A DNA stretch of 64,000 nucleotides from a virus: the IMG/VR virus record IMGVR_UViG_3300030060_004838, positions 1 to 64,000 of that record. The stretch is one strand, 5' to 3'. This document shows, piece by piece, positions 1 through 64,000 of the stretch (positions are counted from its first letter, which is position 1; the number at the start of each line of letters is the position of its first letter). Both the position numbers and the translations under genes were made by a program. Below the pieces are notes generated by a model. It was not told where the DNA came from, ran no database searches, and saw only the letters and a list, made by a program, of their open reading frames with translations.

Positions 1-654
1 TAACATTTTTAGAATTCTTTTGGTATCTGTTAATTCTTGCCATTCAGCAGGACTATGTTCACTTGTATAAACTTGATAAAGTAATTCTCTTGCCGCTTGC
101 ATTTTAGATTTTAGTCTTTTAATATCTACTTCTTCACCGTAGTTTCTTTCTAACCATTCAAATATTTCTTTGTCTGTTAAATCTAACCCTACAAATCCTT
201 CCGTAAAATTATCTTCTAATTTACCAAATTCTTTCCAATTATCTAAAGAACCTCTACCTTCTCTATATGCCCAATGTAAAAACATAGCATATATTTCTTT
301 ATTTTCTAATAATTTTTTGGGTAAATTAGCACCATATTTTTTTCTAAATGGGTCTTTTGAAAATGATGATTGTTCCTGTATATTTTTTAAATTATCGTGT
401 ATTCTTTTTGCTTTAGCACCTTGAGGGTCTTTTGCTTGTTGGCTAAATAATAAAGACTCAGATAATTTTTCTCTTAGTAAATCACCAATAGGTTTAGGGC
501 TATCCCATTTTTCTTGTAATCTTTCTACAACAGTTTCCCATTCATCTCTATAATCTTTAGGTCTTTCTCTTGCACTAAGGTATGCAATTCTAACCTTATC
601 ATATAAGATTCTTATTTCCCTTGATAGTGGGTCAATTCTTCCCGTTACAGGCAA
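1..654 (-). CDS. Head-module hypothetical protein, 5' part (runs off the window start)
   Basis: TTG start after a GGTGA RBS; frame reads MPVTGRIDPLSREIRILYDKV... and stays open to position 1; not in the ORF track. Confidence 0.7.
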   Translation of the reverse strand, partial: MPVTGRIDPLSREIRILYDKVRIAYLSARERPKDYRDEWETVVERLQEKWDSPKPIGDLLREKLSESLLFSQQAKDPQGAKAKRIHDNLKNIQEQSSFSKDPFRKKYGANLPKKLLENKEIYAMFLHWAYREGRGSLDNWKEFGKLEDNFTEGFVGLDLTDKEIFEWLERNYGEEVDIKRLKSKMQAARELLYQVYTSEHSPAEWQELTDTKRILKML

Positions 655-665
655 TATTAATCACC

Positions 666-1199
666 TTATCTCATATCAGCAGGTTTTTGAGCAGATGAAG
701 CAGCAACTCTTGTAGTCATTAAATACTTTCTAAGTTTATTTGCCGCTTCTTGTAATGATGCTAAAAGAGCCTTACCTTCACTTGTACTCATAGGGTCAGC
801 CTTTTTCTCATCATCTCCACCTGATAAAGCACCAACCGCTAATGCTGGTAATATTTTTTCTTGACTTTCATTCATAAATTCATCTACTACTTCATCAATA
901 TCTTCTTTAGAAATAGAACGACCTGTAAAATCTCTTGATTCATTTCTTGTTTTAATAATACCTTTAGAAATATTTTGTACAATAGGTCTTGCAGTTAATC
1001 TAACTACATCTACTTCTTTACCTTTCTTTTGACTTGGAGTAGTAGGTTTTTCATTAGGGTCAATATTACTACCTAAATGATTAGTAATCAAATTTGCTAA
1101 TTCTACTAACTGTGTTATTACTGCCGCTGTTCTATCATCTTCATGTGAATGAACCGCAAAGTCCATTGTTAAATCTTGTTTTGCTTCCCAATCCATCAT
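666..1199 (-). CDS. Hypothetical head-module protein
   Basis: 177-aa ORF in the minus-strand operon, translationally coupled to neighbours. Confidence 0.7.
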   Translation of the reverse strand: MMDWEAKQDLTMDFAVHSHEDDRTAAVITQLVELANLITNHLGSNIDPNEKPTTPSQKKGKEVDVVRLTARPIVQNISKGIIKTRNESRDFTGRSISKEDIDEVVDEFMNESQEKILPALAVGALSGGDDEKKADPMSTSEGKALLASLQEAANKLRKYLMTTRVAASSAQKPADMR

Positions 1200-1426
1200 T
1201 GTTCACCTGCCATTTTTACTACTAATTCATCTATTTCCGACCAATCCATTTTAGCGATTGTATCAGCACTTGGTACTCTACTTGCTGTTTGAATTGATGG
1301 TTTTATTCCTTCTACCTTTACGAGTCCTGCTTTTAGTAATACATTATCAGCATTATATACAGTCGTTTCTAAAGTCTTTACTCTCTCTACTAATTCTTTT
1401 AATAATAGTGTTAATTCTTCACTCAT
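1196..1426 (-). CDS. Small coiled-coil hypothetical protein
   Basis: 76-aa ORF with ATGA overlaps on both sides. Confidence 0.7.
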   Translation of the reverse strand: MSEELTLLLKELVERVKTLETTVYNADNVLLKAGLVKVEGIKPSIQTASRVPSADTIAKMDWSEIDELVVKMAGEQ

Positions 1427-3639
1427 TTTTCTTCACCTAATTTTGGATATACCATTTCTCTTAATTGTTTATATAATTTTTCGTAGTCCTTTCTTAATCT
1501 TGTTGCTAATTTTACTACTTTAAGATTTTCATCTTCTAATTTAAGAACCTTCTTATTTAGTTTTTTATCTCCCTTGACAACACCTAAAGATTTCAACACT
1601 CTAACAAGTTCCGACAACTTAAGGAAATCATGCCCAAAGTATTCTGTGGGGTCTGCTATATTTAAAATTGCCTTAACTTTCTTTCTTTGTTTTGCATTGA
1701 GAGATTCTAAAATTAAACCTACATCTTCTTTAATAATAATGTTATCTTCTTCACCTAATACTACCAATAAATTATCAAGAGATTTCTTTGTTTCTCTTTG
1801 ATAGGTGGGTAATTTTCTTGGTGTTGAAGGTGCTATTGATTGAACCTTTGCTGGTTTTAGATATTCTACTTCTACTAAAGCATCTTCGTCTTTTAGTAGT
1901 TTTGCTAATATTTTACTTGATGGGTACATTTGCATAAAAGTGCTAATAATATAAGATAAAACAGTTTCTCCTTCTATTTTTTCACTAACTGTATCTATAA
2001 TACTTTTTTCTATTGCTTTTAATTCTTGTGCATTTCTTCCTGCATATTTTTCACTTAAAGACCTGCCTCTAACAATATCAATCAAATCTTCTATAACTTC
2101 TGTTCTTTCTTCCATAGTTCTGTATTTTCTCATTAATTTACCAAAAGCAGGACCTAATCTAAAATCAATTGTATTTGTTTCTGTATCTACTACAATATTT
2201 GATTTAATCGCTCTAACTAATTTAGGTAAAGTATCTTGTTGGAATGTTTGTAGTCTTAAGAAGTCATTTGCAACAGTATCACCTTTTGATTGCATTATTC
2301 CATCTCTTAATCCCTGTGCAAAATAAGCAAAATTTTCAGGGTCTTCGGGTTTTCCTAAAGCATAATTTCTTTCCCAAACATTTCTATAAAGAGATTCGAG
2401 AGTTCCTAATGGTTTTAATTTAGGATATTCAGGCAATTGACCTGCTACCTTTTTGATAAATTCAGTCTTTTTATCTTCTGATAATTTTTCCCATTTATCT
2501 ACATCACCCTTGAAACCTGCTTTACCAACCCAATACATAGGAATATCTCTAAGAATAACACTATTAAACCAAGTAGGATTTCTCAAATCTAATTTTTCAA
2601 AGCCTATAAAGTAATCTGTTCCTTTGATTTTTAATCTTTCATCACCACCAAATCTAACAGATAAAGATTTTTTAAGTATCTTTGATTGTTGTCCTACTTT
2701 GATACCTTCTGTTTTTGCTTGTGTAGCATCAGGAGTAATTTTTGTTGAACGACCTTGCCTCTTTTGTTTTTGTTTTTGTTCACTTTGTAATTGTAATAAA
2801 ATTTCTTTTAGTTTGGTTCTGTCTGTATTAGGTATTTTAATATCAGAATCATTTAGATATTTTTCTAATCTTAAAATAGTTTTATCATTTGCTGTATATA
2901 AACTACCTACTAAATTAATAAGATTTATCAAATTAGAATATCTTTCAGCATCTTTTCCAGCAGCACTTTTCATCCATTCTTCTACAAGTTTTTGGCTTTC
3001 GGGTCTTTCTTTTCGTTCCTTTTGCCTCTTAACTTCTTCTCTTTGTAAATATTTTTTATATTTTTCACTTGCCACACGACTAATTTCTTGTCGTCTTTTT
3101 TGTTCGGCTTCTCTTTGAGGTCTTCTTTCTTCATTTAGTCGTCTTGTTTCTTCCATTCGTGAATCAAAAAGTTTCTCTCTATATTCTTTAACCTGTTCTA
3201 CAACATCATTTAAATTTTCAGCACCATGATTTTTTTCAAGATATTCAAAAATTAAATTAGATTCCATTTCACCTTCAGGGTATCTGTCGGCTAATTGTGT
3301 ACTTAAAATTGTATTAACATTTTTTATTTCAGATTCTTTTTGTCTTAAATCATTTTCATATGTATTATATGATTTGCTTCTATCAAGTGGATATTTTGCT
3401 TCAATAGCATCTATTTTTTTATTATAAGTTTTATTACCCCAATCAAATCTTTTATCTCTTGTATTACCAAATTGAATAATTTCCATTACTCTCTTTTTTC
3501 TTTTCTCAACCTCGTCTATCATAGTTTTTATTTCATCTTCTGATAACGCCTTAATAAGATAATCACTATCTACTAAAGCGTAGTAAAGTCTTGTGTAAAG
3601 ACTTTTTCGTAAATTATCTATTAAGATATGAGATTGCAT
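1423..3639 (-). CDS. Large charged coiled-coil protein, putative virion internal/scaffold-like protein
   Basis: 738 aa, downstream of portal; many [ILM]xK[SA] motifs (NLRKS, YLIKA, WMKSA, ILKKS, IEKSI). Confidence 0.6.
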   Translation of the reverse strand: MQSHILIDNLRKSLYTRLYYALVDSDYLIKALSEDEIKTMIDEVEKRKKRVMEIIQFGNTRDKRFDWGNKTYNKKIDAIEAKYPLDRSKSYNTYENDLRQKESEIKNVNTILSTQLADRYPEGEMESNLIFEYLEKNHGAENLNDVVEQVKEYREKLFDSRMEETRRLNEERRPQREAEQKRRQEISRVASEKYKKYLQREEVKRQKERKERPESQKLVEEWMKSAAGKDAERYSNLINLINLVGSLYTANDKTILRLEKYLNDSDIKIPNTDRTKLKEILLQLQSEQKQKQKRQGRSTKITPDATQAKTEGIKVGQQSKILKKSLSVRFGGDERLKIKGTDYFIGFEKLDLRNPTWFNSVILRDIPMYWVGKAGFKGDVDKWEKLSEDKKTEFIKKVAGQLPEYPKLKPLGTLESLYRNVWERNYALGKPEDPENFAYFAQGLRDGIMQSKGDTVANDFLRLQTFQQDTLPKLVRAIKSNIVVDTETNTIDFRLGPAFGKLMRKYRTMEERTEVIEDLIDIVRGRSLSEKYAGRNAQELKAIEKSIIDTVSEKIEGETVLSYIISTFMQMYPSSKILAKLLKDEDALVEVEYLKPAKVQSIAPSTPRKLPTYQRETKKSLDNLLVVLGEEDNIIIKEDVGLILESLNAKQRKKVKAILNIADPTEYFGHDFLKLSELVRVLKSLGVVKGDKKLNKKVLKLEDENLKVVKLATRLRKDYEKLYKQLREMVYPKLGEEK

Positions 3640-3641
3640 AC

Positions 3642-3866
3642 TTAAACTTCCTTCATTTTCTTATTTATTTTTGGTCCACCTGTAATAAAACCTGGAATTG
3701 TTTGTTCATTAGTTCCTTTATTTACAGGGGGATGTTCTTGAACACCTGCTGGAATTGTATTAACTGTTTCCTTTGGTGTTTTAGGTTCTTGATTTACCTT
3801 TTTTCTAAGGGCATCAATTTTTGCTCTTGCTTGTTCTAACTTTCTATTAATTATATCATTATTCAT
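3642..3866 (-). CDS. Hypothetical protein
   Basis: Likely start MNNDIINRK just after the portal stop; the longer ORF-track start overlaps the portal. Confidence 0.55.
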   Translation of the reverse strand: MNNDIINRKLEQARAKIDALRKKVNQEPKTPKETVNTIPAGVQEHPPVNKGTNEQTIPGFITGGPKINKKMKEV

Positions 3867-3867
3867 T

Positions 3868-5511
3868 TTAACCAACTCGTCTTTCTGTTCTTCTATCAAC
3901 ATTATTATTTGCTGCTTCTTTAGGTAATCCTGTATTTCTTTTAGGTGGTCCAACACTCATAGATGGTTTATTTCTTGTTGCTGGTGCTTTTGCGCCACCT
4001 TGTTGTCCTAATAATTGTTGTTCTTGTAATTGACCTAATTGACTTGCATCTATATCTGTTCCCGCATATGGGTCAGTTTCTAATTTTTTATTGGATTTCA
4101 TATTACCCATTTCACCTTCTTCTTTTTTAGGTGGTGGTTTAGAGTATATGAAATTACCATCTTCATCCATATCTACTTCAAATCCTAAGTTTTTAATTTG
4201 AGTAGCAAGGTTGATTTCAATTTCTCTCCTTCTTAATTCTGCTACATTGTCTTCTTCTTCTGAACGCAGTAATTTTAAATCCCAATCTGTAATACCAAAC
4301 TGTCTTAAAAGGAATGGGAATAAGTATTGATTATATACATTTTGTGCTAATTCTACTGAACGATTAGTTACAAGTATTTGCATACCTTCGTTATTTAGAC
4401 CACCGCTTGTAGAAGTATCTCCTTGAAATATTTTACTTACTCCGTAGAAAGCACCAATCCTATCTCTTAAATCATCCTTTACATTTATGTAATCCATTTC
4501 TTTTAGAGTATTCATAAACTGTACCCATTCTATACTTCCCTTATTTCCACCTTCAGTTTCAATACCCATAATAGGAATATAGTGTGGGTCTTTTTCTAAT
4601 TTTTCTTTAACACCTTTCCAATACTTTACAAGTGATTCCATGTTATTTGTTTGTACTGCAAGAATACCTCTTGGTGCTCTTGCTTTTGTATAAGATGTAT
4701 TGATATAATTTTCCATAGCAATCAATGTAGTAATATGACTCCATAATGTTAGTATTGGTGAAAAGCCATATAATCTTGATGGGTTATATTTACTCAAATG
4801 CATAACTTCTCCTTCTACAAAGTATTGGTCTTTTCCATGCACTCTATTAATATATACGACAGGTTGTAATTTACTACCACAATGAGGACATGGATTAGTA
4901 CAGTCATCATCATAAATATCTCTATGTGTTATACAAGTATAATGTGCTTCGCCTCTATCTCCTTCTTCATCAACATCAATATACATTGTTAATGGGTCGC
5001 CTCTATAAACTTCTTTAATTTTGTGTAGGGCTACATTACCTTGATTATCTAAATAATATTCTTTAACTAATACTAAGTAAGCATCATCAGCAATATTTAA
5101 ATCAGATTCTAATTCTTTTAATACATCAATAAATTTTTGTTCTGAACGATTTACATAACCCTCAAAGAATTTTTTAGCATAAAGCATTTGTTCGTTAGAT
5201 GGACTTCTTAATTTTTTACTACCACAATTTCTACAAACATCTGTTTCCTTTTCATGTGTTGTTCCACAATCTTCACAGATTTTATAGAATGCTTTTTCCC
5301 ACTCATAGCCTCTCCTGAATATTTCTGTTTTTAATTGAGTAATACAAGTTCTAACAATTGTAGATTGATTTGCTACATCGTATAATACAGGTCCAATAAT
5401 ATGTTGAACATTTCTTTTTTCCTGTATTCCTAAATTATAAACTTCTTTAGCAAGTGGTGTTGGAGTTTTTCTCCTAACAAACTTTCCTAAATAATCTCTA
5501 AGACCCATCAA
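3868..5511 (-). CDS. Portal protein with two zinc-ribbon insertions
   Basis: 547 aa near terL; portal-like segments (DLNIADDAY, YGFSPI, IGAFYGVS); CEDCG..CRNCG and CITH..CPHCG inserts. Confidence 0.85.
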   Translation of the reverse strand: MMGLRDYLGKFVRRKTPTPLAKEVYNLGIQEKRNVQHIIGPVLYDVANQSTIVRTCITQLKTEIFRRGYEWEKAFYKICEDCGTTHEKETDVCRNCGSKKLRSPSNEQMLYAKKFFEGYVNRSEQKFIDVLKELESDLNIADDAYLVLVKEYYLDNQGNVALHKIKEVYRGDPLTMYIDVDEEGDRGEAHYTCITHRDIYDDDCTNPCPHCGSKLQPVVYINRVHGKDQYFVEGEVMHLSKYNPSRLYGFSPILTLWSHITTLIAMENYINTSYTKARAPRGILAVQTNNMESLVKYWKGVKEKLEKDPHYIPIMGIETEGGNKGSIEWVQFMNTLKEMDYINVKDDLRDRIGAFYGVSKIFQGDTSTSGGLNNEGMQILVTNRSVELAQNVYNQYLFPFLLRQFGITDWDLKLLRSEEEDNVAELRRREIEINLATQIKNLGFEVDMDEDGNFIYSKPPPKKEEGEMGNMKSNKKLETDPYAGTDIDASQLGQLQEQQLLGQQGGAKAPATRNKPSMSVGPPKRNTGLPKEAANNNVDRRTERRVG

Positions 5512-6905
5512 ACCACCCCACTTTCAATACTGTCCATCAATTGCATCTTACAATTATCATGGTATTTAACTACTACTTCAGGGTCTATATTATATTTCTC
5601 AAATTCCTTTGCGCCCTGTCCCCTTGAGTCTTTCCAATTTTCATATTTAATTAGTTTAAATATTTCCTGTAATCTTGGTTTTGCCCATTCTGTTTTCTTG
5701 TGATTTTTCTTAATTCTAATTGCCTCTTGAATTAATTTACCCTGAGCCTTTTTCATTCTTAAATGTGGTAGACATTTTTCTAAAATAGCATTAATATCAT
5801 TTTGACTGTAAAAATTTAGTCTGTGTTGGCTTCTATTATTCTCTCCTACTTTTTGGTCTAAGTGTAATCTACCACATTTTAATTCAGATTCAAGTTCTTG
5901 GAAAAATGCTTTACCTCTTTTACCCGTAGCAATCATACCTACTCTTGGTGCTAAAGAAGAATCCATAGTAATAAAACCGTCTGAATCAATAAATCCTGCA
6001 ACATAAGAATATAAGTCTTTTTTAATTAGGGGCTTAACTAAATAGTATTCATTGTCTACCTTAGTAGCATCTAACTTCATTAACATTTTAGATATAGATT
6101 GAGGGGTAGATATTTTTGATTGGCCGTCTGTTAGCCTCGAATGTATTTCGTTTGAAGATAGCCCTTGATTATTACAAAGAATTTCTTTTACACTTTTTTC
6201 TATCATTTCCTTTTTACTTTTTCTAACAGATTGATGTGGAATATTTTTTAGTAATTTTCTTAATTCTTTTTTACTTTCATTTAGAATAACACATTGTTTT
6301 GAATATTCTGTTCCGTAATCTAAACTTTTCTTTTCTAAATCGCTTTCCCACATTTTACAACAAAGTTCTATAATTTTACTTCTCGTTTCACCATCTTTAA
6401 TGTTATGTAATTTTTGAATTTGTGAAGGATTATAACCTAATCTACTAAATCCTAATTGATAAGGTTTTAACCAATAAACTGAATCTAAACTTTTTTGTAC
6501 ATATTTTTCATATGCTGTAATTAAATAATCTATACCTTTTGTTAGTTTATCTTTAGAATCACCCTTTAATTTTCTTCTCATTCCTCTTAATTCTTTAACT
6601 AAATCAGGAATATTTTTATCAGCAACTATTGGTTCAATAGGCAACTGAGTAATATAAGATGTTGCTTCAGATAAATTAATTTTTAAAGTTTTAGATATTT
6701 CTTTTAGTATTTCTACTTCATCTCCATATTGCGTAGTAATCCATGTTGATACATTAGATTTACCAAATGCTTCTTTTATTTTTTCTTTAATAGGTGCAAC
6801 AGATTCTTCTAACATTTCTTGTTGCTGTTTAACTCTTTTAATTTCTTCGACATCTCTTTCTAATTCTTCGACATCAAGTTCATCTTGTTTAAATATTAAT
6901 ACCAT
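5508..6905 (-). CDS. Coiled-coil/wHTH protein with a C-terminal LAGLIDADG endonuclease domain
   Basis: YVAGFIDSDGFI LAGLIDADG helix, then ..LKCGRL..RLNF..LPHLRMKK; likely start MVLIFKQD. Confidence 0.8.
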   Translation of the reverse strand: MVLIFKQDELDVEELERDVEEIKRVKQQQEMLEESVAPIKEKIKEAFGKSNVSTWITTQYGDEVEILKEISKTLKINLSEATSYITQLPIEPIVADKNIPDLVKELRGMRRKLKGDSKDKLTKGIDYLITAYEKYVQKSLDSVYWLKPYQLGFSRLGYNPSQIQKLHNIKDGETRSKIIELCCKMWESDLEKKSLDYGTEYSKQCVILNESKKELRKLLKNIPHQSVRKSKKEMIEKSVKEILCNNQGLSSNEIHSRLTDGQSKISTPQSISKMLMKLDATKVDNEYYLVKPLIKKDLYSYVAGFIDSDGFITMDSSLAPRVGMIATGKRGKAFFQELESELKCGRLHLDQKVGENNRSQHRLNFYSQNDINAILEKCLPHLRMKKAQGKLIQEAIRIKKNHKKTEWAKPRLQEIFKLIKYENWKDSRGQGAKEFEKYNIDPEVVVKYHDNCKMQLMDSIESGVV

Positions 6906-8313
6906 AAAAACCACCCCCTTTCTTCGGTGAAACAGTAGGAGAATTAAACAATCCACCACTATCAATATCTATAAATGCATCGGTGAATGTTTTTGTAGCG
7001 TAGTTTGCTAAAGCAAGAGCAATTACAATATCATCATGCGCCCCCACACCTTCAATTTTACCATGTGCGTTAATTCCAAAAGCACCTAATTCTTGTGTAA
7101 TAGCGTTAGTTACACTTTTAGATTTTTCATTCTGTGTTGGTAAAATAAGTTTTCCATTGTCTATATTCATTTGTAAATTTAAAATTATTTCTTCCTTTTT
7201 CTTTCTACTCATAGTGAATTCCTTTACGGGGAAATCAGAAATATTTTTCAATTCCATAGCGAAGGCTTTAGCAAAGGTATTTGTTTCTATCATAACAATC
7301 TCGGGTTTGTATCTTCTACACAATTCCATTATGTGATTGATATGTTCTCGGAAATCAAGACCCTTTGCTCTAAACATATGCACAACCTGTTTATTCATAT
7401 TTTCATCAACCTCTAAGACCATCATTACAGTATAATCACCATTTGCGGAAATAGCAGGGTCATATCCTATGTAATATTGAAAACCCTCTCTCGCAACGCT
7501 CTCAAGCGAAGCATAGGGATTCTTACAGGCTTTAATTGCATCAGGGGCAAAAAGCATAGTATTGGTACTGATAGGAACACAAAGGTATTCTCTTGTAAAT
7601 TTAGATGACCCTATTTCTATTTTTCTTTCTTCTAACATTTTAAGACTCCAGCGATTAGGCCAAAGTGCTGAACCGTCTTGTTTGATTGCAGGGTATCTTT
7701 CAACATTGTATGCGGGGTTTTCTTCTAACTGTACAAATATATCTGTATAGGTAAAAGGAGTTCCTACCATTCTTAGAGAGGCAGTATGGTGAAGTGTAGG
7801 AATCATATCTCCCCAAAACCAATCTGTAACTCTTTGAATAGCCGTCATACTAAACTCTTTCAATGGGTCATCAATGATAATTTCTTGGGGGTGCAAACCA
7901 CGAATCTGAGAACCTACTGAACGCTCTAATATTTCATTACCATTAGTTAAACGCATAGCCCCAACTGCCCAACCCCCTCTCGGTTTAAACTTCTTTAATT
8001 GTGGAATATTAGTGAACATTCTATCTATGTCTTTCATATGTACCATTGTTTGTTTATGGTTTGAAGAAATGTATAACATTTGATATGGTGGTTCTTGAAA
8101 ACATAATTGATATACACACCATGAATGAAAGAAAACTGATTTTCCGTGGTCACGGCTACAAATAATTACTGTGCGTGAAGTATTATTTACAAGGTCTAAC
8201 CATTCCTGATGAAAGTCGGCTAACTCATATCCTAATACCTTTTCAAAAAAATAGGGAAAGTTTCCTTTAGACATTTCTAAATCCATTTCTGTAAGTAAAT
8301 CCATTATACTCAC
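6889..8313 (-). CDS. terL: Terminase large subunit
   Basis: Walker A CSRDHGKS, Walker B EIIIDD, coupling motif VGTP, RNaseH-fold nuclease YIGYDPA..DYT..ETN..HDDIVIALALA. Confidence 0.92.
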   Translation of the reverse strand: MSIMDLLTEMDLEMSKGNFPYFFEKVLGYELADFHQEWLDLVNNTSRTVIICSRDHGKSVFFHSWCVYQLCFQEPPYQMLYISSNHKQTMVHMKDIDRMFTNIPQLKKFKPRGGWAVGAMRLTNGNEILERSVGSQIRGLHPQEIIIDDPLKEFSMTAIQRVTDWFWGDMIPTLHHTASLRMVGTPFTYTDIFVQLEENPAYNVERYPAIKQDGSALWPNRWSLKMLEERKIEIGSSKFTREYLCVPISTNTMLFAPDAIKACKNPYASLESVAREGFQYYIGYDPAISANGDYTVMMVLEVDENMNKQVVHMFRAKGLDFREHINHIMELCRRYKPEIVMIETNTFAKAFAMELKNISDFPVKEFTMSRKKKEEIILNLQMNIDNGKLILPTQNEKSKSVTNAITQELGAFGINAHGKIEGVGAHDDIVIALALANYATKTFTDAFIDIDSGGLFNSPTVSPKKGGGFYGINI

Positions 8314-8945
8314 CTACCTTTAATAATATCCCAAGCCTTCATCATAGCCTTATTATCTTCCATACTTTCAGGAATATAAATAGCATAAGTTCTATTTTTA
8401 CCTTTTAGTATATCATAATATTCTTGAGGAAGATTAGGATGTTTTTCTTTTGCATTCAAAAATATTTCAAAACCATCACTTTGATACTTTGTTAATCTGT
8501 TTTCACTATCATTAGATATATCAAAAACTATTGGTATTGCTTTTTGTTCTGCTAAACTTTTGATAAAAGGAATTCTTTTTTTATCTAACATTTGATTAAA
8601 GCCTCTACCAGTATAATCTACCCCATACATAGTAGGATGTTTAGGCATACCTCCTACTGTAAAACTACCTGCATCTCCTATAACATCGTCTAATACTACT
8701 GCACCAACTTTAGCAACATAATATCCAAACTCATCAACAATTATCCAAAGATAATTTTCATCTCCCCTAAATGTAAAGGGGCTATCCTTTCTATTTCTTG
8801 GTTTTCTATCTGCTTTAGGCCAACGGTTTGCTATTCTAATAAATGTTGGTTCATCTATTGGACCAACTAATGTAAAAGTTTCACCATCTTGTTGAAAAGT
8901 TTCTCCTGAAGGTACAGGAAATGTTCCCTCTCTTACACCTTTCAT
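8310..8945 (-). CDS. Putative GNAT-family acetyltransferase
   Basis: DYTGRGFNQML resembles acetyl-CoA motif A and YQSDGFE motif B; C-terminus AWDIIKGR. Confidence 0.45.
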   Translation of the reverse strand: MKGVREGTFPVPSGETFQQDGETFTLVGPIDEPTFIRIANRWPKADRKPRNRKDSPFTFRGDENYLWIIVDEFGYYVAKVGAVVLDDVIGDAGSFTVGGMPKHPTMYGVDYTGRGFNQMLDKKRIPFIKSLAEQKAIPIVFDISNDSENRLTKYQSDGFEIFLNAKEKHPNLPQEYYDILKGKNRTYAIYIPESMEDNKAMMKAWDIIKGR

Positions 8946-11530
8946 CTAAATAACCCCTTAACTTTATACACAACTTCGGTTGATAAACCTAACTTATCTG
9001 CAATATCATTAAAGGAAGATTGGCTCTTTACTATATTATAAATATCTATACCATATAAATCAATATGATTTTCTTTTTCAATTACATCAACAACAAAGGA
9101 TATATCATCTATGTCTGAAATATCAAGACTTGCTTTGTATATTTGTTCGCCTCTCATCTTTCTAATTATATCTGTTGCTTCTAACATAGCGTGAGTAATT
9201 GGACCTGTTAATTTTAGATTACTACTTTTTAATCTCTTAATTAATCTTTCATTTTGAGTTTTAATACCTTTAATTGTTGATTCTCTAACAAATGTTTCCC
9301 ATTCAGAAGAATCTAATAACCTAACTAAACTTTCAACAGAAGAATTTGTTTCTTGTTGTTTTCTATTCCAAAAAGGTAAAGGTTCACCCATAAATTCTAT
9401 CTTTTTTAATTCTTCTTCTGATTCCGTTGCTTTAGCAATTTCGTATAAACTATCTCCAAACATAATAGTAGTACTGTCTATAATATCAGGCATTCTTACA
9501 TTATCATCTTCATCTACAATAGAGTCTACATGGGCAAAGAATTTTGTATAAGCATCAACAGCATCTTCAAATTGTGTGTTTAAACTATCACTATAATATA
9601 TCTGTTCTTTCTGTGATAATTTGTATAAAAATGAATTTATTTTAATATAGTCATCGAGTTCTACAATAGGTTCAGAACCTGCTGTAATTGCTCTCCTTGC
9701 CATACTTACATTACTACTTTGCAATATTTTAGGAAAGTCTTTGAATTCCTTAGATGTGTAAAATTCAGGTAAATCATCAAAAAGAACATTTTTACTTGTA
9801 AGGGGTTTAATATGGTATTCTTCTATCAATTTAATTAATGGGTCTATTTCTCGCATTCTTTGTATATTTGCTTCTGCTAACTTAGTTACTGTTGGTCTTG
9901 TAATACCACCTAAAAACTGATATGGTGTTCCTGTACCTTTACCCTGTCTACCTCCAAATTTAGGTTTATAGGGTTGCTCTAATAATTTTTCAACTTCTGC
10001 TTGTAACTCAATAAAACTACCAACATTTTTAAAGAAATTTTTAGTATTATTATTAATAAATTCTGAAGCATCTGAGTATTTATCGAATGTTTTTTGTTTT
10101 GGTCCAGCACCGTTTTCATAATAGAAAACTGTAAATGCAGCACTTATAGAATCAAAATATGCAACGGTTTCAGAATTATCCATTAAAGGTAAATAAAACT
10201 CATTTGCTTCAAGCATTATATTAACTGCTCTTGATTCTCTAAAATTATCTAAGAAATTTTCTAATTGTTTATCTACAATATTTTTTAAGTCTTTAGTAAA
10301 TTTTCCTAACTTACCTAATTCTAATTTTTCTTCAATTATTTCTTTAGCACTACTTAATATATTATCAGTATATTCTCCTGATATTTCATTGTTCTTAAAT
10401 AGAATAGAAAATAGTGGGTCTACATCTTTTGTAACCATACTTTCTCTAACTCTTTCTTCGGCTTGTTCTATTTCATCTGTCAAATCATCTGTAACTGTTG
10501 GGTCTATATAGCCTGTGATTCCCCCACCCTCATAATCTAAATCAGAACCCATAGCACTTCTTTGTCTTGCTACTGCTTCACCTGCTAAATCTTTTGTTCT
10601 TTTGTCTATTTCTTCAGGTATTTCTTTACCTAACATACTAAAGAATTTTCTAAATAGTTTAAGTGCTAATCTTTCATCAGATTCATCTTCTATTCTTACA
10701 GCACTAAATTTAATTATATAAGATGGAAAAATACTGTTAGAAGTTAAATTTCTAAAAACATCTCTATATGGATTTTCTTCCTCTCTTTCTTCAGTAATAT
10801 TTACGCCTCTTTGTCTGAATGCTGCTAATAAATCATCTTGTAGACCATCTATGGCTTCCACCGCTTGAGCAAAGGTATCAAATTTATCTTCTATACCCTG
10901 CCAATAATTATAAATTTTTAACCTTGATTCAACAGGCATTACATTTACATTTACTAATGCTTCTTCTAATAATTCTAAAGTTTCAAACTCAGCCACTTCG
11001 GTTCTTTTTAATTTCTTTTTTGTATCGCCTTTCTGTAATACATCTAATAATTTTTTAAAGGCATCTTTTTCTTCTGATGTTAGTACTTCTAAACCTGTCC
11101 TTACATTTTTACCAGCAGTTAGACCTTCGTTAAGTCTTTCTATAAGTTTGTCTTTATTTTGTAGACCATCGTATGTTAGTTCAATAATTCTTGCATTATT
11201 AATAGCATTGATAGAACCTTCTCTAAACCTTTTTCTATTTGTAGAAGGAACAACTTCAGTCATTGGTCTTTTATCAAACATAAAATATTGAAATAGAGTT
11301 TCAATGTTTGGACTTGTACCGAAGAAAAATTTACCGTCTTCTAAATATTCTTGAAGGTTGCTAATTAAAATATCAAATTGTTTATCGGTTAAAGTATATC
11401 CTTCTCCCTCTAAAGACTCTTTGAAACGGGTTCTTCTTGCATCAGACATTCTATCTCTTGATGCGGCATTTAAGAGTTGTTCTCTTAATTCTTCGGATAA
11501 ATCTGCTATGTCCATATTACTCCCCTCCAT
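8942..11530 (-). CDS. Large acidic hypothetical protein with C-terminal HTH (putative virion protein)
   Basis: 862 aa; ends SFNDIADKLGLSTEVVYKVKGLFR (HTH-like). Confidence 0.65.
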   Translation of the reverse strand: MEGSNMDIADLSEELREQLLNAASRDRMSDARRTRFKESLEGEGYTLTDKQFDILISNLQEYLEDGKFFFGTSPNIETLFQYFMFDKRPMTEVVPSTNRKRFREGSINAINNARIIELTYDGLQNKDKLIERLNEGLTAGKNVRTGLEVLTSEEKDAFKKLLDVLQKGDTKKKLKRTEVAEFETLELLEEALVNVNVMPVESRLKIYNYWQGIEDKFDTFAQAVEAIDGLQDDLLAAFRQRGVNITEEREEENPYRDVFRNLTSNSIFPSYIIKFSAVRIEDESDERLALKLFRKFFSMLGKEIPEEIDKRTKDLAGEAVARQRSAMGSDLDYEGGGITGYIDPTVTDDLTDEIEQAEERVRESMVTKDVDPLFSILFKNNEISGEYTDNILSSAKEIIEEKLELGKLGKFTKDLKNIVDKQLENFLDNFRESRAVNIMLEANEFYLPLMDNSETVAYFDSISAAFTVFYYENGAGPKQKTFDKYSDASEFINNNTKNFFKNVGSFIELQAEVEKLLEQPYKPKFGGRQGKGTGTPYQFLGGITRPTVTKLAEANIQRMREIDPLIKLIEEYHIKPLTSKNVLFDDLPEFYTSKEFKDFPKILQSSNVSMARRAITAGSEPIVELDDYIKINSFLYKLSQKEQIYYSDSLNTQFEDAVDAYTKFFAHVDSIVDEDDNVRMPDIIDSTTIMFGDSLYEIAKATESEEELKKIEFMGEPLPFWNRKQQETNSSVESLVRLLDSSEWETFVRESTIKGIKTQNERLIKRLKSSNLKLTGPITHAMLEATDIIRKMRGEQIYKASLDISDIDDISFVVDVIEKENHIDLYGIDIYNIVKSQSSFNDIADKLGLSTEVVYKVKGLFR

Positions 11531-13862
11531 CTAATACTTCTCTTAGTGTTATCGTCTTTACCTTATCCGTATTTAAAGATGGCTTTTCTTCAAAGTCAAA
11601 TTTCTTTTCAAAAGCATAATACTTTAATTCAGCATCTAAGTCCTTTACTGTTGTCATAGATTCATCTAATTTATATCGAGTATTGCCTACCTTAATTTGT
11701 GTTGGTGGTTTAGGTAATTCTAAAAAGCCTTTTGAGGCAAGATATTCTCTTATACCTTTAGTTTGCCCTTTGATTTTAATACCTGATGATTTATATTTAT
11801 CAGTTGTATCTTCCCCAATTAGGATAATATTTTCCGCTATTTTTTCAGGTAGTTTTTCTTTTATTTCTAAAATTGCATCAGATAATTCTTCTTCTACATT
11901 AATTAAATATTGCTTAGTGCCGAACCAAGTATTTTTATCACTTTCTTCAAGTGAATCCATAGCGTCTATATCACTAAATATTTCTTTTCTATTTTCATCG
12001 GTATCAGGTTCAATATCTAATTCTTCCCCATTTTCTCTAAATACCTCATCTATGCGCTCAAAGAAATTTTCTAAGGTCATGTTAATATTTTGATTATAAT
12101 TTCTTAATGCTGCATTTGTTAAAATTTTTCTAAAAATAGTTAGTATTGCTCGCATTGAATCAAAAAATGTAGTTTCTGTTGAGTCGGCAAATATTCTACC
12201 TGATGGTAAATATCCTTTAAAATCACCTAATGTTCTAAGTTGTTCACCTTTATCTCTACCTTCTTGTGAACCAAAATCAATATAATAATCAAAAAATAAT
12301 GCTAATATATTTCTTGAAAGAATGTTTCTTGAAAATACTGAACTTCCACCTAAATTTTCTATAAAATCATTTATTTGATTTGAAGTTTTAAATGCAAAAC
12401 CTAAAGTCATTGGTTTAGCAACACTAACATCAGGATTTTGTGAAGGGTCTAATGTTTCTGAGCCGCCACCTTGATAACTATCTTCTAACTTTCTTCTTGT
12501 TTTAAGCCAAGTTTCAAAACTATTATTCCATTGTTCATTACCATCTCTAACTCTTCTTTTAATAGTATCAATCATTTTAGATTTATTTAATCTAAATGTG
12601 TCGTATTGCGTTCCCTTGTTCTCTATAATTTTAATAGATTCTTGTTGAGAAGGTAATACTATATCAAATAATTCAAAGTCCTGTGAGTCTGAATCATTAG
12701 CATTTTTCATTCTATCATTAACTTCTTTAACTGCCCAATCATGTAGGTAATCCTTCCTTCTTGAAGCAGGTGTCATACCTTTCCTTGAAATATCTATATC
12801 TCTAACTAAAGCGTTTATTGCTTTATTTTGTGTCATCAAGTCATGTACTATTTCAATAGTAGTACCTCTTAACGATGAAATAAAATCAATAGAAGAATTT
12901 GTTTTATTTAAATTATTAATCAATTCAATAAATTGTTGTTCAGTTAGTTTGCTAATTTTATCTACTAAATTATCAGGAATTAAATATTGTATAGATTTTC
13001 TTTCACCCATTACAATATTTCTTGAATCCCCTACTGTTCTCGTTACTTCTCTAAAGCCACCTTCTTTATCGAATCTTTTACTTGCAGGGATTACCTTCCC
13101 TTCTCTTGTTTCAAATCTATCTTTACCCCTTTTAACGGTAATATCTCTCATACCTTCTGTTGTATATTTATACTTATTATTTTTATTAAAATAATCAAAG
13201 ACCTTTTTATCGACTCCGCCTAATACATCATCTTCTAATCTTAAATCAAAAACATTCTTTAAGAATTGTGCATCAGGTTTTTCTATTGAATCTTTACCCA
13301 TTCTATTTACCCAACGGCCTCCCCTTAACCAATTACTATTAGTTGAAGTATCAATAAAATAATGAATAGCATATAACAAATCAACAGATGGTTCGTCAAT
13401 CATTTTTTGATATAGAGCATTTAAAGTTTCTATTGTCCATTCTTGGTCTGTCTTACCTTGTGGTGAAACTAATTGTCCAAATGTTATACCTCCTATTGTT
13501 TGTTTTATTAGAGGATTTTCATCTGTTCCTTTTAGAGCCTGTAATTCTTCTAATCTCTCTCCTATAATTTTAATACTATCTTCTCTATCTTTACCTACCA
13601 TTGAAAATGTTCCTTCAATCATTCTATTAAGAATGCTATTAGGTGCTTCTTCGCCAGCCTTAATTTTATTATAATCGGCTTTTAATTGTGTTAATGCTGT
13701 ATCAATATTTCTAATTTGTGTTTCTCCATGTATCTGTACTAATTCTTCTATTTCTTTAGCAGTAGGCAATTGTCCTTTACTAAATTTAGTTTTAATAGCA
13801 CCTGCACTAATAATATTAGGTGTACTATCTTCATCTTCTTTAAGAATTAGTTTCCAAGACAT
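11517..13862 (-). CDS. Large WxxILK-tagged protein (putative virion internal protein)
   Basis: 781 aa, starts MSWKLILKE. Confidence 0.7.
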   Translation of the reverse strand: MSWKLILKEDEDSTPNIISAGAIKTKFSKGQLPTAKEIEELVQIHGETQIRNIDTALTQLKADYNKIKAGEEAPNSILNRMIEGTFSMVGKDREDSIKIIGERLEELQALKGTDENPLIKQTIGGITFGQLVSPQGKTDQEWTIETLNALYQKMIDEPSVDLLYAIHYFIDTSTNSNWLRGGRWVNRMGKDSIEKPDAQFLKNVFDLRLEDDVLGGVDKKVFDYFNKNNKYKYTTEGMRDITVKRGKDRFETREGKVIPASKRFDKEGGFREVTRTVGDSRNIVMGERKSIQYLIPDNLVDKISKLTEQQFIELINNLNKTNSSIDFISSLRGTTIEIVHDLMTQNKAINALVRDIDISRKGMTPASRRKDYLHDWAVKEVNDRMKNANDSDSQDFELFDIVLPSQQESIKIIENKGTQYDTFRLNKSKMIDTIKRRVRDGNEQWNNSFETWLKTRRKLEDSYQGGGSETLDPSQNPDVSVAKPMTLGFAFKTSNQINDFIENLGGSSVFSRNILSRNILALFFDYYIDFGSQEGRDKGEQLRTLGDFKGYLPSGRIFADSTETTFFDSMRAILTIFRKILTNAALRNYNQNINMTLENFFERIDEVFRENGEELDIEPDTDENRKEIFSDIDAMDSLEESDKNTWFGTKQYLINVEEELSDAILEIKEKLPEKIAENIILIGEDTTDKYKSSGIKIKGQTKGIREYLASKGFLELPKPPTQIKVGNTRYKLDESMTTVKDLDAELKYYAFEKKFDFEEKPSLNTDKVKTITLREVLDGGE

Positions 13863-13871
13863 ATGACAACC

Positions 13872-14087
13872 TCACAATTGAGATTGTACTAATAGGACTA
13901 CTGCTACAAGTGTAGGAATAGCAATAAGAATTTGTTTCTTATACTGCTTTACTTTAGCAAGAATTTTATCAGCCTTCTTTTCACTAACAAGACCTAAATC
14001 TTCTGCTATATCAAGAGCATCTTCTACTAAATCCTCTACATCTTCTACTGTTTCTTTAATTTTATTTTCATCTACCATTTTATTCAC
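13872..14087 (-). CDS. Small membrane protein (C-terminal TM helix)
   Basis: Hydrophobic C-terminus ILIAIPTLVAVVLLVQ. Confidence 0.65.
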   Translation of the reverse strand: MNKMVDENKIKETVEDVEDLVEDALDIAEDLGLVSEKKADKILAKVKQYKKQILIAIPTLVAVVLLVQSQL

Positions 14088-14447
14088 CTATTCTGATTTT
14101 ATAGTTTCCATAGTATTACTATGAGTATTATTTTCTTTTTCCATATGCATTTGATGTTTATGTTGTGCATCTTCTAAACCTCTCCTGTGTTCATATTCAG
14201 CAGGAACTTCTACAATTTCATTTGCTTGTTCTGCTTCCCATGTTCTTAGTAAGGTATTAAATGCTGGCGCAGCAATACCACCAATAATAGCAATTAACGC
14301 AATAAATCCATCAAGATTCTGTAATACTACATCAGGCTTCATAATACCTGTATAAACAACTGCCCCTGATGCCAACAACCAAAGATATATTGCTGGTAAT
14401 ACTGTTTGTCTAACTAACTTATCATTAAATGATTTTTCTTTACCCAT
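14088..14447 (-). CDS. Two-TM membrane protein, possibly holin-like
   Basis: Two hydrophobic helices plus charged tail. Confidence 0.6.
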   Translation of the reverse strand: MGKEKSFNDKLVRQTVLPAIYLWLLASGAVVYTGIMKPDVVLQNLDGFIALIAIIGGIAAPAFNTLLRTWEAEQANEIVEVPAEYEHRRGLEDAQHKHQMHMEKENNTHSNTMETIKSE

Positions 14448-14448
14448 T

Positions 14449-14688
14449 TTACATCACCTGTGTTCCAATTAATATTGCTGATAGTGAACTTAATAAACCA
14501 AGTATTACCTTTTTCATCAAATCGAAGCCTTCACCTATTAGATGGTTTTGAGCATCTATTGATGTGGCTAACTCGGTTAGTCTGGTACTTAACTCTAACT
14601 GATTATCTGTTAATTTTTCTAAAAGCATCTCATGTCTTTCTATTTTATCTTCAATATTATCCATTCTAACTTTTTCTACTGTTGTCAT
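14449..14688 (-). CDS. Coiled-coil plus C-terminal TM protein (hemolysin/holin-like architecture)
   Basis: Heptad N-terminus, hydrophobic VILGLLSSLSAILIG. Confidence 0.55.
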   Translation of the reverse strand: MTTVEKVRMDNIEDKIERHEMLLEKLTDNQLELSTRLTELATSIDAQNHLIGEGFDLMKKVILGLLSSLSAILIGTQVM

Positions 14689-15399
14689 TTACTCATCCCC
14701 TAAATCGTAATAAAAGTCATCTTTTCTATGAATATTAGGGTCAAACTGTTCAGCCTTATCTGTATGCCAACCAAATAAATAATTTTTTACACTTCCAGGT
14801 TTTTCAGTCATTCCCATAACTCCTAATTTTTTAATAATTTCTTGTTGTACTTCTCTAACTGTAACCTTTCTATCTTGAGCATTTACAAATTTATCAATAG
14901 CATTTCTAATTCTTTTATTAGGTATTTTCTTTTTTGCTTTAGATATACCTTCTCTATAACTATATGTTGTAGGGTATCTTCCTGATACAACAATATTTGA
15001 ATCTGATTCTAAGAATTTTCTTAGTCTTTTAGTGGTCATGTTTGAAGGAAATGTATCTTGTAAATGTCTTTGAATTTGTGCAATTGAAACTCTCGGGTTT
15101 GTTTTTATAAATTGTACAACAACATCTGTTTGTTTAGGTTTAGGTTTTCCTCCACGCTTTAAATTTTTTCTCCAAGATTCATCGGCTTTTCTTACACCCT
15201 TAACACCTATAATATCATATTCTTTTAATAATATTTTAAGACCTTGAAATATATTTTCACTATAATTTTCTCTTAACATTTTTAAAATTAGGCGAACATA
15301 TTCTTTATCGTTAGCACTAAATTTATCCATATTTTCTTCAGTTAATGTAATAAAACCTTCAACCTTTTCTTTATTTTTAAGAATTTTTCCCCAAGACAT
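14689..15399 (-). CDS. WxxILK-tagged protein with two wHTH-like modules
   Basis: Starts MSWGKILKN; internal VRKA/SWRKNLKR and ISKA junctions precede wHTH-like units. Confidence 0.6.
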   Translation of the reverse strand: MSWGKILKNKEKVEGFITLTEENMDKFSANDKEYVRLILKMLRENYSENIFQGLKILLKEYDIIGVKGVRKADESWRKNLKRGGKPKPKQTDVVVQFIKTNPRVSIAQIQRHLQDTFPSNMTTKRLRKFLESDSNIVVSGRYPTTYSYREGISKAKKKIPNKRIRNAIDKFVNAQDRKVTVREVQQEIIKKLGVMGMTEKPGSVKNYLFGWHTDKAEQFDPNIHRKDDFYYDLGDE

Positions 15400-15400
15400 A

Positions 15401-15640
15401 TTAACGCTCACCTTCTCTTTTTTCTAAAAATTGAAGCATACTTATCATTACTTTATCTAATTCTTGTTTCTTGTTTATCACTTCTTGAAGCATAGATATT
15501 AAAGTTTGGTCATCAACTTTTATAGCCAAATCTGCTGCTTTATCTAAATCCTTTGCATCTTCAAAACTTCTCTTAGCGATTCTTACTAAAATTGGTGCAA
15601 GGACTTTTTCCTCAACTTTTAATAAAACATCCCAACTCAT
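15401..15640 (-). CDS. Small WxxILK-tagged protein
   Basis: Starts MSWDVLLKV. Confidence 0.7.
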   Translation of the reverse strand: MSWDVLLKVEEKVLAPILVRIAKRSFEDAKDLDKAADLAIKVDDQTLISMLQEVINKKQELDKVMISMLQFLEKREGER

Positions 15641-16299
15641 GATAATCTCTCCGCTACACTATCTCTAATCTCAGTCCATACTTCAGGATATTTTTCTATA
15701 AGAACTTTTTGTATTATCTCTACTTGTTGTACTACAATAGTTTCTTCTCTCTTATGTACTAACTGACCTTTAAACTCTAACATATATTTTAACGACTCTC
15801 TTATTTCTTTTGCTAACTTAGTTAGCGAGTCTATTTGTTTAGTGCCTAATTCTGTATTTTGTAATAATTCATTTACTTTATTTTGTAATGTATTAACATT
15901 ACCTGAAAGTATATCTATTTCGTTTATATCCATTCTTGCTACCTCAATAGCACCATGTTGTTGTACAATAGGCTTCAAATGTTTTTTCATATGTAATTGA
16001 ACTTGGGCTTCTGAACATGATAGTATTTCAGCCGCTTCTGAAATTTTCATTGTACCTTCACTAATTGCTATTTCTATTTCGGCTCTATTAGGGTGTGTAC
16101 AAACAGGACAAGAAGGGTTAGAGTTATCATGATAATCCCCTAAATGGTTTTGCATATGTTTTTTAGAAGTTCCCGCCCACCAATTATTCTGTTTATCTAA
16201 TTCATCACAAGTAATATTTCCAGCAAGTATATCTTCTTCTAAACCATCACGGTCTTCGTGTTGGCATAATTTACAAGACTTTCTTACTTTTCTTGTCAT
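15637..16299 (-). CDS. Tandem Zn-HTH protein, candidate terminase small subunit
   Basis: Two CxxCxH..R..E...G..HM..HL repeats followed by a coiled coil. Confidence 0.5.
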   Translation of the reverse strand: MTRKVRKSCKLCQHEDRDGLEEDILAGNITCDELDKQNNWWAGTSKKHMQNHLGDYHDNSNPSCPVCTHPNRAEIEIAISEGTMKISEAAEILSCSEAQVQLHMKKHLKPIVQQHGAIEVARMDINEIDILSGNVNTLQNKVNELLQNTELGTKQIDSLTKLAKEIRESLKYMLEFKGQLVHKREETIVVQQVEIIQKVLIEKYPEVWTEIRDSVAERLS

Positions 16300-16303
16300 C
16301 TAA

Positions 16304-16468
16304 TCAATCCTTTGCCATAAATGCATTTCTTGAACCTTCTTTTTCTTTTTTATCTTTTAGGGCTTCAAAATCTGCACCTGTAATTTTTGTTTTAGGTTCA
16401 GCCGCTTCAGCAATTTTCTTTTGCTTGGGGCTTAGTTTCTTTTCTTTTAATATATCTTTCCAACTCAT
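16304..16468 (-). CDS. 54-aa WxxILK-tagged peptide
   Basis: Not in the ORF track; MSWKDILKEKKLSPKQKKIAEAAEPKTKITGADFEALKD...; GGAG RBS. Confidence 0.7.
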   Translation of the reverse strand: MSWKDILKEKKLSPKQKKIAEAAEPKTKITGADFEALKDKKEKEGSRNAFMAKD

Positions 16469-16469
16469 A

Positions 16470-17888
16470 TTATCTTCTCCTTAAAAATCTTCCAGCATCA
16501 GGGGCTTCCGTTCCTTGCCTTTGATTTTGATTTGCTAATCTTCTACCTTCATCTATTTTGTTTTTAATTTCTTGTAAAATTTGTAAAGTTAATGGTACTT
16601 TATCTTGATTATATCTATTTACTACTCTATTAGCAAAATAACTTTTGTTTTTTCTTGCCCCTGTTTTTTGTCCATATTGTCTATCTGTATCTTTAAAGTA
16701 TTTTTTTGCTGACCTATCTTGGAATTTGACACCTATTCCTTTTTCTATCTCATCATTTTTAAGAATATTTTGCCAATTAGTATTTTCTATTTGTAATTCA
16801 CCTTGTTGTTTCAAAACTAATCCGGGTTTTGATGTACCTTCTTTAGCCTTTGGAGTTTCATATGTCTTTACTTCTTCACCTAAAATTCTTAAAACTTCTA
16901 CAATAGTTTTATTTAAAGCAAGATTATTTTTTGGGAATCTTAATTTTACATTTGTTAGTTTTTCAACACCTTCTACTCTATCATATCCCTTAGCAAAATT
17001 TAGAAGTTTTGCTTCTTCTTCATTTCTTATCGCATAACTTTCATTAGTGAATGCAGCATTTAATCTATCTTTCATAGGTGCTCTTGATTTACCAGCAGGA
17101 TAAATATTAGGATTTTGTAATACTTCAATTACTTTTTCTTGTACACTTTTAATTTGTGCCAATTGTCTTGGACCTGCTGAGTTATTAAAAATAGCAATTC
17201 TATTACCATCACCCATTTTAATTTTATCTACTCCCTTTAGGGCTTTTCTTGCTATGGATAAAATACCGCCCTTACCCTCATCTGTTTCTCCTTCTCCTGT
17301 TATGGCTTGCCATAATGGAGGTCTTGCTTTCCCTGTACTTTTATTAGACCATTCATCTTTTGCAGTAGCGATTTTTATTTTACTATTAGGTTTATTTTTA
17401 TTAGCCCACTCAGCATATTCATTATATGCTTTTGTTCTATAATGACCGTAGACCTTTCCTCTTGTAATATCAGGCTCTTGTGGGTCATCAGTTTCATTGA
17501 ATTCTATAACTGTATCAAAAGGAATATTTCTTGGATTCCATTTACCTTTATCTCTTGTTAAAACATTTAACATACCATTTATTGCTTTTTCTAATTGCAT
17601 TCTATGTTCTGTTTCAATTGTATCTCCATCTAATATTTCTGTTAGGGCTTCTAATAAAATACCTAAACCTTCAATACTTCTTGCTTGGTCACGGGCATAT
17701 GTAGCATCACCATGACTTAGTACTGTTTCTAAAACAGTTTTAGGTTTATTTCCTCTTTTTCCTCCTACAATTCCCCATTCAGTACCTTTATTCCACTTAA
17801 CTTTCCAAGCGTCATAATCTCCCTTGATAGCACCAACATCAAATGTTTGGTCTACATTATCAAAATCTGTACCTTCAAATTTACTCAT
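16470..17888 (-). CDS. Hypothetical virion-block protein
   Basis: Likely start MSKFEG; internal NWQNILKN tag near the C-terminus. Confidence 0.65.
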   Translation of the reverse strand: MSKFEGTDFDNVDQTFDVGAIKGDYDAWKVKWNKGTEWGIVGGKRGNKPKTVLETVLSHGDATYARDQARSIEGLGILLEALTEILDGDTIETEHRMQLEKAINGMLNVLTRDKGKWNPRNIPFDTVIEFNETDDPQEPDITRGKVYGHYRTKAYNEYAEWANKNKPNSKIKIATAKDEWSNKSTGKARPPLWQAITGEGETDEGKGGILSIARKALKGVDKIKMGDGNRIAIFNNSAGPRQLAQIKSVQEKVIEVLQNPNIYPAGKSRAPMKDRLNAAFTNESYAIRNEEEAKLLNFAKGYDRVEGVEKLTNVKLRFPKNNLALNKTIVEVLRILGEEVKTYETPKAKEGTSKPGLVLKQQGELQIENTNWQNILKNDEIEKGIGVKFQDRSAKKYFKDTDRQYGQKTGARKNKSYFANRVVNRYNQDKVPLTLQILQEIKNKIDEGRRLANQNQRQGTEAPDAGRFLRRR

Positions 17889-19147
17889 CACTTTCCACAA
17901 CCGCAGGGTGTCGTTTTATCTCTACAATCTTTACAAGGTTTCTTTTTACCAAACATTCTATTACTAATATTTGGAGTAAAACCAGCATTCGTTGTCATTG
18001 TTGTTCCAAATTCTTTAGATAATAAATCTCTCCAACCGAATTCTCCTGTATATTGCTCGTTAGATTTAAACTCATCTTGAAATTTTCGTCTTGTTTCTTC
18101 ATCTTCTTCACCAAATTCTATTTCAGGTCTGTTTCTCATTTCTTCCGCTTCTTCTTGTGTTGTTTGGTCAGCAACTAATTCATTTGCTTCCATTCTTTTT
18201 TGCATATAAGGATAACGGAAAGTAAAAGCAAAAGCAACAGCACCTGTAAATTCTTTAATTAAACTAACAGTTTCAGATTTTGAAGCAAATCTTTGTACTG
18301 ATGATTTAATTGAATTAGAAATTTCTGCTGGTGTAACATCACTTTCACCGTCATTATCTAAATCAAATAAATCTATTGATGCTTGGTCTTGTGTTATTAC
18401 ATCTTGTAAATATTCATCTATATTAGATAATATTGATTTAACATCTTTTATAACTGTGGATTCTGCCGCACTCCATACATCATTTATAAATTCAGCGGGA
18501 ACTTCACCCATAGGGTCTACATCCATTAATTCAGACATTTCATCATCTTCAACATCAGCGTCAGCAGATGCTCTTACTGTTTTATAACTTGTATCAAATA
18601 TACTACTCATTAATTCTTCAGCCATTTTTAATGCTGCTGAGTAGGTTCTATTATAACCTGATGATGAGTATATTCTTTGTATGTTTGTCATTTCATCATT
18701 AAATTTAGGGTCTTTTGTAATTGCATCCATAAAACCTTCAAGTAGACTATCAATCATTTCTTTAGCAATAGTTACACCTAAATCTTTAATTTGATTTTTA
18801 AGTTGTGAAGGTTCTCTCCTTATAGCCCTAAATCCTCCCTGTTCTTCTGTTGATATATTAAAAGGACCAATACTATCTAACATATCTTCTAAAGGTTGTT
18901 CAAGAGCAACTTTAAACCAATTAACTAATTCTGTTATCTTAGGATTTTTAGGGTCATTTCTAAAATCTTGCATTCTTTTATCTCTTTCCTCACCCTCTAA
19001 TGGGTTACCTTGTTCATCTCTTGTAATAGGTTGCCTATCACTTCTAAAAGGTTCATCAACAAACCCATAACCTTCTATAAAAGCAGTACCATCAGGTTTT
19101 CTAAATTTATCACCATATTCTTTCAATAGTATATTTCTCCAATTCAC
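17888..19147 (-). CDS. WxxILK-tagged acidic protein
   Basis: Starts MNWRNILLKE; second tag GWRDLLSKE; C-terminal CxxC..CxC. Confidence 0.7.
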   Translation of the reverse strand: MNWRNILLKEYGDKFRKPDGTAFIEGYGFVDEPFRSDRQPITRDEQGNPLEGEERDKRMQDFRNDPKNPKITELVNWFKVALEQPLEDMLDSIGPFNISTEEQGGFRAIRREPSQLKNQIKDLGVTIAKEMIDSLLEGFMDAITKDPKFNDEMTNIQRIYSSSGYNRTYSAALKMAEELMSSIFDTSYKTVRASADADVEDDEMSELMDVDPMGEVPAEFINDVWSAAESTVIKDVKSILSNIDEYLQDVITQDQASIDLFDLDNDGESDVTPAEISNSIKSSVQRFASKSETVSLIKEFTGAVAFAFTFRYPYMQKRMEANELVADQTTQEEAEEMRNRPEIEFGEEDEETRRKFQDEFKSNEQYTGEFGWRDLLSKEFGTTMTTNAGFTPNISNRMFGKKKPCKDCRDKTTPCGCGK

Positions 19148-19299
19148 TTTTCATTCCTCCTTAGTGCTTTGGTTAAAGTATCAATAATATCTAAAGGCAT
19201 ACCTAATTCTTTACCTTTTTTAGTAAAGGCTTTAAGTGCTGATTCCCAATCAGTAATTTCTTCCTTTGTTATGCTTTTTAGGTATTCTTCCCATTTCAT
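19144..19299 (-). CDS. 51-aa doubly tagged peptide
   Basis: Not in the ORF track; MKWEEYLKSITKEEITDWESALKA...; overlaps both neighbours by 4 nt. Confidence 0.7.
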   Translation of the reverse strand: MKWEEYLKSITKEEITDWESALKAFTKKGKELGMPLDIIDTLTKALRRNEK

Positions 19300-19778
19300 C
19301 TAAAATCTCTCCTTAGTGTTTTTTGCCAATTTGTTCCTGCTGTTTCTTGTTTTCTTTTAGCACAATACATCCAACTTTGTAATGCTTCAGCCCCTGCTGC
19401 TTTAGCGATTGTTGCTACACTACTTAATAATGATGTTTTCATTTGGTCTATTCTAAAATATCTACCTATAATTTTATTTACCGAAGCAGTAGCAAAACTT
19501 CCTGGCCTCATTTGGTATAATTGTTTTAACATTTCTAAAAAATTTTTACAATCTAAATTAGTAGGGTCTAATACTCTACTAATATCTTGACGATTAAGAT
19601 TATTTACACCCTGTTCTAATTCTCTAACAGTTTTTAACCAAGTATCTTTTGATAACTGGCAACAGTCTTTTGCCGAACCTTCTAAAACATCTTCCATATC
19701 AAACTCTTGATAAATATATTCTTCAGTATCTAATTCTCTATCAGGTTTATAGTTCGGCATTCTAACCATTTTAATCAC
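19296..19778 (-). CDS. Hypothetical protein with C-terminal NWQKTLRR tag
   Basis: 160-aa ORF in the operon. Confidence 0.6.
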   Translation of the reverse strand: MIKMVRMPNYKPDRELDTEEYIYQEFDMEDVLEGSAKDCCQLSKDTWLKTVRELEQGVNNLNRQDISRVLDPTNLDCKNFLEMLKQLYQMRPGSFATASVNKIIGRYFRIDQMKTSLLSSVATIAKAAGAEALQSWMYCAKRKQETAGTNWQKTLRRDFR

Positions 19779-19929
19779 CTTTTATTTCCTGTAACAAAAC
19801 ATTTTTTAGTTTTTAGTTCTTCCTTATCTATTTCTTTAGATTTAGAATCAAACCATTCGTCAAGTAAAACACACCTTGTCATTCCCTTCCCTCTATTTAT
19901 TTAAAATTTGAACTTCTTTATAATAATTA

Positions 19930-20694
19930 CTACCCAAGCAAGACCATTAGATTATTACCCATTGGCATTAATTGGTCTGCTATCATATTTAATTTTCTTT
20001 GAAATACTCTTTCATTAGTAGATAATAACATTGTACTTCTTCTCATTCCTGCGGGTATAAAATCTGTAAATTTAAAACTAACAATAAAAGCACCACTACC
20101 GTCATCATTTACTGGTCCAATATTAACATACATATCATTAGCATATTCACTTTTCCAAAAATTATCTATTATACCATAATATTCATTCTTAGTACCAAAC
20201 CTTTTTACTATTTCTCCCTCTCTTCCTTTTAATGTAGATTTTATCCACTCTAATACTTGACAAGCAATATCTTCATCTTTAAAAGGTATAAACTGAGCAA
20301 ACATTTCTACACCAATTTTTCCATCTAATCTATCGGGTCTATTCTTCGGTACTAATTCTATTTTAAAACCATAATAATACCCATTACCTTCATATCTTAT
20401 GTTATAATCTAAATCCGAATCTCCTTCTACACCATCAAATGCTCTTGACCTAACTATAAGTTCGTCTTGTTCACCGTCATCTCTATGACTTATTATAGTA
20501 CCTGACATAGAATTTAAAGCATCAAATATTTTTGATACATATGATTTCATTCTTGCTATTACTAATTTATGTTTTTCTAAAAGTTCAGCATTACAATCTC
20601 TTTCATCTTTTTCAGGTAATGGTTGTCTTTTGACCTTAGTAGATTGTCTACCTACCTGTATTTGGTCTTTTTTTAATTGTTCATTCCAAGTCAT
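19930..20694 (-). CDS. Tagged single PLPEK-module protein
   Basis: Likely start MTWNEQLKKDQIQVGRQSTKVKRQPLPEKDERDC. Confidence 0.7.
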   Translation of the reverse strand: MTWNEQLKKDQIQVGRQSTKVKRQPLPEKDERDCNAELLEKHKLVIARMKSYVSKIFDALNSMSGTIISHRDDGEQDELIVRSRAFDGVEGDSDLDYNIRYEGNGYYYGFKIELVPKNRPDRLDGKIGVEMFAQFIPFKDEDIACQVLEWIKSTLKGREGEIVKRFGTKNEYYGIIDNFWKSEYANDMYVNIGPVNDDGSGAFIVSFKFTDFIPAGMRRSTMLLSTNERVFQRKLNMIADQLMPMGNNLMVLLG

Positions 20695-21559
20695 GTAATT
20701 CCTCCAATAATTCAAACATTGGTTTATCTAAATTTGGCTCAACATCTATTTTATCCCTTCTTAATGATTCAGAAACTGTACTATATTCTGAGTCTTCTAA
20801 TCTTCCATTATCTACTAAGTTGTCAAGATGTGTTTCTCCTTTAGAAGTTATACTTGGGAAGCCCTCTTTTTTAAAAGTTAAATAACCTTTGCTAATTAAT
20901 CCTACTACTGTTTTTTCATTTTTAGACCACTCTCCAAAAAAGTGCCTCCAAGCATCAGATAGTTTCCAATTAGGATTTCTATTTCTTTTTGACTTTTTAA
21001 GTAATTTTAAACCAATATATTCTCTAAGTTTTACATTTCTAAATGTTTCATAACCATAATATATCCCTAACGGACTATTTCTATTAATAGTAATATAAAT
21101 CCAATTACCATCATAGGTATGAACAAAGTGAACTAATACTTCATGTCTTCCTAAATCAACACTAAATTGACCTGCTGCTAATTTCATTTCATCTCCTTGT
21201 GGTTTCAAAGCCCAACGGTCTGTTAAACCCCAAAATCTAACTAAACCTAATTTGTATAAGTGTCTTTGTACATTTAATTTATTAGCAATAGGGACAGGGT
21301 TCATTCTTTTTAAATCAAAAACACCAATAAAATTTATACTGTAATCACTACTTTGTCTAACTGTTGGGGAATTGTCTAATGATACCATTATAGTATCATA
21401 CTTCCATGTTTTAGAATAAGTGGTTGTTTGTCCACTTTCATCTTTATAATTATTAATTGCTATGGCTTTATCTTTTATATATTTTTTTAATTTATCAGGT
21501 AGTACAGAAAGTGCCACATAAAAATAGCCACCTGAACCTCTCGGTGTTAATTTTTTCAT
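20681..21559 (-). CDS. Hypothetical protein
   Basis: 292-aa ORF, no recognisable motif. Confidence 0.6.
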   Translation of the reverse strand: MKKLTPRGSGGYFYVALSVLPDKLKKYIKDKAIAINNYKDESGQTTTYSKTWKYDTIMVSLDNSPTVRQSSDYSINFIGVFDLKRMNPVPIANKLNVQRHLYKLGLVRFWGLTDRWALKPQGDEMKLAAGQFSVDLGRHEVLVHFVHTYDGNWIYITINRNSPLGIYYGYETFRNVKLREYIGLKLLKKSKRNRNPNWKLSDAWRHFFGEWSKNEKTVVGLISKGYLTFKKEGFPSITSKGETHLDNLVDNGRLEDSEYSTVSESLRRDKIDVEPNLDKPMFELLEELHDLE

Positions 21560-23172
21560 TCTACCCTCTCCAAATTTTCAGCAGGTATTCCACCTTCACG
21601 AACAAATGTAATTGCATTAATTCTAATATCTTTATGAAGGACAGGTTCTTTTAGGTTTTTAGTTCTAACTCCTACAACACCTACATTAGATTCTGGTATG
21701 CCTAATTCCTTTGCCCTTCTTTTAGCAAATTCTAATGCTTCTTCTTTACTTTCAGTTGTATAAGTTATTCTTTCAACATTTCTCAATTCTTTAGGTATGT
21801 GTTTATTACTTCTTGTGCGAGTATAACCTCCTGTAATACCTTCTCTTAATATTCCTTCAATATCTAATGTTCCATGATATTCTGTGATTTCTCCTAATGG
21901 ATTAACTGACTTTTTTAGGTAACTATCTAAATCATCTTGTGAGCCTGCCCAATCTGATGCAATCCCAATAATTCTATCATACATTCCTTCTGTCGTTGAG
22001 TTAAGAATTGATATTATATCTTTTAAATCCGATTCATATTTTTCAGGCTTATATCCTTCTTGTAAATCTTCAAGTATTTTTTCTTTATCTACTACCATTT
22101 GAAAATCTTTAGCAACATGAGTTGTTAATTGTACATTAGATGCCGTAGGCCATTCACTAACTGATTGATTTATATCATACCCCATCTCAGATAAAACATC
22201 AAATGTATTAAATCTGTAATAATCCATATTAAACTCTACATCTTTTTCCCATGTTGTTTTAGACAAAATTGCCAATAAAGCACACGCATCTTTTTCAGAA
22301 ATATTATCAGGTGCGGCATATATATAATCAACCATAATAACATGTCTTTTATCTTCTGGTAATTTTAAATATGGGCACAAGAATGATTTATCATAATTTC
22401 TATGCATGTGTGATGAACCTGTAAAATTATAAGAAAAAGTTTGATTCGTAATTTTATTATCAGCATAATCAACAAAACCATATGCTTTACCAACATCAAC
22501 AAGATAATCAATTTGATTTTCTATCACATCTACTATTTTCCTATAAACTTGAATACATCTTGGTGGTGGTTCATCTTTAACAGGTTTTATTTCTTTTTCT
22601 TTTTCAGGTAGTGGTGTTGTTTTTATTCTTGAAGTTCCTCTTTGTGTAGGTTTTAATTCAGCCTTTTTAATATCATATCTATTAACCATCTTTTGCCAAA
22701 ATCTTATTGATTCTGGTTCAATACTACCCACTATCAAATCAAGTTCGTATGGATTTTCTTGTCTTTCTTCTATTTTTCTTGTAATTATTTTTAGGCTATG
22801 TTCACCTACTGCTAATGCTTGTTTAAATGGTACTTCAATGTTTAATATATTTTCATAAATTTGTTTAATTAATTCATCACCTTTTTCTTTTAACTCATTA
22901 ATTAATTCTTGTACTGCTATTTCTCCAAGCCCTTGTCCTCTAACATCTTCTCTTGTAGCAAAGGTATCTAATAACCAAAATAGTTTATCTGTTCCTTTAT
23001 TATAATCTAAAAATACTGTGGCTCTTACTTTTTTATCTTTAGATATAAATTTAATATTAAAATCATTTTCTGCAAATTTGACTAACCATTCAAAACCATA
23101 TTGGTATTCTCTATCTTCTTCAGGATATTCTTGCCCTACATATACAGGTGCTTTTAGAATATTCCTCCACAT
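21556..23172 (-). CDS. Tagged polyprotein: GNAT acetyltransferase + PLPEK module + ADP-ribosyltransferase-like domain
   Basis: MWRNILKA; GNAT REDVRGQGLG and IRFWQKM; C-terminal YHGT..GILREGI..YTT..ALEFA..GGIPAENL (Tpt1/KptA-type ART fold). Confidence 0.7.
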   Translation of the reverse strand: MWRNILKAPVYVGQEYPEEDREYQYGFEWLVKFAENDFNIKFISKDKKVRATVFLDYNKGTDKLFWLLDTFATREDVRGQGLGEIAVQELINELKEKGDELIKQIYENILNIEVPFKQALAVGEHSLKIITRKIEERQENPYELDLIVGSIEPESIRFWQKMVNRYDIKKAELKPTQRGTSRIKTTPLPEKEKEIKPVKDEPPPRCIQVYRKIVDVIENQIDYLVDVGKAYGFVDYADNKITNQTFSYNFTGSSHMHRNYDKSFLCPYLKLPEDKRHVIMVDYIYAAPDNISEKDACALLAILSKTTWEKDVEFNMDYYRFNTFDVLSEMGYDINQSVSEWPTASNVQLTTHVAKDFQMVVDKEKILEDLQEGYKPEKYESDLKDIISILNSTTEGMYDRIIGIASDWAGSQDDLDSYLKKSVNPLGEITEYHGTLDIEGILREGITGGYTRTRSNKHIPKELRNVERITYTTESKEEALEFAKRRAKELGIPESNVGVVGVRTKNLKEPVLHKDIRINAITFVREGGIPAENLERVE

Positions 23173-23176
23173 AACA

Positions 23177-23287
23177 TCATCTCTTTCTCGGATAGTTTGG
23201 TTTATTTGGTCTTTTCTTTTCCGACTTTTGGCTCGGTTCTCCTTTTTTTCTTTTTATTGGTTTTCGTATTTTATTTTTATTGGGCAA
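23177..23287 (-). CDS. 36-aa Lys/Arg-rich peptide
   Basis: TTG start after GGTGA; MPNKNKIRKPIKRKKG...; not in the ORF track. Confidence 0.45.
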   Translation of the reverse strand: MPNKNKIRKPIKRKKGEPSQKSEKKRPNKPNYPRKR

Positions 23288-23405
23288 TCGTATCACCATT
23301 CATCGCTTCAGGTTTGCCATGTTTAACCCAACATTCTTTACAAAACCCAAAAGGATAATTAGCATCTGTATTATAACAACGACCACAATAAACAAATTCT
23401 TTCAT
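23277..23405 (-). CDS. 42-aa zinc-finger peptide
   Basis: MKEFVYCGRC...FCKECW; not in the ORF track; ATGA overlap with the upstream gene. Confidence 0.6.
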   Translation of the reverse strand: MKEFVYCGRCYNTDANYPFGFCKECWVKHGKPEAMNGDTIAQ

Positions 23406-23893
23406 TTTCTACGCTTCCTTTTCTCTTTAGTCTTTCTCTTTTGTGCGTTGATGAAAGTCCTATAAATACCTGCCGCAGATTTTTTACCCATTTCTCTTGC
23501 CCTTTGTTCCATAGCAATAGCCGCTTGAGTTTTATGTGCATGAGTTCTACTACTTCTTTTTATTTTTGCTACTGAGCGTTTTGCATCTTTTACAGTTTTA
23601 AATCCTAAACCATGTATTGTTCCTTTTGGATTTTCATCTGTATATAAATCTGAATGTTTTTTAGAATTAGCGGGTTGCCCTTTCTTTCTTGGAATTCTTT
23701 TTGCTTTAAGAATATCTTTCCATGTAATAACATCTTCAGATTTTTTATAACCTGAAGCATATGCAGCAGCCGCTTGGCGTTCAGCATCTTTACGATTTTT
23801 ATAGACTTTACCACGCTTACCCCATTTATAGCCGCCTTTCACTTTTCTTATTGGTATATCAACCCCTCCTTTTGAACCAACCATGAAGGCCAT
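23402..23893 (-). CDS. Basic two-module protein with internal TWKDILKA tag
   Basis: PIRKVKGGYKWG..YASGY module, then RIPRKKGQ..HSDLYTDENPKGTI module; true start uncertain. Confidence 0.65.
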   Translation of the reverse strand: MAFMVGSKGGVDIPIRKVKGGYKWGKRGKVYKNRKDAERQAAAAYASGYKKSEDVITWKDILKAKRIPRKKGQPANSKKHSDLYTDENPKGTIHGLGFKTVKDAKRSVAKIKRSSRTHAHKTQAAIAMEQRAREMGKKSAAGIYRTFINAQKRKTKEKRKRRK

Positions 23894-24872
23894 ACTTTTC
23901 TTCTAAACTAAAAGTTCCTTTTCTTCTTTTCTTTTTCTTTCCTCTTTTACCTGCTCGTCTTTTGTAAGTTTTACAGGCTGAACAAGTAGGTCTGCATCTT
24001 CTCTTTCTTCCTTTAGATGCATCTTTTCTTCCACAAGGTTTCGGACCACCTTTATCATTACAAGTTCCGCAAGCAATCCAACCTTTGAATATTTTTTCTT
24101 CCCATGACTTTTTAATATCGCTATCTAAATAAGCATCAGCAATCATTATTCCTATTTCTTCACCTGCTTCTATATCACTTGGATAATGACTTCCCATAAT
24201 TACTCTTGATAATGCTATACCTTCAGCCATATTAAATAATTCATCTTCTTTTTCAGGGTGTTCTTCAGCAAGCATTTTTGCTAAAGCATATGCTTCAATT
24301 GCATGACCACTCGGAAATGCTGGTGTATCATCAGTATCTGTTACAGATTTAATTTTATCTGAAATTTCATAAGGTCTTGGTCTTTTGTATTTCATTTTTA
24401 ATTGCATTGTATAAATATCTACATCTTTAATGAATTGCTCATAATCAATTAAATTAGCCCCTACTATATCTAACATCATTTCATTATTATTTTGGTCTAA
24501 ATCATCTTGAATATCTTTGTCCATTTCATACTTTTCCATTATGTTAAGGACTTCAGATATTTCACTTTCGTTAGAAGGAAAATCTAATTCAGGAAATTTT
24601 ACCTCAAAGGAGGGTTTGCTATTTAGTAATTTTTTTTTACTGTCTGAAAGTTCTTTCATCCATTTAGATTCTGCCTTTTTAACAGAATTACCCCAATTTT
24701 TAGCACCTTTTTTTCTACATTGTACTAATGCGCCACTTGCATATGCCGAAGGCCATTTTTTATATCTTCTTCTAACTTTGTAATAACAGGCATCTTGTTT
24801 TTTACCTGATTTTTGCGTCTTACGCCTACGAAGTTTTTTCTTCTTCGCTTTCAAAGTTTCTTCCCAAGACAT
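23859..24872 (-). CDS. Tagged polyprotein with a central PAP2/haloperoxidase-family phosphatase domain
   Basis: K..KRPRP, FPSGH and SRVIMGSHYPSD PAP2 motifs, flanked by basic Cys-rich modules; junctions VKKA and IKKS. Confidence 0.75.
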   Translation of the reverse strand: MSWEETLKAKKKKLRRRKTQKSGKKQDACYYKVRRRYKKWPSAYASGALVQCRKKGAKNWGNSVKKAESKWMKELSDSKKKLLNSKPSFEVKFPELDFPSNESEISEVLNIMEKYEMDKDIQDDLDQNNNEMMLDIVGANLIDYEQFIKDVDIYTMQLKMKYKRPRPYEISDKIKSVTDTDDTPAFPSGHAIEAYALAKMLAEEHPEKEDELFNMAEGIALSRVIMGSHYPSDIEAGEEIGIMIADAYLDSDIKKSWEEKIFKGWIACGTCNDKGGPKPCGRKDASKGRKRRCRPTCSACKTYKRRAGKRGKKKKRRKGTFSLEEKYGLHGWFKRRG

Positions 24873-24876
24873 TAAA

Positions 24877-25197
24877 TCACCACAATTTTTTACACGCTAA
24901 ACATTTAGGGGTTGTAATTCTACCTTTACATTGGTCGCAATTATGTCTTGCTCTAAAATTTCTTCTTCTCTTTCTACTTCTATGAGTTCCGCCACCACGA
25001 TTCTTTCCTGAACGCTTGTAATTACCATACCCTTTAGCACCCGCATGAATCTTTTTACCTTCATGCGTTAGCATCATAATTTTTTTACCTGCTCTATCAG
25101 AAGGATAAACACGGCCTACTCTCATATCCTCTTTTTTCTTGGGCTTGCGCTTTTTTGTTTTGCGCTTTTTTCTTTTAAGAATATCCTCCCAACCCAA
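24877..25197 (-). CDS. Tagged, very basic protein (putative DNA-binding core protein)
   Basis: MGWEDILKR; KKIHAGAKGY..RRRNFRARH..C motif. Confidence 0.65.
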   Translation of the reverse strand: MGWEDILKRKKRKTKKRKPKKKEDMRVGRVYPSDRAGKKIMMLTHEGKKIHAGAKGYGNYKRSGKNRGGGTHRSRKRRRNFRARHNCDQCKGRITTPKCLACKKLW

Positions 25198-25199
25198 GT

Positions 25200-25451
25200 T
25201 TATTCCTCCTTTAAATAATAATCTCCATGTTCATGTTCAGCCAAATAATCTTTATGGTCTAAAGCATCACTAATAACATACTTCAAATATACTTCTTCAA
25301 AACCTTCCAATTTTTTTCCTGCTTCGATAAAGTTTTTCATTCCAGCGGCACCGCCTTCATCTTTTAAAACTTTTTTAATAAATTTTTCATAGACTTTATA
25401 TTTTTTATTTTCAACGGCCTTTAGTTTTGCCTTTAAAATTTCTTCCCACAT
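25200..25451 (-). CDS. Small WxxILK-tagged protein
   Basis: Likely start MWEEILKA. Confidence 0.7.
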   Translation of the reverse strand: MWEEILKAKLKAVENKKYKVYEKFIKKVLKDEGGAAGMKNFIEAGKKLEGFEEVYLKYVISDALDHKDYLAEHEHGDYYLKEE

Positions 25452-25456
25452 AGTAA

Positions 25457-25777
25457 TCACATATTATTAATTATATTATCATACATAGACATAATCTCTT
25501 TTGTAACTGTATTCCAATTTACATCATCAAGAGAATATCCATCACCTACAAATCTACGACTCCATTCAGCATCCATATTAACTAAGTTTCTTGCATTACC
25601 CCATGTTCTTTGGAATGAATCTCTAATTGTTTTATAATCAACAGGCATACCTAACCTTTTATTCATAAAAGACATAGTTTCTATATGATAAGGGATAGTA
25701 GTGGCTAAAGATTCTTTCATCATATCTAATAATACCTTAGTGGCATCGTCTTCTTTTCTAAGAATATTATTCCACAT
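25457..25777 (-). CDS. Small WxxILK-tagged protein
   Basis: Starts MWNNILRK. Confidence 0.7.
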   Translation of the reverse strand: MWNNILRKEDDATKVLLDMMKESLATTIPYHIETMSFMNKRLGMPVDYKTIRDSFQRTWGNARNLVNMDAEWSRRFVGDGYSLDDVNWNTVTKEIMSMYDNIINNM

Positions 25778-26534
25778 CTTCTTCCCTCGCTTCTAATTCG
25801 ATATTATACCAAATAATTTCGTCTATTACTATGTTATCATCATTTATTAAATAAACATATGCATCATAACTGCCATTAGTAAAACTACCTAAAGACATAT
25901 TTCTATATTCAGCATCTCCATTATAAACATCCCATACATCTATTGAATAGTTATAAGGTTCTTCGTATGTTCCATTAGCATCATATACTAAAAATTGTAC
26001 TTCTACCTGTTGTACTTCATCACAATTAACATCAACATCATATGTAAATTCTAAAGATGTATTTGCAATTTTATCTAAGTAATAATCATAGAATAAAGGT
26101 TCACATTCTTCATAAGGTTCACATGAACCATCATCTACATTTGCTTCAGGGTCATAGTTTTCAGCAGCATCATTTGTACAACCCCAAATCATTTCATCAT
26201 ATTCATTACCTTCATCATCTTCCCAAAACCATTCATCGTCATCTCCATTACCTGCGGGAGTAAGGTCAATAATACCTGATAATTCTAAACCACTTGTTGA
26301 TAGTAGAATGAGTATTGGTATTAGGGCGGTTAATAATTTATGAGTTTTATTTGCCATTTCTGTTGCCCTATCAATTGCTGAAGTATTTTCTTTAATAGCA
26401 TTAGAATTATTTAATTTACCATCGTCAAGTAAATCAGCAATAACATCTCCTTTTGAACGACCTGTTAATTTAGCAATCTCATCAGCATTTTCTAAGGAAG
26501 TCTGTATATCAGGGGTATCACTCATTTTTAACAC
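25767..26534 (-). CDS. Membrane-anchored acidic protein with a GCTN..A.NY...A..DDGSC motif
   Basis: One TM helix (LLTALIPILILLS), motif GCTNDAAENYDPEANVDDGSC, beta-rich C-terminus. Confidence 0.7.
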   Translation of the reverse strand: MLKMSDTPDIQTSLENADEIAKLTGRSKGDVIADLLDDGKLNNSNAIKENTSAIDRATEMANKTHKLLTALIPILILLSTSGLELSGIIDLTPAGNGDDDEWFWEDDEGNEYDEMIWGCTNDAAENYDPEANVDDGSCEPYEECEPLFYDYYLDKIANTSLEFTYDVDVNCDEVQQVEVQFLVYDANGTYEEPYNYSIDVWDVYNGDAEYRNMSLGSFTNGSYDAYVYLINDDNIVIDEIIWYNIELEAREEDVE

Positions 26535-27006
26535 TCCATAGATTTTTCCAAAGTTTATGTTGTTTATAATTTTCTTGTAAATATTGTAATATTTCTTTTT
26601 TACTTGGCGAGTTAAATTTCATACTTTCTGTAATATTATTATATATCATTTCAAATGGTGTATCTTTAGATACGAGATTATCAACCATTGTTTTCCAATT
26701 AGATTTTATGATACTTTTTTTAATTAATCTATATTCTTTAGTTGGTCTACTACTTCTACCCGTAGTAGTTTCTTTAGTAGTTTCTCTACCTTCAGCCCTA
26801 CCTTGTCTAACTAATTTATCTAATACCATTCTTAATTTTAAATTACTAAATATACCTGACATTTTACCTCCATGTCGGGTTTTTAGATTACCTAATACTT
26901 CATCAACAGAATAAAATCTTTCTTCATCTATCCCATATTTTTCAACATAATTTAATTTAGTTGGGGAAAGACCTTTGCCACCTTTTAATATATGTAGCCA
27001 ATTCAT
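26518..27006 (-). CDS. Tagged wHTH-like two-module protein
   Basis: MNWLHILKG; internal LIKKSIIKS junction. Confidence 0.65.
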   Translation of the reverse strand: MNWLHILKGGKGLSPTKLNYVEKYGIDEERFYSVDEVLGNLKTRHGGKMSGIFSNLKLRMVLDKLVRQGRAEGRETTKETTTGRSSRPTKEYRLIKKSIIKSNWKTMVDNLVSKDTPFEMIYNNITESMKFNSPSKKEILQYLQENYKQHKLWKNLWSVKNE

Positions 27007-27048
27007 AGTATTCCCTAAAAAGAAATAAAATAAAAAAACTATTTAAAT

Positions 27049-28347
27049 TTAACGAATACTATCAGGGAAAGTACTTGTGGGTGTATCTTCATAAACAACA
27101 CTTATATTTCCAAATTCTATTTTTATCCTATCAATGCATTGTGTTATTTTTTGCTTTAAATTTTCTTTAAATTCTGCCCATTTTTTATCATCAAACTTCA
27201 ATTTATAATCTTCTTTATAAGTTAAGTTATGTTTTCTCCAATCAAGATAATGATATGGATTATAAGATGCTGGATTCATACCCGTTCTATTCATAACTAT
27301 TTCTATTCCTAAATCATGACCTGTTTCTGAATGAACTTCAGTCATCAATACAAATTGTATAAGCATATCATTACTTCTCATTTTCCCCTGAATAGAAATT
27401 ATTTCCTCTACTGCATAGTGTAGGCCGGTTGTATAATTTTCTGAAAAGTATCTTATTTTTGCTGTTTCTATAAAATGACACCAATCAGAAACAGAAATGT
27501 TATTAAAATATTCAGTATTTCTCCACCATGCAACATAATTTACCTTTTTTCCTGTAATATATTTACTTAATTCCCCTAACTGTAACAACGCTGACCCTAT
27601 TCTAAATTTACAATCGTCATCCTCATCGTCTTTTTCAGGTAATGGAGTCTTTTTAGTTTTAACATTCTGTCTACCAATTTCTACTTGTGATTTTTTTATA
27701 AGTCCAGGAAAAATATTATCACAAGTTTCCCAAGCAAATGAAGGTAATCCATAATTTTTCATAGTTGGACTACCTATTGCTTTAGACCATTCTTTAAATG
27801 CCTTTACCCAACGATTATATGTTTCACACATAGACTTTATTGCTGGTCTTCCACCAACTTTAGGGTTATATCCATCCCATCTTTCATAAGGAATTGTCTC
27901 TCTCCCTACTTGTACATGTTTTGCCATATAGAAATAATGAACAGTTGCTTCAAAATGCGATATTCCCTGACCCCTATCACCAAATAAACCAAAAGAAAAA
28001 GACAATTGTACCCTTTCTTTACCATTATTTACCTTTCCTTCAACCCATACATATGTAGTAATATGGTCTACAAATGAATTTGCTATATGTTCATCTCCAT
28101 TTACAGTAACTTTCATAGTATCTTTAAATTCACACCAATATTCTTCTTTTGGCATATCAAATCTAACACTATCGAATTGAGGCATATACAAAGTAGCATT
28201 AGAATCCCAAGCCGTCTTTAAATTTAAAAAATCATTAATTAGTTTTTCCCAAAAAGGCCAACATTCTTCAGGCTCATCTTTTTCGGGTAAAGCCCTCCTT
28301 CTTGTTTTGACATTTTGCCTACTAACATTAATTAAATTCTTCTTCAT
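27049..28347 (-). CDS. Two-PLPEK-module polyprotein
   Basis: RQNVKTRRRALPEK..C and IKKSQVEIGRQNVKTKKTPLPEK..C. Confidence 0.75.
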   Translation of the reverse strand: MKKNLINVSRQNVKTRRRALPEKDEPEECWPFWEKLINDFLNLKTAWDSNATLYMPQFDSVRFDMPKEEYWCEFKDTMKVTVNGDEHIANSFVDHITTYVWVEGKVNNGKERVQLSFSFGLFGDRGQGISHFEATVHYFYMAKHVQVGRETIPYERWDGYNPKVGGRPAIKSMCETYNRWVKAFKEWSKAIGSPTMKNYGLPSFAWETCDNIFPGLIKKSQVEIGRQNVKTKKTPLPEKDDEDDDCKFRIGSALLQLGELSKYITGKKVNYVAWWRNTEYFNNISVSDWCHFIETAKIRYFSENYTTGLHYAVEEIISIQGKMRSNDMLIQFVLMTEVHSETGHDLGIEIVMNRTGMNPASYNPYHYLDWRKHNLTYKEDYKLKFDDKKWAEFKENLKQKITQCIDRIKIEFGNISVVYEDTPTSTFPDSIR

Positions 28348-30911
28348 TTATTCCACCACATTACTTCAGCAGGTATAATTTCATAATTATCCAACATATT
28401 TTCTACTGCTATGTCACATATATACTTATCTTTTATAGTACCTTCATAGTAATCATCATATAATGTTGCAACAAAACCTATCATACTTTTTTGACTTGAA
28501 TCATGACTATCCATAAAATTGTTTCTCATAGAAGCACTTGTAAATTGACAAGCAAGAACATAATCCTGTCCTTTATATTCAAAGGGGTATTGTTTATCAA
28601 CATAAGTTATTATGATTGAACCTGTTGTAAAAGTTTGTTCACCTGATACTACTTGATTAATCGCCTCTATCATTTTACAACAACAATACTCTTTTAACTG
28701 CCCATCTATTATTTTAAAATCTTCATATTTTAAATCAATAGTAGTAGAAGAATTAGCAACTTTAGCATCTAACAATATTTTCTTAAGTAATACTGCTTTT
28801 CTAAAAGCAATATTTTCCCACCTTGCTACTTCATCTCTACAATCTGATTTTTCTTTTTCAGGTAATGCCTTCCTACGAGTTCTTACATTTTGACGGCCTG
28901 TTTGTATTTGGCTCTTTTTGATAGGAGAACCTAATATTGAATTCCATTGACTTAGAACACTATCTAAATTTAATTCGCTTAGTATCATTTTCATGTGGTC
29001 TTTTTGTTGTACATATAGTTCATTTTCATATGCGAAGCCATAACCCCAACTTACTCTAATAATCCATTTTCCTTTTTCATCATCACCGTCTAACATAAAA
29101 TGACCTATGGTTTGAGTTTTAGGGTTTGTTGCGGCAGCCCTAATACCATAATCATAGCCTGTTCCACCTTTTTCCTTAGTATCTTTTTTATAATATTCTG
29201 TAATACCATTAAAATTATCATCGGGTTTTTCTGACCATAATTCTATTGCTTTACATGCAGACCATTCAGTTATATTTTCAGGACTATCAACTGTTACAAC
29301 AAATTTTGTACTATAAGTAAAAGGTACTGATAAAGTATATTTTGTTGTATTATCATAATCTGAATATTCTGTCTTTAAATCTATCTCCGTGACTTTGTTA
29401 TTATATTTTGAAAATCTGTGATTAGAACCATAAACGGGAGGGTCGTTTAAATTAATATCATATACCAATTGTTTTAATATAGTACCAATAATATCTCTTA
29501 AACTTTCAACATAATCAGCCAATCTTAAAAGTTTAGGTCTACATTCTTCTTCTTCCTTTTCGGGTAGTGGTTTTCTAATAATTTTAGTGTCTTGTCTACC
29601 TTGCGTTCTCAAATCCGCTTTAGTAATAGAGCCTCCATATTCACCTCCCCTATACCAAAGTTTATTTTTTCTAACTTCATCATTCATTTTAATTAAATTT
29701 TCTTGATATTTGGTCATGTAATTAGACTTATTGGGTATTTCTACATCATAATCTCTCTCTAACATACTTAACCATGCAAATAATGTATCAGCATGATGTA
29801 CTAAACCATCTTCATAATAATCCACATTTTCAGTAGATGCGTAACTTGCAATTGAATCTTCTCCAAAAGTATGATAAAGTTCACCATCGTTCAACCAATT
29901 TCTTTTATCAATAAAAGCATGTGCTCTATATATTATTACGCCTTCTCCATCTTTTAATGCCCACTCATGTTTGCAAGCAAAAGTAATGGTAAAATCTTTC
30001 ATTTCTAAATTCATTGTAAATGGAACAGTATTTCCAGCAGTTAAAATTCTTGGCCTCATAATTCCTACTTTATCTTTGTAATTAATATTATTACACCAAA
30101 ATTGATTATCTTTTTTTGATTCAGCACTTATTACATTAAACCTATACTTATCTTTAAATTCCCTACCATAAAATTCTTCTACTATTTTATGTATTTTAGG
30201 ATAACACCTTTCATCATCCTTTTCGGGTAGAGGGGTTCTTTTAGTTTTTACATTTTGCTTAGGTACAGTAATTTGATTCTTTGATATATCACCATCACCT
30301 ACCATGTCATAAAGTATTCTTTGTGCTTGCGTTAAATCTCCTGAACTGTTTTTTATTTTTGTATTAAAGGGTTTCATCTGTTCTAATTTATCAGCGAAAT
30401 TTAAACAGTTTTTACTTGTTTCAAATAATTTTTCTACATACCCTTTAGTAAAAACATTAGGTTCTACTTCCCAATTTATCATTACTGTTCCTAACATATG
30501 TGAAGAATAACCTTCAAAATCTATTTCTGCATACTGCCAAACTCTCCATTTATTAAACCTTTTAGATATATTCCAAGATAGATAAAGTTGTACATTATCG
30601 GTTAAAAAAATATAATACCTAACACTAAATATATCAGAGTCATCTTTAGTATCAGGATGAATTATTAAATTATTATTTCTATCCTTAACCATTTCACACC
30701 AATCTTCATTTGAGAATTTAGAAAGCCAATTACTATCTCTTGCATGTCTTACAGTAGGTCTTTGTATTTCGTTACAATCAGCCCATGCTTGAAATATATC
30801 ATCTATAATTTTATAGCAATCAGGGTCTTCTTTTTCAGGAAGTGGGCTTCTTCTTGTCTTTACATTCTGTTTAGGAATAGTAATTTGATTCTTCAGAACA
30901 TCCTCCCACAT
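28344..30911 (-). CDS. Tagged four-PLPEK-module polyprotein
   Basis: MWEDVLKN, then four ~200-aa units each opening with K[NSA]..[RK]Q.[VT][KR]...[PA]LPEK...C. Confidence 0.8.
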   Translation of the reverse strand: MWEDVLKNQITIPKQNVKTRRSPLPEKEDPDCYKIIDDIFQAWADCNEIQRPTVRHARDSNWLSKFSNEDWCEMVKDRNNNLIIHPDTKDDSDIFSVRYYIFLTDNVQLYLSWNISKRFNKWRVWQYAEIDFEGYSSHMLGTVMINWEVEPNVFTKGYVEKLFETSKNCLNFADKLEQMKPFNTKIKNSSGDLTQAQRILYDMVGDGDISKNQITVPKQNVKTKRTPLPEKDDERCYPKIHKIVEEFYGREFKDKYRFNVISAESKKDNQFWCNNINYKDKVGIMRPRILTAGNTVPFTMNLEMKDFTITFACKHEWALKDGEGVIIYRAHAFIDKRNWLNDGELYHTFGEDSIASYASTENVDYYEDGLVHHADTLFAWLSMLERDYDVEIPNKSNYMTKYQENLIKMNDEVRKNKLWYRGGEYGGSITKADLRTQGRQDTKIIRKPLPEKEEEECRPKLLRLADYVESLRDIIGTILKQLVYDINLNDPPVYGSNHRFSKYNNKVTEIDLKTEYSDYDNTTKYTLSVPFTYSTKFVVTVDSPENITEWSACKAIELWSEKPDDNFNGITEYYKKDTKEKGGTGYDYGIRAAATNPKTQTIGHFMLDGDDEKGKWIIRVSWGYGFAYENELYVQQKDHMKMILSELNLDSVLSQWNSILGSPIKKSQIQTGRQNVRTRRKALPEKEKSDCRDEVARWENIAFRKAVLLKKILLDAKVANSSTTIDLKYEDFKIIDGQLKEYCCCKMIEAINQVVSGEQTFTTGSIIITYVDKQYPFEYKGQDYVLACQFTSASMRNNFMDSHDSSQKSMIGFVATLYDDYYEGTIKDKYICDIAVENMLDNYEIIPAEVMWWNK

Positions 30912-31083
30912 AATATCCCTTAGTAAAGCATTAAACGATATTTACTATTTAATTATATGGCAAAATAACTTGTGGTATAAAAATATACCAGACTCTTTTT
31001 TCAAAAAATGGCCGGAAATTTTTTTGCTATTAGCGAAAATTTTTTTTTTGAATTAAATCTATTTCCAGAATAAGAATTTGTAT

Positions 31084-31446
31084 TTAATTGTACATATTAA
31101 AATTAGAATCGTCATCTTTCTTTGATTTTGACATCATTTCTTTCATTTGTTTAACAACATCCTTTTCAAACTGTGAATTTGTATCACTTTCTTCATGTAT
31201 ATCTGCAAAATAGTTAATTTTCTTGTTATATTCTCGTATTATACTAACAAATTCCTCACGCAAGTCTTCATAAAACTGTTGTATCTGTTCTTTAAATTTA
31301 TCAGGTACAGGTGCATGTTTAGAATAGAATTGATAGAAATCATGCCAATTAGCGAAATGATTCTCGAGGTTTTTCATGATATTTTCTAAGTCTTTGTTAG
31401 ATTTGTCTTCTTTTTCGTTATTGTTAAAGTAAAAGTTGAATACCAT
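31084..31446 (-). CDS. Hypothetical protein
   Basis: 120-aa ORF; its start codon lies inside a degenerate ACCATGTGGT site. Confidence 0.55.
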   Translation of the reverse strand: MVFNFYFNNNEKEDKSNKDLENIMKNLENHFANWHDFYQFYSKHAPVPDKFKEQIQQFYEDLREEFVSIIREYNKKINYFADIHEESDTNSQFEKDVVKQMKEMMSKSKKDDDSNFNMYN

Positions 31447-31668
31447 GTGGTTATCCTCATTACAAGTAGGATAAGTAGAGGGTTATAACTGTATGTATTG
31501 GATTATTTGTATCATTTTGTAGGATATGCGAATTTACTTTAACATAATGTGCAAAAAATGTATTTTTATGGTGCTACAAAGGCGTTTTTATGTAGAGGGT
31601 GTTTTTAATGTCGCCCACAAAAAAGAATTAAAATCAATTAAAAAAAATTTAGGAACCTTCAAAGTAGA

Positions 31669-31678
31669 ACCATATGGA
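31669..31678. repeat. ACCATATGG palindrome, site 1
   Basis: ACCATATGGA preceded by CTTCAAAGTAGA. Confidence 0.85.
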
Positions 31679-31749
31679 TATAGAATGAATCTGAAACTAA
31701 AAAGAACCCTCCGCCATGAGAGATGATGACGAATGAACCTGCACACAGA

Positions 31750-31778
31750 ACCATATGGATTGAAACTTTGTGGCATCC
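31750..31778. repeat. ACCATATGG palindrome, site 2, with right hairpin
   Basis: ACCATATGGA, then GGAT-tgaaactttgtggc-ATCC. Confidence 0.85.
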
Positions 31779-31817
31779 TTAGTAATAGAACGAACACCTA
31801 TTATATGGTGAATTGTA

Positions 31818-32060
31818 ATGGTAAAACAACAATGCAAACTAACAGGCAAGATGGTAGAACGCAAAGAGATTAACCAAAATGGTTATTCAAAACTGCATTA
31901 TAGCGAGTATCAGAAAATGAGAAACTACGCTAAGAAGCAATTGAATCAAACATTTGGTATCGCTGATTATAGAAAAGTCATGGGCTTTGAAGTAGTTAGT
32001 CGCAAATCTCTATCAGAAGAATTGAAAACAAAAGTGAGAGTGTATTTCCATGACGAATGA
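31818..32060 (+). CDS. Hypothetical early-region protein
   Basis: 80 aa, TATTATATGGTGA leader. Confidence 0.65.
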   Translation: MVKQQCKLTGKMVERKEINQNGYSKLHYSEYQKMRNYAKKQLNQTFGIADYRKVMGFEVVSRKSLSEELKTKVRVYFHDE

Positions 32061-32266
32061 AGGACTTTAGTAAATTAACATTTGATGCTATGATTTCAGC
32101 ATTAATGAATGTAGATGACCAATTTCAGCAATTTGATGACATTTCTATTAATGTCAAGCAAGGCGGCATTCAATTAAGAATGAAGAAGAATTGGAAGGGC
32201 GTTTCTATGAGTTTGAAAAACGAGGAACGACTAAGAAGGCATGAAGAAAGCATGTCGGAATACTGA
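32057..32266 (+). CDS. Hypothetical early-region protein
   Basis: 69 aa, ATGA-coupled. Confidence 0.6.
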   Translation: MKDFSKLTFDAMISALMNVDDQFQQFDDISINVKQGGIQLRMKKNWKGVSMSLKNEERLRRHEESMSEY

Positions 32267-32292
32267 TTAAAATCAGGTAAGTTTGGAAAATT

Positions 32293-32337
32293 GAGGGATT
32301 TTGGGGCTTTTCGGAGTCCTGAAATCTCTCTTTTTTT
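32293..32337 (+). terminator. Hairpin plus T-tract terminator
   Basis: GAGGGATTTTGGGGCTT-TTCG-GAGTCCTGAAATCTCTC followed by T7. Confidence 0.65.
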
Positions 32338-32375
32338 AGGGTGCGTCATTTCCACAAATTTACAATTTAATACTT

Positions 32376-32596
32376 ACCATATGGTAGGCGATAGCACATT
32401 CTACCGCAGGAGGGATAATAAGAATGTTTGATTGTGATGAGTGATGTTAGTTTATTTTCTTATTACCATATGGTTCATGCGTTAGCATATGATGAACCGC
32501 AGGGGGGATAACAGAATGTTCTTTGACGATGACGAGTGATTACATCAGTTAAGAACATTTTAATCTGTTACCATATGGTAATGCTTTGCAATTACC
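32376..32596. repeat. Tandem structured repeat containing ACCATATGGT sites 3-5
   Basis: Cores at 32376, 32465 and 32570; two ~90-105-nt units with covarying hairpins and a shared CCGCAGG.GGGATAA..AGAATGTT linker. Confidence 0.85.
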
Positions 32597-32672
32597 TTAG
32601 ATTTTTCAAAAATGGTATTTTTTATTTTCCTGCATTGGAAAAAAATACCAAAAAACCAAATATATCAAGATA

Positions 32673-32855
32673 CTAAAAATGGAAAGAAACTCCCCAATAA
32701 TGTTCTATTGCGCCTCTAAATTTATCTTCATTAAATCTCTCATTATCCTCTTTGAAAAATTGACAAAACGAATTTATCGTATATTCATCTATTTTCAAAT
32801 CTCCAAATAAACGAGCCACTATTTCATAATGTCTTTGTTGAAATTTAGGATTCAT
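32673..32855 (-). CDS. Small hypothetical protein
   Basis: 60 aa; FQQRHYEIVA..F..DNERFNEDKF looks like a common small phage protein motif. Confidence 0.6.
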   Translation of the reverse strand: MNPKFQQRHYEIVARLFGDLKIDEYTINSFCQFFKEDNERFNEDKFRGAIEHYWGVSFHF

Positions 32856-33111
32856 TTAAATTCCACCCCCTATAAAATGGATAATCAGGTAAGTGTCTAC
32901 AAATTTGATTAAATGCTACACAATACATATCTAATGTTTCATAAAATGATGGGTGGTCATCTTCTTCATAAATTTCTTCCATTTGATGAATTAGGAATCT
33001 AACAGTCATAAGTATATCTGTAATTTCATCATTTGTGATATTATCAGCATACCATTGTTTTATCATCTTCAATCTTTTTTCTGTAAATTTTACCATAATA
33101 TCAAGCCTCAA
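32845..33111 (-). CDS. Hypothetical protein
   Basis: 88-aa ORF in a four-gene minus-strand cluster. Confidence 0.6.
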   Translation of the reverse strand: MRLDIMVKFTEKRLKMIKQWYADNITNDEITDILMTVRFLIHQMEEIYEEDDHPSFYETLDMYCVAFNQICRHLPDYPFYRGWNLNES

Positions 33112-33415
33112 ATGTAAATATTTTTCTAATATTTTCTAATTCTTCTTTTACAGGTTTTGCACAACATTCACAATCCCAATCTTCAAGATTACTTAGAATA
33201 TATAGGATTTGTGTAGAAACTCCTTCACTTCCATATTCCATCCATGCTCTATCCATAGCCAAAAAATATGATATTGCATATTCTCGGTATGTTGGTTTTT
33301 TATCGTTATAGCAATTCTTTGCACTTATTACTTTGAATCTTAGGCTGTATAATTTTCTAAATATTTCTTCCGTTGGCATTTTACTCATCTCCATTAACTT
33401 CATTTGTTTTCTCAA
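33101..33415 (-). CDS. Hypothetical protein
   Basis: YAISY..A...YG.EG..QILYILSNL..W motif. Confidence 0.6.
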   Translation of the reverse strand: MRKQMKLMEMSKMPTEEIFRKLYSLRFKVISAKNCYNDKKPTYREYAISYFLAMDRAWMEYGSEGVSTQILYILSNLEDWDCECCAKPVKEELENIRKIFTFEA

Positions 33416-33590
33416 TTACTGCTTGAATTAGTGCTTCCATATTTTCTTTCACTTCATCAATTGTATCACCTTGCACTCTTGCGCTTTCACAAATCCAATT
33501 TTTATATCGGTCTTGTTTTAGTTTAACAACAAAATTTTTCTGCACAGGCTCGCTTTTTTCTTCTTCTAAATTCTTTTTCCAGAATGGCAT
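33381..33590 (-). CDS. Small protein, possibly HicB-N-like
   Basis: VQGDTIDEVKENMEALI resembles the HicB QG.T.EE..N..EA motif; ATTATGTGGTGA leader. Confidence 0.45.
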   Translation of the reverse strand: MPFWKKNLEEEKSEPVQKNFVVKLKQDRYKNWICESARVQGDTIDEVKENMEALIQAVIEKTNEVNGDE

Positions 33591-33636
33591 ATTTTTTCAC
33601 CACATAATTATATTTTGAACGGTTTATGGTTCGTGC

Positions 33637-33676
33637 TTCAAAGTAGCCTTACCATATGGTTCTGCTTTGAAGAACC
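33637..33676. repeat. ACCATATGGT site 6
   Basis: Core 33651-33660; CTTCAAAG..CTTTGAAG dyad; GGTTCT-gctttga-AGAACC hairpin. Confidence 0.85.
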
Positions 33677-33863
33677 TTAAAAAATTAAAAAAAATAAAAT
33701 TTTAAAAAATATTTTTTTGGTGAAGGAAAAAATAATTAAAAACCTTGATTTTTTTTGACAAGAAAAATTCTAAAAACTTGTGGCAATTTTTTGTGTGATT
33801 GCCAAATCAATATCTACGGGCTTCTCAAAATATTTGATGTATCTAAAGATTCAATCTTCATCT

Positions 33864-34499
33864 TCAATTAGAAGATTCATCAGATTCACCTTCGTCATTA
33901 TCAGATTCTGTTGCATTTTCTTCTGATGGTGGTGGCGCAATTGTCATTCCATCTTCAAGAGAAAAGTTTCCATCCCAACGACCATCATTGAAATATTTTG
34001 TAAATCTTTGATTTACTGCTACTCCACGACCATCTCCGAAATCTAAACCGTTCTCAAATGGTGAACCACCAACCTCTTTATTTCTATCAGAAATTACAGA
34101 TGTCATTTGGATAATCGGATTTGAATTCCAAAATTCTGCGTATGCTTCTGCAACCAATTTCTTTAGAGTTTTCAAACTTGCTTGAGCGTGTGCTGGCAAA
34201 TTTGATTCTTTTCCAATTGAAACAGGCCAATCCATAGCCAATTTTCCATCTGTTTTTTCTACTGTCCAATCTCGACCTTCAATGAGGATTTGATTCCATA
34301 AATTCTTCCGCTTTTCTGCATTTCTGTTTCCTCTACGGATATTCATGTTAATCAATTCAACAGCATCAATAATATCATCTGAAGAATTCAAAAATTCTTG
34401 ATTACCTTCAAGGCTCAAGAAATCCTCAATTCTTCCAATTCTCTTATTCCATGCTTCATCTGTCATTGACAAATCTTTTTCTTTCTTTTCTTTCGGCAT
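33864..34499 (-). CDS. Hypothetical protein, paralog of 34656-35135
   Basis: 211 aa with an acidic tail; collinear motifs shared with the divergent neighbour. Confidence 0.7.
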   Translation of the reverse strand: MPKEKKEKDLSMTDEAWNKRIGRIEDFLSLEGNQEFLNSSDDIIDAVELINMNIRRGNRNAEKRKNLWNQILIEGRDWTVEKTDGKLAMDWPVSIGKESNLPAHAQASLKTLKKLVAEAYAEFWNSNPIIQMTSVISDRNKEVGGSPFENGLDFGDGRGVAVNQRFTKYFNDGRWDGNFSLEDGMTIAPPPSEENATESDNDEGESDESSN

Positions 34500-34572
34500 A
34501 TTTATTTCTCCTTATTTTTTTTCTGTCGCCAATATTTTTTGGCGTAGAATATCATCATTTTTTATTATTCAA

Positions 34573-34616
34573 GGTAATTCAAAGTATTACCATATGGTTG
34601 CAACTTTGTGAAAACC
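34573..34616. repeat. ACCATATGGT site 7 (full double-hairpin form)
   Basis: GGTAAT-tcaaagt-ATTACC ATAT GGTT-gcaactttgtgaa-AACC. Confidence 0.88.
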
Positions 34617-34655
34617 CTATACCTGAAACCCTCTTTTATTATGTGGTGAAAACCA

Positions 34656-35135
34656 ATGAGTAAAGAAAAATACGAAACTGATGAGGGCTATGAAGCATTT
34701 GTAGCACCTCTTGAAGAATATATGAAGAAGAACAAAGCCAAAGATGCTGAAATGACAGATGCCTATGAGTATGCTGTGAACACCATCAAAAGAGGTCGAA
34801 AGTTTGCTAACAAAAGAAAAAGATGTTTTGACAGTCTGTATGATGAGTGGAACCATCTTAATTTTGAAGGTTGGCCTTTGAAGAAGTTAGATGATGAAAC
34901 CACTAAGGAAATTCAAAAGATGGCTGATGATATGGACACACCAAATGAAGATTATTGGAATGCCCTACCTATCAAACCTACATTTAAGGTCAAAGGTAAG
35001 GAATACATTGATGCTGATGGCAAATCCTTTGCTAAGAGGATGAATGAATCACTTGTGAAGAAATGGACTGTTCACGCCAAAGAGAACGGTTCACTTTGGA
35101 AGTCCCAAGATGATATACCCACCCGAGAGGCTTGA
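34656..35135 (+). CDS. Hypothetical protein, paralog of 33864-34499
   Basis: 159 aa, TATTATGTGGTGA leader. Confidence 0.7.
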   Translation: MSKEKYETDEGYEAFVAPLEEYMKKNKAKDAEMTDAYEYAVNTIKRGRKFANKRKRCFDSLYDEWNHLNFEGWPLKKLDDETTKEIQKMADDMDTPNEDYWNALPIKPTFKVKGKEYIDADGKSFAKRMNESLVKKWTVHAKENGSLWKSQDDIPTREA

Positions 35136-35290
35136 ATATGTTTGACGATGATGAATGATTGACAAAAATTGACCCCTAATTTTGCCCATACCCCATGCTG
35201 TTTTGGTGATTCAGCACAAAAAAAATCACCACCCTTCGGGGTTTCTTACCACTATTCAAAGAATCGTTTTTACAATGTTTATTGTTAGTA

Positions 35291-35315
35291 ACCATATGGT
35301 TGTAATTTTTACACC
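35291..35315. repeat. ACCATATGGT site 8
   Basis: Core 35291-35300; GG(T)TGTAA-ttt-TTACACC hairpin. Confidence 0.8.
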
Positions 35316-35449
35316 CTGAAAAAAATAAAAAAAATAAAAAAGGTGGTAGAGAAATCATTTAAGATTTTTTTAAAATATCGGGGATGATATTTATGCATGA
35401 TAATATGATACAACAAACAAAGAACCAATTAAGAAACTCTACCATGAGT

Positions 35450-35800
35450 TATTTGTTGTAAAAGGGTGTGGGCAGGATTAGGTCGGTTAAACCATAACTT
35501 ACCTGCAAATTTTCACGGAAACACCTGCTTTTATTCTTGATTTGCAAATAAAATCGGCCGCTACTTCTAACTTCCCCACTTGAGCGTTTGTTCTCAAATG
35601 TTCCCACAGACAATTCGCTAAAACTGTTCACGCTATTAAATCGTTCACAAATGCAGCCTTTGATTATTACGCCACTCCTTCTCGATGGAAAGATTAATTG
35701 CATTTATCCGCTAAGAAAATCTCGGGAGGAATACCTTAAAGTGTTCAATCTCTTTTTCAGTCACCACAATATCTTGACCCGCTAAAGCCAAGATGTAGAA
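35450..35800 (-). ncRNA. Candidate structured non-coding RNA
   Basis: GC-enriched, no convincing ORF, several hairpins, minus-strand TATAAA at 35810-35815. Confidence 0.35.
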
Positions 35801-35822
35801 TATGATTGATTTATAGCCGTAA

Positions 35823-35865
35823 GGTCATCACAAAGAGATTACCATATGGTTCTAAAACTTGTAGA
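35823..35865. repeat. ACCATATGGT site 9
   Basis: Core 35841-35850; GGTcATC-acaaaga-GATtACC left hairpin and TCTA..TAGA right stem. Confidence 0.85.
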
Positions 35866-35878
35866 TATTCGAGGCTAT

Positions 35879-36433
35879 CTTCATATGAAGGGGTCGGCAG
35901 GAGAGGGCTACCCCTTATAAGTGGGTCGGGGTCGGATTGGGTGTCAATAATTGACAGAATGTAGCAGATTATTTCAGATAATTTGTTTTATTTATGTAAT
36001 AATAACCAAAACAATATATAAACTATATCTAATAGATTCAATATATTATTATCTCTTTATTCTTCTTTATCTTTATTCAGTTAATAGAAGTAAGTCATTT
36101 TGTATTAGATAATTTTCCCGATGGGATTTCCCATCTTTTCCCATTCCTATGAGAAAACATTTTGTTTTAGATAATTATATTATCTTAATCATTATGTTTA
36201 TTTTAGTATCTTTTCCCCTTTTCCCTTTCCTTCCTTACTTACTTACCTTACTTCTCTCTCTATTTATGTATATATTTGTGTATATATGTGAGAGGGGTAA
36301 AGTGTGGGAAAAGTGGGATTATGGGAAAAGGTATCAAAATGTTTAAGAAAAAGCAATTATCTTATGCAAAATATTATCTCATACATTTTGTAGCATGGGA
36401 TAATGGGAAAAGCCTACATTTTGTATTAGATAA
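35879..36433. other. Candidate replication origin
   Basis: GGGTCGG repeats, AT-rich tract, three CATTTTGT[A/T]TTAGATAA direct repeats (36096, 36158, 36417), opposed TTTCCC/GGGAAA boxes, located at the strand switch. Confidence 0.5.
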
Positions 36434-36446
36434 AGTTTTGAATTAA

Positions 36447-36740
36447 ATGAAAAAGACTGAAGTTCTGGTGGACAGCATGGAAACAAAAAAGAAGATAAAA
36501 GAAACAATGGATGAAATTAGGGATTTCCTAATCCAAAAGAATGAACAATATGGCGATTCTGTGATGAACCCAATTAGGGTTTTTTCAAAAGCAGGAATTG
36601 ATGAAGGGTTAAGAATTAGAATTGATGACAAACTCAATAGATTAATGCAAGGTAATGATAGCATGGAATCTGATGAGGATGTTGTTAAAGATTTGATAGG
36701 TTATTTGACCCTACTATTAATTCAAATTAGGGAGGAATAA
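36447..36740 (+). CDS. DUF1599/Nmad1-like all-alpha NTP-pyrophosphatase-fold protein
   Basis: KNEQYGDS..IRIDDKLNRL..DVVKDLIGY. Confidence 0.7.
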   Translation: MKKTEVLVDSMETKKKIKETMDEIRDFLIQKNEQYGDSVMNPIRVFSKAGIDEGLRIRIDDKLNRLMQGNDSMESDEDVVKDLIGYLTLLLIQIREE

Positions 36741-36751
36741 ACCTGGGAAAA

Positions 36752-36958
36752 ATGAAAATGATTCACTACATGTTAGAAAATGAATTTAGCGAAGATAGAA
36801 TTGCTTGGTTTATATTCTTAAATGGTCGTGCTGGCAATTGGCATAAGTGTAAAAAAATTGCAAGAGAAATGAGGAATGATTATGAAAATACAAGAAAAGA
36901 AAATGAAAATGCAAAACAAACTGAACAAGCAAAAGAAAGAATTGAAGAAGATTCTTGA
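36752..36958 (+). CDS. Hypothetical protein
   Basis: 68-aa plus-strand ORF. Confidence 0.5.
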   Translation: MKMIHYMLENEFSEDRIAWFIFLNGRAGNWHKCKKIAREMRNDYENTRKENENAKQTEQAKERIEEDS

Positions 36959-37277
36959 TGAGATTGAAACTAAGAAACAAAAAGATATTGCTATATTTGG
37001 CAAACCTTTGAGTAATAAAAGAGGTACAGATAAGGCTGAATCTAAGAAACGAGCAATCAAACTAACACAAAAAAGTTTAGATAAAATTGAAGATGATTTG
37101 AATAGAAAGTTCAAACTATCCGCAAGAGATTCTAAGGTTCTCGATTCAATTAGAAACGGAACTAATATTGGGAATACAACTGCCGATGATAAAGGTTCAA
37201 AATGGGATAACCGTTGGAATGGTTCATCAGCATCAAGAAGAAATGCAAAAATATATCATAGGAGAGGTACAAGATGA
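36876..37277 (+). CDS. Basic hypothetical protein
   Basis: 133-aa ORF. Confidence 0.55.
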   Translation: MIMKIQEKKMKMQNKLNKQKKELKKILDEIETKKQKDIAIFGKPLSNKRGTDKAESKKRAIKLTQKSLDKIEDDLNRKFKLSARDSKVLDSIRNGTNIGNTTADDKGSKWDNRWNGSSASRRNAKIYHRRGTR

Positions 37278-37489
37278 TAGAACCTAAATTAACAAACTGC
37301 GCTTTTTGTCAATGTAAATTATCTATTGGAGAAAAGTTTCTTTGTACTGATTGTTTGACTGATGGTAGAAATCTTTTGAGAAAGGTTGAACAATTAAAAG
37401 AGTGGAGGAAAACTCTCGATGAAAAACTTGAAGTAGTCGAAAAATTAGTAGATGATATAGAAAATATCGTTGCAGATATGCAGGAGTGA
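37274..37489 (+). CDS. Zinc-finger/coiled-coil protein
   Basis: CAFC..CTDC. Confidence 0.6.
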   Translation: MIEPKLTNCAFCQCKLSIGEKFLCTDCLTDGRNLLRKVEQLKEWRKTLDEKLEVVEKLVDDIENIVADMQE

Positions 37490-37494
37490 AGTAA

Positions 37495-37728
37495 ATGAAA
37501 TATAAAAGAATCAAAGCAAAAATAATTAAGTTTTTGAAAGAAAATGGTGAGAAGTCTACTATGGAAATATACGCCCACATTAATCGTATAGATAAGAATG
37601 GGATTACAACAGCAGCCCTTAGTAATGTGCTTGCAAAAACACCTGAATTTATCAAGGTTGATACAATGAGAGTTTCAGGCATGACACAAAGCACATACAA
37701 TTTGATGATGTGGAGAGTTGAAAAATAA
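37495..37728 (+). CDS. Winged-helix DNA-binding protein
   Basis: IIKFLKENGEKSTMEIYAHIN..ALSNVLAK..F..W wHTH pattern. Confidence 0.65.
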   Translation: MKYKRIKAKIIKFLKENGEKSTMEIYAHINRIDKNGITTAALSNVLAKTPEFIKVDTMRVSGMTQSTYNLMMWRVEK

Positions 37729-37835
37729 TGCGATTCTAATACTGTACAAAATGTGCAGTATAACATAATGATAATTTATCATTATAGCAGACATAATTTA
37801 CAAGAATCTTTATAGACTCAGTATTTTATGTAAAT

Positions 37836-38201
37836 ATGGTGAGGAACTGCCTTAAGTCCAACACAAAAAATGGAAGTGAAGAAATGAGCAAGAATGTAAA
37901 TGAATTGGAAACAATGTTGAAGGAACAAGTAGAAGCAGGTCTTATTACGGATTTTGAACTCCGTAGAATTATGAGTCGTGCAACAGGCGGAGTTTATCTT
38001 GATGAGAACCAAAATGCACAATTTGAATTGGCAAAAGAATTCATCAATGAAACACTAACTACTCTATCTAACTTGAATGTTGTAAGTGAAAAGAGAATGG
38101 ATAGCACACGAAGAAAAATGGAAAAGGCAATTGTAAAGCATATTACAAGTGGCGGAAATCTAACAGATTCAGGTGCGCCAATTTGGAACGATGAAGTTTG
38201 A
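37836..38201 (+). CDS. Hypothetical protein
   Basis: Likely start at MSKNVNE. Confidence 0.55.
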   Translation: MVRNCLKSNTKNGSEEMSKNVNELETMLKEQVEAGLITDFELRRIMSRATGGVYLDENQNAQFELAKEFINETLTTLSNLNVVSEKRMDSTRRKMEKAIVKHITSGGNLTDSGAPIWNDEV

Positions 38202-38223
38202 ATAAAAAAGGAAGTGAAGAAAA

Positions 38224-38430
38224 ATGGTAAAGATAACAATTTTGAATGAAACAGGACACACAGAACTAACTCTAAGTGCTAATGAAGCATTAGACCAAAT
38301 TATTGACCACCCTACCCATTGGGCATATATTGATGGTGAATTGGTTACAAGAGAAGAAATTGCTAACATTGATTTTAATGCGGTTGATGAAGTCGTATTA
38401 ACACAAGCAATTGTTGGCGGTTCTGTTTAA
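38224..38430 (+). CDS. Ubiquitin-like (beta-grasp, ThiS/MoaD/SAMP-like) protein precursor
   Basis: 68 aa; WAYIDGELV..DEVVLTQAIVGG-SV, i.e. di-Gly plus a 2-residue extension. Confidence 0.75.
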   Translation: MVKITILNETGHTELTLSANEALDQIIDHPTHWAYIDGELVTREEIANIDFNAVDEVVLTQAIVGGSV

Positions 38431-38591
38431 GTTTCTAAATAAAATAGAAATCACCCGTAAGGGTTTAGGTGGCACACTATTTATGCGTAAATAGTATTAC
38501 TAAAGTTAGTGGAACTTACCAAAATCCACACAACACATAGCAGTTTCCCGTCTGCTTTATCAAAACGGGATTTTTTTATTGAGGATTTACT

Positions 38592-38999
38592 ATGAGTAAT
38601 TTTTGGAGAAAGAGTGAAGGTGCCGATGACTTTATCGAAATAGCGAGGATAGCATTGGGTAAAAATATAAAAGAAGATTATACTGAATGGTGTCATTATG
38701 CAAACCCAATGCATTTTTGTAAATACCCTGTATTTCATAAAGGGTTTGAAACATTATTAGCGGAGTGGAGAAATGAAGTTAATAGCCCAAAGATACAAAA
38801 ATCAAGTTATTTAAGTGCAAATTTAAATTTAAAAGTTGCTGATGAATTTGAAGAATGGAGAAATTTATATCTAATTCGCAAGGTAGATGATTACCTTAGT
38901 AGACACTTAAGATGGTCTAACAGTCAAAACCCAAAACAACAATTTGGTAGAGCAAAAGATATATTTATTTATTTCCAGAAAGAGGCGAATTATCAATGA
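38592..38999 (+). CDS. Hypothetical protein
   Basis: 135-aa ORF, GAGG RBS. Confidence 0.6.
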   Translation: MSNFWRKSEGADDFIEIARIALGKNIKEDYTEWCHYANPMHFCKYPVFHKGFETLLAEWRNEVNSPKIQKSSYLSANLNLKVADEFEEWRNLYLIRKVDDYLSRHLRWSNSQNPKQQFGRAKDIFIYFQKEANYQ

Positions 39000-39304
39000 T
39001 AAATGACATATTGAAAACTCTTCGTGCGATGCCAAAACTGTTCAAAGAGTTTAGAAAAGAAACAAAATACATTAATAGGTTATCAAAAATGGAAAAGAAG
39101 GAAGGAATGGTAGGAACTTTTCTTCATGTATTTGAAACAGAATTAATGGACATACTACCAACAGAAGTATTAGTATTAATACTAACAGAATTCGTAAAAG
39201 AGTATGAAAGCAAAAAAGAAGAACATCAGCATGATATGGATGTTGTAAATATACCTGCTTTTAATGCTTATTGTGATAAATATGGGGTAAAAACTGCCCT
39301 ATGA
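38996..39304 (+). CDS. Hypothetical protein
   Basis: 102-aa ORF. Confidence 0.6.
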   Translation: MINDILKTLRAMPKLFKEFRKETKYINRLSKMEKKEGMVGTFLHVFETELMDILPTEVLVLILTEFVKEYESKKEEHQHDMDVVNIPAFNAYCDKYGVKTAL

Positions 39305-39314
39305 AATACAAAAT

Positions 39315-39402
39315 GCTAAGGTGGCTGAGTTTGGTTAAAAGCGCAGGGCTTAAATTCCTGTCCAAAAATGGTTCGTAGGTTCAAATCCTACCCTTAGCAC
39401 CA
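39315..39402 (+). tRNA. tRNA-Leu(UAA)
   Basis: Acceptor GCTAAGG/CCTTAGC + A + encoded CCA; anticodon arm CAGGG-CTTAAAT-TCCTG; long variable arm; T-loop GTTCAAATC. Confidence 0.93.
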
Positions 39403-39411
39403 ATTCAAAAA

Positions 39412-39651
39412 GTGATGATTATGTATAGAAACAGAAAAGAAATTAAGAAAATGACAAAAGCAATAGAATCTTTAGGTGTTGAAATTGTTGATTTTGAAAT
39501 TAGCAAACATTTTAAGATTCGGGTTAAAAATCCGACAACAGGAACTGTAAAATTAATTACAGTTTCAAGTAGTCCAAAATGTAAGGGGGTTTATCATGAG
39601 ATTAAATCCTCAGTAAGAAAAGTTTTTAGAAAAGAAGGTGAAATAATATGA
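39412..39651 (+). CDS. HicA-like (dsRBD-fold) protein
   Basis: SLGVEIV..SKHFKIRV..ITVSSSP pattern. Confidence 0.45.
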   Translation: MMIMYRNRKEIKKMTKAIESLGVEIVDFEISKHFKIRVKNPTTGTVKLITVSSSPKCKGVYHEIKSSVRKVFRKEGEII

Positions 39652-39929
39652 GTTATAAATGTATAAGTTGTGAAAAAGAGATAGAGGTAGTAGAAACAGG
39701 CTCAGAGGAAAAGATATTAAATCCTAAAAAAGCAGTAATGCTTCTTTCTTATGCAGCGTATGGTAGTAAATTTGACTATGGTAAAACATCGTATAATTAC
39801 AGTAGTAAAGTTAGTATGTTTTTTATGTGCGATGATTGCTTTGAAAAGAATATTTCAATGGCTGTTAAATTAACAACATTGTCTAATGGTAAAATAGAAC
39901 CAGCAGTACTACCTAATTCTAATGAATAA
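39648..39929 (+). CDS. Zinc-binding hypothetical protein
   Basis: CISC..YGSKFD..CDDC. Confidence 0.6.
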   Translation: MSYKCISCEKEIEVVETGSEEKILNPKKAVMLLSYAAYGSKFDYGKTSYNYSSKVSMFFMCDDCFEKNISMAVKLTTLSNGKIEPAVLPNSNE

Positions 39930-39985
39930 TTTGAAAATAACTAATTATGGACCTAATAAAACCGTAATTTTTTACAAAAAACCCT

Positions 39986-40468
39986 ATGATTAAAATTGTA
40001 GGTAATATATATGGTGATAAAATGAGAATAACAGAATTTTACAAAGAGTATGACATAGATGAAGAAGCCTACGATTTCGTACCAACCAAGATGTTTGAAT
40101 TAGATTTAAAACAATCAGGATGGAAGATTAAAGAGGGTAAATCTTTATCAAAATTGCATGATAAATTTAATGACTTAAATATTATCTGTGCTAACCCTAA
40201 CTTTTATAACGATGGAACAATAATTGCAGAAAGCCGAAAAAGCATAATTCAAGCGAGTGGACACCCTATTATCAAATATAATAACAAAGAATATTGGGAA
40301 ATAGGCCATTTAGTAAAAATTTACGGTGATGAAGCAATAAAAGAAATGGATAAATGGGAGTGGCTTCAAGTAATGGATTGGATAATAGTAGAAAAGAAAA
40401 CAAATAAACTTCTACTACAATTTGATTCATGGGAAGATTTACCAACAAGAAAGGAAGTGGAACAATGA
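39986..40468 (+). CDS. Hypothetical protein
   Basis: 160-aa ORF, likely start MRITEFY. Confidence 0.55.
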   Translation: MIKIVGNIYGDKMRITEFYKEYDIDEEAYDFVPTKMFELDLKQSGWKIKEGKSLSKLHDKFNDLNIICANPNFYNDGTIIAESRKSIIQASGHPIIKYNNKEYWEIGHLVKIYGDEAIKEMDKWEWLQVMDWIIVEKKTNKLLLQFDSWEDLPTRKEVEQ

Positions 40469-42324
40469 CAAGAGCAAATAAAATATTAAGTGATGTAACT
40501 GTGCATATGAAATACGCAAAATATGTACCTGAGAAAGAAAGAAGAGAAACATGGAGTGATATATGTTTTAGAAATATGCAAATGCATACTAAACAATACC
40601 CACAATTAAAAGAACAAATAGAACAGATATATTCTGAGTTTGTAGTAACAAAGAAAGTATTACCTTCTATGCGTTCTTTACAGTTTGGAGGAAAGCCGAT
40701 TGAAGTAGCACCCAATAGAATTTATAATTGTGCATATATGCCCGTAGATAATATTGCTGCTTTTTGGGAATCAATGTTTTTACTTCTTGGCGGAACAGGC
40801 GTAGGATATTCAGTACAGTTTAATCATATAGATAAACTACCAGAAATAAAACAACCTAATTCTAAAAGAACAAGAAGATATTTAATTGGTGATTCGATTG
40901 AAGGTTGGGCTGATGCAGTTAAGGTATTAATTAAATCTTATTTTGGTAGACTTTCAAGCACACCAATATTTGATTATTCTGATATTCGTGCAAAAGGTGA
41001 AAGATTAATTACTTCTGGAGGAAAAGCACCCGGCCCTCAACCGTTAAAAGAATGTTTAGTTAAAGTTGAAGGAATTCTAAAAGATGTTCAAACAGGGGAT
41101 AGATTATCTCCTATTCAAGCACATGATATTATGTGTCATATTGCTGATGCAGTTTTAGCAGGTGGTATTAGACGAGCCGCTTTGATTTCTTTATTTAGTG
41201 CAGATGATATGGATATGATAACTGCAAAAACGGGTAATTGGTGGGAACTAAATCCACAAAGAGGAAGGGCTAATAATTCAGCCGTTCTTATTAGAAGTAG
41301 AATTGATAAAGACTATTTTATGAATTTATGGAAAAGAATTGAAGAATCAGGTTCTGGAGAGCCAGGAATTTATTTTTCAAACGATAAAGATTGGGGAACA
41401 AACCCGTGTTGTGAAATTGCATTAAGACCAAATCAATTTTGTAATCTAACAGAAATAAATGTAAGTGATGTTGAAAGTCAAGAGGATTTAAATTCAAGAG
41501 TTACTGCGGCTACCATATTAGGAACTTTACAAGCAGGTTATACCGATTTCCATTATCTAAGAGAAACATGGAAAACTACAACAGAAAAGGATGCATTACT
41601 TGGTGTTAGTATGACAGGTATTGCTTCTAATAAACTAAAAGGATTAGATTTAAAATTAGCGGCAAGATTATCAAAGAAAGTTAATGAAACAATTGCTAAA
41701 GAAATAGGAATAAAACCTGCGGCAAGAATTACTTGTGTAAAACCTGCGGGAACTACATCTTGTGTTTTAGGAACTTCAAGTGGTATTCATGCATGGCATG
41801 ACGATTATTATATTAGAAGGATAAGAGTTGGAAAGAATGAAGCAATTTATAATTATTTAGTTGAAAACCACCCATCTATTATTGAAGACGAACAGTTTAG
41901 ACCACACGATACTGCTGTAATTTCTTTACCACAAAAAGCACCCGAAGGTTCTACAACAAGAAGTGAAGATGCAATTCAATTACTTGAGAGAGTAAAAAAT
42001 ATTGCTACTAATTGGGTAAATGAAGGACATACATTAGGTATGAATACTCATAATGTTTCAGCAACCATTTCAATTAGAAAATGGGAATGGGAAGAAGTTG
42101 GAAATTGGATGTGGAATAACAGGAAATTTTACAACGGTTTGTCTGTATTGCCCTATGATGGCGGAACATATGTTCAAGCCCCATTTGAGTCAATTACAAG
42201 GCTAAAATACGACCAAATGATAGCGGGTTTAGATGAGATAGACTTGACTAAAATTATTGAAACAGAAGATAATACAGATTTACAGGGCGAGGTTGCTTGT
42301 GCAGGTGGCCTTTGTGAAATCTAA
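40465..42324 (+). CDS. nrdJ: Class II (adenosylcobalamin-dependent) ribonucleotide reductase
   Basis: YNCA, NPCCEI, FCNLTE, TCVKPAGTTS, C-terminal ACAGGLCEI; no beta subunit nearby. Confidence 0.92.
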   Translation: MTRANKILSDVTVHMKYAKYVPEKERRETWSDICFRNMQMHTKQYPQLKEQIEQIYSEFVVTKKVLPSMRSLQFGGKPIEVAPNRIYNCAYMPVDNIAAFWESMFLLLGGTGVGYSVQFNHIDKLPEIKQPNSKRTRRYLIGDSIEGWADAVKVLIKSYFGRLSSTPIFDYSDIRAKGERLITSGGKAPGPQPLKECLVKVEGILKDVQTGDRLSPIQAHDIMCHIADAVLAGGIRRAALISLFSADDMDMITAKTGNWWELNPQRGRANNSAVLIRSRIDKDYFMNLWKRIEESGSGEPGIYFSNDKDWGTNPCCEIALRPNQFCNLTEINVSDVESQEDLNSRVTAATILGTLQAGYTDFHYLRETWKTTTEKDALLGVSMTGIASNKLKGLDLKLAARLSKKVNETIAKEIGIKPAARITCVKPAGTTSCVLGTSSGIHAWHDDYYIRRIRVGKNEAIYNYLVENHPSIIEDEQFRPHDTAVISLPQKAPEGSTTRSEDAIQLLERVKNIATNWVNEGHTLGMNTHNVSATISIRKWEWEEVGNWMWNNRKFYNGLSVLPYDGGTYVQAPFESITRLKYDQMIAGLDEIDLTKIIETEDNTDLQGEVACAGGLCEI

Positions 42325-42427
42325 TACAATATGTAATAGATAAAAAATGTAGTTTTACTATTTTCTACACGATAGGATGGATATTCCACCCTTTTCAAAA
42401 AAATAGAATTAAAAAGGAAATGATAGA

Positions 42428-42643
42428 ATGAGCGAAAGCAAGGATTATGAAAATGAAGAAAGATATGAAGTGTTTAGGATAACTTCTTTGAAGTCAAACG
42501 GTAGCGTTTGGACAAAACAATACGATAGCAATATTGATTGGAATAAGGTAATACCAATGTTATTATCTAAGTTTCCACATATTTTGCTAAGTAAGCAAGT
42601 AATGAAGACAGACCCACTAACACACTTAATGAATTTGGAGTGA
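42428..42643 (+). CDS. Hypothetical protein
   Basis: 71-aa ORF. Confidence 0.5.
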   Translation: MSESKDYENEERYEVFRITSLKSNGSVWTKQYDSNIDWNKVIPMLLSKFPHILLSKQVMKTDPLTHLMNLE

Positions 42644-42648
42644 TATAA

Positions 42649-42882
42649 ATGAAAAAAGCAGTAGAATTTAGATTGATAGAAAGCGAAGAAATGCCACCTG
42701 TGGTAATTAAGAAAGATGAAGATACTAACGGATGTATTATTGTATTAAATAGAGCACATACTATTTGGCTTAGTTTAAATCGTAGTACAATTCCAGGAAT
42801 TACACAAAGTTTAGCCGAAAAACTAAATCAAATGTGTGATGGTTATTTAGAACAACAATTATTCAATATGGGAATGGAGTGA
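42649..42882 (+). CDS. Hypothetical protein
   Basis: 77-aa ORF with GGAGTGA RBS. Confidence 0.6.
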   Translation: MKKAVEFRLIESEEMPPVVIKKDEDTNGCIIVLNRAHTIWLSLNRSTIPGITQSLAEKLNQMCDGYLEQQLFNMGME

Positions 42883-42887
42883 TTTGA

Positions 42888-44087
42888 ATGGAAGATTTTA
42901 TTGGACACCATATAGAAGGCGAACATAGACATGAAATTAATATTAATCAAAGCGGGGCTTTCAATAAATCACTAATTAATAATTTAGTAGATATAAGTGT
43001 ATCTAATGATTGGGAAGAAGCAAAACATGAATGGAGAGCAACAGGTAATGTTTGGTATAGACCTATGAGATATTTAGATACTACAATACAAGAATTACCT
43101 GAACCTCATTGTGATAATCACCCTAATTATTGTGTTTGTGGACACCCGATTGCTTGGCATTTTGAAGTAGAAAATACTGAAAATGGTACATTAGAAATTC
43201 TTGGTAGTGAACACATTACAAATTGGATGATTATTAGACACTTAAAAGAAAACAAAGGTATTCCTGAAGATGCAATTACTGAAGAAAAAATTATTGAATG
43301 GATGAAAGAAGCAGTTAAAACTATGAAAGCCGAATGGTGGTGGAAAGAACATGGTGATGATTGGGAAGAAATGTTTAATGAAGTTAAAGAATTAGATTTA
43401 AGAATCAATGTTCGTTCTAATGGACAATATTGGGATTCTTCTACAAAAAGACATGAAGATAAAATGGTTATTGCAAAAACCAAAACTAATTCATTAGGTA
43501 AAATGGCTTCTGTTGTATGGAGATGGAATCACCCTGATAATCCAAGACGACAAATTGATACAAGAGGTTATCCTAATGAAAAACTTTGGAGAGATGTGCA
43601 ATTGTTATTTGCTAAGGCTCAAAGATTTGAAAAGCAATTAGATATACAAATGGAAGAAGTAGAACAAAGAAAATCATATATCCGTGAACAACAAGCAAAG
43701 CAAGATGAATTGGCTGAACAAAGAAGAATGATGATTAAAGAAGAAGCCATGAAAATTAGAGCAGAAGCAATATATGAAAGAGATGATAAAACATTAGCGG
43801 AGGCTTGTGAGTATTATGATTTACCACCTTTCACAGTAGAGAAAGGTAATAATGAATGGGAAAGAAATTTCTTGAAAGATATGAAAGGTAAAATTATTGC
43901 AAGAAAACAACTTTCACCAAGACAATTAAACAGAATATTACAAATTATTATGCCCGAAGTGGCTGAAGAAGAACCTGCAACATCAAAACAAATTAATTAT
44001 ATTAAAAAGTTAGGTGGAGAGGTTTTAGAAAACATGACAAAAACCCAAGCAAGTGATTTGATTGGTGAATTATTAAGGAGAAATTAA
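42888..44087 (+). CDS. Hypothetical protein with a Zn-binding motif and a C-terminal PAT.KQ..YI..LG domain
   Basis: CVCGHPI..N..NG..GSEHI; PATSKQINYIKKLG..TKTQASDLI. Confidence 0.7.
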   Translation: MEDFIGHHIEGEHRHEININQSGAFNKSLINNLVDISVSNDWEEAKHEWRATGNVWYRPMRYLDTTIQELPEPHCDNHPNYCVCGHPIAWHFEVENTENGTLEILGSEHITNWMIIRHLKENKGIPEDAITEEKIIEWMKEAVKTMKAEWWWKEHGDDWEEMFNEVKELDLRINVRSNGQYWDSSTKRHEDKMVIAKTKTNSLGKMASVVWRWNHPDNPRRQIDTRGYPNEKLWRDVQLLFAKAQRFEKQLDIQMEEVEQRKSYIREQQAKQDELAEQRRMMIKEEAMKIRAEAIYERDDKTLAEACEYYDLPPFTVEKGNNEWERNFLKDMKGKIIARKQLSPRQLNRILQIIMPEVAEEEPATSKQINYIKKLGGEVLENMTKTQASDLIGELLRRN

Positions 44088-44088
44088 A

Positions 44089-45342
44089 ATGGGAACAGTA
44101 ACATTTAGAGTAAGACATGCAAGCGATGACAGAAACTCAGTATTAGAAACAACACTATCTTGTAATAAATTTACAAGAGATAGAAATGTAGATATTTGGG
44201 CACAAAGACAAAGACAGAATATTTCTAAAGAACCGACAATTGAAAGTATTCACAATACACTTAAGGGAACATTGAATATAACAGGATTAGTTAGAAGCGA
44301 TGAAAAGAAGTCCTTGTTTATGAGAGTAGGTAATTGTAAATATCTAATTAATATGCGTAAAGTAGGAAATAGATATATGGCTAATGGAGATTTTGCTAAC
44401 TTAGATACTATTATGAAAGCAATTAGTAGAACTATTATGCGTTCTGCTTATATTAATGGAGAAGGTCAAGAAGCACAAGAAGCATTAGATGATTATTTTC
44501 TAAGATGTGTTGAAGTGCCTGAAAATGTTTCTTATGCTATGGAAAATAGAGTGCCATATAAATTCTTTGAGAGAGATGGTAGTGAAATCCATGAAAGAAG
44601 CACAAGACTTTCTTTAATGAGAATTGCTCAAAACAATTATGCTCTTGAAATTAGTAGTGGTGTTTGGGGAGAAATAAATGCTAAGAATCTAAATACATTT
44701 ATTAATTCTTATTTGTATAATAAGCGTTCAGGAAAATGGTATATGGTTTCTCCTGCTGAACTTTGGTTTAGAACTGTTGGTACAAAAGGAACTCCTGCAC
44801 AGATTAAAATTATGAAAGAGTTTTTGAAACAAAATAGAAGAAGTGATTTGGCTGAACAAAGGGCTATGCAATTGTTTAATGATATGGTCAATAAATATGA
44901 TACTGTCACAAAAGGAACATTTGAAAGAAATGGAGAAAAGGTTTTGGCTATGTTTGTTAGAGGTAAATATGCTGATTGGATGATTGTTGATAATAAATCA
45001 AAGCGTGGAATCCAAGATGTAAGCACATATGTTTTGACAACAAAAACATTAGGAGAAGGACAAGCAGTTACTGTTTTAGATAATGTAATAAATAATACTG
45101 ACAAAGAACCTTATTGGGCTGGACCGATTTGTATTGATAATTTATCAAGTGGTGCTTCTGTTGGTGACCAATTTGCAGCAAGAGCATTTGCTTGTATGAA
45201 TGATACTATGCTTCTTAAATTAGTTTCTACTGTTAGTAGATATATTAAAGGGCATGATGCAGAACAAAATGATATAAGGTTGGATTGGGATGCCATGTGT
45301 AAATTGTCAAGCAAAGCACCTGAACTTAAACAAAGAGATTAA
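44089..45342 (+). CDS. Hypothetical protein with a C-terminal Cys motif (GPICIDNL), possible E2-like partner
   Basis: 417 aa, in the same run as TFB and ThiF; FVRG..W.I...GPICID..GDQFAARAFACMND. Confidence 0.5.
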   Translation: MGTVTFRVRHASDDRNSVLETTLSCNKFTRDRNVDIWAQRQRQNISKEPTIESIHNTLKGTLNITGLVRSDEKKSLFMRVGNCKYLINMRKVGNRYMANGDFANLDTIMKAISRTIMRSAYINGEGQEAQEALDDYFLRCVEVPENVSYAMENRVPYKFFERDGSEIHERSTRLSLMRIAQNNYALEISSGVWGEINAKNLNTFINSYLYNKRSGKWYMVSPAELWFRTVGTKGTPAQIKIMKEFLKQNRRSDLAEQRAMQLFNDMVNKYDTVTKGTFERNGEKVLAMFVRGKYADWMIVDNKSKRGIQDVSTYVLTTKTLGEGQAVTVLDNVINNTDKEPYWAGPICIDNLSSGASVGDQFAARAFACMNDTMLLKLVSTVSRYIKGHDAEQNDIRLDWDAMCKLSSKAPELKQRD

Positions 45343-45913
45343 TTTACCTGTTTGTTCAGTTTGTGGTTGTATTCAGGCATATAGAATATATGAGGTAAGT
45401 GATATACCTAAAAATGAAAAAACATTTAGCACAGACTTAATGATGCTTATGAATGAGTTTGATATAGAAGATAAAGATGAAGTTATCAAAAATGATAAAT
45501 ATATTTCTTATACTAATATATATTATACTTATGATTTAGCGGAGAGGGCTTGTGCTATCTTATACTATACTATGAGGGATTTAAATAAACCTGCTATCAT
45601 GTTGGATTATTGTAAATTTTTGGGATGCAAAACAAGTAGAGTAAGTAGACTTGCAAAAAGAATAGCAAGACATTATTCAAATAGTGGAGTGTTTGGTATA
45701 AATGATATTGACGAGTTTTTGGATAATATGGAAATCAATAGTAAAGAAATTAGTGAAGCGTGTAAAGCGTGGAATGAGCAACAAACCTTGACAAGAGGAA
45801 TAATTGCGGCATATGTATATGAACACACAACATATACTCAAAAACAAGTGTGTGAAAAATTTGGAGTTAGTTTGCCAAGATTAAAAAGAAACTTAAGGAA
45901 AGTGAGAAAATGA
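45290..45913 (+). CDS. tfb: Transcription factor B (TFB/TFIIB)-like protein
   Basis: N-terminal CxxC..VCSVCG Zn ribbon, cyclin-like repeats, C-terminal HTH TQKQVCEKFGVS. Confidence 0.75.
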   Translation: MPCVNCQAKHLNLNKEINLPVCSVCGCIQAYRIYEVSDIPKNEKTFSTDLMMLMNEFDIEDKDEVIKNDKYISYTNIYYTYDLAERACAILYYTMRDLNKPAIMLDYCKFLGCKTSRVSRLAKRIARHYSNSGVFGINDIDEFLDNMEINSKEISEACKAWNEQQTLTRGIIAAYVYEHTTYTQKQVCEKFGVSLPRLKRNLRKVRK

Positions 45914-46464
45914 AAAAGAGAGATGTATTGATAATAGGCGCAGGTGGAATTGGAAGTTTTCTAATACCATTGTTGGATAAAGTAGGATTGTATGACATAA
46001 CAGTTTATGACCCTGATATTGTAGAGGAAAAGAATCTAACATATCAAAACTTTACCAAAGTAGACTTAGAAAAGAAAAAGGTAGATGCTATGAGTGAAAG
46101 ATATAATATTGATGCTCAACCATATCCTGTTCTAACAGCAGGACAATTAAAGGGATATGATTTGGTAGTATGTTGTGCTGATAATTTAGATATTAGAAGA
46201 ACAATGTATAATTCAAATGTTAAATGGTTAGACTTAAGAGCACAAGCAAGAAACGCTGCTATGATTTCACATTTAGAAGACCCGAAATTATATACTGTTT
46301 TTACAAGTGGACCAGATGGTTCTTTTTCTTGTCAAGGAGAATGGGATGGAAAACCTGAAGGGATTAATTTTATGCAAGTTGTAATTGCAGGTTATGGCGC
46401 ACAATGGATTCAAAGATTCTTTACAGGCGACCATGTAGAAAAACACTTTAAAATTAATGGGTGA
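45910..46464 (+). CDS. ThiF/MoeB/E1-family adenylyltransferase
   Basis: IIGAGGIGS, YDPDIVEEKNL.YQ, KKVDA, VCCADN..R, putative catalytic SCQ. Confidence 0.88.
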   Translation: MKKRDVLIIGAGGIGSFLIPLLDKVGLYDITVYDPDIVEEKNLTYQNFTKVDLEKKKVDAMSERYNIDAQPYPVLTAGQLKGYDLVVCCADNLDIRRTMYNSNVKWLDLRAQARNAAMISHLEDPKLYTVFTSGPDGSFSCQGEWDGKPEGINFMQVVIAGYGAQWIQRFFTGDHVEKHFKING

Positions 46465-46776
46465 TATAATGTCTAAGATTGATTATAATAAACAATCTAA
46501 AAAATTACTAATAGCCATGTTAGAAGAACAAGATGATATTATTAATGCAGTATGTAACTTTATGGGAACATCTACTGTTATGGATTTATTTATGTCTTTT
46601 AAAGGAGAGGAAGAAGAATGAAAAACGAATGGATTTGGATGAGAGATATTATTAAAAAGATAGAAGATTTAGGATATGCAGTAGTTAATGACATAGGAGA
46701 TGAAGAAGATGAGTGAATTAATTATAGGAATTATAGGTATGGTATGTTTGTATGTTATAGGAAAATTTCTTTATAG

Positions 46777-47325
46777 ATGGGAGGAAGAATAATGAATTTC
46801 TTTTACATAGAAACTTGCCCTGTCGCTATTGCTAAAAGTCATAACAATGCACATTGTATTAAAATGATTTTAGAATATGCACAAATGCTATCTACGACTC
46901 ATAGAGTTGTAGACCAATATTATCATGAAGTAGATGGTAAATATGTATTTGTAGGATTACCCAAAGATATGCAAAAAGTGTACAAGATTGCTCATTTAAA
47001 TCACCCCACTACAATTTGGGTTAGAGAATCTGTACAACATTACAATTTTATGTTTGATGTATTTGAAGCATTATGTGATGAATATACTTATCGTTATGGT
47101 AAAGTGCATCAATCAGATAGATTATTAAGAGAGATGTTAAGAAAACCACCATCAAGATTAGAAGATAATGGATTTGAAGAACCGCCTCAATGTATGCCTG
47201 ATAAATATAAAGTAGAAGGAAATAGTCTACAAGCCTATCGTAATTTTTACATGGGTGATAAACAATGGAAAGGTTGGAGAAGTGAATATAAGAAAAGAGA
47301 TAAACCAAAATGGATGTGTGTATAA
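46777..47325 (+). CDS. Pyrimidine-dimer DNA glycosylase (DenV/Pyr_excise)-like protein
   Basis: MNFF..KMILEYAQMLST..HLNHP..WVRES..EYTYRYGKVH..PQCMPD..AYRNFY. Confidence 0.7.
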   Translation: MGGRIMNFFYIETCPVAIAKSHNNAHCIKMILEYAQMLSTTHRVVDQYYHEVDGKYVFVGLPKDMQKVYKIAHLNHPTTIWVRESVQHYNFMFDVFEALCDEYTYRYGKVHQSDRLLREMLRKPPSRLEDNGFEEPPQCMPDKYKVEGNSLQAYRNFYMGDKQWKGWRSEYKKRDKPKWMCV

Positions 47326-47519
47326 TGACAGAATGGAAATTAGGAATAGGAACAGGAAATGCAAAATGTAGAGTATGTGGTAAGCCAATTAAAGAAGGCC
47401 AACCAATGATTAAAATAATTAATTCAAGGATTAGTGGACAGGTTCATTCTAATCCCTTTGAATGTGGAAAAGAAAGACAAGAACAATTAGGATTTGAATA
47501 TGTAGGAGAGGAAGTATAA
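47310..47519 (+). CDS. Small zinc-finger protein
   Basis: AKCRVCGKPIKEG..H...C. Confidence 0.55.
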   Translation: MDVCIMTEWKLGIGTGNAKCRVCGKPIKEGQPMIKIINSRISGQVHSNPFECGKERQEQLGFEYVGEEV

Positions 47520-47962
47520 TGATAGAAAGAATGAATGATAATGAACTGTGGGATATGTGTAAAGATTTGATAAATGCCGCTTATGTAAATAATTATGATG
47601 ATGAAGATTTTCATGCATCTATTTGGCAGGTATCAGTAGATTTACTTGAAGGAAAAGAAGTTTCTGTAATTGTAGATAAAGATAATAAATTATTTATTAG
47701 TAGAGGAACTGCAAGTTTCGTAGACTACAAAAATGAAAATGTAGCAGGTATGAAAATCCCTCTTAAATGCTGGATTCATACTCACCCTTTTGGAACTGCT
47801 TATTTTAGTAGCACAGATTGGGGAACAATTAATGCCCAAGCACCTATATTAAATTCAGCAATTGTTCTTGGAAATAAGGAGAGAATGAAATGGTGGAAGA
47901 ACGATGGAAAAGAATTTCTGAGCAAGACTCATCTAATGGATTTAGACGAGTGCGAAGAATAA
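47519..47962 (+). CDS. JAB/JAMM (MPN+) metallopeptidase
   Basis: Catalytic E (KEVSV) and HTHPFGTAYFSSTD = HxHx7Sx2D. Confidence 0.88.
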   Translation: MIERMNDNELWDMCKDLINAAYVNNYDDEDFHASIWQVSVDLLEGKEVSVIVDKDNKLFISRGTASFVDYKNENVAGMKIPLKCWIHTHPFGTAYFSSTDWGTINAQAPILNSAIVLGNKERMKWWKNDGKEFLSKTHLMDLDECEE

Positions 47963-48312
47963 GATTCCCTGTATTATCAAACTTAATTATAGAATGCCCT
48001 ATTTGTAATGGGGCTAAATGTAATGTTTGTAATCAAACAGGTGAATATGAATTATCTTCAGAACCGTATGTAGAAATCCAACAACCTTTGATAATAAAAT
48101 ATATTGTTGATAATTTACCAATTATTGCAAGTGAAATTCAAAGACTATATGGAAAAACACCAACGGTAGAAACTTATTTTGTTTCTGAAGAATATGAAAT
48201 AATTAGAGTCGATTCTCTAAGTGGTTCGGTTTGGATTGCCTTAAACCTTAAAAAATTAGAAAATCCAAAATATTTTTACAACAAGGAGAGTGTAGATAAA
48301 TGGTTAGCGTAA
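47890..48312 (+). CDS. DnaJ-type zinc-finger protein
   Basis: CPICNG..CNVCNQTG; true start probably later. Confidence 0.55.
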   Translation: MVEERWKRISEQDSSNGFRRVRRIRFPVLSNLIIECPICNGAKCNVCNQTGEYELSSEPYVEIQQPLIIKYIVDNLPIIASEIQRLYGKTPTVETYFVSEEYEIIRVDSLSGSVWIALNLKKLENPKYFYNKESVDKWLA

Positions 48313-48587
48313 GAGAAATAAAAAGAATATTTGAGAAAATAGCACCCGATAGACAATTGCCTTTACCTGCAATTATAGAATATCAAACAAGAGCCGAAAA
48401 GATTTTGGAACAGTTTGCTGAATTATGTAATTTAGAAGCAGGTGGAGATATGACAAAAACAAGATTGACAGTAAATCATGTGAAGTTAGCATCAGTTAAT
48501 TTTAACGATAGAGTTGTTGAAAGAAAAGAAGAAGAATTGGAATTTGGTGAATGGAATACAGATGAAGGAGATGAAGAAGATGAGTGA
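48300..48587 (+). CDS. Histone-fold protein with an acidic C-terminal tail
   Basis: EIKRIFEK..RQL...A..(long helix)..EA....TRLTVNHVKLA histone-fold pattern; tail EEELEF..DEGDEEDE. Confidence 0.6.
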   Translation: MVSVREIKRIFEKIAPDRQLPLPAIIEYQTRAEKILEQFAELCNLEAGGDMTKTRLTVNHVKLASVNFNDRVVERKEEELEFGEWNTDEGDEEDE

Positions 48588-48740
48588 ATGGTATGAAGAT
48601 TGGAGTAATATAAGAGCATTAATTAGATTTTTACACGATGTAAAAGGTGTAGATTTTGATAATCTAATGTATGCTATGGAAAAACCGTGGAAATATAATG
48701 ATGAATATAAAGAAATGAGAGAATTGGAGAGTGAAGAAGA

Positions 48741-50228
48741 ATGATGTGGAATGAATTTGCAAGAGTTAATGAAGAATTTATAGATATGACACCTACACAA
48801 ATGGTAAAGTATTTTGATGAAAACCCGATGGATAATACTGAAGAAATATTAAACCTATGGGCAAGAAATTATCCTAATAATGGTGCAGGTGAATCAGGTC
48901 TTATATCAAGAGTAGCAAAAAGATATGGAGTAGATGTTGATACAATTGAAACTTTAGTAGAAATACATGGTGGAGTAGGTGAAGCAATTGAAACTTTATT
49001 TGATGAGGCTGATGGAAATAGAGATATTACAGTATCAGATGTTTATAGTGCTTTACATGGACAAGATATGGAAACTGTATTTACTGAAATAATGGATTGC
49101 TTTGACAATGTAAATGCTATGGGTAAGAAATGGCTTGCTGCTTTTCTTCTAAATCAAACAAGAAATAAATGTGGTAATAATGTTGTTAAAAAGATTTTAC
49201 AAAAGACATACGGTATTCCTGCTGATGATATTAAGAAAGCAGTAAGTTTCCTACCTATCGAAGATGTAATTTACCAAGCAGTTAATAATGGTGCTTTAGT
49301 ATATGTTCCCGAAGCAGGTAATTATATGAAACCAATGTTAGCAAAAGGTGGAGATTTTACAGTAAGAAATCGTAGATTCTGTGATTATAAATATGATGGT
49401 ATTAGAGCACAAATTCATAATAGTGAAGAAGGTATTACAATCTTCAATAGAAAGGGTGATGATATTACATCTAAATTTGCTAATGATTTGGTCGAAGTAA
49501 TAAAGAAAAATTCTGACCCTGTTGATTGGATTGCTGATGGGGAAATATATCCTATTGATGCTGACGGTAATCCTGCTGAATTTAAAAATATCATGAGTCG
49601 TATTCATGGTAAAACAGATGATGTTATTTATCGTAATCCTGTAACTATTAAATTATTTGACTGTATGATGTATGGTGGACAACCCGTGTTTGAAGATGAT
49701 TTAGATACCCGTTGGGAAACTTTGAAAATGCATTTTGATAATAGTTTAGTTGCTAAAATGATAGAAATTAACTCTCATGAAGAAATGTTAGAAGTTTATA
49801 ATGATGCTATTGAAGCAGGGTTTGAAGGAGTAATTGTAAAAGACCCTGAAATGATTTATGAATTTGGTGCAAGAAGTAAAGGTTGGTTAAAGTATAAACC
49901 ACCTATGGTTGAAGTAGATGCTATTATTACAGGTGCTACAATGGGAACAGGAAAAAGAGCAGGTGTTTATGGTGCTTATGATATTTCTATTAAAGATGGA
50001 GATAATTTAATTTCTGTTGGAAAAGTAGGAAGTGGATTTACAGATTCTGACCTAACATTTTTAACCCAAGAGTATAACCGATTAGGCGCAGGGAATTTAA
50101 TTATTGAGGTAAAAGGTGACATGCTTACTAAAAATGAATCAGGAGATTATGGATTAAGATTTCCAAGATATGTTAAATACCGAGATGATAAAGAAGAACC
50201 TACACAATTAAAAGAAATATTGGAGTGA
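48741..50228 (+). CDS. lig: ATP-dependent DNA ligase
   Basis: KYDGIR, DGEI, FDC, EGVIVKD, WLKYK, LRFPR. Confidence 0.93.
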   Translation: MMWNEFARVNEEFIDMTPTQMVKYFDENPMDNTEEILNLWARNYPNNGAGESGLISRVAKRYGVDVDTIETLVEIHGGVGEAIETLFDEADGNRDITVSDVYSALHGQDMETVFTEIMDCFDNVNAMGKKWLAAFLLNQTRNKCGNNVVKKILQKTYGIPADDIKKAVSFLPIEDVIYQAVNNGALVYVPEAGNYMKPMLAKGGDFTVRNRRFCDYKYDGIRAQIHNSEEGITIFNRKGDDITSKFANDLVEVIKKNSDPVDWIADGEIYPIDADGNPAEFKNIMSRIHGKTDDVIYRNPVTIKLFDCMMYGGQPVFEDDLDTRWETLKMHFDNSLVAKMIEINSHEEMLEVYNDAIEAGFEGVIVKDPEMIYEFGARSKGWLKYKPPMVEVDAIITGATMGTGKRAGVYGAYDISIKDGDNLISVGKVGSGFTDSDLTFLTQEYNRLGAGNLIIEVKGDMLTKNESGDYGLRFPRYVKYRDDKEEPTQLKEILE

Positions 50229-50234
50229 ATATAA

Positions 50235-50507
50235 ATGGATGTAAGAAAAATAGAAGAAGGAAAAGTTTGTCATTATTGTCATCAGCCTTTCAATGGAATA
50301 GAAGAAGGATTGGTACAAACACTACCTAATGGTGAGGAATCATATTATCATCTTAGATGTGTCGGTAAATTAATGGTTTATAGAATTGAAGGTGTATTAC
50401 CTCAACATTTATTTGAGGCATGTATTGATAAATTAAATCAACCTTTACCACAGAAATTAAAAGATGAACAACAAATGTCTTTAGATGATTTTAGTGAGCA
50501 AGAATAA
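50235..50507 (+). CDS. Zinc-finger protein with a C-terminal PIP box
   Basis: CHYC..H..C; QMSLDDF. Confidence 0.6.
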   Translation: MDVRKIEEGKVCHYCHQPFNGIEEGLVQTLPNGEESYYHLRCVGKLMVYRIEGVLPQHLFEACIDKLNQPLPQKLKDEQQMSLDDFSEQE

Positions 50508-50570
50508 TATTATATAAATATAAAAATATAGATATTATTATAAGGTATTAGTAAAAAAGGTGATATAATT

Positions 50571-50984
50571 ATGTTTAATAATGAACAATTACAAGGTATA
50601 TTACTTACAATAGCAAGACCTGAAACGACAGTATATCGTTCACAAAGTAAAACAGGGTGGACAATAAGAACAAGAATTATGTTTAGAGCAAAAAGAACAT
50701 TCTTAATTGCTTTACAAAGAAAGTTTGAACAGTTAGAAATAAGTTCAATATTAAGAGATAAAGAAGGAGTGAATAGAAAAGCACCTGTATTAATTATAGG
50801 TAAGCAAGATTCTATTACTAAACTTAGAAGTCTTATGCCTAAACATATACCTTGTTCACATGCTAATTGGGAATTGTTTGATACAGTAATTACTAAGATA
50901 AAAGATAAAGAACATTTAGAAATAGAAGGAATGAAAAGATTGAGAGAGTTGTTAGAAAATGAAAACAAAAGCGAAGAAGTTTAA
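50571..50984 (+). CDS. Degenerate LAGLIDADG-fold protein
   Basis: Helix-strand topology like single-motif LAGLIDADG (..GW.IRTRI.F..FL..LQ..F..) but no acidic D/E-G at the motif end. Confidence 0.45.
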   Translation: MFNNEQLQGILLTIARPETTVYRSQSKTGWTIRTRIMFRAKRTFLIALQRKFEQLEISSILRDKEGVNRKAPVLIIGKQDSITKLRSLMPKHIPCSHANWELFDTVITKIKDKEHLEIEGMKRLRELLENENKSEEV

Positions 50985-51789
50985 TTTGTATGTTGGTGGT
51001 CATGGTAGTGGTAAAACTAAGAAGGCTAAGTTAGAATTAGGTAGTAGACCTTACACTATAATGCAAGCGTGTGATATTACTATTGATGATATTTATTCTT
51101 ATCCTAAACATCACGGTGTATTGATTGAAGATGTACATTACAAACCTGAGAAGGATAAAATATTACAAATATTATATGTTCTTCCTTATGTAGCATTAAC
51201 ATCATTAAATGAAAGAGATGTGCCAAAAGCAATTATGAATCTATGCACAAGAAAAAGAATGGGTAGAATAGATAATAGACAAATAGATATTAAAAAGTTA
51301 GCCCCAAACTGTGAGGATATTAAAAATCTTGATAGAACAATATATGATTTGAATGTTGAATACTTAAAAAACAAAGATAGGAGAGAAGTGTTAGATTTAA
51401 TTAAACACAATAAGCCTGCTGATTTACAGTTAATTAGTTGGATTCAACCTAATATTGATTGTAGAAATATAGCATTTGCTGATAATATTATGAGGCGTTG
51501 GAGTATAGATTATTTCTATGAAATACTTACATACTCTTGGTCAGGTTATCATGGCGGAAGAATTGAATTTCCTAAAAGATATTCGTATTCACCTGTTCCA
51601 AAGATATGTAATAAGTTAGGTCTTAAAACAAAGGATGCTTATTTAGTTAAAACATTCTTAAAGAATGATAAATATAAAGAATGGGCTATTTCTAAATTAG
51701 ATAAAGACGAATGTAAAATATTGGGACTACAAAAACCAAGAAAGAAATCTATTAGAGTAGTAAATACAAAATTGGGTGATTGGATTTGA
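50959..51789 (+). CDS. Clamp-loader (RFC) large-subunit-like protein
   Basis: Walker A GGHGSGKT, LIEDVH, C-terminal PIP-like NTKLGDW. Confidence 0.6.
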   Translation: MKTKAKKFNLYVGGHGSGKTKKAKLELGSRPYTIMQACDITIDDIYSYPKHHGVLIEDVHYKPEKDKILQILYVLPYVALTSLNERDVPKAIMNLCTRKRMGRIDNRQIDIKKLAPNCEDIKNLDRTIYDLNVEYLKNKDRREVLDLIKHNKPADLQLISWIQPNIDCRNIAFADNIMRRWSIDYFYEILTYSWSGYHGGRIEFPKRYSYSPVPKICNKLGLKTKDAYLVKTFLKNDKYKEWAISKLDKDECKILGLQKPRKKSIRVVNTKLGDWI

Positions 51790-51933
51790 GATTGGCTAAA
51801 GGAACAGGAGTTTCATTTAATGTTTGGTTAGGTAAGTTAGATAAGTCAGTTACAGATAGAGTAAAATTCTTACAGTTAAGGGAATATTATGAAGATGACT
51901 TAACACCTGATGAAGTAAAAATAAAGGTGGATA

Positions 51934-52290
51934 TTGATGGTTAGACGAAATTGGATTAGGGGAGTTAGGCGTAAAAGAAATAAAACTTATGCTGAAAGGT
52001 TTATTGATAGAGCCATGAATGATGGTGAAGAAAGAACGGCAAGTCTAATATTAGACGCTATTCTTGATTATATTGATAAATCAAAAAGAAAAATTACTTA
52101 TACTTTTGTTCCAACAAAAGGTAAAATATCTTCTTATATTAGTAATAACCCTAATTATATTTTAGTCGAAAAAGCAAACAATAAACATAGTACGATTTAT
52201 CGTAAAAAAGAAATATGTGATACCTGTGATGGTTCAGGTTTTAAAAACCATAAGAATTGCGAAGAATGTAATAGTGAGGAAGAAGAATGA
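51934..52290 (+). CDS. wHTH-like protein with a C-terminal Zn finger
   Basis: CDTCDGSG..CEEC. Confidence 0.55.
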   Translation: MMVRRNWIRGVRRKRNKTYAERFIDRAMNDGEERTASLILDAILDYIDKSKRKITYTFVPTKGKISSYISNNPNYILVEKANNKHSTIYRKKEICDTCDGSGFKNHKNCEECNSEEEE

Positions 52291-52493
52291 AATGTGAAAT
52301 GTGCGGTAGAGAAAATGCAGAATCAGTAGGAATGCATTGTGGTAAATATAAAGTTTGTAACAATTGTGTGAGTAAATCTATTCATACAAGAATGTGGGTT
52401 TTAGGAAAACCAACAAAATATACTGATTATTTATACGGTGTTGAATATAAGGTGAGTAGCGATGATGGAGAAAACGAATCAGTTATTAAATAA
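52287..52493 (+). CDS. Zinc-finger protein
   Basis: CEMC..CNNC. Confidence 0.55.
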   Translation: MKCEMCGRENAESVGMHCGKYKVCNNCVSKSIHTRMWVLGKPTKYTDYLYGVEYKVSSDDGENESVIK

Positions 52494-52662
52494 ACTCAAT
52501 GATAATATTGAGAGAGGAAATAGAATATTAGTTATTGTCACGATTGTTAATATTCTAACTGTAATTATGATAGGATTAGTGCTATTATGATTTGTAAATA
52601 TTGTGACGGAAGTGGTGTGGCTATTGAAATGCCATGCCCTGAATGTAAAGGATTAGGAGAGA

Positions 52663-53583
52663 TTGAAAATGAATTGGACAGAAAAATACAGACCGAAAAG
52701 AGTAAGTGATATTAGAGGACAAAATAAATTTGTAAATGATGCTACATCATGGATAGAAAAAGGTAATATGCCTAATGTATTAATTTATGGAAATCCTGGA
52801 AATGGTAAAACAACAGCAGGACATTGTTTAGGTAATGAATTCTTAGGTGAATCAAAAGCCCTAAACTATTTAGAAATTAATGCAAGTCAAGATAGAAGAT
52901 TAGAAACTATTAGAACTACCATTACAAATTTTGCTAATACAAGAGGAACAGATGATGTACCATTTAAGATTTGTTTATTAGATGAAATTGATGGTATGAC
53001 AAGAGATTCTCAAAGAGCATTAAAAAGAACAATGGAAAGAGCAACCAATGTTAGATTTATTATTACTTGTAATAATGTTGCTGATGTTGATTATGCTATT
53101 CGTAGTAGATGTGCTAATTATTATTTTGAACCACTTAGTATAGATGGTATGGTAGAAATGCTTTGGCAGATTGCTGAAGAAGAAAATATTGTATTATTAA
53201 AAGATGAAGTTATTGATTTCTGTAAATCACTTAACGGTGATATGCGTAGAGGAATTAATGAATTACAAGCAACAGCATTTAGTGGTGCTGGATTAAAAGA
53301 AAAGACAAAAGAGTTTATGATAAATTATGATAAGATTTTGGATATGCTTGCGGCTGGACAGATATTTGAAGCAAATGAAATACTTACAAAAGAAATAGTA
53401 AGTGGTCGTTCTGTAAAAGAAATCTGTAATAATCTGCATCATTGTGTATTAGAAAAAGAAGAATATGATAGAGTCGCTATGTTTAAGTGCCTAAGTCATA
53501 TTGGAGAAATGGAATGGAGAAGTAAGTCAATGACTCCTAAAATTGTTGTGTCATGGTTTGTGGCGCAATTCATTGACAATTGA
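52663..53583 (+). CDS. rfcS: Replication factor C small subunit
   Basis: WTEKYRP, GNPGNGKT, NASQDR, LDEID, SRC, GDMR. Confidence 0.92.
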   Translation: MKMNWTEKYRPKRVSDIRGQNKFVNDATSWIEKGNMPNVLIYGNPGNGKTTAGHCLGNEFLGESKALNYLEINASQDRRLETIRTTITNFANTRGTDDVPFKICLLDEIDGMTRDSQRALKRTMERATNVRFIITCNNVADVDYAIRSRCANYYFEPLSIDGMVEMLWQIAEEENIVLLKDEVIDFCKSLNGDMRRGINELQATAFSGAGLKEKTKEFMINYDKILDMLAAGQIFEANEILTKEIVSGRSVKEICNNLHHCVLEKEEYDRVAMFKCLSHIGEMEWRSKSMTPKIVVSWFVAQFIDN

Positions 53584-53609
53584 AAAAAGAAAAACAGGAA
53601 GTGAAAAAA

Positions 53610-54848
53610 ATGAATGAAAGAATAGAAAATGAATTGAATGGTTTGGCTACCAAATTAGGTAAGTCCGAAGAAGAAATGTTAGCAAAGTTTAATGAAATTG
53701 CTGAGAGTAATAACCTTGATTTAGAAAATGAGCGACAGTCTATGGTTGCACTAACTCTAACAAGAAACTTTGTGCGAGGTTCTTTGAAAGGAAATACATC
53801 ATCAAGGAGAGGCGGATATGGTAATGATGCTTTTGGATTTGTTGTTGGTAGTGAACCTGCAAGAGATGTACAAGAATGGAGTAGAAAAAGATTGCTAAGT
53901 GATTATAATAGTAATTCTAATACTGTGTTTAATGAAGAAAGATGTGCTGAAGTTACACTAACAGATGCAGGATATGAAAAGAGTCAAGTTGTTAATGGTG
54001 ATGTTCAAACAAAGACAATTCCTCAATTACCAAATTCTGCTATTGAAGTAGATGAGAATAAGTGGATTGTACCTATTGATAATATTAAAGCATTTATGAG
54101 TGGAGATTCTAACCCTCGATATGGTAAGCCTCTACCTGCTGAAGAATTTAGAAGGAGAGTACATTTGATTGCTAAGAAAGATGGTGGCGATTTCCAATAT
54201 TGGACTTTTGGTTTGAAGAATATTGCCGCTAAAGAATGGGATGTAAAAAACTTTGAATGGCTACATCTTAATGCTATCTTTAATGATGATAGAAATGCTT
54301 GTTATGGTATTAAGGGAAGAACACTTTCTTCTCTACAATATAATGCTAACTTAGATGAAGATGATGATTTATATGTTGGTAATCTACCTTCTATGGAAGA
54401 TTTACTTGTAGAATGTATGGGTGATTATATTGCTGATTTGTTAGAAATTGAAGATTATCATTCAACAATTATGTCAAATCCAGGAATGAAACTATGTATT
54501 ACTGATGGAATTGTTAGCAGTATGAATTTGACTGTTAATGAAAAGACAGGAAATAGAGTATTGTGGATTGAACCTGCTGATGCAAGTTATGGTTTTGAAG
54601 AAGCAGATATTCCTGATTCAACCCCATGTTGGATTCCTTCTAATGTAGATATTGATTTTGGTGTAGGTAGTGATGTTATTATTATCGGAAGAACAAATCA
54701 AACACAAAAGAGAGATGAAGATGGTAATTATCTTGAAGATGAATATAATCCTGTTTCTTTGAACATTTATGGTATTCTACCGAGAGTTGCTCTTGGTGCG
54801 CCTAATGAAGTTGCAGAAGCAGTAGATGATGATTTAAATTATTGGTGA
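53610..54848 (+). CDS. RPA-like ssDNA-binding protein
   Basis: C-terminal OB-fold pattern (DFGVGSDVIIIGRT..LNIYG), acidic-aromatic tail DDDLNYW, replication context. Confidence 0.6.
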   Translation: MNERIENELNGLATKLGKSEEEMLAKFNEIAESNNLDLENERQSMVALTLTRNFVRGSLKGNTSSRRGGYGNDAFGFVVGSEPARDVQEWSRKRLLSDYNSNSNTVFNEERCAEVTLTDAGYEKSQVVNGDVQTKTIPQLPNSAIEVDENKWIVPIDNIKAFMSGDSNPRYGKPLPAEEFRRRVHLIAKKDGGDFQYWTFGLKNIAAKEWDVKNFEWLHLNAIFNDDRNACYGIKGRTLSSLQYNANLDEDDDLYVGNLPSMEDLLVECMGDYIADLLEIEDYHSTIMSNPGMKLCITDGIVSSMNLTVNEKTGNRVLWIEPADASYGFEEADIPDSTPCWIPSNVDIDFGVGSDVIIIGRTNQTQKRDEDGNYLEDEYNPVSLNIYGILPRVALGAPNEVAEAVDDDLNYW

Positions 54849-54853
54849 TTTGA

Positions 54854-55009
54854 ATGAATTGGAAAAAATTAGGACTTTATAGTAGTTTATTTTCTATTGT
54901 TAGTAGTATTGCTATTTATGCTTTACATGATGAAAACTTAGGTATCTTTGTTGGATTGTGGGCTTCAGCATTATTGCTTCTAACAGATAGAGTAGACGAA
55001 GTAGTTTGA
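54854..55009 (+). CDS. 51-aa two-TM membrane peptide
   Basis: Not in the ORF track; GGTGA RBS; ..LGIFVGLWA.. motif. Confidence 0.6.
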   Translation: MNWKKLGLYSSLFSIVSSIAIYALHDENLGIFVGLWASALLLLTDRVDEVV

Positions 55010-55052
55010 TTAGTTATTTGTGTAATCGTAGGCGTTAATGACGGTCAAATAG

Positions 55053-55298
55053 GTGCGAAGCCTATCCTCTAAAGGAGAAATTAAAATGAAAAGATATGTA
55101 AGAATGAATCAGTTAAGTATGGATTTAGCGGAAGTTGAATCTATTGAATGGAAGAAAATTGATGACGATGAAGTAATTGCTGACCAAGATTTGTATTCAG
55201 TTAGAATACATATGAAAAGTGGTAAGATGTACACACGACAGATATTTGAAACACAGTTTGAAGAATTGAAAGAACAATTCAAAGAATTAATAGTATAA
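55053..55298 (+). CDS. Hypothetical protein
   Basis: Likely start MKRYVRM after GGAG. Confidence 0.55.
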   Translation: MRSLSSKGEIKMKRYVRMNQLSMDLAEVESIEWKKIDDDEVIADQDLYSVRIHMKSGKMYTRQIFETQFEELKEQFKELIV

Positions 55299-55317
55299 AA
55301 AAAAGGAAGTGAAATAA

Positions 55318-56232
55318 ATGGGAATAGGAAATAAGAAAGGAATTGCGGCAGGAAAGGTATTGAATAATGCAAAAGAAGAACAAGGTTTATCAGCGTTTAA
55401 ACAAGCAAAGTTAAAGGCTATGAATCAAAGAAAGATTTTGTTAGAACAAGAATCAGCATATATGATTTGTGGTATTAGCGGAAATCCGGGAACAGGAAAA
55501 ACAGGTATTGCTTTAGATTGTAGAACCGAAAAAGAAAGAAAAACACATTGGTTGTTTATTCTTGATTTTGATGAAGGTGCAGAACCTACATGGCGACAAC
55601 ATTGGGCTAATGATGAAAAAATTGTTATCTTTAATCCATATATGTATAATGAAGATATGACTGTTGATTATATGGCTACTGCTGATATGGCAAGATATTT
55701 TATTGCTATGGTAAATGAAGCAATTGAATCAGGAGAAATTGAAGATGGTGAAGATACTGTAAAAATTGAAGCAGTAAAAGCAATTATTTTTGATGGTCTT
55801 GATTCATGGTTAGATACTACTAATATGATTGCAAGATTAAATCATATTAAGGGTAAAGACCCAAGAGCAGCAGATAAAGTAAAAATGGTGCCGACACAAT
55901 GGTATGCAAGAACAGAAGAATATAAAAGATTATTTAAGGCGGCTTGTCAATTAAGATGCCATAAATTCTTTATTACACATATGAAAGAAGTCCATGATGG
56001 ATTTGATATTGTTGGTCTAAAGCCTGATTGGGAGAAATCTACAACGGCTAAATTATTCCAACACATTGAGTGTAAAATGGAAGAAAGAGGCAAGAACTTT
56101 AAGTTGGTAGGACAAGTTAAGAAATCTAAAACTAATGCAGATAATGTAGGTCAATCTTTTACTATTATGGAAAATGATAATGGTAAGATTAAGTGGACAG
56201 GTATTCCTGCAATTAGCGAAGGAACTCTTTGA
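55318..56232 (+). CDS. P-loop ATPase, Sak4/AAA_24 (RecA-superfamily) recombinase-like
   Basis: GNPGTGKT, LDFDEG, IIFDG, FITH. Confidence 0.7.
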   Translation: MGIGNKKGIAAGKVLNNAKEEQGLSAFKQAKLKAMNQRKILLEQESAYMICGISGNPGTGKTGIALDCRTEKERKTHWLFILDFDEGAEPTWRQHWANDEKIVIFNPYMYNEDMTVDYMATADMARYFIAMVNEAIESGEIEDGEDTVKIEAVKAIIFDGLDSWLDTTNMIARLNHIKGKDPRAADKVKMVPTQWYARTEEYKRLFKAACQLRCHKFFITHMKEVHDGFDIVGLKPDWEKSTTAKLFQHIECKMEERGKNFKLVGQVKKSKTNADNVGQSFTIMENDNGKIKWTGIPAISEGTL

Positions 56233-56338
56233 GGATTTAATTCCTCTTTGAAATTATAGGGTTTTGTTAGAGTAATGAATAAAAAAGTGGGCATCACTAA
56301 CAGGGTTTTCCTCCAACCCTTTATTCCCCCTATGCACA

Positions 56339-57118
56339 TTGGAGATGAAAAAAATGAAATGTAAAGTAAATGGAAAGATATTGAAAGGAAAGATTGAGAG
56401 TGTTTTACTAAAAGGTAAATGGAACAATGGCGGAACAAATAAAAATTCTGTACTATGTCCTACTATTGTATTTAGTGTAGATAAAGAAGGTAACAATTGT
56501 ATATTAACAAATGGTAATCCTTCTACTTATATTACCAACTCATTAGATTTAATTGAGATGGATGAAACTAAATCAGGTAGAGTAGCATTAGATTCAGATA
56601 TTCTATTGAAATATTTACCTAAAGAAGATTGTATTTTTCAATTGAAAAATAATAATTTGCAATTGGTAACTGAAAAGAAATCTGTATCTTTGCCTATTTT
56701 AGATAGACATGAGAATAATGATAGTATATTATTTGTTGAAAAGAATCTAAAGGTAAGTAGAGATACTAAAGAAAAGGTAATTGTAAGTTCAAAAACTCAA
56801 TTAGAAACAAGAATTAAAGTTAGTTCTGATGAATTATCAGAAGCGTTTTCAGATTGTGAAGCCGTAGGTAATTCAGTTTATAAATTAGATTATGATGGTG
56901 AAAGATTAACTATTTCATCTTCTACTAATACTGAATCTGTTTCAGTAAATATAGAGCCTGTTGATTCAATAGGTGTAAAAGCAACGATGGAATTTAGTGC
57001 GCCCTTCTTTAAATATTTAGAAGGTAGGACTACTATTCTATCATTTAATGATGAGTCACCACTCTCAGTAATTAGTGGTAATATGAAAATATTAAGAGCA
57101 CCAAGAATAGAAGCGTGA
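56339..57118 (+). CDS. pcn: DNA sliding clamp (PCNA-like)
   Basis: ~255 aa, two-domain beta-alpha clamp pattern, C-terminal ..DESPL..ILRAPR. Confidence 0.65.
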   Translation: MEMKKMKCKVNGKILKGKIESVLLKGKWNNGGTNKNSVLCPTIVFSVDKEGNNCILTNGNPSTYITNSLDLIEMDETKSGRVALDSDILLKYLPKEDCIFQLKNNNLQLVTEKKSVSLPILDRHENNDSILFVEKNLKVSRDTKEKVIVSSKTQLETRIKVSSDELSEAFSDCEAVGNSVYKLDYDGERLTISSSTNTESVSVNIEPVDSIGVKATMEFSAPFFKYLEGRTTILSFNDESPLSVISGNMKILRAPRIEA

Positions 57119-57122
57119 TATT

Positions 57123-57359
57123 ATGAGTAAAAAGAAAAAAGAAGAAAAGCCTAAAATAGAAAAACAAGACCCCCAAGTATTAATACAAAGCCTATTACAA
57201 ATGATACAGTATATGGCTAACGCTCTAAATTTAGAAGCGGCAGGTGTATTACATAATACCGGTTGGTGTAAAGATTTAATTGCCGATGACGGTTGCCCTG
57301 TTTGTAAGATTGAAAAGGAGAGGGAAAACGATGAATTGGTGGAATCAAAAGATAATTGA
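57123..57359 (+). CDS. Hypothetical Zn-binding protein
   Basis: H...C..CPVC. Confidence 0.55.
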   Translation: MSKKKKEEKPKIEKQDPQVLIQSLLQMIQYMANALNLEAAGVLHNTGWCKDLIADDGCPVCKIEKERENDELVESKDN

Positions 57360-57532
57360 TAAAACCGTTTGTGGCTTTGATGATTGTGATAATTCAATTG
57401 TAAATAATTCTTTTGATGGAAACCCTGTAATAAATAAAGACATTTGTGTTTATTGTTATAGAGAAAGAGTCCATAAAAAGGCTATGCAATTGTATAGAAA
57501 ACAAACAAGAGAAAGATTGGAGGAAGAATTAC

Positions 57533-57805
57533 ATGCCAATGTCTGACCATCAAGATTCTGAAAACTTTGCTTATGATAAAACATGGGAACAAATTGAAGC
57601 ACTTTTAGATGAGGCTGAAAGAGAACAAAATAGAAGATGGGTAGCATTTCAAAAATGCCCACCAACTTTAAGACAACAACATTGGAATAATTATAAAGGA
57701 TTAGAAGGAGTAATTAATGCTCTTAGATGGGTTCTTGGCGACCTTAAAACGCCAAAAGATAAAGTATTAGGGAGAGATAGATTTGAAAATAGAAGAAAGA
57801 GATAG
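57533..57805 (+). CDS. Hypothetical protein
   Basis: Likely start MPMSDHQDSENF..KGLEGVINALRWVLGD. Confidence 0.6.
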   Translation: MPMSDHQDSENFAYDKTWEQIEALLDEAEREQNRRWVAFQKCPPTLRQQHWNNYKGLEGVINALRWVLGDLKTPKDKVLGRDRFENRRKR

Positions 57806-58835
57806 TTTAACTTATGATGATATTAGTATTATACCGAGTATGTCTGATATAAAATCAAGAAGTCATTGTGATACAGCAGTTGGATTCGGCAATTTTAATT
57901 TAAATGTGCCATTAATTGCTTCACCAATGGACACAGTTTGCGGTTCAGAAATGTGTATTGAATTAGCAAAACTTGGTGGGATTGGAGTATTGCATAGATT
58001 TCAAAATATCAAAGAACAGGTAGCATTATGCTATGATATTGAAGCAGAAGTAAGAGGACAATATATTGCTGCAATTGGTGTAGGCCAAAGAGGTAAAAAT
58101 AGATTTGATTCTTTAGTAGGTTATACTAATATTCAAGGTGTCTGTATTGATGTAGCACATGGCGACCATGAATTAGTAGGTGAAATGATTTCTTATATTA
58201 AAGAAGAATTTGAAGATGTACATGTAATGGCAGGTAATATTGTAACTAAAGGTGCGGCTGAAAGATTAATTGAAGCAGGTGCTGATTCTTTAAGAGTAGG
58301 AATAGGTAATGGTTCTATGTGTGAAACAAGAATTAGAGCAGGTGTAGGAGTTCCTCAAGCAACAGCATTATTAGATATTGCATATCATATAAATGAAGTT
58401 TTAGACTTAGATGAAATACCATATATTATTGCTGATGGTGGTTGTAAAACAGTAGGAGATATTCCTAAAGCAATTGCTCTTGGTGCTGATGCAGTTATGA
58501 TAGGTTCTTTATTTGCAGGAACAAAAGAAACTCCTGGAATTATATCTAAAATGGGTCAATGGCCTAATGAACAATTATACAAAAAGTATCAAGGTTCAGC
58601 ATCTATTGATTCTAAAACAGCAAGGGGTGAAGAAACTAAAAATGTAGAGGGTAATTCTAAAATTACACCATACAAAGGAAAGGTAAGAAGAATAGTTGAA
58701 GATATATCTGATGGAATTAAAAGTTCTATGAGTTATGTTGGGGCATATACAATTGCTGATTTCCAAACTAAAGCAAAGTTTTGTAGAGTTACACAAGCAG
58801 GACAATTAGAAGCAAAACCACACGGATTATATTAG
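57783..58835 (+). CDS. guaB: IMP dehydrogenase / GMP reductase family protein lacking the CBS subdomain
   Basis: [29 protein letters not shown] (catalytic Cys), ADGG, YQGSAS, VEG, MSYVGA. Confidence 0.85.
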
Positions 58836-58843
58836 GTGATAAA

Positions 58844-61243
58844 ATGATAATTAGTGAAGCAAAAAATAATGTAGAATTAAGATGGAGAGATAAAGATAAC
58901 AGAAGGGTTAATAAAACTATTACTAATTTTAAACCATACTTTTTTATTGAAAGAACAGAACAAATGCCTGAGTATATAGATTCATCAAGTAAGTATGGGG
59001 CTAACAGAATAAAGCCTACATATGTATTTGGTGAGTGGAAATCATTGGGTGGTAAAGAATTAACTAAAGTTGTATTTGATACTGTTGGTGATTTTCATAA
59101 TGGTAAAAAGCATTGGACTATTACATATGAAGCCGACATAGGTTTAGCAAGAAAATATACAAATGACTGTATGGAAGAAATAAAAGAATATAACTTGCGT
59201 AAATGGTATCTTGATATTGAAACTCAAGTTGGTGGTAGATATGACGGGCAAATAAATGCTTTGACTTTCTATGATTCTTTTGATGATTACTATTATGTTA
59301 TGACCCATTTTCCTATTGAACCACTACCATCATATAAAGATGTATTAGTTTATGAAGACGAACAGGATATGTTAGAAGCATTTGTTAAATTTGTAGAAGA
59401 TAAAGACCCTGACATGATTATAGGTTGGTATGTATTAGGTTTTGATATACCTACTATTCTTAAAAGATTAATTGCTAATGATATTAATCCTAAGAAATTA
59501 TCACCACATAGAGAAGTTAGAGGCGTTTCTCATAATAGAGTTTATAATATTAATTATGCAAATACTTCACAACCAATAAAAGGTAGAATTACTTATTGTC
59601 TTATGACTCGATTTGAAAGATTATGGTTAGATTCTCAAAAAGGAACATTACCTTCTCTTAAATTAGATTATTGTTCAAGAAGATTATTAGGTGAAGATAT
59701 TGGTAAAGAAAAATCAAATGCTAAGTTTGGTGATGATGAATTTTTCTTGCGTTCTTGGTTAGAAGATACAGAAGTTTTTCTTGAGTATAACCGAGTAGAT
59801 GTAGAATTGATGGTTAGAATGGATAATGAAATGAATATTACTGAAAATGATATTGCACTTCAACATTTATTCGTATGTCCTTTTGAATGTGTATTTCATA
59901 ATTCACAAATGGGGGCGGCATATTTTATGCGTCATTCTGATTGGATTGCACCAACAGGTCAAAAAGGTATTAAAACAAAATATGAGGCAGCATTCGTAAT
60001 GAATCCTGAAGAAGAAGATACTTTTGGATTACATGAAAATGTCGCAGTATTTGATTTTAAATCGCTATATCCAAGCATGATGGCAAGTCGTAATATTTCA
60101 TGGGAAACAAAATCTAACCATGACAATGCTCACAATGTTTATTTCTCTACACCTAAAAATCTTAGAGAGTGGGAAGGAGAAAACATTAGTGTATCATTTA
60201 GAAAAGATAACTTAGGAGTATTACCAAATGCCGTTTTAACACTCATGAAAATGCGTGATGGGTATAAGAAAAATATGCGTGATGCTAAGACTGATGAAGA
60301 ATATAGAAAATGGGATTCAGCACAAATGGCTACTAAGCGTGGTGTAAATGCTTTGTATGGAGTATTAGCAAAAGATGGTTATGGTTGGGGCGATATGGAA
60401 ATGGCTCAAGCGATTACCGCTTCAGCAAGAGAAGCCATGAGAAGCGTAGCATTCAAAGCAATAGAGTTAGGCTATGAAGTAATTTACGGTCATACTGATT
60501 CTATATTTGTAAAGGTAAAAAATGTTGATGATGCAAAAGGTCTTTGTGTTTTACTAAATCAACATATACAAAATGAAGTTTTCAATGAACATGTAGTTTT
60601 AGAATTTGAAAAGTATGCTAAGTCATTTTTCCTATCTATGAAAAAGAATCGCTATTGTGGTTATTTATCTTGGAAAGATAATAAAGATGTAGACGAATTT
60701 TTTGTAATGGGATTTGAAATGAAAAAATCTAATGAAACTAAACTTGCAAAAGAAGTGCAATCCAAAATATTACAAATGGTAGCACAAGGTAAATCAGAAT
60801 CTACTGTTACTAAATATGCAAAGGCTATGTATAAAATAGTAAAGGCAGGTAAATATAAACCGTCTTCTGTTATTAAACAAAGTAGGTTAAGAAAATCATT
60901 AGATGAATACGAATCAATCGCTGGCGGTTCTGCTGGTGTATTGTTTTACAATCAAGAAATTGGTGAAATAAAAGAAGGTGATAGTTATTATTATTATACA
61001 GTAGATAATAAAGGTATTACTAAATACCCCCGACAGTATGAAACTAAAGGTAGGGTAAGAAATGTAGATTATATTGCATTTAAAAAATTAGACGAAGTTA
61101 TTAATAACTTTCCGATTAATTGGAGTCGTTTGGCTGAATCTGAAATTAGTAAGAAAGTCAAACTGATATATGAATCTCTAAGGTGGGATTTATCAGCGAT
61201 AGCCAATGATGGCAGACAAACAACATTAGATAATTGGTGGTAA
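58844..61243 (+). CDS. polB: Family B DNA polymerase
   Basis: ExoI LDIET, ExoII GFDIP, ExoIII YNRVD, DFKSLYPS, KRGVNALYG, YGHTDS, KNRY; C-terminal PIP QTTLDNWW. Confidence 0.95.
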   Translation: MIISEAKNNVELRWRDKDNRRVNKTITNFKPYFFIERTEQMPEYIDSSSKYGANRIKPTYVFGEWKSLGGKELTKVVFDTVGDFHNGKKHWTITYEADIGLARKYTNDCMEEIKEYNLRKWYLDIETQVGGRYDGQINALTFYDSFDDYYYVMTHFPIEPLPSYKDVLVYEDEQDMLEAFVKFVEDKDPDMIIGWYVLGFDIPTILKRLIANDINPKKLSPHREVRGVSHNRVYNINYANTSQPIKGRITYCLMTRFERLWLDSQKGTLPSLKLDYCSRRLLGEDIGKEKSNAKFGDDEFFLRSWLEDTEVFLEYNRVDVELMVRMDNEMNITENDIALQHLFVCPFECVFHNSQMGAAYFMRHSDWIAPTGQKGIKTKYEAAFVMNPEEEDTFGLHENVAVFDFKSLYPSMMASRNISWETKSNHDNAHNVYFSTPKNLREWEGENISVSFRKDNLGVLPNAVLTLMKMRDGYKKNMRDAKTDEEYRKWDSAQMATKRGVNALYGVLAKDGYGWGDMEMAQAITASAREAMRSVAFKAIELGYEVIYGHTDSIFVKVKNVDDAKGLCVLLNQHIQNEVFNEHVVLEFEKYAKSFFLSMKKNRYCGYLSWKDNKDVDEFFVMGFEMKKSNETKLAKEVQSKILQMVAQGKSESTVTKYAKAMYKIVKAGKYKPSSVIKQSRLRKSLDEYESIAGGSAGVLFYNQEIGEIKEGDSYYYYTVDNKGITKYPRQYETKGRVRNVDYIAFKKLDEVINNFPINWSRLAESEISKKVKLIYESLRWDLSAIANDGRQTTLDNWW

Positions 61244-61244
61244 T

Positions 61245-61718
61245 TTGAGAGAACAAAGTAATATAAAAGAAATAATTAAATTAAAGAAAGAAATGGATAG
61301 ATTGGAAGAACGATATAATAAAGCGGAAGAAAAGATTGCCAAGTTACAGACAGAAGAAGAAAATCTTTGGGTTAAAACAGGCATTTGTAGTATTTGTATG
61401 GAAGCCCCTAAAGATGGCTATACTGAATGGCATCATATTATTTCACAGCATAAATGTAAAAAAGAAGGACTATTACACTTAATTAGTGCAAGGTCTAATG
61501 TTGTTGAATTATGTAAAGCATGTCATGATTTAACTACGGCTTCTATGTTAAGAACAAATTTAGAAAACTCTACTTCAAGGGTTTCTAAAGAAAACGCTGA
61601 TAAAGAACCAACAGAAAATCAAATCAAGTATATCAAAAAACTGGGTGGAGATATACCTGATGACCTTACCCGACAGGGGGCAAGTCAATTAATTGACGAA
61701 CTAAAAAAAGTGAGTTAA
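61245..61718 (+). CDS. HNH endonuclease with a C-terminal PT..QI.YI..LG domain
   Basis: CSIC..WHHI..NVVELCKACH. Confidence 0.75.
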   Translation: MREQSNIKEIIKLKKEMDRLEERYNKAEEKIAKLQTEEENLWVKTGICSICMEAPKDGYTEWHHIISQHKCKKEGLLHLISARSNVVELCKACHDLTTASMLRTNLENSTSRVSKENADKEPTENQIKYIKKLGGDIPDDLTRQGASQLIDELKKVS

Positions 61719-61747
61719 GAATCCTCCCAAATAAAAATTATGAAAAG

Positions 61748-62626
61748 GTGTTTAGAGTGAGAAAAGAGAATGGAGAATATACATATAAATGGGAAGGAAA
61801 TATAGATGGAAGTCCACCTATATTGAAAATTACTAAATCTTCTATTGGTAGTTATGGTTTTTGTAATCTTAATTATAAGTATGGATATATTGATGATATA
61901 AAACAGAAAACAAGTCCTGCTATGATTAAAGGAACAATTGTGCACAATGCCCAAGAAGATTTTTGGAAAATGGTAAATGTTGATAATGCATTAGAGTTTA
62001 TAGAAGAACCTATGAAATTACAAAAACATTTCCGTAGTTTATATCCTGAAACAGATAAAGAAGATATTGAAGAATTATATACCTCTATGTCGGCATATAA
62101 TACTGAAAGATTTATTGAATGTCATCACGAAGAAACACTAAATGAATTTATACCTGTTGGTAATGAAATTATGCTTGATGCAAGATACACTACTGAATCA
62201 GGAATAGAAGTACATCTTCAAGGGATTATTGATAGATTATTTTTAGAAGGTGATGGTTATATTCCTATGGAATTAAAAACAGGTGCATGGAAGGATTCTA
62301 AGAAAACTATGATGCGTAAAGAAATGGCTTTTTATAAAATACTATTTGAGAATGCTGACCCCGATGAACTTAGAAAGTTAGGCTTAAACCCCGAAACTCC
62401 TTTTACTCATTGGGCTTGGTATTATCCAGCAAGTAATTATGTATATGCTGAAAAAGTTTCTAAGCGTTCAGAAACAGCAGTTAAAAACTCTTTTGAAAAA
62501 TTAATTAATTCTTATATTGAAGAAGAATGGAAAGCATCTTATTTCTATAAGAAATGTATTCATTGTGGACATTATGACCATTGTGAAGCGGCAGATGGAG
62601 GAAGTCAAAATGACGATTGGTTCTGA
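61748..62626 (+). CDS. Cas4/RecB-like PD-(D/E)XK exonuclease
   Basis: N-terminal C, GTIVH, E, GIIDRL, ELKTG, C-terminal CxxC..C Fe-S motif. Confidence 0.85.
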   Translation: MFRVRKENGEYTYKWEGNIDGSPPILKITKSSIGSYGFCNLNYKYGYIDDIKQKTSPAMIKGTIVHNAQEDFWKMVNVDNALEFIEEPMKLQKHFRSLYPETDKEDIEELYTSMSAYNTERFIECHHEETLNEFIPVGNEIMLDARYTTESGIEVHLQGIIDRLFLEGDGYIPMELKTGAWKDSKKTMMRKEMAFYKILFENADPDELRKLGLNPETPFTHWAWYYPASNYVYAEKVSKRSETAVKNSFEKLINSYIEEEWKASYFYKKCIHCGHYDHCEAADGGSQNDDWF

Positions 62627-63092
62627 TAATGCAGGTCAAGCATTTTATAAAAGTGGTGTTATAGAAGATAAAATAATGGAAAGACAATGGACTCTTAATG
62701 ATATTATTAACAAAAAAGATACTATATCAGAATTAGCAAGTGAATTATTATCAGATATGGATATAGAAACTAAATACTATATTGTGTGTGATACAGCATT
62801 ACCTAAAAGTCCAATGTCTTTTGCTAAAGCAATACACAATAGAGCATTTGATATAGTAGAAAATTGGATTACTGCAAAGTTATCTATGTATTTAAAAACA
62901 GCAACGGTGAATTTTAATGAAGAAGAACCTATGGAATTACTTGAAGAACACTTGGAAAGAACTGAAACTAAGTTGGAAACAGTTGAAGGAAGTCTTAGTG
63001 AAGATGAGAAGGTAATGACTCTAAAAGATAGAATTAGAGCCGATACAAAACAATTAAATAAAGACGAAATGAAAAAGAGAGGAATGGAATGA
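62610..63092 (+). CDS. Hypothetical protein
   Basis: Likely start MTIGSDN after GGAGG. Confidence 0.55.
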   Translation: MTIGSDNAGQAFYKSGVIEDKIMERQWTLNDIINKKDTISELASELLSDMDIETKYYIVCDTALPKSPMSFAKAIHNRAFDIVENWITAKLSMYLKTATVNFNEEEPMELLEEHLERTETKLETVEGSLSEDEKVMTLKDRIRADTKQLNKDEMKKRGME

Positions 63093-63182
63093 AAAGAAGG
63101 TGTAAAGTTATAGGGTGTAAAGCCCAATTAACTAATCCTGAAAAATTATTTTGTTCAATACATGAATATGTGAAAGGTGAGA

Positions 63183-64000
63183 ATGGTGTATTTTCCGAGA
63201 GAAATGTGGGCAGGGAGTCTAAGAAATAAAGCAAGAGAAGCGTCAAGAATAGTAGTAAAGAATGAAGAAGAATACAGAAACTTTATACAAATGTATAATG
63301 GTAAAATGAACCTTTTTACATCTGTATATGATTACAAACACTTTACTCCGAATAGAGGATTAGAATATTCTATTATCATTGATAGAATATTTCTTGATTT
63401 TGATGCTCACGGTGATGAAGAATCTATGCCTAAGTTATATCAAGATGTATTGAGAATGCATAATTGGTTATTAGAAAAAGACTATAAACATAATATATCT
63501 TTTTCTGGTAGAGGTTTTCATATATTTGTATATGGTAATGTAGCAAGAACATTTAGACAAGTTAAAGCATTTTTTAATATCTGTTATGATGTTGTAAATA
63601 GAAGTCCTTATCTTGATACAGTTGTTATTAATACGAGTAGACTCAGAAGAATACAAAATACCTTTCACCTAAAAGCGAATCGTTGGTGTATTCCTATTAC
63701 TCATGAAGATTTACTTGCGGGGTTGCCCACAATATATAAACTGTCAAAAGAAGGTAAAAGAAAAATAAAACCTGTTTATTATGGAAACAAATTAGTTGAA
63801 TGGCCTGAAGTCAAAAAGATGGAAACAGCAGATATAGAAATTGATAGTGTTGAAAGTCCTGGAGATTTACCAATTTTACCTTGTTTAAAAAATGCTGTTA
63901 TGTCTGAGAATCCTAATCATAGAGCAAGGGTTCTTTTAGTACAATGGTATAATGAGTTTTTATCTGAATTAATGGTAGTAAAAGATAATTTAGATTGTAG
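63183..64000 (+). CDS. priS: Archaeo-eukaryotic primase (PriS with a PriL/PriX-like C-terminal region), truncated by the window end
   Basis: Not in the ORF track; MVYFPRE.., LDFD, FSGRGFH, RLRRIQNT, then LPCL..NPNHRAR. Confidence 0.85.
   Translation, partial: MVYFPREMWAGSLRNKAREASRIVVKNEEEYRNFIQMYNGKMNLFTSVYDYKHFTPNRGLEYSIIIDRIFLDFDAHGDEESMPKLYQDVLRMHNWLLEKDYKHNISFSGRGFHIFVYGNVARTFRQVKAFFNICYDVVNRSPYLDTVVINTSRLRRIQNTFHLKANRWCIPITHEDLLAGLPTIYKLSKEGKRKIKPVYYGNKLVEWPEVKKMETADIEIDSVESPGDLPILPCLKNAVMSENPNHRARVLLVQWYNEFLSELMVVKDNLDC

Follow-up and report, generated by a model that had tools for sequence, protein, structure and literature searches.

A shared N-terminal peptide as a candidate removable address tag for capsid cargo in a marine archaeal virus

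Magroviruses are among the most abundant archaeal viruses in the surface ocean. In phage T4, the capsid-targeting sequence (CTS) reads MKTYQEFIAE, and in phage HK97 the S78 protease cuts gp5 at K103/S104. This S78 protease, gp4, is said in work by Duda, Oh and Hendrix from 2013 to carry a C-terminal encapsidation tail and to cut after Lys103 of gp5. The T4 CTS stands at the N-terminus of the internal proteins IPI-III and of Alt, and is removed by the prohead protease gp21 (PMC3012670, PMC7411985; Mullaney & Black 1996). In phage P1, the packaging signal of DarB lies in its 30 N-terminal residues, which suffice to load a reporter (PMC9024508).

Here we describe a short N-terminal peptide in an archaeal virus from the ocean, which may act as a comparable label. 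The window, meaning the whole stretch of DNA that was analysed, is 64 kb long and forms the start of a 95,975-bp magrovirus genome. Of the 24 genes that run on its minus strand from 30911 to 11517, 14 begin with the tag M-(x)-W-x-x-[ILV..]-L-K. Most likely, as judged from its distribution and from its likeness to head proteins, a fast-changing set of soluble proteins is loaded into the capsid by means of this removable label.

Tagged genes and their setting

The original prediction named 14 tagged N-termini and seven internal or C-terminal copies, and all of them were recovered, the former at exactly the predicted coordinates and on the minus strand. Twelve of the 14 tagged genes start with ATG, one with GTG (at 19147) and one with TTG (at 25197). 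An upstream in-frame stop lies 2-28 codons before each start, and ahead of most starts there is a GGAGG or GGTGA that resembles a Shine-Dalgarno sequence. When all six frames of the 95,975-bp genome were scanned with the pattern W..[ILVMFYTQ][LI][KR], 33 matches were returned. Those in real genes were 13 N-terminal and 3 internal ones, all on the minus strand between 11.5 and 31 kb, and a single further one inside a 2550-aa protein outside the block. The scan gave zero matches in the plus-strand replication genes, in line with the original prediction, which had noted no such start among them, and none of the structural genes at 67-96 kb begins with the tag. Tagged starts are thus concentrated in the block (14 of 24 genes vs none of ~80 elsewhere; Fisher 2.5e-11).

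The genes of the terminase, portal, protease and capsid lie downstream of the block and in its orientation. Directly downstream of it, a minus-strand stretch at 3868..8304 holds the portal gene (3868-5508; phrog_18178, 2e-71), the gene of the terminase large subunit (TerL, 6889-8304; phrog_38, 1e-53) and, grouped with these two, an HNH-like insert of 465 aa. Outside the window, a protease-scaffold fusion (genome positions 92765-94072; PF04586, Peptidase_S78 of the HK97 type, 1e-10; phrog_23555) adjoins the gene of the HK97-fold MCP (91420-92724; phrog_24667 and PF17236), both on the minus strand like the tagged block.

The block also adjoins a divergent control region, and phages often keep their early genes beside such a region. 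Early genes might thus sit here, which would suit a different reading, namely that the tag binds some other partner (portal, terminase, chaperone, or a replication or assembly compartment) and organises proteins in the cell. Furthermore, a 211-aa protein encoded just upstream of TerL (8310..8945, minus strand) ends in the tag-like MMKAWDIIKGR, an ending kept by part of its orthologues. Nevertheless, we consider such a partner quite unlikely. The tagged genes always lie upstream of the head genes and in their orientation, a protease-type site always accompanies the motif, and the motif recurs in the C-tail of the protease-scaffold, where HK97, P22 and herpesviruses are known to make their shell contact.

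The individual tagged genes, all on the minus strand, differ widely in what follows the tag Lys, after which a slash is set. The 855-aa protein (28344..30911, MWEDVLK/NQ) consists of four tandem units, each with an RQNVKT..PLPEK..C module at its start, and has the internal junctions GDISK/NQ and SPIKK/SQ. The 162-aa protein (26518..27006, MNWLHILK/GG) contains an internal SIIK/SNW, which aligns with the tag at the N-terminus of a separately encoded protein in the relative L051. It is followed by a 106-aa protein (25457..25777) with the Arg variant MWNNILRK, compensated by a Lys one residue on, by an 83-aa protein (25200..25451, MWEEILK/AK), and by a very basic, Cys-rich protein of 106 aa with a TTG start (24877..25197, (M)GWEDILK/RKKRK). 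In the 337-aa protein (23859..24872, MSWEETLK/AK), a basic N-domain, a PAP2 phosphatase domain and a C-module follow each other in this order. These modules are separately tagged genes in L001 and L045, and remnants of junctions read NWGNSVKK/AESKW and SWEEKIFKG. Next to it, a basic protein of 163 aa (23402..23893) has a full internal tag, TWKDILK/AKRIPRKK (W codon at 23722), and in L002, L003 and L005 its body begins at the tag.

Further downstream, the 538-aa protein (21556..23172, MWRNILK/AP) combines a GNAT acetyltransferase domain (PF00583, 8e-5), a PLPEK module and a C-domain. The 254-aa protein (19930..20694) starts with MTWNEQLK/KDQIQVGRQSTK..PLPEK, and the 51-aa protein (19144..19299, MKWEEYLK/S) has a weak second copy, DWESALKA. 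The tag of the 419-aa protein with the GTG start (17888..19147, (M)NWRNILLK/E) has one extra Leu; its orthologues in L001-L005 start with MSWKDILK or MNWRNILK. A 472-aa protein with an untagged N-terminus (16470..17888) carries NTNWQNILK/ND internally (W codon at 16775), 93 aa before its C-terminal end. The exact consensus tag is found in the 54-aa protein (16304..16468, MSWKDILK/EKK). The block closes with tagged proteins of 79 aa (15401..15640, MSWDVLLK/V), 236 aa (14689..15399, MSWGKILK/N; a weak HTH match and the internal junction remnants GVRK/ADESWRKN and GISK/AKKK) and 781 aa (11517..13862, MSWKLILK/E), the last of which is conserved and tagged in L001, L002, L003, L005 and L031.

The bodies behind the tags had been described as unrelated. 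This is mostly the case, with the exception of two pairs with common modules: the RQNVKT..PLPEK module occurs in both the 855-aa and the 254-aa protein, and intermediates link the 162-aa protein with the 83-aa one in a single cluster. The 14 tagged proteins therefore represent ~12 body families. Searches of the tagged and neighbouring proteins against Pfam and PHROGs left most without a family, the only assignments being GNAT, PAP2 and the weak HTH.

The tag in related viruses and at fusion junctions

The tag is widespread among relatives. A set of 85 related IMG/VR loci contains 274 tagged ORFs, 242 of them unique, and BLAST sorts their bodies into 97 clusters. The tags have the consensus M-[S/N/T/K/-]-W-[EKQF]-[DNE]-I-L-K, with an abrupt end of conservation behind the Lys. 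Five complete magroviruses, all distant, hold 3-7 strict copies each, on one strand only; the reversed pattern, used as a control, had 0 matches in these five. Some of the tagged proteins of relatives belong to the head module. For example, the 738-aa post-portal protein (1423..3639, minus strand) is untagged here, and its homologues in L012, L020, L022 and L023 start with MSWQLILK or MSWLDILK. The C-domain of the structural-module ligase is likewise tagged in relatives. An assignment of the 738-aa protein to the polyvalent-protein domain LPD39 (ESM Atlas, 0.83) was rejected, as it had no support from Pfam, and searching the genome for PF18858 gave none either.

Our search of the two principal magrovirus papers (PMC5434244, PMC11706807) turned up no description of the tag. 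The closest cultured relative, HVTV-1, with an MCP 26% identical, has no N-terminal W-tag in record positions 50-100 kb, so that for this scanned 50 kb the mechanism has no model virus as a witness. A search of the literature for magrovirus proteomics found no paper, and one of the GenBank phage collection with TerL as query found no magrovirus record. In proteomics, an end left by cleavage behind the tag Lys would be indistinguishable from one made by trypsin, which is a weakness of the proteomic check proposed with the original prediction.

The conserved unit had been predicted to be the peptide, and the codons bear this out, since they vary synonymously across the tags. Ser is encoded by AGT in 62 tags and by TCT or TCA in 19, Leu by TTA, CTA, CTT, TTG or CTC, and Ile by ATT or ATA. 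This variation bears directly on the idea that the 24 nucleotides themselves are the signal, as a recombination junction or a translation element, with the peptide being incidental. In favour of it, the tags mark the borders along which modules have been reshuffled, split or joined from genome to genome. Still, a signal made of nucleic acid is hardly credible with Ser codons of both the AGT and the TCN type, five Leu codons, three Ile codons and three start codons, and with a motif that is also kept in-frame within proteins and at C-tails.

At the peptide level, the constraint on the Lys is strict. In the 14 tags with Arg instead of Lys, the next residue is Lys in 13 (ILRK), as compared to 14% overall (Fisher 1e-11). 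This compensation is seen in at least six independent families and restores [ILV]-x-K. Furthermore, Pro is never the residue directly behind the tag Lys (0 of 242; p ~9e-5). The tagged proteins appear to be soluble: none of the 242 has a membrane-like segment, vs 9 of the 101 ORFs of the present genome. Many are small, and 36% have a pI above 9.

Where the present genome fuses genes that are tagged separately in relatives, all eight junctions retain [ILV]-x-K, and only three of the eight retain the W. This suggests that the cut site is needed at each junction, and the W anchor once per chain. The junctions, together with the strict requirement for Lys, the absence of Pro next to it and the use of the motif both inside proteins and at their N-termini, could also be read as a processing signal only. 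The tag would then be a protease site at polyprotein-like module borders, without any capsid addressing, the W would merely lengthen the recognition site, and a viral or host protease might cut in the cytoplasm. Mimicry of a host-protease substrate is known from the Staphylococcus phage 80alpha and ribosomal protein L27. However, we regard processing alone as unlikely. Trimming seven to eight N-terminal residues has no obvious purpose without addressing, and S78-type prohead proteases are known to act within procapsids. Moreover, the W is nearly invariant at N-termini, yet it is gone from most internal junctions and absent from the cleavage-type sites of the protease and the scaffold and from the MCP site of the present group. 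A role of the W that is needed once per chain, and not once per cut, fits this pattern, and the M-x-W-x-x-I half recurs in scaffold C-tails.

Likeness to head-assembly proteins and a proposed role

The first half of the tag resembles the end of two scaffold-type proteins. The protease-scaffold fusion has the C-tail EMSWDEINDLV, the W of which is invariant in 56 of 56 orthologues. A scaffold-like protein of 76 aa from the head module (1196..1426, minus strand) contains NVLLK/AG and has the C-tail DTIAK/MDWSEIDELVVKMAGEQ. This tail reads IAK/MDWSEIDELV, and about 40 related loci preserve its family pattern I-[AS]-K-M-D-W-x-x-[IL]. A position-specific scoring matrix (PSSM) for M-x-W-x-x-I, built solely from the tags of other genomes, was run over 57,606 six-frame positions. 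It ranked the scaffold C-tail (EMSWDEIN) 7th and the tail of the 76-aa protein (KMDWSEID) 8th, behind real tags and two plus-strand starts which match M-N-W only, without the Ile. The PSSM of the full 8-residue tag did not pick up the scaffold tail, which limits the likeness to the M-x-W-x-x-I part.

The second half, [ILV]-x-K, matches the pattern of conserved sites in the protease, the MCP and the scaffold, all three candidate places of cleavage; as [ILV]-x-K is common in a Lys-rich proteome, this likeness rests on conservation and position, and not on rarity. K25 of the protease, in EFAVLK/G, is invariant in 56 orthologues, and K29 of the MCP, in NNLLK/AYG, is invariant despite surroundings of variable length. 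In the scaffold, an I-x-K is kept ~40 aa before the end, and VIAK stands just ahead of the tail. The HK97 gp5 site has the sequence TFNK103/S104. On MCP cleavage positions in haloarchaeal viruses, nothing usable was found in the papers searched. An AlphaFold2 model of the MCP, from an alignment of 25 rows, was too poor to place K29 (mean pLDDT 37), and a co-fold of the MCP with the 54-aa tagged protein scored 0.00, which gives no answer on contact either way.

Our explanation, which we hold to be moderately probable from these sequence comparisons, is that the tag is a two-part label, an anchor and a release site, for cargo of the procapsid. The M-x-W-x-x-[IL] half would copy the C-terminal motif with which the protease-scaffold fusion and the small scaffold-like protein are presumably held inside the assembling shell. 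The [ILV]-x-K half would be the cut site of the HK97-type (S78) prohead serine protease. The site lies before the W-motif in the scaffold-type proteins and after it in the cargo, and cleavage would in both cases part the anchor from the body. Tagged soluble proteins would thus co-assemble into the procapsid and then be clipped after the Lys. Once clipped, the cargo would remain beside the DNA inside the head, and at infection it would probably pass into the host.

The original prediction of a T4-like head-address tag is in this way partly supported. The peptide nature of the tag, its head-gene context, its likeness to scaffold tails and head sites, and the tagged head-module proteins of relatives all fit an address label similar to the T4 CTS; we infer from them that the tagged proteins would be bound, cleaved, packaged and ejected.

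A second group of magroviruses points in the same direction. Its tag is a different one, MTAFDxAW-x-[LIV]-[VL]-K, and its head proteins have the sites F[IL]LK/S (protease), DLLK/A (MCP) and [IL][QV]K/S (scaffold), with [DE]-[GA]-W in the tail. The tail and the tag can be aligned only with a shift of one residue. This system likely follows the same logic as the tag of the first group.

The second group also allows a comparison with ubiquitin-like (Ubl) proteins. The present genome encodes a ThiF-type E1, as do all five complete group-1 relatives with the same tag. W-x-x-[ILV] is the core of the Atg8-type Ubl-binding motif (LIR), and Arg replaces the tag Lys only when a Lys follows. The tag Lys could therefore be an acceptor for a virus Ubl, or the W-x-x-I a Ubl-binding motif. 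Since E1 is present in all five group-1 relatives, this link could be tested by group 2 and not within group 1. In the five near-complete group-2 genomes, which have the analogous W-x-h-h-K tag system, no E1 was detected by protein search or with Pfam ThiF. Given these genomes, the tag and the virus E1/Ubl genes do not go together throughout. A link to Ubl appears highly improbable on this ground, and further because the Lys sites are at the usual positions of prohead-protease sites (N-end of the MCP, N-end of the protease, before the scaffold tail) and because Pro is excluded after the Lys.

If the anchor-and-release label is real, about one in seven genes of these abundant, uncultured ocean viruses would be labelled as head cargo that is probably injected. 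It would be the first capsid-addressing signal proposed in an archaeal virus, and it would depend on a Lys-cutting protease of the HK97 type, not of the T4 type. M-x-W-x-x-I-L-K at the start of a gene would become a rule for finding candidate effectors in marine metagenomes, and [ILV]-x-K a predicted cleavage rule for the annotation of mature magrovirus head proteins. In addition, the tag could be used to bring foreign proteins into shells of the HK97 fold. A wider and more doubtful idea, which we put forward tentatively, is that the capsid serves as a general device for protein delivery. Any soluble protein that bears the presumed shell-binding motif of the scaffold, copied as an 8-residue tag, might be packed, released by a Lys-specific protease of the HK97 type and injected together with the DNA, and the hundred or more tagged families, which turn over fast, might be a hidden arsenal for host takeover and anti-defence against Poseidoniales.

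Comparison with known systems

The magrovirus tag shares several features with the T4 CTS. Both are short N-terminal peptides on unrelated, fast-evolving and often basic proteins, the genes of which lie beside head genes. Both end with a hydrophobic residue, any residue and a charged one, which is the motif of the head protease that the virus itself encodes (L/I-x-E in T4 and, as predicted here, [ILV]-x-K). However, the MSWxDILK tag has no sequence similarity to the T4 CTS, the protease here is of the S78 (HK97) type instead of S77 (gp21), and P1 is Lys instead of Glu. The host is an archaeon, and the cargo is numerous, with 14 tagged proteins in this genome and at least 97 families of bodies among the sampled relatives. 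Furthermore, unlike the CTS, the magrovirus tag resembles the C-tail of the scaffold and persists at fusion junctions. Targeting was shown experimentally in T4, and is inferred here from sequence.

Short terminal peptides also send diverse cargo into HK97-fold shells in encapsulins and with DarB of phage P1. The cargo-loading peptides of encapsulins differ in being usually C-terminal and uncleaved, and the DarB signal differs in not being a motif common to many proteins. In the assemblin/scaffold proteins of herpesviruses, cleavage at the M-site, some dozens of residues before the C-terminus, removes a shell-binding tail, and the I-x-K upstream of the W-tail is the parallel here. This parallel is one of logic only, as the herpesvirus cut is at Ala/Ser and no family of N-terminally tagged cargo is known there.

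The enzyme itself links the magroviruses to HK97. In both, the protease belongs to the PF04586 family, the encapsidation signal is on its C-terminal tail, and the cut is after a Lys with a hydrophobic residue at P3 (TFNK/S in HK97), the magrovirus signal and cut being predicted ones. In HK97, no cargo set is known to reuse the signal. In the magrovirus, by contrast, the protease is fused to the scaffold, and the motif of its tail appears to have been copied onto many N-termini.

The tag and its gene block

All 14 N-termini that the original prediction had read as copies of a shared tag, M-(x)-W-x-x-I-L-K, were recovered, each at its predicted position, in a block of minus-strand genes (30911-11517). 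Twelve of these genes start with ATG, one with GTG (19147, W-R-N-I-L-L-K) and one with TTG (25197). Each start has an in-frame stop a few codons upstream, and most are preceded by a Shine-Dalgarno-like GGAGG or GGTGA. Tagged starts make up 14 of the 24 gene starts in the block and none of the approximately 80 elsewhere in the genome (Fisher 2.5e-11). Scanned in all six frames, the complete genome showed 13 N-terminal and three internal copies of the core motif in real genes of the block; the sole match in a real gene outside it lies inside a 2550-aa protein. In line with the original prediction, no plus-strand replication gene starts with the tag: RFC (MNWTEKYRP) and a 51-aa protein (MNWKKLG) have only M-N-W in common with it. 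A 432-aa protein containing RQNVKT..PLPEK (27049-28347, minus strand) begins MKKNLINVSRQ, and its homologue in the related locus L001 begins MWEDIIKNQISIGRQ; by this comparison, its N-terminus resembles a tag that decayed here.

The virus record comprises 95,975 bp, with an 8-bp overlap between its ends, and the window covers its bases 1-64000. GC accounts for about 31% of the bases, and coding changes strand at 31-36 kb. Replication genes occupy 36-67 kb on the plus strand. The minus strand carries a single long gene train, which runs from 30911 down to 1 and then from 95975 down to 67323, with the tagged block first. In train order follow an 862-aa and a 211-aa protein, the terminase large subunit (TerL; 6889-8304; phrog_38, 1e-53), an HNH-like insert, the portal (3868-5508; phrog_18178, 2e-71), proteins of 86, 738, 76 and 177 aa, an ATP-dependent DNA ligase, which is one 712-aa ORF across the record ends (window 1-285 plus genome 94114-95975, the latter being L007:14114-15975), a fusion of an S78 prohead protease with a scaffold part that is acidic and coiled-coil (genome 92765-94072; PF04586, 1e-10), the major capsid protein with HK97 fold (MCP; genome 91420-92724; phrog_24667, 1e-26) and the tail genes, all on the minus strand. 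This order agrees with the magrovirus layout in PMC5434244, including the ligase within the structural module. Homologues of the 738-aa protein, whose gene directly follows the portal, are tagged in L012, L020, L022 and L023, which links the tag directly to the head module.

With a block protein and TerL as queries, we collected 85 related IMG/VR loci. In these loci, 274 ORFs are tagged (242 unique), and the bodies, after removal of the first ten residues, form 97 BLAST clusters. The tag consensus is M-[S/N/T/K or nothing]-W-[E/K/Q/F]-[D/N/E]-I-L-K; the position after Lys is essentially random, so that conservation stops exactly at Lys. Among 211 distinct tags, 195 are preceded by an SD-like 4-mer. 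Of the 229 tagged proteins of other loci, just 93 have a homologue in this genome, indicating a high turnover. The tag also extends to complete magroviruses: five more distant genomes (MCP about 52% identical to the one here) have 3-7 strict copies each, on one strand only, and a reversed control pattern gave 0 matches in them. The synonymous variation noted in the original prediction was borne out, with tag Ser encoded by AGT and TCN, and Leu by five codons. Selection thus acts on the peptide, and a DNA or RNA signal, an explanation with next to no credibility, is ruled out by this codon variation.

Putative cleavage sites and fusion junctions

The end of the tag, [ILV]-x-K, recurs as conserved sites in the protease-scaffold and the MCP, at known cutting positions of prohead proteases. 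K25 of the protease (EFAVLK/G, the slash marking an inferred cut point) is invariant in 56 protease-scaffold orthologues and lies immediately upstream of the catalytic domain. The scaffold part of these orthologues retains I-x-K about 40 residues before the C-end, and in this subgroup a further VIAK or xLK stands immediately ahead of the C-tail. K29 of the MCP (NNLLK/AYG) is invariant despite the variable length and sequence of the preceding stretch; a predicted MCP model was of too low quality for use. The capsid protein of HK97, the S78 type member, reads TFNK103/S104, the established site of its maturation cut. The tags point the same way. Arg replaces Lys in 14 tags from at least seven families, and in 13 of these Lys comes next, so that [ILV]-x-K is regained one step later; overall, 14% of tags have Lys at that next position (Fisher 1e-11 versus the Arg tags). 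Pro never directly follows the tag Lys (0/242, about nine expected). The compensation, the exclusion of Pro and the stop of conservation at Lys fit a predicted cut after Lys.

Modules that are separate and tagged in relatives are joined here, and the converse was also found. For example, two tagged proteins of L001, of 51 and 278 aa, together correspond to the 337-aa PAP2 protein, in which an internal SWEEKIFKG matches the N-terminal tag of an 87-aa protein in L045. TWKDILK is internal in the 163-aa protein here and N-terminal in L002, L003 and L005, and L076, L078, L079 and L083 encode the C-domain of the ligase ORF on its own, as a tagged gene. Across the eight junctions that could be projected, [ILV]-x-K is retained here in all eight (chance at a fixed position about 0.02) and Trp in three. 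This split agrees with the prediction of a two-part signal, in which a cut would be required at each junction and an anchor just once per chain. A processing signal only would also agree with the junction data, yet it leaves unexplained that Trp hardly varies at N-termini, can be lost at junctions and is shared with scaffold tails, and we consider it unlikely.

The ligase ORF consists, in order, of an N-domain, RILK/M, the ligase domain, DLWKEELGK and the C-domain, and reads like a three-part polyprotein. Because of this, and of the separate tagged C-domain gene elsewhere, the ligase itself may be head cargo.

The Trp motif and its possible partners

A PSSM for M-x-W-x-x-I, built solely from tags of other genomes, was applied to this genome in six frames (57,606 positions). 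The top ranks went to four real tags and two plus-strand starts with M-N-W only, and the next to the C-tail of the protease-scaffold, GEMSWDEINDLVREVQG, and alongside it the C-tail of a 76-aa protein (1196-1426), DTIAKMDWSEIDELVVKMAGEQ. Trp is invariant in 56 of 56 scaffold tails, and the 76-aa family retains I-[AS]-K-M-D-W-x-x-[IL]-D in about 40 loci. The Met two residues ahead of Trp is retained also where translation does not start at it and may therefore be part of the recognised motif. The order of elements is mirrored: scaffold-type C-ends have a putative cut site and then the W-motif, candidate cargo N-ends the W-motif and then a putative cut site. In either arrangement, cleavage would release the body from the W-motif. 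Since the C-end of the protease or scaffold contacts the shell in HK97, P22 and herpesviruses, we infer by analogy that the W-motif is a shell anchor. A label that anchors capsid cargo through this motif and releases it at [ILV]-x-K is, judging from sequence comparisons, the reading we lean towards with modest confidence.

The 76-aa protein, a coiled-coil protein on the minus strand, combines an MCP-like site (NVLLK/AG) with the scaffold-like C-tail IAK/MDWSEIDELV, and might act either as another small scaffold or as a decoy for the same site. The 211-aa protein (8310-8945, minus strand) lies immediately upstream of TerL, the usual spot of the small terminase subunit. Its tag-like C-end, KAWDIIKGR, is retained in some orthologues and followed by a C-terminal extension in others. 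This ending would suit a tag that binds another partner, such as the portal, terminase, a chaperone or an assembly site, which we regard as distinctly unlikely.

A second magrovirus group (IMG/VR contigs L169-L248 and L275-L279) has a 12-residue tag, M-T-A-F-D-x-A-W-x-[LIV]-[VL]-K, as derived from 370 distinct N-termini starting MTAFDxAW. Five near-complete genomes of the group have F[IL]LK/S in the protease, ...NAWAY.GTDLLK/A in the MCP propeptide and, in the scaffold, [IL][QV]K/S about 35 residues before its end and the tail ...[LI][DE][GA]WRA[LV]E.L. The residue ahead of Trp, in tag and tail alike, is small (Ala or Gly) there, and Ser, Asp or Asn after Met in the present group. This is suggestive of tag-tail co-variation, with the second group's tag and tail aligning only with a one-residue shift. 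The same genomes bear on a link to the virus's ubiquitin-like system. Such a link would agree with the strict requirement for Lys and with the ThiF-type E1 enzyme, confirmed here at 45.9-46.2 kb and present in five of five genomes with the same tag. However, neither a protein search nor Pfam ThiF detected E1 in any of the five near-complete genomes of the second group, which run an analogous tag system, and the Lys sites are at classical maturation positions, making this link very improbable.

HVTV-1, the closest cultured relative, has no N-terminal tag family in record positions 50-100 kb, half of its genome. Its protease-scaffold (L282, NC_020158.1, record 73933-75846) ends ...AEVQK/SWEQEDEP..., where a hydrophobic-x-Lys followed by S-W near the C-end bears a faint likeness to the magrovirus tail.

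Tagged proteins and known systems

The tagged proteins have a median length of 111 aa, a pI above 9 in 36% and below 5.5 in 39% of cases, and few recognisable domains (GNAT, PAP2, weak HTH). LPD39, a polyvalent-protein domain suggested by the ESM Atlas for the 738-aa protein, which is untagged here, failed confirmation. Membrane-like segments occur in 0 of 242 tagged proteins versus 9 among the 101 ORFs of this genome. Untagged block genes account for four of these nine (68, 119, 79 and 255 aa; 13872-14688 and 25767-26534, minus strand), and the three small ones, which are adjacent, resemble a membrane cassette, of holin type or otherwise. Within 23402-25197 (minus strand) lie extremely basic small proteins of 106 aa (Cys-rich, protamine-like) and 163 aa (KRK runs). 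These two and the N-domain of the PAP2 protein, which is basic too, are candidate DNA-condensing internal head proteins.

We found no mention of the tag in the two main magrovirus papers (PMC5434244, PMC11706807). The observation behind the original prediction is confirmed, and its interpretation as a capsid address is partly supported. In the anchor-and-release reading, the tag would work like the capsid-targeting sequence of T4 (PMC3012670, PMC7411985) and the DarB signal of P1 (PMC9024508). The magrovirus system does not belong to the T4 family, from which it differs in protease family, P1 residue and sequence. From the sequences compared here, it would be best described as an archaeal-virus version of HK97 type that cuts after Lys and mimics the scaffold tail, at a much larger scale.

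Follow-up and report, generated by a model that had tools for sequence, protein, structure and literature searches.

The internal proteins IPI, IPII and IPIII of phage T4, together with Alt, carry a short conserved N-terminal leader (capsid targeting sequence, CTS) on unrelated or highly diverged bodies, and it is this leader that takes them into the scaffolding core. The leader is removed by the head protease, gp21 (family S77), which cuts after Glu in L/I-x-E; the internal proteins are then ejected together with the DNA, and one of them, IPI*, inhibits a restriction enzyme of the host. In HK97, gp4 cuts the capsid protein after lysine K103 and a terminal peptide of the protease serves encapsidation, and we know of no case in which this system loads tagged cargo proteins or polyproteins. 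Ejection or inner-body proteins are also found in phiKZ, and the cut motif of giant phages is S/A/G-x-E. Polyprotein layouts are, to our knowledge, rare among tailed viruses. Among T-even phages the set of internal proteins is highly diverse, with the CTS alone conserved (PMC3012670). For giant phages such as SPN3US, published work describes many proteins packaged in the head with the genome, a subset of which is processed by the prohead protease and ejected (PMC5694885, PMC7411985, PMC10052503).

Our analysis concerns a family of variable protein modules in a magrovirus-type archaeal tailed virus. The window, 64,000 nucleotides long, covers positions 1 to 64,000 of IMG/VR record IMGVR_UViG_3300030060_004838, which has 95,975 bp (~96 kb). 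In the surface ocean, magroviruses rank among the most abundant viruses; they infect Poseidoniales, which are uncultured. The genome has a G+C content of 30% and lysine-rich coding, and it encodes a large terminase and a portal, as well as PolB, an RFC-like clamp loader, an ATP-dependent ligase and RNR. Its HK97-type capsid protein adjoins an S78 protease (record positions 92765-94072, minus strand) that bears an acidic/coiled scaffold-like tail. These assignments come from PHROG matches (head maturation protease, major head protein) and from the Pfam families found on homologues, PF04586 (S78) for the protease and PF17236 for the capsid protein. The virus is uncultured.

A sequence-only reading of this DNA had reported eight copies of a PLPEK/ALPEK head spread over four genes (1+1+2+4), and our search, a six-frame regular expression combined with a degenerate DNA pattern over the 96-kb record, recovered exactly this count, coordinates included. 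The heads lie at 20608, 22600, 27631, 28279, 28854, 29556, 30219 and 30831, each of them inside a minus-strand ORF, with four in the 855-aa gene, two in the 432-aa gene, one in the 538-aa gene and one in the ORF 19930-20715 (Table 1). A ninth match, at 63500, falls in a frame full of stops. Nine matches compare with 0.08 expected, and none of 100 shuffles reached this number. When a 45-residue profile of the head was run against the whole record it returned the same eight places and no others, and a strict DNA pattern of the head occurred at two metagenome loci only. The consensus proposed earlier (K..QI..QNVKT..[PA]LPEK..C) holds in the alignment of the eight heads (A1), where K, LPEK and C never vary and Q hardly does. 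The DNA encoding the eight copies differs at synonymous sites, which shows that the peptide is conserved by selection and not by recent copying of DNA.

Table 1. Positions of the module genes and of the eight heads within the window.
Feature	Position	Strand	Description
Four-module precursor gene, 855 aa	28344..30911	-	M1 30300-30911, M2 29640-30299, M3 28935-29639, M4 28347-28934
Two-module precursor gene, 432 aa	27049..28347	-	M5 27712-28347, M6 27052-27711
Composite tagged precursor, 538 aa	21556..23172	-	tag, GNAT cassette, second candidate cut site (..I-K-K), M7, C-terminal domain
Single-module gene M8	19930..20694	-	module 19933-20688; long C1-C2 spacing type
Head 1	30777..30911	-	tag, candidate cut-site K, N-Q-I..K-Q-N-V-K-T-R-R-x-P-L-P-E-K, acidic run, C1 (A1)
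Head 2	30165..30299	-	internal, after D-I-S-K (A1)
Head 3	29502..29636	-	internal, after S-I-T-K; one residue longer, a variant common to orthologues (A1, P0018)
Head 4	28800..28934	-	internal, after P-I-K-K (A1)
Head 5	28225..28347	-	N-terminus of the 432-aa gene product (A1)
Head 6	27577..27711	-	internal, after L-I-K-K (A1)
Head 7	22546..22680	-	internal, after D-I-K-K; 11-residue insert between P-L-P-E-K and C1 (A1)
Head 8	20554..20688	-	after Q-L-K-K (A1)

The four genes differ in what accompanies the modules. The 855-aa protein opens with the tag M-W-E-D-V-L-K. In the 432-aa gene this tag is cut down to M-K-K, while relatives have M-W-E-D-I-I-K or M-W-A-D-I-L-K, so that targeting cannot always need the W. 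The 538-aa protein carries a GNAT acetyltransferase cassette at residues ~16-101 (Pfam GNAT, E=8e-5), and its C-terminal domain has no family match; an ART-like domain considered for this C-terminus was rejected for want of Pfam or NCBIfam support. The M8 gene probably starts at the ATG at 20694 (M-T-W-N-E-Q-L-K-K), and its orthologues include P0008 and a 264-aa ORF of L001. It had been suggested that the 855- and 432-aa genes, which meet at 28344-28347, were once one six-module ORF. The ATGA overlap is indeed present, but a single ancestral ORF finds no support: two relatives keep separate genes, with a stop, one spacer base and then a second gene bearing a complete W-x-x-I-[IL]-K tag. Fusion of the two genes by frameshift, ancestral or current, was judged unlikely on reading the junction, which has no visible canonical slippery heptamer.

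Across an aligned set of 49 modules, drawn from this virus and from related genomes, just three columns are invariant: the lysine before the head, a first cysteine (C1) and a second cysteine (C2). The latter had been noticed downstream of the head, and it is real, lying 30-110 residues after C1 in 49/49 modules. Modules span ~190-250 residues (22-28 kDa, the longer M7 part excepted). These sequence patterns support the view that the eight modules form a real paralogous, virus-specific family with two cysteines, which may pair, perhaps as a disulfide. The bodies had been described as barely alignable, and pairwise Smith-Waterman comparisons agree, with z < 3 throughout and M3-M7 (4.6) as the sole exception. 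Profile-profile comparison of the head-stripped module types with hhalign gave less than 13% probability for every pair, and homology of the bodies is thus not demonstrable by sequence.

AlphaFold models of M5 and M8, of moderate confidence (pLDDT 69-71), show the same order of elements and one architecture, with the reservation that both were built on one mixed alignment and may be biased toward each other. In both, the stretch from PLPEK through the acidic run to C1 is modelled at pLDDT ~80 and runs straight into helix 1. This fits the idea that at least part of the constant head belongs to the fold, as its conserved start, and is not the free handle for ejection or docking that the sequence-only reading had proposed. 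Three successive parts seem to make up the head: N/S-Q-I after the putative cut, a short flexible basic stretch, and P-L-P-E-acidic-C1 leading into helix 1. Searches with the two models, and a profile search of PDB sequences, gave nothing exceeding background and no PDB or BFVD match: the best values for the moderately confident M5 model were E=0.09 (Foldseek, PDB), Z=4.9 (VIA wide) and E=0.029 (BFVD), and for the similarly confident M8 model Z=4.9 (VIA wide). Weak matches to CapZ, WGR and NTF2-like folds recurred and were dismissed as common sheet-plus-helix arrangements. The ESM Atlas gave no usable match.

Modules that are beta-rich, repeated and variable might suggest a structural repeat of a known kind (tail fibre, receptor-binding array), and the sequence-only reading had named such a repeat, with invariant copy number, as the finding that would overturn it. 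We consider this very improbable. The search for a tail-fibre-like repeat gave no match, and copy number varies. The 855-, 432- and 261-aa proteins belong to no Pfam or PHROG family, a NCBIfam match is likewise lacking for the module genes, and the 855-aa protein has no tblastn match among 50,697 phage records. The module genes are also found 5' of terminase and portal, a long way from the tail genes, which lie at ~80-92 kb of the record, and every module bears a cargo-type tag or a candidate cut site.

The motif W-x-x-[ILV]-[IL]-K occurs at or near the N-terminus of ~13 minus-strand ORFs between 13.8 and 30.9 kb, where the W-tags of the 96-kb record cluster, and this block of otherwise dissimilar proteins that share a short N-terminal leader near the head genes is also kept in relatives. 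A lysine directly precedes the head in 49/49 modules, consistent with the earlier proposal of a K-cleavage site at this point. Similar sites exist in the head proteins themselves: [LI][LMIT]K is found near the N-terminus of 120/120 capsid protein homologues (..N-L-L-K-A-Y-G in this virus) and 115/120 protease homologues, and 113/120 protease homologues have Y-[DE]-[LIV]-[IV]-K-[NED]-x-F in their scaffold part. The latter resembles the tag joined to the first head residues (D-V-L-K-N-Q-I). Since hydrophobic-x-K is kept in the capsid protein and in the protease/scaffold, exposure of the head as a new N-terminus by processing is plausible. The motif is short and the genome lysine-rich, with 30% G+C, and the argument therefore rests on positional conservation and not on mere occurrence. 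A complex prediction for the protease domain (residues 1-190, alignment A5) with a 45-residue tag-plus-head peptide (A1) scored 0.00 and gave no answer.

Tag and head might also be something other than signals for a capsid protease. The proteins would then stay uncut, as multi-domain late proteins in the infected cell, and the peptide would serve a chaperone, virus-encoded tagging or translational control. Cleavage being purely inferred, this alternative has some room, and yet we judge it unlikely. It leaves three things unexplained: the similar ending at the N-terminus of all 120 capsid protein homologues and twice in the protease/scaffold; the clustering of the tags in a late block upstream of terminase and portal; and the exact coincidence of internal tags with the gene boundaries of relatives.

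In related genomes a module may stand alone in its gene or be strung together with others in groups of 2, 3 or 5; the counts are 1-5 per gene and 6-8 per genome. The order of modules is not the same in P0001 as in the virus studied here, the M3 type is found in three distinct polyprotein contexts, and in P0028 a module is fused to an unrelated N-domain of 200 residues. The L015 homologue of the 538-aa protein lacks the GNAT cassette, yet is 64% identical from residue 159 onward, and the 538-aa gene has no homologue in the compared 13.5 kb of the relative G001. In these comparisons of sequence, the modules behave as independent units. They also diverge faster than their surroundings. Compared with G001, identity is 33-47% in the module genes, and its median over 11 neighbouring genes is 76%; contigs of four other marine studies differ by 5-12% in the module genes and by 1.6-4.3% in flanking stretches. 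The divergence of module genes is 2-4 times that of their neighbours. For the distant relative P0014, no locus was found in IMG/VR. Candidate joints from 21497 to 23019, which would leave out the 538-aa gene, and from 27476 to 28264, which would remove roughly a module, were discarded, each being seen in one contig with only 21-25 letters on one side.

High divergence need not reflect an arms race. If the modules were packaged and processed but had structural or physical roles, as inner body, DNA-spacing, pressure-tuning or assembly helpers, their divergence might simply result from weak constraint. The basic heads (pI 10-12) and acidic bodies (pI ~5) are compatible with such roles, as is the result that, by Pfam, PHROG and NCBIfam, seven of the eight modules contain neither an enzymatic domain nor any known effector. 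In addition, eight paralogues per genome recall the inner-body paralogue families of giant phages (PMC5694885, PMC7411985). Nevertheless, genomes with closely similar capsid proteins differ in the number, order and type of their modules, which is unusual for fixed structural parts, and modules are fused to enzyme-like cassettes, the GNAT here and the 200-residue N-domain in P0028. Structural contents therefore seem to us rather improbable, if a little less so than proteins that stay uncut.

We favour, at somewhat better than even chances and by analogy, the reading that the modules are protease-released head cargo, a working analogue of the internal proteins of T4. According to this model, modules would be made as tagged precursors, one to four apiece, which the N-terminal W-x-x-I-L-K tag would direct to the inside of the procapsid. 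There, the head maturation protease of the HK97 family (S78) would cut after the invariant lysine (hydrophobic-x-K / N/S-Q-I, the slash marking the cut), freeing single modules within the head, and the freed modules would exit along with the DNA and take effect in the host at an early stage, as T4 internal proteins do. Cutting, packaging and ejection are what we infer from these data; the least certain step is action of the variable bodies on host targets, including the part of anti-defence proteins or decoys that the sequence-only reading had proposed for them.

A more speculative extension, which we regard as possible but doubtful, is that the modules form a changeable arsenal of host-directed proteins, delivered from inside the capsid and encoded as strings of cleavable cassettes, in which recombination, duplication and fusion to enzymes alter the set from one close relative to the next. 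The protease-exposed two-cysteine unit would then be a new adaptor, needed to keep the modules in the head or to let them pass with the DNA. If true, archaeal viruses would gain their first described polyprotein-type cargo array and also their first family of capsid-delivered effectors. Should the cargo reading hold, the family would mark the proteins that are injected first, and its fast turnover would point to the leading edge of the conflict between virus and host in a major group of marine archaea. Loading by address tag and protease, as in T4, would extend to archaeal viruses with an HK97-type protease, with a polyprotein layout added.

How, then, does this locus compare with the systems described above? 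The PHROG and Pfam families of T4 IPI-III and Alt, and tblastn of the 855-aa protein against the phage collection, gave no sequence relation to the modules. Giant-phage inner-body proteins differ by their cut motif, no homology to them was found, and at 96 kb the genome studied here is far below theirs in size. The modules are further set apart from giant-phage ejection proteins by their arrangement in tandem as cleavable strings, in which close relatives differ in the number and order of modules. The HK97 maturation system is alike in its protease, which here is of the same family (Pfam PF04586, S78) and encoded beside an HK97-fold capsid protein, but which, in contrast to that of HK97, is fused to an acidic/coiled scaffold-like tail. 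In organization there is a likeness to the T4 internal proteins, which are also dissimilar proteins with a common short N-terminal leader, encoded near head genes. Yet T4 uses gp21 (S77), whereas here an HK97-type S78 protease is proposed to cut after Lys, and the internal proteins of T4 are single, small and basic, whereas the modules are acidic, of ~200 residues and often joined in polyprotein strings. Unlike the T4 proteins, they also carry, besides the tag, a second, family-specific N-terminal unit with two cysteines, and they belong to a virus of an archaeal host.

The eight modules (M1-M8), each with a conserved start of about 45 residues (the head) and a variable remainder (the body), form a real, well-defined and virus-specific family. 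All eight [P/A]LPEK sites that the sequence-only reading had listed lie where it placed them, in frame in four minus-strand ORFs, and its distribution over four genes also holds (4+2+1+1): M1-M4 in an 855-aa gene, M5-M6 in a 432-aa gene, M7 in a 538-aa gene and M8 alone. A degenerate DNA pattern for [P/A]LPEK matches the window nine times where 0.08 matches are expected, the ninth lying in a closed frame, and a 45-residue head profile locates these eight places and no others across the 95,975-bp record. Aligning 15 heads, from the studied virus and its nearest relative (G001), leaves K, L-P-E-K and C invariant and gives the consensus [DG]-[ILV]-x-K / [NS]-Q-I-x-x-x-[RK]-Q-x-[VI]-[KR]-T-x-[RK]-x-P-L-P-E-K-(acidic, 3-5)-C, the slash marking the proposed cut site. 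Because the eight head-coding DNA segments vary freely at synonymous positions, the head peptide is under selection, and recent copying of DNA does not account for the repeats.

Cutting at the lysines would give modules of 189-245 residues (22-28 kDa), or 368 residues for the M7 part, which includes an extra C-terminal domain; heads have a pI of 10-12 and bodies of about 5. The bodies are barely alignable, as had been claimed: no pairwise similarity between them is significant, and with the head removed all profile-profile probabilities for body homology stay below 13% (seven module types). In 49 complete modules from the studied virus and its relatives only three columns are invariant: the lysine before the head, one cysteine behind the acidic run (C1) and a second further downstream (C2), set in a helix with [acidic]-x-x-[W/F/A]-C. 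The C1-to-C2 distance falls into two classes, 32-52 or 63-111 residues. AlphaFold2 models of M5 (short spacing; pLDDT 70.9, pTM 0.61) and M8 (long spacing; pLDDT 69.1, pTM 0.67) have the same order of elements. Both run from a coil head into helix 1, which begins at C1, then through the C2 helix and an antiparallel beta meander to a long C-terminal helix; in M8 a further beta segment separates helix 1 from the C2 helix. Since one mixed alignment underlies both models, their agreement supports a shared fold only moderately. For either model, solved and predicted viral structures gave no match above background, and Pfam, PHROG, NCBIfam, PDB sequences and the ESM Atlas gave no lead for the modules. 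In both models pLDDT is about 80 from P-L-P-E-K to C1 and lower over N/S-Q-I..K-T. The constant head is best split in three, with the primed residues of the cut site first, then a basic linker and finally the conserved fold start that includes C1. A separate docking or ejection handle is possible.

Searching 1.84 billion representative proteins with the head profile (E <= 0.001) returned 37 proteins with one to five heads each. Most single-module proteins start with M-(x)-W-x-[DE]-[IV]-[IL]-K, immediately followed by the head. More distant relatives have variants such as P-L-P-D-D, P-I-P-E-E, L-P-P-K-E and L-P-K-K-K, and keep the pattern of K, Q, T, P-L-P, acidic run and C1. The studied virus and G001 have eight heads per record (5+2+1 in G001), and three other IMG/VR records have six modules over five tandem genes. 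On the metagenome contig L015 the homologue of the 432-aa gene has three modules. Orthology by body similarity shows module rearrangement between relatives: in P0001, a relative's protein with modules m1-m5, M1 corresponds to m3 (71%), M2 to m1 (25%, partial), M3 to m2 (41%) and M4 to m5 (77%), while m4 has only the head and helix 1 in common with M2. M3-type modules turn up in three different polyprotein contexts. The 538-aa gene has a composite layout, running from the tag through GNAT, a second cut site and M7 to an extra domain; on L015 the same protein lacks GNAT and is 64% identical from residue 159 on, and no homologue of the gene was found in the compared 13.5 kb of G001.

The ATGA overlap between the 855- and 432-aa genes is present, but the proposal that they were once one six-module ORF is not supported. 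Because G001 (stop, one spacer base, then M-W-E-D-I-I-K) and P0002 on L015 (M-W-A-D-I-L-K) keep a separate, tagged second gene, the two-gene state is shared; the studied virus has instead shortened this tag to M-K-K (28344-28353). Contig pieces from other runs over the junction (27.9-29.0 kb) have gaps totalling 39-45 letters.

The module genes also change fast. Identity to G001 is 33-47% for the three module genes, while eleven neighbours reach 47-97% (median 76%). In a small contig sample from four other marine metagenome studies, which is not read recruitment, the listed pieces differ from the window by 1.6-4.3% in the flanks (16.3-20.6, 24.9-26.2 and 30.8-31.7 kb) and by 5.3-12.2% over the 855-, 432- and 538-aa genes, in agreement with the G001 comparison. 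The 292-aa gene between M7 and M8, which has no head and no family match, has diverged similarly (47% identity to the relative).

The window, bases 1-64000 of the record, is 30% G+C, and its genes fall into two divergent blocks. The plus-strand block encodes a family-B DNA polymerase, an RFC-like clamp loader, an ATP-dependent ligase, a B12-type ribonucleotide reductase and a PD-(D/E)XK nuclease; a tRNA gene lies in the early/replication block. Protease and capsid protein genes adjoin beyond the window, followed by the tail genes. Just upstream of the protease, a 619-aa ORF matches an ATP-dependent ligase PHROG (E=6e-28) and is distinct from the ligase at 48741-50228. In gene content and size the record agrees with magroviruses, viruses of Marine Group II archaea (PMC5434244). 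In two magrovirus papers searched by term, PMC5434244 and PMC11706807, the protease is named as a marker gene only and the word 'polyprotein' is absent.

Features of the window and of the record beyond it
Feature	Position	Strand
Portal	3868-5511	minus-strand block
Large terminase	6889-8313	minus-strand block
Internal W-x-x-I-L-K tag	about 16775, in 16470-17900	minus
292-aa gene	20681-21559	minus
High-depth stretch	22876-24143
Internal W-x-x-I-L-K tag	about 23722, in 23402-23893	minus
Tagged PAP2-domain protein	23859-24872	minus
Small tagged K/R-run protein	24877-25197	minus
tRNA-Leu(TAA)	39315-39402	plus
HK97-type major capsid protein	record 91420-92733 (outside window)	minus
Head maturation protease (HK97-family, S78) with a fused acidic, coiled scaffold-like tail	record 92765-94072 (locus L010:12765-14072; outside window)	minus
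619-aa ligase-like ORF, at record end	record 94114-95973 (L010:14114-15973)	minus

Head maturation proteases usually act on themselves, on the capsid protein and on the scaffold, and in HK97 the gp4 protease cleaves the capsid protein C-terminal to a lysine. Here the first 28 or so residues of the capsid protein end in N-L-L-K, before A-Y-G, and [LI][LMIT]K stands at this site in 120 of 120 homologues (down to about 50% identity) between variable flanks. Protease homologues have ..[IV]-[LI]-K near the N-terminus (115/120) and Y-[DE]-[LIV]-[IV]-K-[NED]-x-F in the scaffold-like part (113/120), a motif close to the tag plus first head residues (D-V-L-K-N-Q-I). Across the record, W-x-x-I-L-K tags cluster on minus-strand genes at 13.8-30.9 kb, mostly N-terminal; the few internal ones coincide with gene boundaries in relatives. 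In the relative L013, the part behind the tag at about 23722 is a separate gene starting with the tag, which indicates gene fusion or fission at tags. These positions are consistent with reading the lysine as a predicted protease site. The protease/scaffold C-terminus, S-W-[DE]-E-[VI]-N-x-L in 92 of 120 homologues, resembles the cargo tags (S-W-E-D-I-L-K), which may mimic the scaffold's own capsid-docking peptide.

Other genes of the block are tagged. The PAP2 phosphatase-domain protein (Pfam E=1e-14), with a very basic segment before the domain, is a candidate packaged enzyme. The small protein with a K/R run after its tag (R-K-K-R-K-T-K-K-R-K-P-K-K-K), 91% identical in a relative, is likely a DNA-binding head protein. 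A stretch holding the 3' part of a 163-aa gene and the beginning of the PAP2 gene has a summed contig depth 20-200x that of neighbouring bins in four marine metagenomes; its basic W-P-S-A-Y-A-S-G-type domain matches phrog_727 and is evidently common to many other abundant marine viruses.

On present sequence evidence, the modules are most likely protease-released head cargo. The tag would bring precursors into the procapsid, and cuts after hydrophobic-x-K would yield single modules that remain in the head and then exit with the DNA. From turnover, shuffling and fusion to enzyme cassettes only, we infer that the bodies may be host-directed effectors. T4 internal proteins are described as a highly diverse set of defence proteins with only a capsid targeting sequence in common (PMC3012670). 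Although the modules are not members of that set, with no detectable homology and a different protease family and cut residue, the T4 internal-protein system is their closest working analogue.

Follow-up and report, generated by a model that had tools for sequence, protein, structure and literature searches.

Palindrome-hairpin elements as probable joints of self-promoted small-gene cassettes in a magrovirus-like virus of marine archaea

Nine palindromes in the strand-switch region of the virus record IMGVR_UViG_3300030060_004838 are probably the joints of self-promoted small-gene cassettes with host-type archaeal promoters. The analysis covered 64,000 nt of this record (the window), the full contig being 95,975 bp (~96 kb). 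This reading is based directly on the clustering of the palindromes, their family-wide conservation, hairpin covariation, a fixed spacing to gene starts and core-to-core rearrangements. From its sequence, the virus is a magrovirus-like archaeal tailed virus of the ocean: matches to its portal protein are confined to archaeal tailed viruses, the nearest relatives of its PolB are those of haloviruses, and the gene content and ~95-kb size of magroviruses agree with it (PMC5434244). Among the products of the structural arm are several large proteins of unknown function. The cassette row would fill the strand-switch (early/accessory) block of this genome.

The core, an 8-letter palindrome (CCATATGG), occurs nine times in the window against 0.67 expected (0/100 shuffles reach 9). 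All nine copies, which a preliminary description had listed and which were recovered at the same positions, lie within 31670-35849, and no further copy was found in the rest of the 95,975-bp contig. A covariance model (CM) scan likewise returned no element outside the cluster at E<0.3. Thus, the motif is clustered and not evenly spread through the genome (9/9 in 4.2 kb of the 96-kb contig). The core takes the form ACCATATGGT at seven sites and ACCATATGGA at two (31669, 31750). A degenerate copy that had also been proposed, CCATGTGG, is present at 31443 but is probably due to chance, since it extends over the ATG of ORF 31084-31446(-), recurs within a gene at 68685 and was missed by the CM. Relatives carry 5-11 cores each, nearly all in one cluster of 3.5-5.5 kb; one relative with 20 cores is a probable concatemer. 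The composite pattern was detected in at least 118 IMG/VR stretches, and the fetched loci contained 613 distinct cores in 1.1 Mb. It is essentially absent from cellular prokaryote genomes, where 596 Gb gave 14 composite matches, mostly single. Within the block, nearly every small-gene boundary has a palindrome and hairpin just upstream of a predicted archaeal promoter. A literature search found no paper describing such a palindrome-hairpin-promoter element.

The RCTTTG/CAAAG loops previously described as shared were confirmed at seven half-sites (31670-, 31751+, 32571+, 33652+/-, 34590+/- and 35842-) but not at 32377+ and 32466+, whose hairpins form a separate class (type B) with no CTTTG and with GNNA-like apical loops, followed by a Shine-Dalgarno (SD) sequence (GGAGG) and a micro-ORF. 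The sites are as follows.

31669..31678, unstranded: core 1 (ACCATATGGA); its minus side has a weak type-A element (GGTTCTACTTTGAAGGTTCC), then a T-run.
31646-31680, minus: CM match of core 1, 22.1 bits, facing ORF 31084-31446(-), whose start is 224 nt away.
31750..31785, plus: core 2 (ACCATATGGA), hairpin 31757-31778 (GGATTG..CATCC), TATA-like box 31777-31785; predicted TSS ~31807 (G of GGTGA), ATG of the 80-aa gene at 31818.
32376..32444, plus: core 3, type-B hairpin 32383-32405, GGAGGG, micro-ORF MFDCDE 32424-32444.
32333-32387, minus: CM match on the minus side of core 3, a degenerate type-A element.
32465..32539, plus: core 4, type-B hairpin 32472-32498, GGGGGG, micro-ORF MFFDDDE 32516-32539; this unit has three copies in the relative L005 and one in L006/L007.
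32570..32603, plus: core 5, type-A hairpin 32577-32596 (GGTAAT-GCTTTGC-ATTACC) and box, 37.2 bits; T-runs but no protein gene follow, and the micro-ORF array probably ends here.
33621..33683, two-sided: site 6, core 33651-33660, CM 46.4 and 17.8 bits. Plus side: hairpin 33658-33676 and box, no gene, abutting the T-run end of the incoming 211-aa gene. Minus side: hairpin 33653-33628, box 33629-21, predicted TSS ~33601 (G of GGTGA), ATG 33590.
34566..34623, two-sided, between divergent paralogs: site 7, core 34589-34598, CM 46.2 and 29.1 bits. Plus side: hairpin 34596-34616 and box, predicted TSS ~34645, ATG 34656 (159 aa). Minus side: hairpin 34591-34573 and box, predicted TSS ~34544, ATG 34499 (211 aa), with a 45-nt leader containing AAGGAG.
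35291..35322, unstranded: core 8; plus side with a hairpin without CTTTG (GGTTGTAATTTTTACACC), then A-runs, which on the other strand are the T-runs ending the minus-strand unit; CM 28.2 bits.
35816..35850, minus: core 9 (35841-50), hairpin 35843-35823, box 35824-16, predicted TSS ~35794, 25.3 bits; predicted to drive the 542-bp unit 35300-35841, of which cores 8 and 9 are the left and right joints and which would hold an 84-aa ORF without SD, or else an ncRNA.

All stems quoted in the preliminary description were found (GGTAG/CTACC, GGTTCAT/ATGAACC, GGTAAT/ATTACC, GGTTCT/AGAACC, GGTT/AACC and GGAT/ATCC), and their proposed covariation was borne out. Native arms paired far better than swapped, chimeric arms (-4.5 vs -1.6 kcal/mol, p 1e-63). 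Covariation was significant in a small set (z -7.3, 0/2000 permutations), among 366 distinct hairpins from relatives and in an ungapped 21-sequence alignment, in which 83.9% of cells were paired as compared with 72.6 +/- 2.2 after shuffling (0/500) and 33-48% in slid controls. Arm lengths were also correlated. When the tenth base of the core is A, as in the GGAT/ATCC stem with its T>A core, T precedes the closing CC in 7/8 cases (GGA..TCC compensation), and orthologous sites show compensatory changes (GGTTCT/AGAACC vs GGTTGT/ACAACC; GGTAAT/ATTACC vs GGTAAC/GTTACC). The loop-closing pairs were A:T 217, G:C 153, G:T 91 and A:C 23, and G-U pairs numbered 195 on the sense strand vs 93 on the antisense strand. 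That G:T is accepted and A:C avoided points to single-stranded folding of the CTTTG strand. Hairpins were equally good on sides without a protein gene and so are not purely a promoter accessory.

Each type-A hairpin closes in CC, and a TATA-like box (CC-YTA-N-A-W-W) follows at once. An ORF was found downstream of 51% of type-A sides vs 23% of other sides, with a sharp peak at 55-59 nt, and only 3% of those ORFs had an SD. The distance from CC peaked at 29-30 nt to the ATG and at 30-32 nt to the first base of an SD, and the position of the ATG followed that of the box rather than the core. The profile ahead of the ATG showed a pyrimidine at -1, AT-rich sequence at -28..-22 and CC at -30/-29. 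Genes starting 29-30 nt after CC with no SD imply that the mRNAs of relatives would be mostly leaderless. The leader ATTATRTGGTGA was shared by three sites (31751+, 33652- and 34590+), and in the three GGTGA genes of the window the first G lies at the same distance from CC as the ATG of relatives. These elements agree with the archaeal TATA, BRE and -10 WW scheme and with the definition of leaderless transcripts (PMC4983044). From this canonical BRE/TATA geometry, we infer host-type archaeal promoters and not N4-type ones, as well as use of the host machinery, the start positions being predicted from the spacing statistics. Relative to the predicted start, the hairpin would occupy ~-51..-29 and the palindrome ~-57..-50, centred at ~-53. 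In type-B units (cores 3 and 4), no TATA-like box follows the hairpin, and their promoters therefore fall outside this scheme. The central claim of the earlier account, a conserved hairpin-containing cis-element that is associated with gene starts on either strand and flanks blocks of small genes, holds; its suggestion of early promoters stands for archaeal BRE/TATA elements correctly spaced from leaderless ATGs or GGTGA, but not for the N4 type.

The promoter hairpins of N4 form on the template strand, with their centre ~12 nt upstream of the start, and are recognised by a giant virion RNAP. The three-base apex of the present hairpins and their position beside early-type genes, together with the large structural-arm proteins, would suit promoters of this kind read by a virion-delivered polymerase. 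Such a reading is very improbable, as the hairpin here is 25-30 nt upstream of the inferred start and not at -12, a canonical BRE/TATA lies between, and the folding strand is the non-template strand. No viral RNAP domain was detected, although the T7-type model matched no control genome either and is thus uninformative on absence. Searches with the Pfam TFIIB and Zn-ribbon models revealed no viral TFB, a proposed reader of the sites.

The hairpins could instead function in the RNA that each unit transcribes, as 5'-terminal stem-loops or operator hairpins, with starts at or before the core GG and ~50-nt leaders. Tolerance of G:U on the outward-reading strand, a conserved loop with covarying stems, as in protein-binding RNA hairpins, and the type-B hairpins with their GNNA-like loops and SD are in keeping with this. 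It is nonetheless quite unlikely, because one-sided sites lack a TATA-like signal ahead of the core, the ATG follows the box in position, the TATA spacing to leaderless ATGs is canonical with the SD beginning at the same distance, and no Rfam match was found. RNA-processing sites, also proposed, received no support. A start after the box leaves the hairpin outside the unit's own mRNA, yet the G:T asymmetry looks RNA-like and single-stranded.

In the preferred reading, that of self-promoted cassettes, the core (CCATATGG) would run, on the side facing a unit, directly into a site-specific inverted repeat whose first bases are the GG of the core, whose apex is a conserved R-C-TTT-G-Y and whose last bases are CC. 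The 3' arm of the repeat would sit in the BRE position, with the TATA-like box immediately after, and host RNA polymerase with TBP/TFB would start 29-31 nt past CC. In most relatives this start would be the A of the ATG, yielding leaderless mRNAs; in the present clade it would be the first G of GGTGA, yielding a 10-12 nt leader that opens with the Shine-Dalgarno. With starts so placed, the palindrome would be an untranscribed upstream element near -53, common to one or two divergent promoters. It is identical on both strands, would be the sole sequence common to all units, and is most likely read by a dimeric protein. The hairpin may act as DNA extruded upstream of the promoter, or alternatively in the RNA of transcripts arriving from the upstream unit, as an insulator comparable to the stem-loop of a promoter-early stem-loop (PeSL) cassette of T4-type phages.

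In archaea, activators including Ptr2 and GvpE work from sites directly ahead of the BRE, and divergent gvp promoters are both under GvpE. Compatible with the cassette reading, and a tenable if tentative proposal, is that the palindrome is an operator or upstream activating site through which a dimeric regulator, of virus or host, switches the whole early block; one central site would serve both divergent promoters, and shuffling would follow secondarily from the repetition of the site. Across 613 sites the perfect 8-bp dyad does not vary while its surroundings do, its position upstream of the BRE is fixed, and one-sided sites retain both palindrome halves. Against this, no DNA-binding protein was identified, absence of the composite motif from cellular genomes leaves no host regulon evident, and the covarying hairpin is left unexplained. 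The family most often found under these promoters had no match to a known fold.

Comparison with relatives shows three complete units that were inserted, deleted, or relocated and inverted, in each case from core to core.

31759..32465, unstranded: segment between cores 2 and 4 (promoter, 80-aa and 69-aa genes, terminator, first micro-ORF unit).
33660..34586, minus: 211-aa gene unit between cores 6 and 7.
35300..35841, minus: unit between cores 8 and 9.

The first is missing in L006/L007, which have a single core instead: window 30932-31758 matches L006 up to 5815, window 32465 onwards matches L006 from 5807, and L006/L007 homology ends inside core 2. The second is missing at the equivalent single core of L007 (8936), where homology ends at core 6 +5, and lies elsewhere in L006/L007 in the opposite orientation. 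The third is missing in L005, where a single core (5214) joins both flanks. Ends of homology blocks fell within 10 nt of a core in 8/30 cases vs 4% by chance (p 2e-5), although core breakpoints could partly reflect alignment anchoring on the sole conserved word. Homologous recombination of the ordinary kind fits poorly, because the identical stretch at the joints is only ~10-14 bp.

Since whole units were gained, lost, moved and flipped core to core, the earlier suggestion of cassette-shuffling recombination sites is upheld in outcome. Its attC-type mechanism is not: no integrase was found, each cassette appears to have its own promoter, and cassettes lie in both orientations. A dedicated site-specific system, in which a viral enzyme not recognised as a nuclease or recombinase would cleave or synapse the palindrome, aided by the twin hairpins, in integron-like exchange, is unlikely. 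It would account for exact core-to-core events including inversion, for a palindrome that permits either orientation, for hairpins kept even on gene-less sides and for the restriction of the element to viruses. Yet Pfam revealed no tyrosine integrase, LAGLIDADG_3 or Hjc, and no recombinase or nuclease able to act at the joints, and repeated promoters alone can yield the same pattern, as seen with the promoter-early stem-loops (PeSLs) of phages (PMC2839356). The GC skew reaches its minimum next to the cluster, which also borders an AT-rich repeat field (35.96-36.35 kb), as might be expected of signals for replication priming, packaging or ejection close to a genome end or origin. That the elements are such signals is hardly credible, given that they point both ways within the cluster at a fixed distance from gene starts and that the position of the cluster varies among permuted contigs; the ejection/packaging option of the preliminary description thus found no support.

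The best reading is that the cassettes would be analogous to the PeSLs of the T4-type phages RB49/phi1 (Arbiol et al. 2010, PMC2839356). In each case, a host-type early promoter and a stem-loop make up a small, repeated regulatory cassette that is concentrated in a block of small genes of unknown function, lies immediately upstream of them and marks where insertions, deletions and replacements between related viruses end. PeSLs differ in having a sigma-70 promoter, as opposed to an archaeal BRE/TATA with mostly leaderless genes; stem-loops in varied positions with G/C-rich stems, as opposed to a 3' arm fixed at the BRE and a conserved CTTTG apex; and no palindromic core, where here an invariant 8-10 bp palindrome would form the joint and serve two divergent promoters and inversions. 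Terminator activity and mini-circles have been shown for PeSLs (PMC2839356). Integron attC arrays resemble it in their small-gene units split by imperfect inverted repeats conserved more in structure than in sequence, in an apparent single folding strand and in gain or loss of units at the sites; they differ in their integrase and in R''/L''-L'/R' boxes with extrahelical bases, where this archaeal virus has an exact palindrome and self-promoted cassettes in both orientations. N4 virion-RNAP promoters share small DNA hairpins, a three-base loop and early genes, but here the hairpin is 25-50 nt upstream with a TATA box between, and no such polymerase was seen. Canonical archaeal promoters (e.g. 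Haloferax dRNA-seq, PMC4983044) share a box with its centre ~25 nt ahead of a purine start, a pyrimidine at -1, A-rich sequence at the BRE position, AT-rich sequence at -16..-10 and -7..-4, and a start codon at the predicted TSS. Unlike in those, the BRE position here is one arm of a covarying inverted repeat joined to an invariant palindrome. Among cellular archaeal promoters, we know of none with such an upstream architecture.

The preliminary description reported nine palindromes in the strand-switch region of the window, and their count, coordinates and clustering were borne out. Nine copies of CCATATGG lie in the window, at 31670, 31751, 32377, 32466, 32571, 33652, 34590, 35292 and 35842 (cores 1 to 9, left to right), compared with 0.67 copies expected from shuffled sequence; nine copies were reached in 0 of 100 shuffles. 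The genome-wide count was also nine, no further copy being found in the rest of the 95,975-bp contig. The palindrome extends to ACCATATGGT in seven cores and to ACCATATGGA in two. The cluster lies exactly at the switch of coding strand and GC skew, and every hit with E < 0.3 to a covariance model built from relatives fell within 31646-35865. A degenerate copy, CCATGTGG at 31443, did not survive scrutiny: a start codon overlaps it, a second copy lies within a gene at 68685, and the covariance model misses it. It is treated here as chance.

Six contigs recovered through a 211-aa protein encoded in the block (47-84% identity) carried 5-11 cores apiece, clustered in the same block. A composite pattern, ACCATATGGT-N3-8-CTTTG-N5-11-CCYTA, was present in at least 118 IMG/VR stretches, and among the matches listed the loci held 613 distinct cores in 1.1 Mb and 766 half-sites with a CTTTG hairpin. 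Complete relatives had one cluster each, of 6-10 cores in 3.5-5.5 kb. The small genes of the block had no Pfam or PHROG matches. Only 14 stretches with the composite pattern, 13 of them single, were found in 596 Gb of prokaryote genomes. Thus, the element is a hallmark of this virus group and not of cellular genomes. A host regulon was rejected because the composite motif is absent from cellular genomes apart from one probable mis-binned viral contig. That contig (NZ_NZTP01000027.1, 14.7 kb, "MAG: Altibacter sp."), assigned to a flavobacterium bin, carries four composite elements within 1.6 kb and is probably a magrovirus fragment.

Magroviruses are among the commonest viruses of uncultured marine group II archaea, and we know of no work on the control and diversification of their genes. 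By gene content and size, the present contig fits the description of this group (Magrovirales). Its portal protein matched archaeal tailed viruses only, namely Haloarcula viruses (29-30% identity) and a Methanomassiliicoccales virus, and the nearest relatives of its PolB were from haloarchaeal tailed viruses. Genes on the right arm are those for PolB, a class II RNR, ThiF, a clamp-loader-like AAA protein and an ATP-dependent ligase whose N-domain is of the archaeal/eukaryotic type; relatives that share the element measure 92-97 kb and are complete according to CheckV. Magroviruses are tailed viruses of marine group II archaea with ~100-kb genomes, a halovirus-like structural module and an archaeal-type replication module of PolB, clamp loader and ATP ligase, with RNR in group B (PMC5434244). 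The contig was assigned a CheckV completeness of 51%, compared with 100% for relatives of 92.8-96.8 kb, and is probably near complete since relatives of that size are rated complete. One 184.7-kb record of a relative has two core clusters ~94.4 kb apart and is probably a concatemer.

Two types of half-site, each being one flank of a core read outward, were distinguished in the window.

Half-sites of the window, by core position and side
31670-, 31751+, 32571+, 33652+/-, 34590+/- and 35842-: type A, CCATAT-GG-[arm]-R-C-TTT-G-Y-[arm']-CC-YTA-N-A, a CTTTG hairpin followed by a TATA-like box
32377+ and 32466+: type B, a different hairpin with GNNA-like apical loops, then GGAGG and a micro-ORF, M[FY](F)D(D/C)DE

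The proposal that these hairpins covary was upheld. Native arms paired better than site-swapped arms in a small set (z -7.3, 0 of 2000 permutations), and 366 distinct hairpins of relatives had a mean of -4.48 kcal/mol compared with -1.62 for length-matched chimeras (p 1.6e-63). In an ungapped alignment of 21 sequences, 83.9% of cells paired, compared with 72.6 +/- 2.2 when shuffled (0 of 500) and 33-48% with a slid partner, and each of three stem positions had 5-9 double changes. Hairpin arm lengths were correlated, and an orthologous site carried a compensatory change, from GGTTCT/AGAACC in the window to GGTTGT/ACAACC in the related locus L005. At 7 of the 8 sites with an A after GG, the CC was preceded by a T, which makes the tenth "palindrome" base part of the stem. 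RNAalifold on a MAFFT alignment of whole leaders, in which stems of unequal length were misaligned, returned core self-pairing only, and the chimera tests and ungapped seed were used instead. In Rfam searches the gathering score was reached by tRNA-Leu only, and 31400-36500 gave nothing meaningful at E<=1.

It is the CTTTG-bearing strand that folds. Loop-closing pairs were A:T in 217 hairpins, G:C in 153, G:T in 91 and A:C in 23, where independence predicts 118 G:T and 101 A:C; G-U pairs numbered 195 on the CTTTG strand and 93 on its complement. Among equal-arm stems the ratio of G:T to A:C was 34:10, compared with 1.6:1 in chimeras (p 0.03). The asymmetry in G:T pairs suggests a single-stranded form of the CTTTG strand. 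Hairpins were equally stable on sides without a protein gene and beside genes, which argues for a role beyond serving a protein-gene promoter.

The position of type-A half-sites relative to gene starts was fixed. An ATG-initiated ORF of at least 50 aa followed within 200 nt on 51% of type-A sides, with a sharp peak at 55-59 nt from the core, and on 23% of other sides, with no peak. Only 3% of genes in the peak had a Shine-Dalgarno (SD)-like word. When these genes were aligned at the ATG, position -1 was a pyrimidine in 97% and position -3 a purine; AT-rich stretches covered -7 to -4 and -16 to -10, an AT-rich box lay at -28 to -22, and CC stood at -30/-29. Counted from the hairpin-closing CC, the ATG lay most often 29-30 nt away (110 of 143 within 27-33), and with longer hairpins the ATG shifted together with the box (r 0.49). 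For SD-bearing genes, including the three GGTGA genes of the window, the first SD base lay 30-32 nt after the CC. The putative BRE/TATA geometry was consistent with leaderless ATGs or GGTGA in 143 + 40 units.

Archaeal TATA-to-start spacing is -26/-27. The type-A half-sites match this canonical geometry, with a putative TATA centred ~25-27 nt before a purine start at Y(-1)R(+1), the predicted start being the ATG or the start of the SD. Further shared features are a purine-rich BRE position, here the 3' arm of the covarying hairpin, which abuts the box; a -10 WW element; and a start at the start codon, as in leaderless mRNAs (promoter scheme and definition of leaderless mRNA in PMC4983044). From this geometry we infer starts by host RNA polymerase with TBP and TFB at ~31807, 33601, 34645 and 34544 in the window. 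Given these starts, the core (~-57 to -50) and hairpin (~-51 to -29) would be untranscribed upstream elements. Pfam TFIIB and Zn-ribbon models had no match; no TFIIB-like gene was detectable, and the viral TFB earlier named as a binding candidate was not found with these models. Nor was an RNA polymerase gene detectable with PF00623 or with PF00940, the latter being without a match in any control genome as well, and divergent polymerases would be missed by Pfam models.

Other placements of the start were weighed. Initiation at the core from an upstream TATA box was rejected because one-sided sites had no TATA-like signal upstream of the core, which argues against a start there. The core itself as TATA box, with a start at the box, gives the same geometry by symmetry; it is disfavored for type A, in which both ATG and SD keep TATA distance from the box, and is kept only as a possible explanation for type B. 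Type-B units have no box, and an unproven type-B promoter with the core as weak TATA and a start ~25 nt after the core centre would fit core 3. Pairing of the core with the ATTATRTGGTGA leader in RNA, hiding the SD, fits this clade, requires bulges or mismatches in the related loci L009 and L010, and is moot if the core is untranscribed; this idea was dropped. Sigma-70 promoters were not enriched (25 found, 28.3 expected). The earlier suggestion of early promoters was retained for putative host-type promoters, with BRE/TATA geometry at gene starts, and disfavored in its N4 form: the N4 hairpin is centred ~12 nt before the start on the template strand, whereas here 29-31 nt separate the end of the hairpin from the predicted start, and folding is on the non-template strand. 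The stretch upstream of an 855-aa gene (30912-31083) contains a GGTATA-TTTT-TATACC dyad and, ~50 nt ahead of the ATG, CCATATAA, which resembles half a core; this may be a different, possibly late, promoter type.

Comparison with related loci revealed three events running from core to core.

Core-to-core differences between the window and related loci
35300-35841, between cores 8 and 9: absent in L005, whose core at 5214 continues the left flank of core 8 and the right flank of core 9
31759-32465, between cores 2 and 4: absent in L006 and L007, where a single core joins the flanks; homology stops at core +3 and resumes at core -4
Unit of the 211-aa gene (33864-34499, -), between cores 6 and 7: missing at the matching single core of L007; homology stops at core +5 and resumes at core -6

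Flank sequences confirmed the single-core junction that replaces 35300-35841 in L005. The 211-aa unit is present elsewhere in L006 and L007, in opposite orientation, and micro-ORF units number two in the window, three in L005 and one in L006 and L007. Ends of homology blocks fell within 10 nt of a core centre in 8 of 30 cases, compared with 4% by chance (p 2e-5). Neither an even spread of the motif nor a lack of covariation in relatives was seen; clustering and covariation were found instead, with breakpoints enriched at cores. Each unit has its own box at a fixed distance, and units lie on both strands. The units are self-contained; the 542-bp unit between cores 8 and 9, for instance, runs core, T-runs (terminator), body, box, hairpin, core.

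The idea of recombination sites that shuffle cassettes held for the outcome, as core-to-core insertion, deletion and relocation with inversion, and was not supported for the integron attC mechanism. A nearby tyrosine integrase is a defining feature of attC systems, whereas the 96-kb contig had no PF00589 match at E<=1, the same model being positive in 14 of 14 control genomes. Integron cassettes are promoterless and read in one orientation from a common promoter, whereas here each unit has its own box and both strands are used. The Pfam models LAGLIDADG_3 and Hjc also had no match. We consider it unlikely that the palindrome and the hairpins on its two sides form a site dedicated to exchange, at which a viral or host protein would synapse or cut and thereby allow self-promoted cassettes to be swapped or inverted and to move between magroviruses infecting one cell; if they did, archaeal viruses would have a cassette system resembling integrons, with promoter and recombination site merged.

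Several other features of the block were recorded. The 542-bp cassette (35300-35841) has a higher GC content (~36%) and no Rfam match, and a part of it (35553-35722) is conserved in L009. Because its only ORF (84 aa) has neither an SD nor a leaderless fit, the cassette may be a non-coding RNA unit. The strongest intrinsic-terminator-like site of the block, a long hairpin (17 pairs) followed by T7 at 32293-32337, lies directly after a 69-aa gene, and T-runs ahead of most gene-less half-sites are consistent with oligo-T termination. At the cumulative GC-skew minimum, 35885-36350 carries G-rich GGGTCGG repeats (~35890-35935), also found after the last core in L005, L006 and L010, and then an AT-rich field with TTTCCC/GGGAAA inverted motifs; this region may be a replication origin.

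The largest family under these promoters is that of the 211-aa protein and its divergent paralog across core 7, a 159-aa protein (34656-35135, +), with 95 members in 64 loci among the matches listed and up to three copies per genome. The family was predicted confidently by AF2 as mostly helical (pLDDT 87.7). It had no Pfam, PHROG or PDB-sequence match and nothing useful in the ESM Atlas; a fold search gave no Foldseek hit at E<=0.001, and the best VIA hit (Z 7.1) was generic helical. SD-led micro-ORFs at 32424-32444, 32516-32539 and 35138-35158 encode MFDCDE, MFFDDDE and MFDDDE, and this acidic peptide is kept in relatives with synonymous changes (MFDDDE, MYCDDE, MFDEED, MYDDED, MFCDDD). At a further copy (31716-31736, MRDDDE) relatives have ATA for ATG. 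In place of the window's 80-aa gene, whose product ends HDE, L005 has a 13-aa ORF ending RDDDE.

Collectively, the cis-element is real, family-wide and apparently undescribed. The magrovirus papers examined make no mention of promoters, palindromes or intergenic motifs, and a literature search for the motif string returned cloning primers only. We take its architecture, conservation, hairpin constraint, fixed spacing to gene starts and core-to-core rearrangements as established, and think it probable, if by no means certain, that they reflect palindrome-jointed, self-promoted gene cassettes of an archaeal virus. Host RNA polymerase with TBP and TFB would start downstream of the box, leaving core and hairpin upstream and untranscribed. 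That the exact dyad is retained at hundreds of sites whose surroundings are otherwise unrelated suggests a dimeric protein as its reader, one that could act as an activator or repressor from ~-53 on one or two promoters, or as a recombination protein. Since the unit's own mRNA would start downstream, two candidates are left for the single-stranded hairpin: local DNA extrusion, in which the BRE arm would be buried, or RNA of transcripts from an upstream co-directional unit, in which the hairpin would serve as insulator or attenuator like the stem-loop of PeSLs, the promoter-early stem-loops of the T4-type phages RB49 and phi1.

The element provides a sequence-defined handle on the early or accessory promoters of these uncultured archaeal viruses and would, by extension, give the BRE, TATA and leaderless rules of its host. 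It marks where the units of mobile accessory genes begin and end, units that are likely to contain anti-defence and host-takeover genes, and its exact motif can be used to locate this virus group and its plastic block in metagenomes. Overall, what the preliminary description observed stands, and its interpretation is supported in part, for a promoter role and for the shuffling outcome; the N4 and attC mechanisms each lack defining features.

PeSLs combine a stem-loop with a host-type early promoter in plastic regions upstream of ORFans, and recombination between the repeats drives modular shuffling (PMC2839356); termination of incoming transcription by the stem-loop and excised mini-circles are further PeSL traits. 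They are the closest analogue, and the present cassettes may be described as PeSL-like. Similarities are a host-type promoter within each repeat, as deduced from sequence, a covarying stem-loop joined to it, concentration in a plastic block of small ORFans, and indels or replacements between relatives that end at repeats (three core-to-core events; 8 of 30 ends). In contrast to PeSLs, the predicted promoter is archaeal and mostly leaderless, and the hairpin has a fixed position and a conserved apex. The main difference is the invariant palindromic joint, able to serve divergent promoters and inversions. The element may be an archaeal-virus counterpart of PeSL- or integron-type modular shuffling.

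Follow-up and report, generated by a model that had tools for sequence, protein, structure and literature searches.

Three exact copies of the core TTACCATATGGT, at 32374, 32463 and 32568, delimit two tandem units of 89 and 105 nt in the 64,000-nt window (the whole stretch of viral DNA that was analyzed). We consider it probable, with modest confidence, that each unit is a self-contained minimal gene cassette, which would be expressed from the + strand as a structured mini-mRNA for a trans-acting polyacidic micropeptide. The original prediction for this region described tandem two-hairpin units composed of a core, stem 1, linker, stem 2 and the next core, and this description is accurate by both the sequence and the repeat finder. 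It further proposed that the units may be minimal cassettes consisting of a site, a ribosome-binding site and a minigene, and this fits what we found, as the ribosome-binding site, start, frame, stop and peptide type are kept across 97 distinct units, and copy number and orientation differ between relatives with breakpoints at the cores. Its other proposal, an array of small structured RNAs, stands insofar as both hairpins covary as sense-strand RNA, but the units do not appear to be merely non-coding, because hairpin 2 encloses a frame that bears the pattern of amino-acid-level selection.

Organization of the units and of the locus

Each unit follows the order of core, hairpin 1, a GGAGG-like strong ribosome-binding site, hairpin 2 enclosing a 6-7 codon frame, and the next core. 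Stem 1 runs from the GGT of the core to a closing ACC, while stem 2 closes on the TTACC of the next core. The linker ACCGCAGGrGGGATAA is present in both units according to the repeat finder, and the ribosome-binding site CCGCAGGAGG lies single-stranded between stem 1 and stem 2.

In unit 1, stem 1 (32383-32405, + strand) is formed by GGTAG/CTACC (32383-87/32401-05) and carries an apical GC-GATA-GC mini-helix and a 3' internal loop, ACAUU. The Shine-Dalgarno (SD) sequence GGAGGG (32409-32414, +) is located 9 nt 5' of the ATG of a micro-ORF (32424-32444, +) that ends in TGA and encodes MFDCDE (MFDDCE in the ortholog of a close relative, L009). Stem 2 (32413-32467, +; repeat finder) is formed by TAATAAGAA/TTCTTATTA (32416-24/32457-65) plus GG/CC, and extends from the SD, over the start codon, to the TTACC of core 2.

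Unit 2 is built in the same way. Its stem 1 (32472-32498, +) consists of GGTTCAT/ATGAACC (32472-78/32492-98) with an apical GC-GTTA-GC, and is followed by an SD-like GGGGGG (32502-32507, +; GGAGGG in orthologs) 8 nt 5' of the ATG. The micro-ORF (32516-32539, +), again running from ATG to TGA, encodes MFFDDDE, and both L009 and L051 (another relative) have the same peptide with a synonymous change. Stem 2 (32509-32570, +; repeat finder), consisting of TAACAGA/TCTGTTA plus AATGTTCTT/AAGAACATT (32515-23/32551-59), wraps the micro-ORF and masks its AUG. A TGAYGAGTGAT sequence common to both units, which the repeat finder also reports, had been assigned to the apical region of the second hairpin; the motif itself is real, but the assignment under-read it, since it is the 3' end of the SD-led reading frame.

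Core 1 (32374-32385), identified from the sequence, contains the 10-bp palindrome ACCATATGGT; core 2 (32463-32474), an exact match, is common to units 1 and 2; and core 3 (32568-32579), found both as an exact match and by the repeat finder, extends to the full 14-bp palindrome TTACCATATGGTAA. With up to two mismatches allowed, TTACCATATGGT has 25 matches vs. 8.65 expected, a number reached in none of 100 shuffles, and all exact core copies in the 95,975-bp record fall within 32.3-35.9 kb. A further core (33649-33660) lies in a generic double-hairpin intergenic motif with CAAAG and CTTTG loops, and other core copies start at 31669, 31750, 34587, 35289 and 35839. The palindromic cores sit in a 4.5-kb strand-switch region, where they flank small genes. 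Tandem Repeats Finder reported no array at the locus, because the two units are strongly diverged old paralogs and not a recent duplication.

The array is flanked on one side by a terminator-like hairpin (32293-32340, +; 17 pairs plus a T-run), which closes the upstream + strand genes just before it, and on the other side by a convergent operon. At the other end, a closing hairpin (32577-32596, +; GGTAAT..ATTACC with a GCTTTG loop) is the generic right-hand hairpin of the intergenic motif of this family. This larger motif, common in the relatives, is dyad-symmetric with the core at its center, and reads AAGGU-stem-(CAAAG loop)-stem-ACC AUAU GGU-stem-(CUUUG loop)-stem-ACCUUA. Within the units, stem 1 replaces the right hairpin of the motif, and stem 2 replaces the left hairpin of its next copy.

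Covariation of the hairpins and conservation of the micro-frames

Folding of the region gave z = -3.0 for the + strand RNA and z = -5.9 for the - strand, both values being inflated by pairing among the palindromic cores. When 68 non-redundant units were folded as single sequences, nearly all showed stem 1, a free SD and stem 2. Three layers can be distinguished in stem 2: an outer helix (of the GGUGA/UUACC type) that reaches into the final Gs of the SD, a middle helix, and an inner helix in which the AUG and the first codons are paired with the post-stop sequence. The tip of stem 1 has a conserved GC-GNNA-GC mini-helix followed by AnAWU, and 77 of the 82 occurrences of the stem 1 loop motif are inside these units.

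RNAalifold, the check that had been suggested for these stems, was insufficient when applied to MAFFT alignments, as it either paired the cores with each other or recovered only part of stem 1, and a covariance model was needed. The model, built from 12 units, matched 71 units in relatives and, in this virus, only the two units of the array. In the resulting alignment, 93.6% of the cells are paired (vs. 72% when shuffled and at most 55% with slid partners), compensatory double changes occur at 16 of the 17 pairs, and the covariation score is 0.50 (at most 0.08 in slid controls), figures that lean high, given that the model shaped the alignment and that the units share descent, which makes the counts non-independent. 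An independent test compared arms paired with their own partners and with those of other units, and none of 500 permutations equaled the observed value, whether for stem 1, for inner stem 2 or for outer stem 2. The original claim that pairing is kept in the stems despite sequence divergence is therefore well supported, both by covariation in relatives and by this arm test.

Inside the stems, G-U outnumbers A-C by 17:4 in stem 1 and by 41:26 in stem 2, and at one stem 2 position G-U is the commonest pair; the excess and the G-U-dominated position argue for an RNA of the micro-frame (sense) strand. On these sequence comparisons, both hairpins are covarying sense-strand RNA structures.

To look at the micro-frames independently of any ORF, we searched metagenome contigs with a pattern consisting of core + GCAGGAGG + core, in which no frame is specified. 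In this sample, 55 of 60 distinct segments contain a start codon 7-10 nt after GGAGG followed by an acidic frame of 5-16 codons, and only 4 of 6000 shuffled segments do so by the same criterion. The five exceptions are four unrelated sequences and one frame lengthened by stop loss. The 97 distinct units, from related marine viral contigs, encode 52 peptides; they start with ATG (59), GTG (27) or TTG (11), and stop at TGA (60), TAA (36) or TAG (1). The SDs of the micro-frames are stronger than those of the ordinary genes of this virus.

The encoded peptides are 6-13 residues long across the family, and share a layout in which Met is followed by one to five residues that are mostly bulky (Phe, Tyr, Ile, Leu) and then by three to six Asp/Glu, with an occasional Cys, Asn, Ser or Thr and, in one variant, a DxDxDG-like arrangement. 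Examples are MFDDDE, MFNEEDE, MFYDDDE, MICEDDECDCE, MKYTSDEDDE, and MINPDDDIDHDGE. Nearly all 52 end in Glu or Asp, the exceptions being MFEEEDN (Asn) and MFEDEDDWRI (Ile). In the last four codons, positions 1 and 2 are nearly fixed as GA while position 3 is free. Ser is encoded by codons of both families (AGC/AGT and TCA/TCC), indels within the micro-frames comprise whole codons, and several variants, those of MINPDDDIDHDGE among them, differ by synonymous changes only, as is also seen in the L009 and L051 orthologs, where peptides are kept. The frame, its start and stop, the third-position freedom and the use of both Ser codon families argue for selection on the amino-acid sequence; as judged from these codon patterns, the micro-frame is under peptide-level selection. 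The (GAN)n pattern could partly be an RNA-level motif.

Relatives, cassette turnover and gene neighborhood

Pattern scans of viral contigs (one that yielded L009 first, and two more) and one scan of metagenome contigs together gave about 90 loci, mostly from TARA Oceans and other marine samples. Of the 35 matches to a 15-mer of the linker in viral contigs, 34 were chance matches and only L009 was genuine. A nucleotide search of cultured phages gave no match. In prokaryote genomes, a loose pattern returned chance matches only, and a strict one returned three MAG contigs from unrelated phyla, which we take as mis-binned virus and which give no clue to the host.

Copy-number comparison between relatives, another check suggested at the outset, revealed arrays of one, two and three units in 62, 21 and 3 cases, respectively. 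L009 has three units (MFDDCE, MFDDDE and MFFDDDE) in the same place where this virus has two. In a blastn comparison of the window with L009, the breaks at 31790, 32542/32461 and 35305/35841 coincide with cores, and the comparison reveals the extra unit, 540 bp inserted between the 35289 and 35839 cores, and, past the 31750 core, the replacement of a gene. The orientation of units relative to their neighbors varies among relatives, with both orientations occurring between the same two genes. Most often, the units occupy the region from which homologs of genes 33864-34499 and 31084-31446 diverge.

No tyrosine or serine recombinase (Phage_integrase or Resolvase domains) was detected in the 96-kb record, which is possibly incomplete. 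The turnover is therefore most simply explained by homologous recombination at the palindromic cores, a mechanism also proposed for the PeSLs (promoter-early stem-loops) of T4-type phages (PMC2839356, PMC4122927). An integron attC cassette was considered and rejected, given the lack of a site-specific recombinase domain in the record and the presence of units in both orientations. The best reading is that the units are minimal movable gene cassettes.

PeSLs are among the closest parallels to this arrangement. They are likewise short composite stem-loop motifs between small variable genes, they border indels and swaps of close relatives, and shuffling by recombination between their copies has been proposed (PMC2839356, PMC4122927). 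Here too, the cores flank small genes and indels between relatives end at cores. A PeSL comprises a terminator stem-loop with an early sigma-70 promoter and an SD after it; here, hairpins are present, but inspection by eye and a scan found no consistent -35/-10 or TATA spacing. The two systems differ in several respects: they have no sequence relation, the host here is probably archaeal, the motif here is a dyad-symmetric double hairpin around ACCATATGGT that would work in either orientation, and its cargo is only a 6-7 codon frame, which is not described in the PeSL papers.

Micro-frames of the same kind are also found at gene ends. A third micro-ORF (35138-35158, +), encoding MFDDDE and preceded by the SD GAGAGG, begins 2 nt past the stop of gene 34656-35135; its L009 ortholog overlaps the stop as TAATG and has only two synonymous changes, although the flanks have diverged. 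A candidate fourth micro-ORF (33851-33880, -), encoding MNLLIEDED and having its own SD, AGGTGA, overlaps the last codons of gene 33864-34499(-) in a different frame. The two genes are paralogs. Their products belong to a family with a conserved basic stretch (RRGNR..KRKN) and a predicted all-helical model (mean pLDDT of 80), for which PHROG/Pfam, a PDB sequence search and Foldseek gave no informative match. An SD, an ATG and a hydrophobic-then-acidic frame are present at 17 of 19 homologous ends of genes in this helical family. We rejected a +1 frameshift as an explanation of the gene-end frames, as there is no shared slippery site while the SD and ATG are conserved. Units adjoin helical-family genes in most relatives, and this gene neighborhood suggests that the micropeptide and the helical protein work together.

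The virus is probably a magrovirus, i.e., a virus of marine archaea (Marine Group II). Magroviruses are marine tailed viruses with genomes of ~65-100 kb that encode a family B DNA polymerase, a clamp loader, an ATP-dependent ligase, and a halovirus-like morphogenetic module (PMC5434244). The record is 95,975 bp long and its relatives, from TARA and other marine samples, are 87-96 kb; its DNA polymerase has its best cultured matches among haloarchaeal tailed viruses (24% identity), and it encodes an AAA/clamp-loader-like ATPase, a ligase, and a ThiF-like protein. Two findings speak against this assignment: the Pfam models of MCM and thermosome have no match in the record, and the best matches of the terminase are Bacteroides phages. 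The SD-like motifs on ordinary genes argue against a Bacteroidota host. In word searches, promoters are unmentioned in three magrovirus papers (PMC5434244, PMC10160649, PMC11706807), and palindromes, intergenic elements and hairpins are unmentioned in two of them (PMC10160649, PMC11706807).

Possible modes of action, alternatives and meaning

If each unit is a gene cassette, it would be transcribed as, or processed to, a mini-mRNA with a protective hairpin at each end. Stem 2 would gate translation, with the ribosome loading either during RNA synthesis or upon opening of stem 2; since stem 2 masks the end of the SD and the AUG, the frame could be seldom translated. The product would be a hydrophobic-headed, polyacidic micropeptide acting in trans. 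Acidic runs at the N-terminus destabilize or pause ribosomes, and bulky residues counteract this effect (bioRxiv 10.1101/2021.02.02.429294; PMC11282234); the bulky second residue may permit completion of so short an acidic chain. The likeliest partner would be the co-occurring basic all-helical family (33864-34499, 34656-35135), because its gene 3' ends bear the same kind of micro-frame, and the ribosome would be an alternative target. The palindromic core and the flanking GGU...ACC hairpins would punctuate transcripts and provide homology for recombination, by which cassettes would be inserted, deleted, duplicated and inverted, giving rise to the tandem pair here. The core may also double as a promoter element, which is compatible with the units being cassettes.

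Alternatively, the micro-frame could be a cis-acting leader (attenuator), in which translation of the acidic run sets the structure of stem 2 or of the downstream RNA and hence downstream expression, as mgtL does for mgtA. We regard this as unlikely. Translation of the acidic run would in that case depend on the state of the ribosome, Mg2+ or a factor, and acidic leader peptides that work by ribosome pausing are known (PMC11282234). The gene order is consistent with such a role in about two thirds of the relatives: 40 of 60 arrays are followed downstream by a gene on their own strand, 21 arrays head a divergent pair, and the commonest site is just 5' of the homolog of gene 31084-31446, at the head of a long structural/cargo operon. 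In this virus and in 20 of the 60 arrays, however, the next gene is on the opposite strand, which leaves no target in cis.

As for attenuator structures, stem 2 overlaps the frame, and a second candidate is what we tentatively refer to as the T element (31699-31739, -), a block of 40 nt that hardly varies among 9 relatives. It folds as a terminator-like hairpin that contains two G-U pairs and has U5 after it, stands 5' of the homolog of gene 31084-31446, and is confined to one subclade. Its 5' arm reads antisense to (GAY)n-TGA, i.e., to Asp-Asp-Asp-Glu-stop codons, and is complementary to the micro-frame. A unit is followed directly by the T element on the same strand only in three relatives (L252, L293, and L307). 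The T element may serve as a terminator, as an attenuator or as an antisense partner. Three further observations speak against a leader: tandem units occur, in either orientation, between the same two genes; the same type of peptide is encoded by frames at gene 3' ends; and selection goes beyond a merely acidic composition (conserved Phe/Tyr, recurrent Cys, the DxDxDG-like variant), which suggests that the product matters.

It is also conceivable, at a low probability, that only the act of translating counts, i.e., that ribosome destabilization or peptidyl-tRNA drop-off on the micro-frame ties up host ribosomes or Asp/Glu tRNAs, much like the bar minigenes of phage lambda. The strength of the SD relative to those of the virus's ordinary genes and the several copies per genome would suit this purpose; moreover, the risk of abortive translation is greatest for acidic runs at the N-terminus (bioRxiv 10.1101/2021.02.02.429294), and minigene toxicity mediated by peptidyl-tRNA is established in E. 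coli (PMC2490762). These measured effects do not come from archaea, whereas the host here is probably archaeal, and bulky residues at positions 2-3, as in the micropeptides, counteract the destabilization (bioRxiv 10.1101/2021.02.02.429294). Initiation is, in addition, limited by stem 2, and the variants with Cys, Ser/Thr or the DxDxDG-like arrangement are hard to account for by drop-off alone.

An equally doubtful, if not slightly poorer, explanation is that the units are non-coding structured small RNAs in which the frame would be only incidental, the conserved GA-rich stretch serving as an RNA motif that possibly pairs with the T element located in the leftward operon's leader. It would account for the strong sense-strand covariation of both hairpins and for a start codon buried in stem 2. 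By reading of the sequence, the 5' arm of the T element pairs with 14 of 15 micro-frame bases; the duplex energies are better than those of most shuffles but not strikingly so, as 1-21 of 300 shuffles reach them. The T element occurs in one subclade only, and a site that has to pair as RNA would be eroded by unconstrained synonymous changes. Furthermore, an incidental frame would not be expected to have only ATG, GTG or TTG at its start and only stops at its end, whole-codon indels, and two Ser codon families. Nor do the units match an Rfam family: tRNA was the sole Rfam match at the gathering threshold in the whole window, with nothing below E = 2 in 31600-32700. An archaeal C/D-box sRNA was rejected, as both units lack a box D (CUGA) near their 3' ends, the best Rfam C/D match scored 17 bits against a 48-bit threshold, and the box C-like UGAUGA is present only as Asp codons in mid-unit. 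Similarly, a hammerhead reading of UGAUGAG was rejected because the required C3 is absent.

Finally, it is very improbable that the elements act at the DNA level only, with the cores serving a dimeric protein as operator, promoter or origin repeats and the hairpins and frames as by-products of repeat turnover: the restriction of the perfect 10-14 bp palindrome to the 4.5-kb strand-switch region, the promoter role of intergenic repeats in the archaeal tailed virus HF2 (PMC8707807), and a CAnAWT hexamer in the stem 1 loop (15-18 bp after xxACCA and 8-10 bp before GGAGG) would fit, but the spacer is not of fixed length (15-18), and binding to double-stranded DNA leaves unaccounted for the diverged yet complementary arms, the one-strand excess of G-U over A-C, and the codon-level conservation.

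A precedent for a real gene of this size with a functional heptapeptide is mccA, the 7-codon microcin C gene. MccA ends in Asn and its gene adjoins that of the E1-like adenylating enzyme MccB. A microcin C-like system was rejected for the units, as nearly all of their peptides end in Glu/Asp and the only ThiF-like gene (45910-46464, 184 aa) is 13 kb away. A type I toxin-antitoxin system was rejected as well, as the peptides are acidic and of 6-13 aa, and the antisense-like element is found in one subclade only. The bar minigene of phage lambda has two codons and lacks a conserved peptide. By comparison, the frames here have 6-13 codons, a pattern of amino-acid selection, a covarying hairpin wrap, and conservation across many viruses. 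What they share with lambda bar and synthetic minigenes is that very short SD-led frames are carried by viruses or plasmids and that translation itself can matter (PMC2490762).

MgtL also has an acidic-rich short frame just after the start, within an alternative RNA structure (PMC11282234), but it is always 5' of the gene it controls, whereas the units here are often in tandem, in either orientation, or before opposite-strand genes. Halovirus HF2, whose polymerase is among the nearest cultured relatives of the polymerase of this virus, similarly has conserved intergenic repeats in an archaeal tailed virus genome, which carry promoters (PMC8707807); these are 58-bp and 29-bp AT-rich elements instead of hairpin pairs, with no micro-frames reported. 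In the literature searched, the core word occurs only in cloning primers, and no description of these units was found. The parts have precedents (PeSLs, HF2 repeats, minigenes, acidic leaders, and mccA), while the combination and the peptide family, in the literature searched, do not.

Frames of 6-13 codons are ignored by gene finders and small-protein surveys, and a conserved multi-copy family of them, spread through a widespread group of marine viruses, would expose a blind spot. The peptides (MFDDDE, MFFDDDE, etc.) can be synthesized and, together with the ~95 nt RNA, offer material for testing translation of short acidic chains and binding. The units would also represent a PeSL-like cassette-shuffling motif outside T4-type phages, in a dyad-symmetric form that permits inversion. 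If the host is archaeal, they would provide a rare handle on the expression signals of viruses that infect uncultured Marine Group II archaea. More tentatively, we put forward the possibility that these 6-13 codon genes rank among the smallest conserved viral genes and that, present in abundant and probably archaeal ocean viruses both as free-standing dual-function RNA cassettes and as gene-end overlaps, they may act as peptides, or as RNAs via the T element, and may thereby constitute a new layer of regulation or host takeover directed at the helical protein, the ribosome or divalent metals.

Acidic micro-frames at gene ends and the T element

The 3' ends of two paralogous genes encoding helical proteins are overlapped or abutted by acidic micro-frames, namely MNLLIEDED (33851-33880, minus strand) and MFDDDE (35138-35158, plus strand), and this layout is kept at 17 of the 19 homologous gene ends in relatives. 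Upstream of the leftward gene at 31084-31446 (minus strand) lies the T element (31699-31739, minus strand), a 40-nt block that is almost unchanged in nine relatives and folds into a terminator-like hairpin containing two G-U pairs, followed by U5. The 5' arm of this hairpin is antisense to codons of the acidic micro-frames, and in L252, L293, and L307 (related viral loci) the T element comes immediately after a unit.

The window also carries an 80-aa gene (31818-32060) that ends in ...FHDE and overlaps the next start (ATGA), whereas the close relative L009 has in its place a frame of 13 codons, MMNKPIVMRDDDE, which overlaps the next start in the same way (at ~1660-1700 on the reverse strand, numbered in the flipped locus). 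This frame is a further acidic-tailed mini-frame.

Core-bounded segments in the window and relatives

L009 lacks ~540 bp of the window (35305-35841), a stretch flanked by the core at 35289 and the one at 35839, and has a single chimeric core in its place; this difference is a cassette indel. Directly after the core at 35839, within the otherwise AT-rich, gene-poor stretch 35160-36440, is a GC-rich, hairpin-prone element (35870-35940), a candidate non-coding RNA. A sequence resembling this element is also found in L009, after the equivalent core, and in L242, where it comes after a unit.

The more distant relative L095 (IMGVR_UViG_3300030102_003270, positions 1183-5021) contains arrays of 94-145-nt units (one interval is 211 nt) bounded by CCATATGG. 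Since these units lack the acidic frame and have a common ACGCTWAGT motif, they may represent small RNAs or a different kind of mini-cassette. Another class of small core-bounded units, with a GAGGGTGGG-type motif, is present in L044, L046, L055, and L056.

Completeness of the viral record

CheckV estimated the completeness of the whole record at 51%, which may be an underestimate. The lengths of related contigs cluster around 87-96 kb, and the genes in the record are consistent with magroviruses (~65-100 kb).
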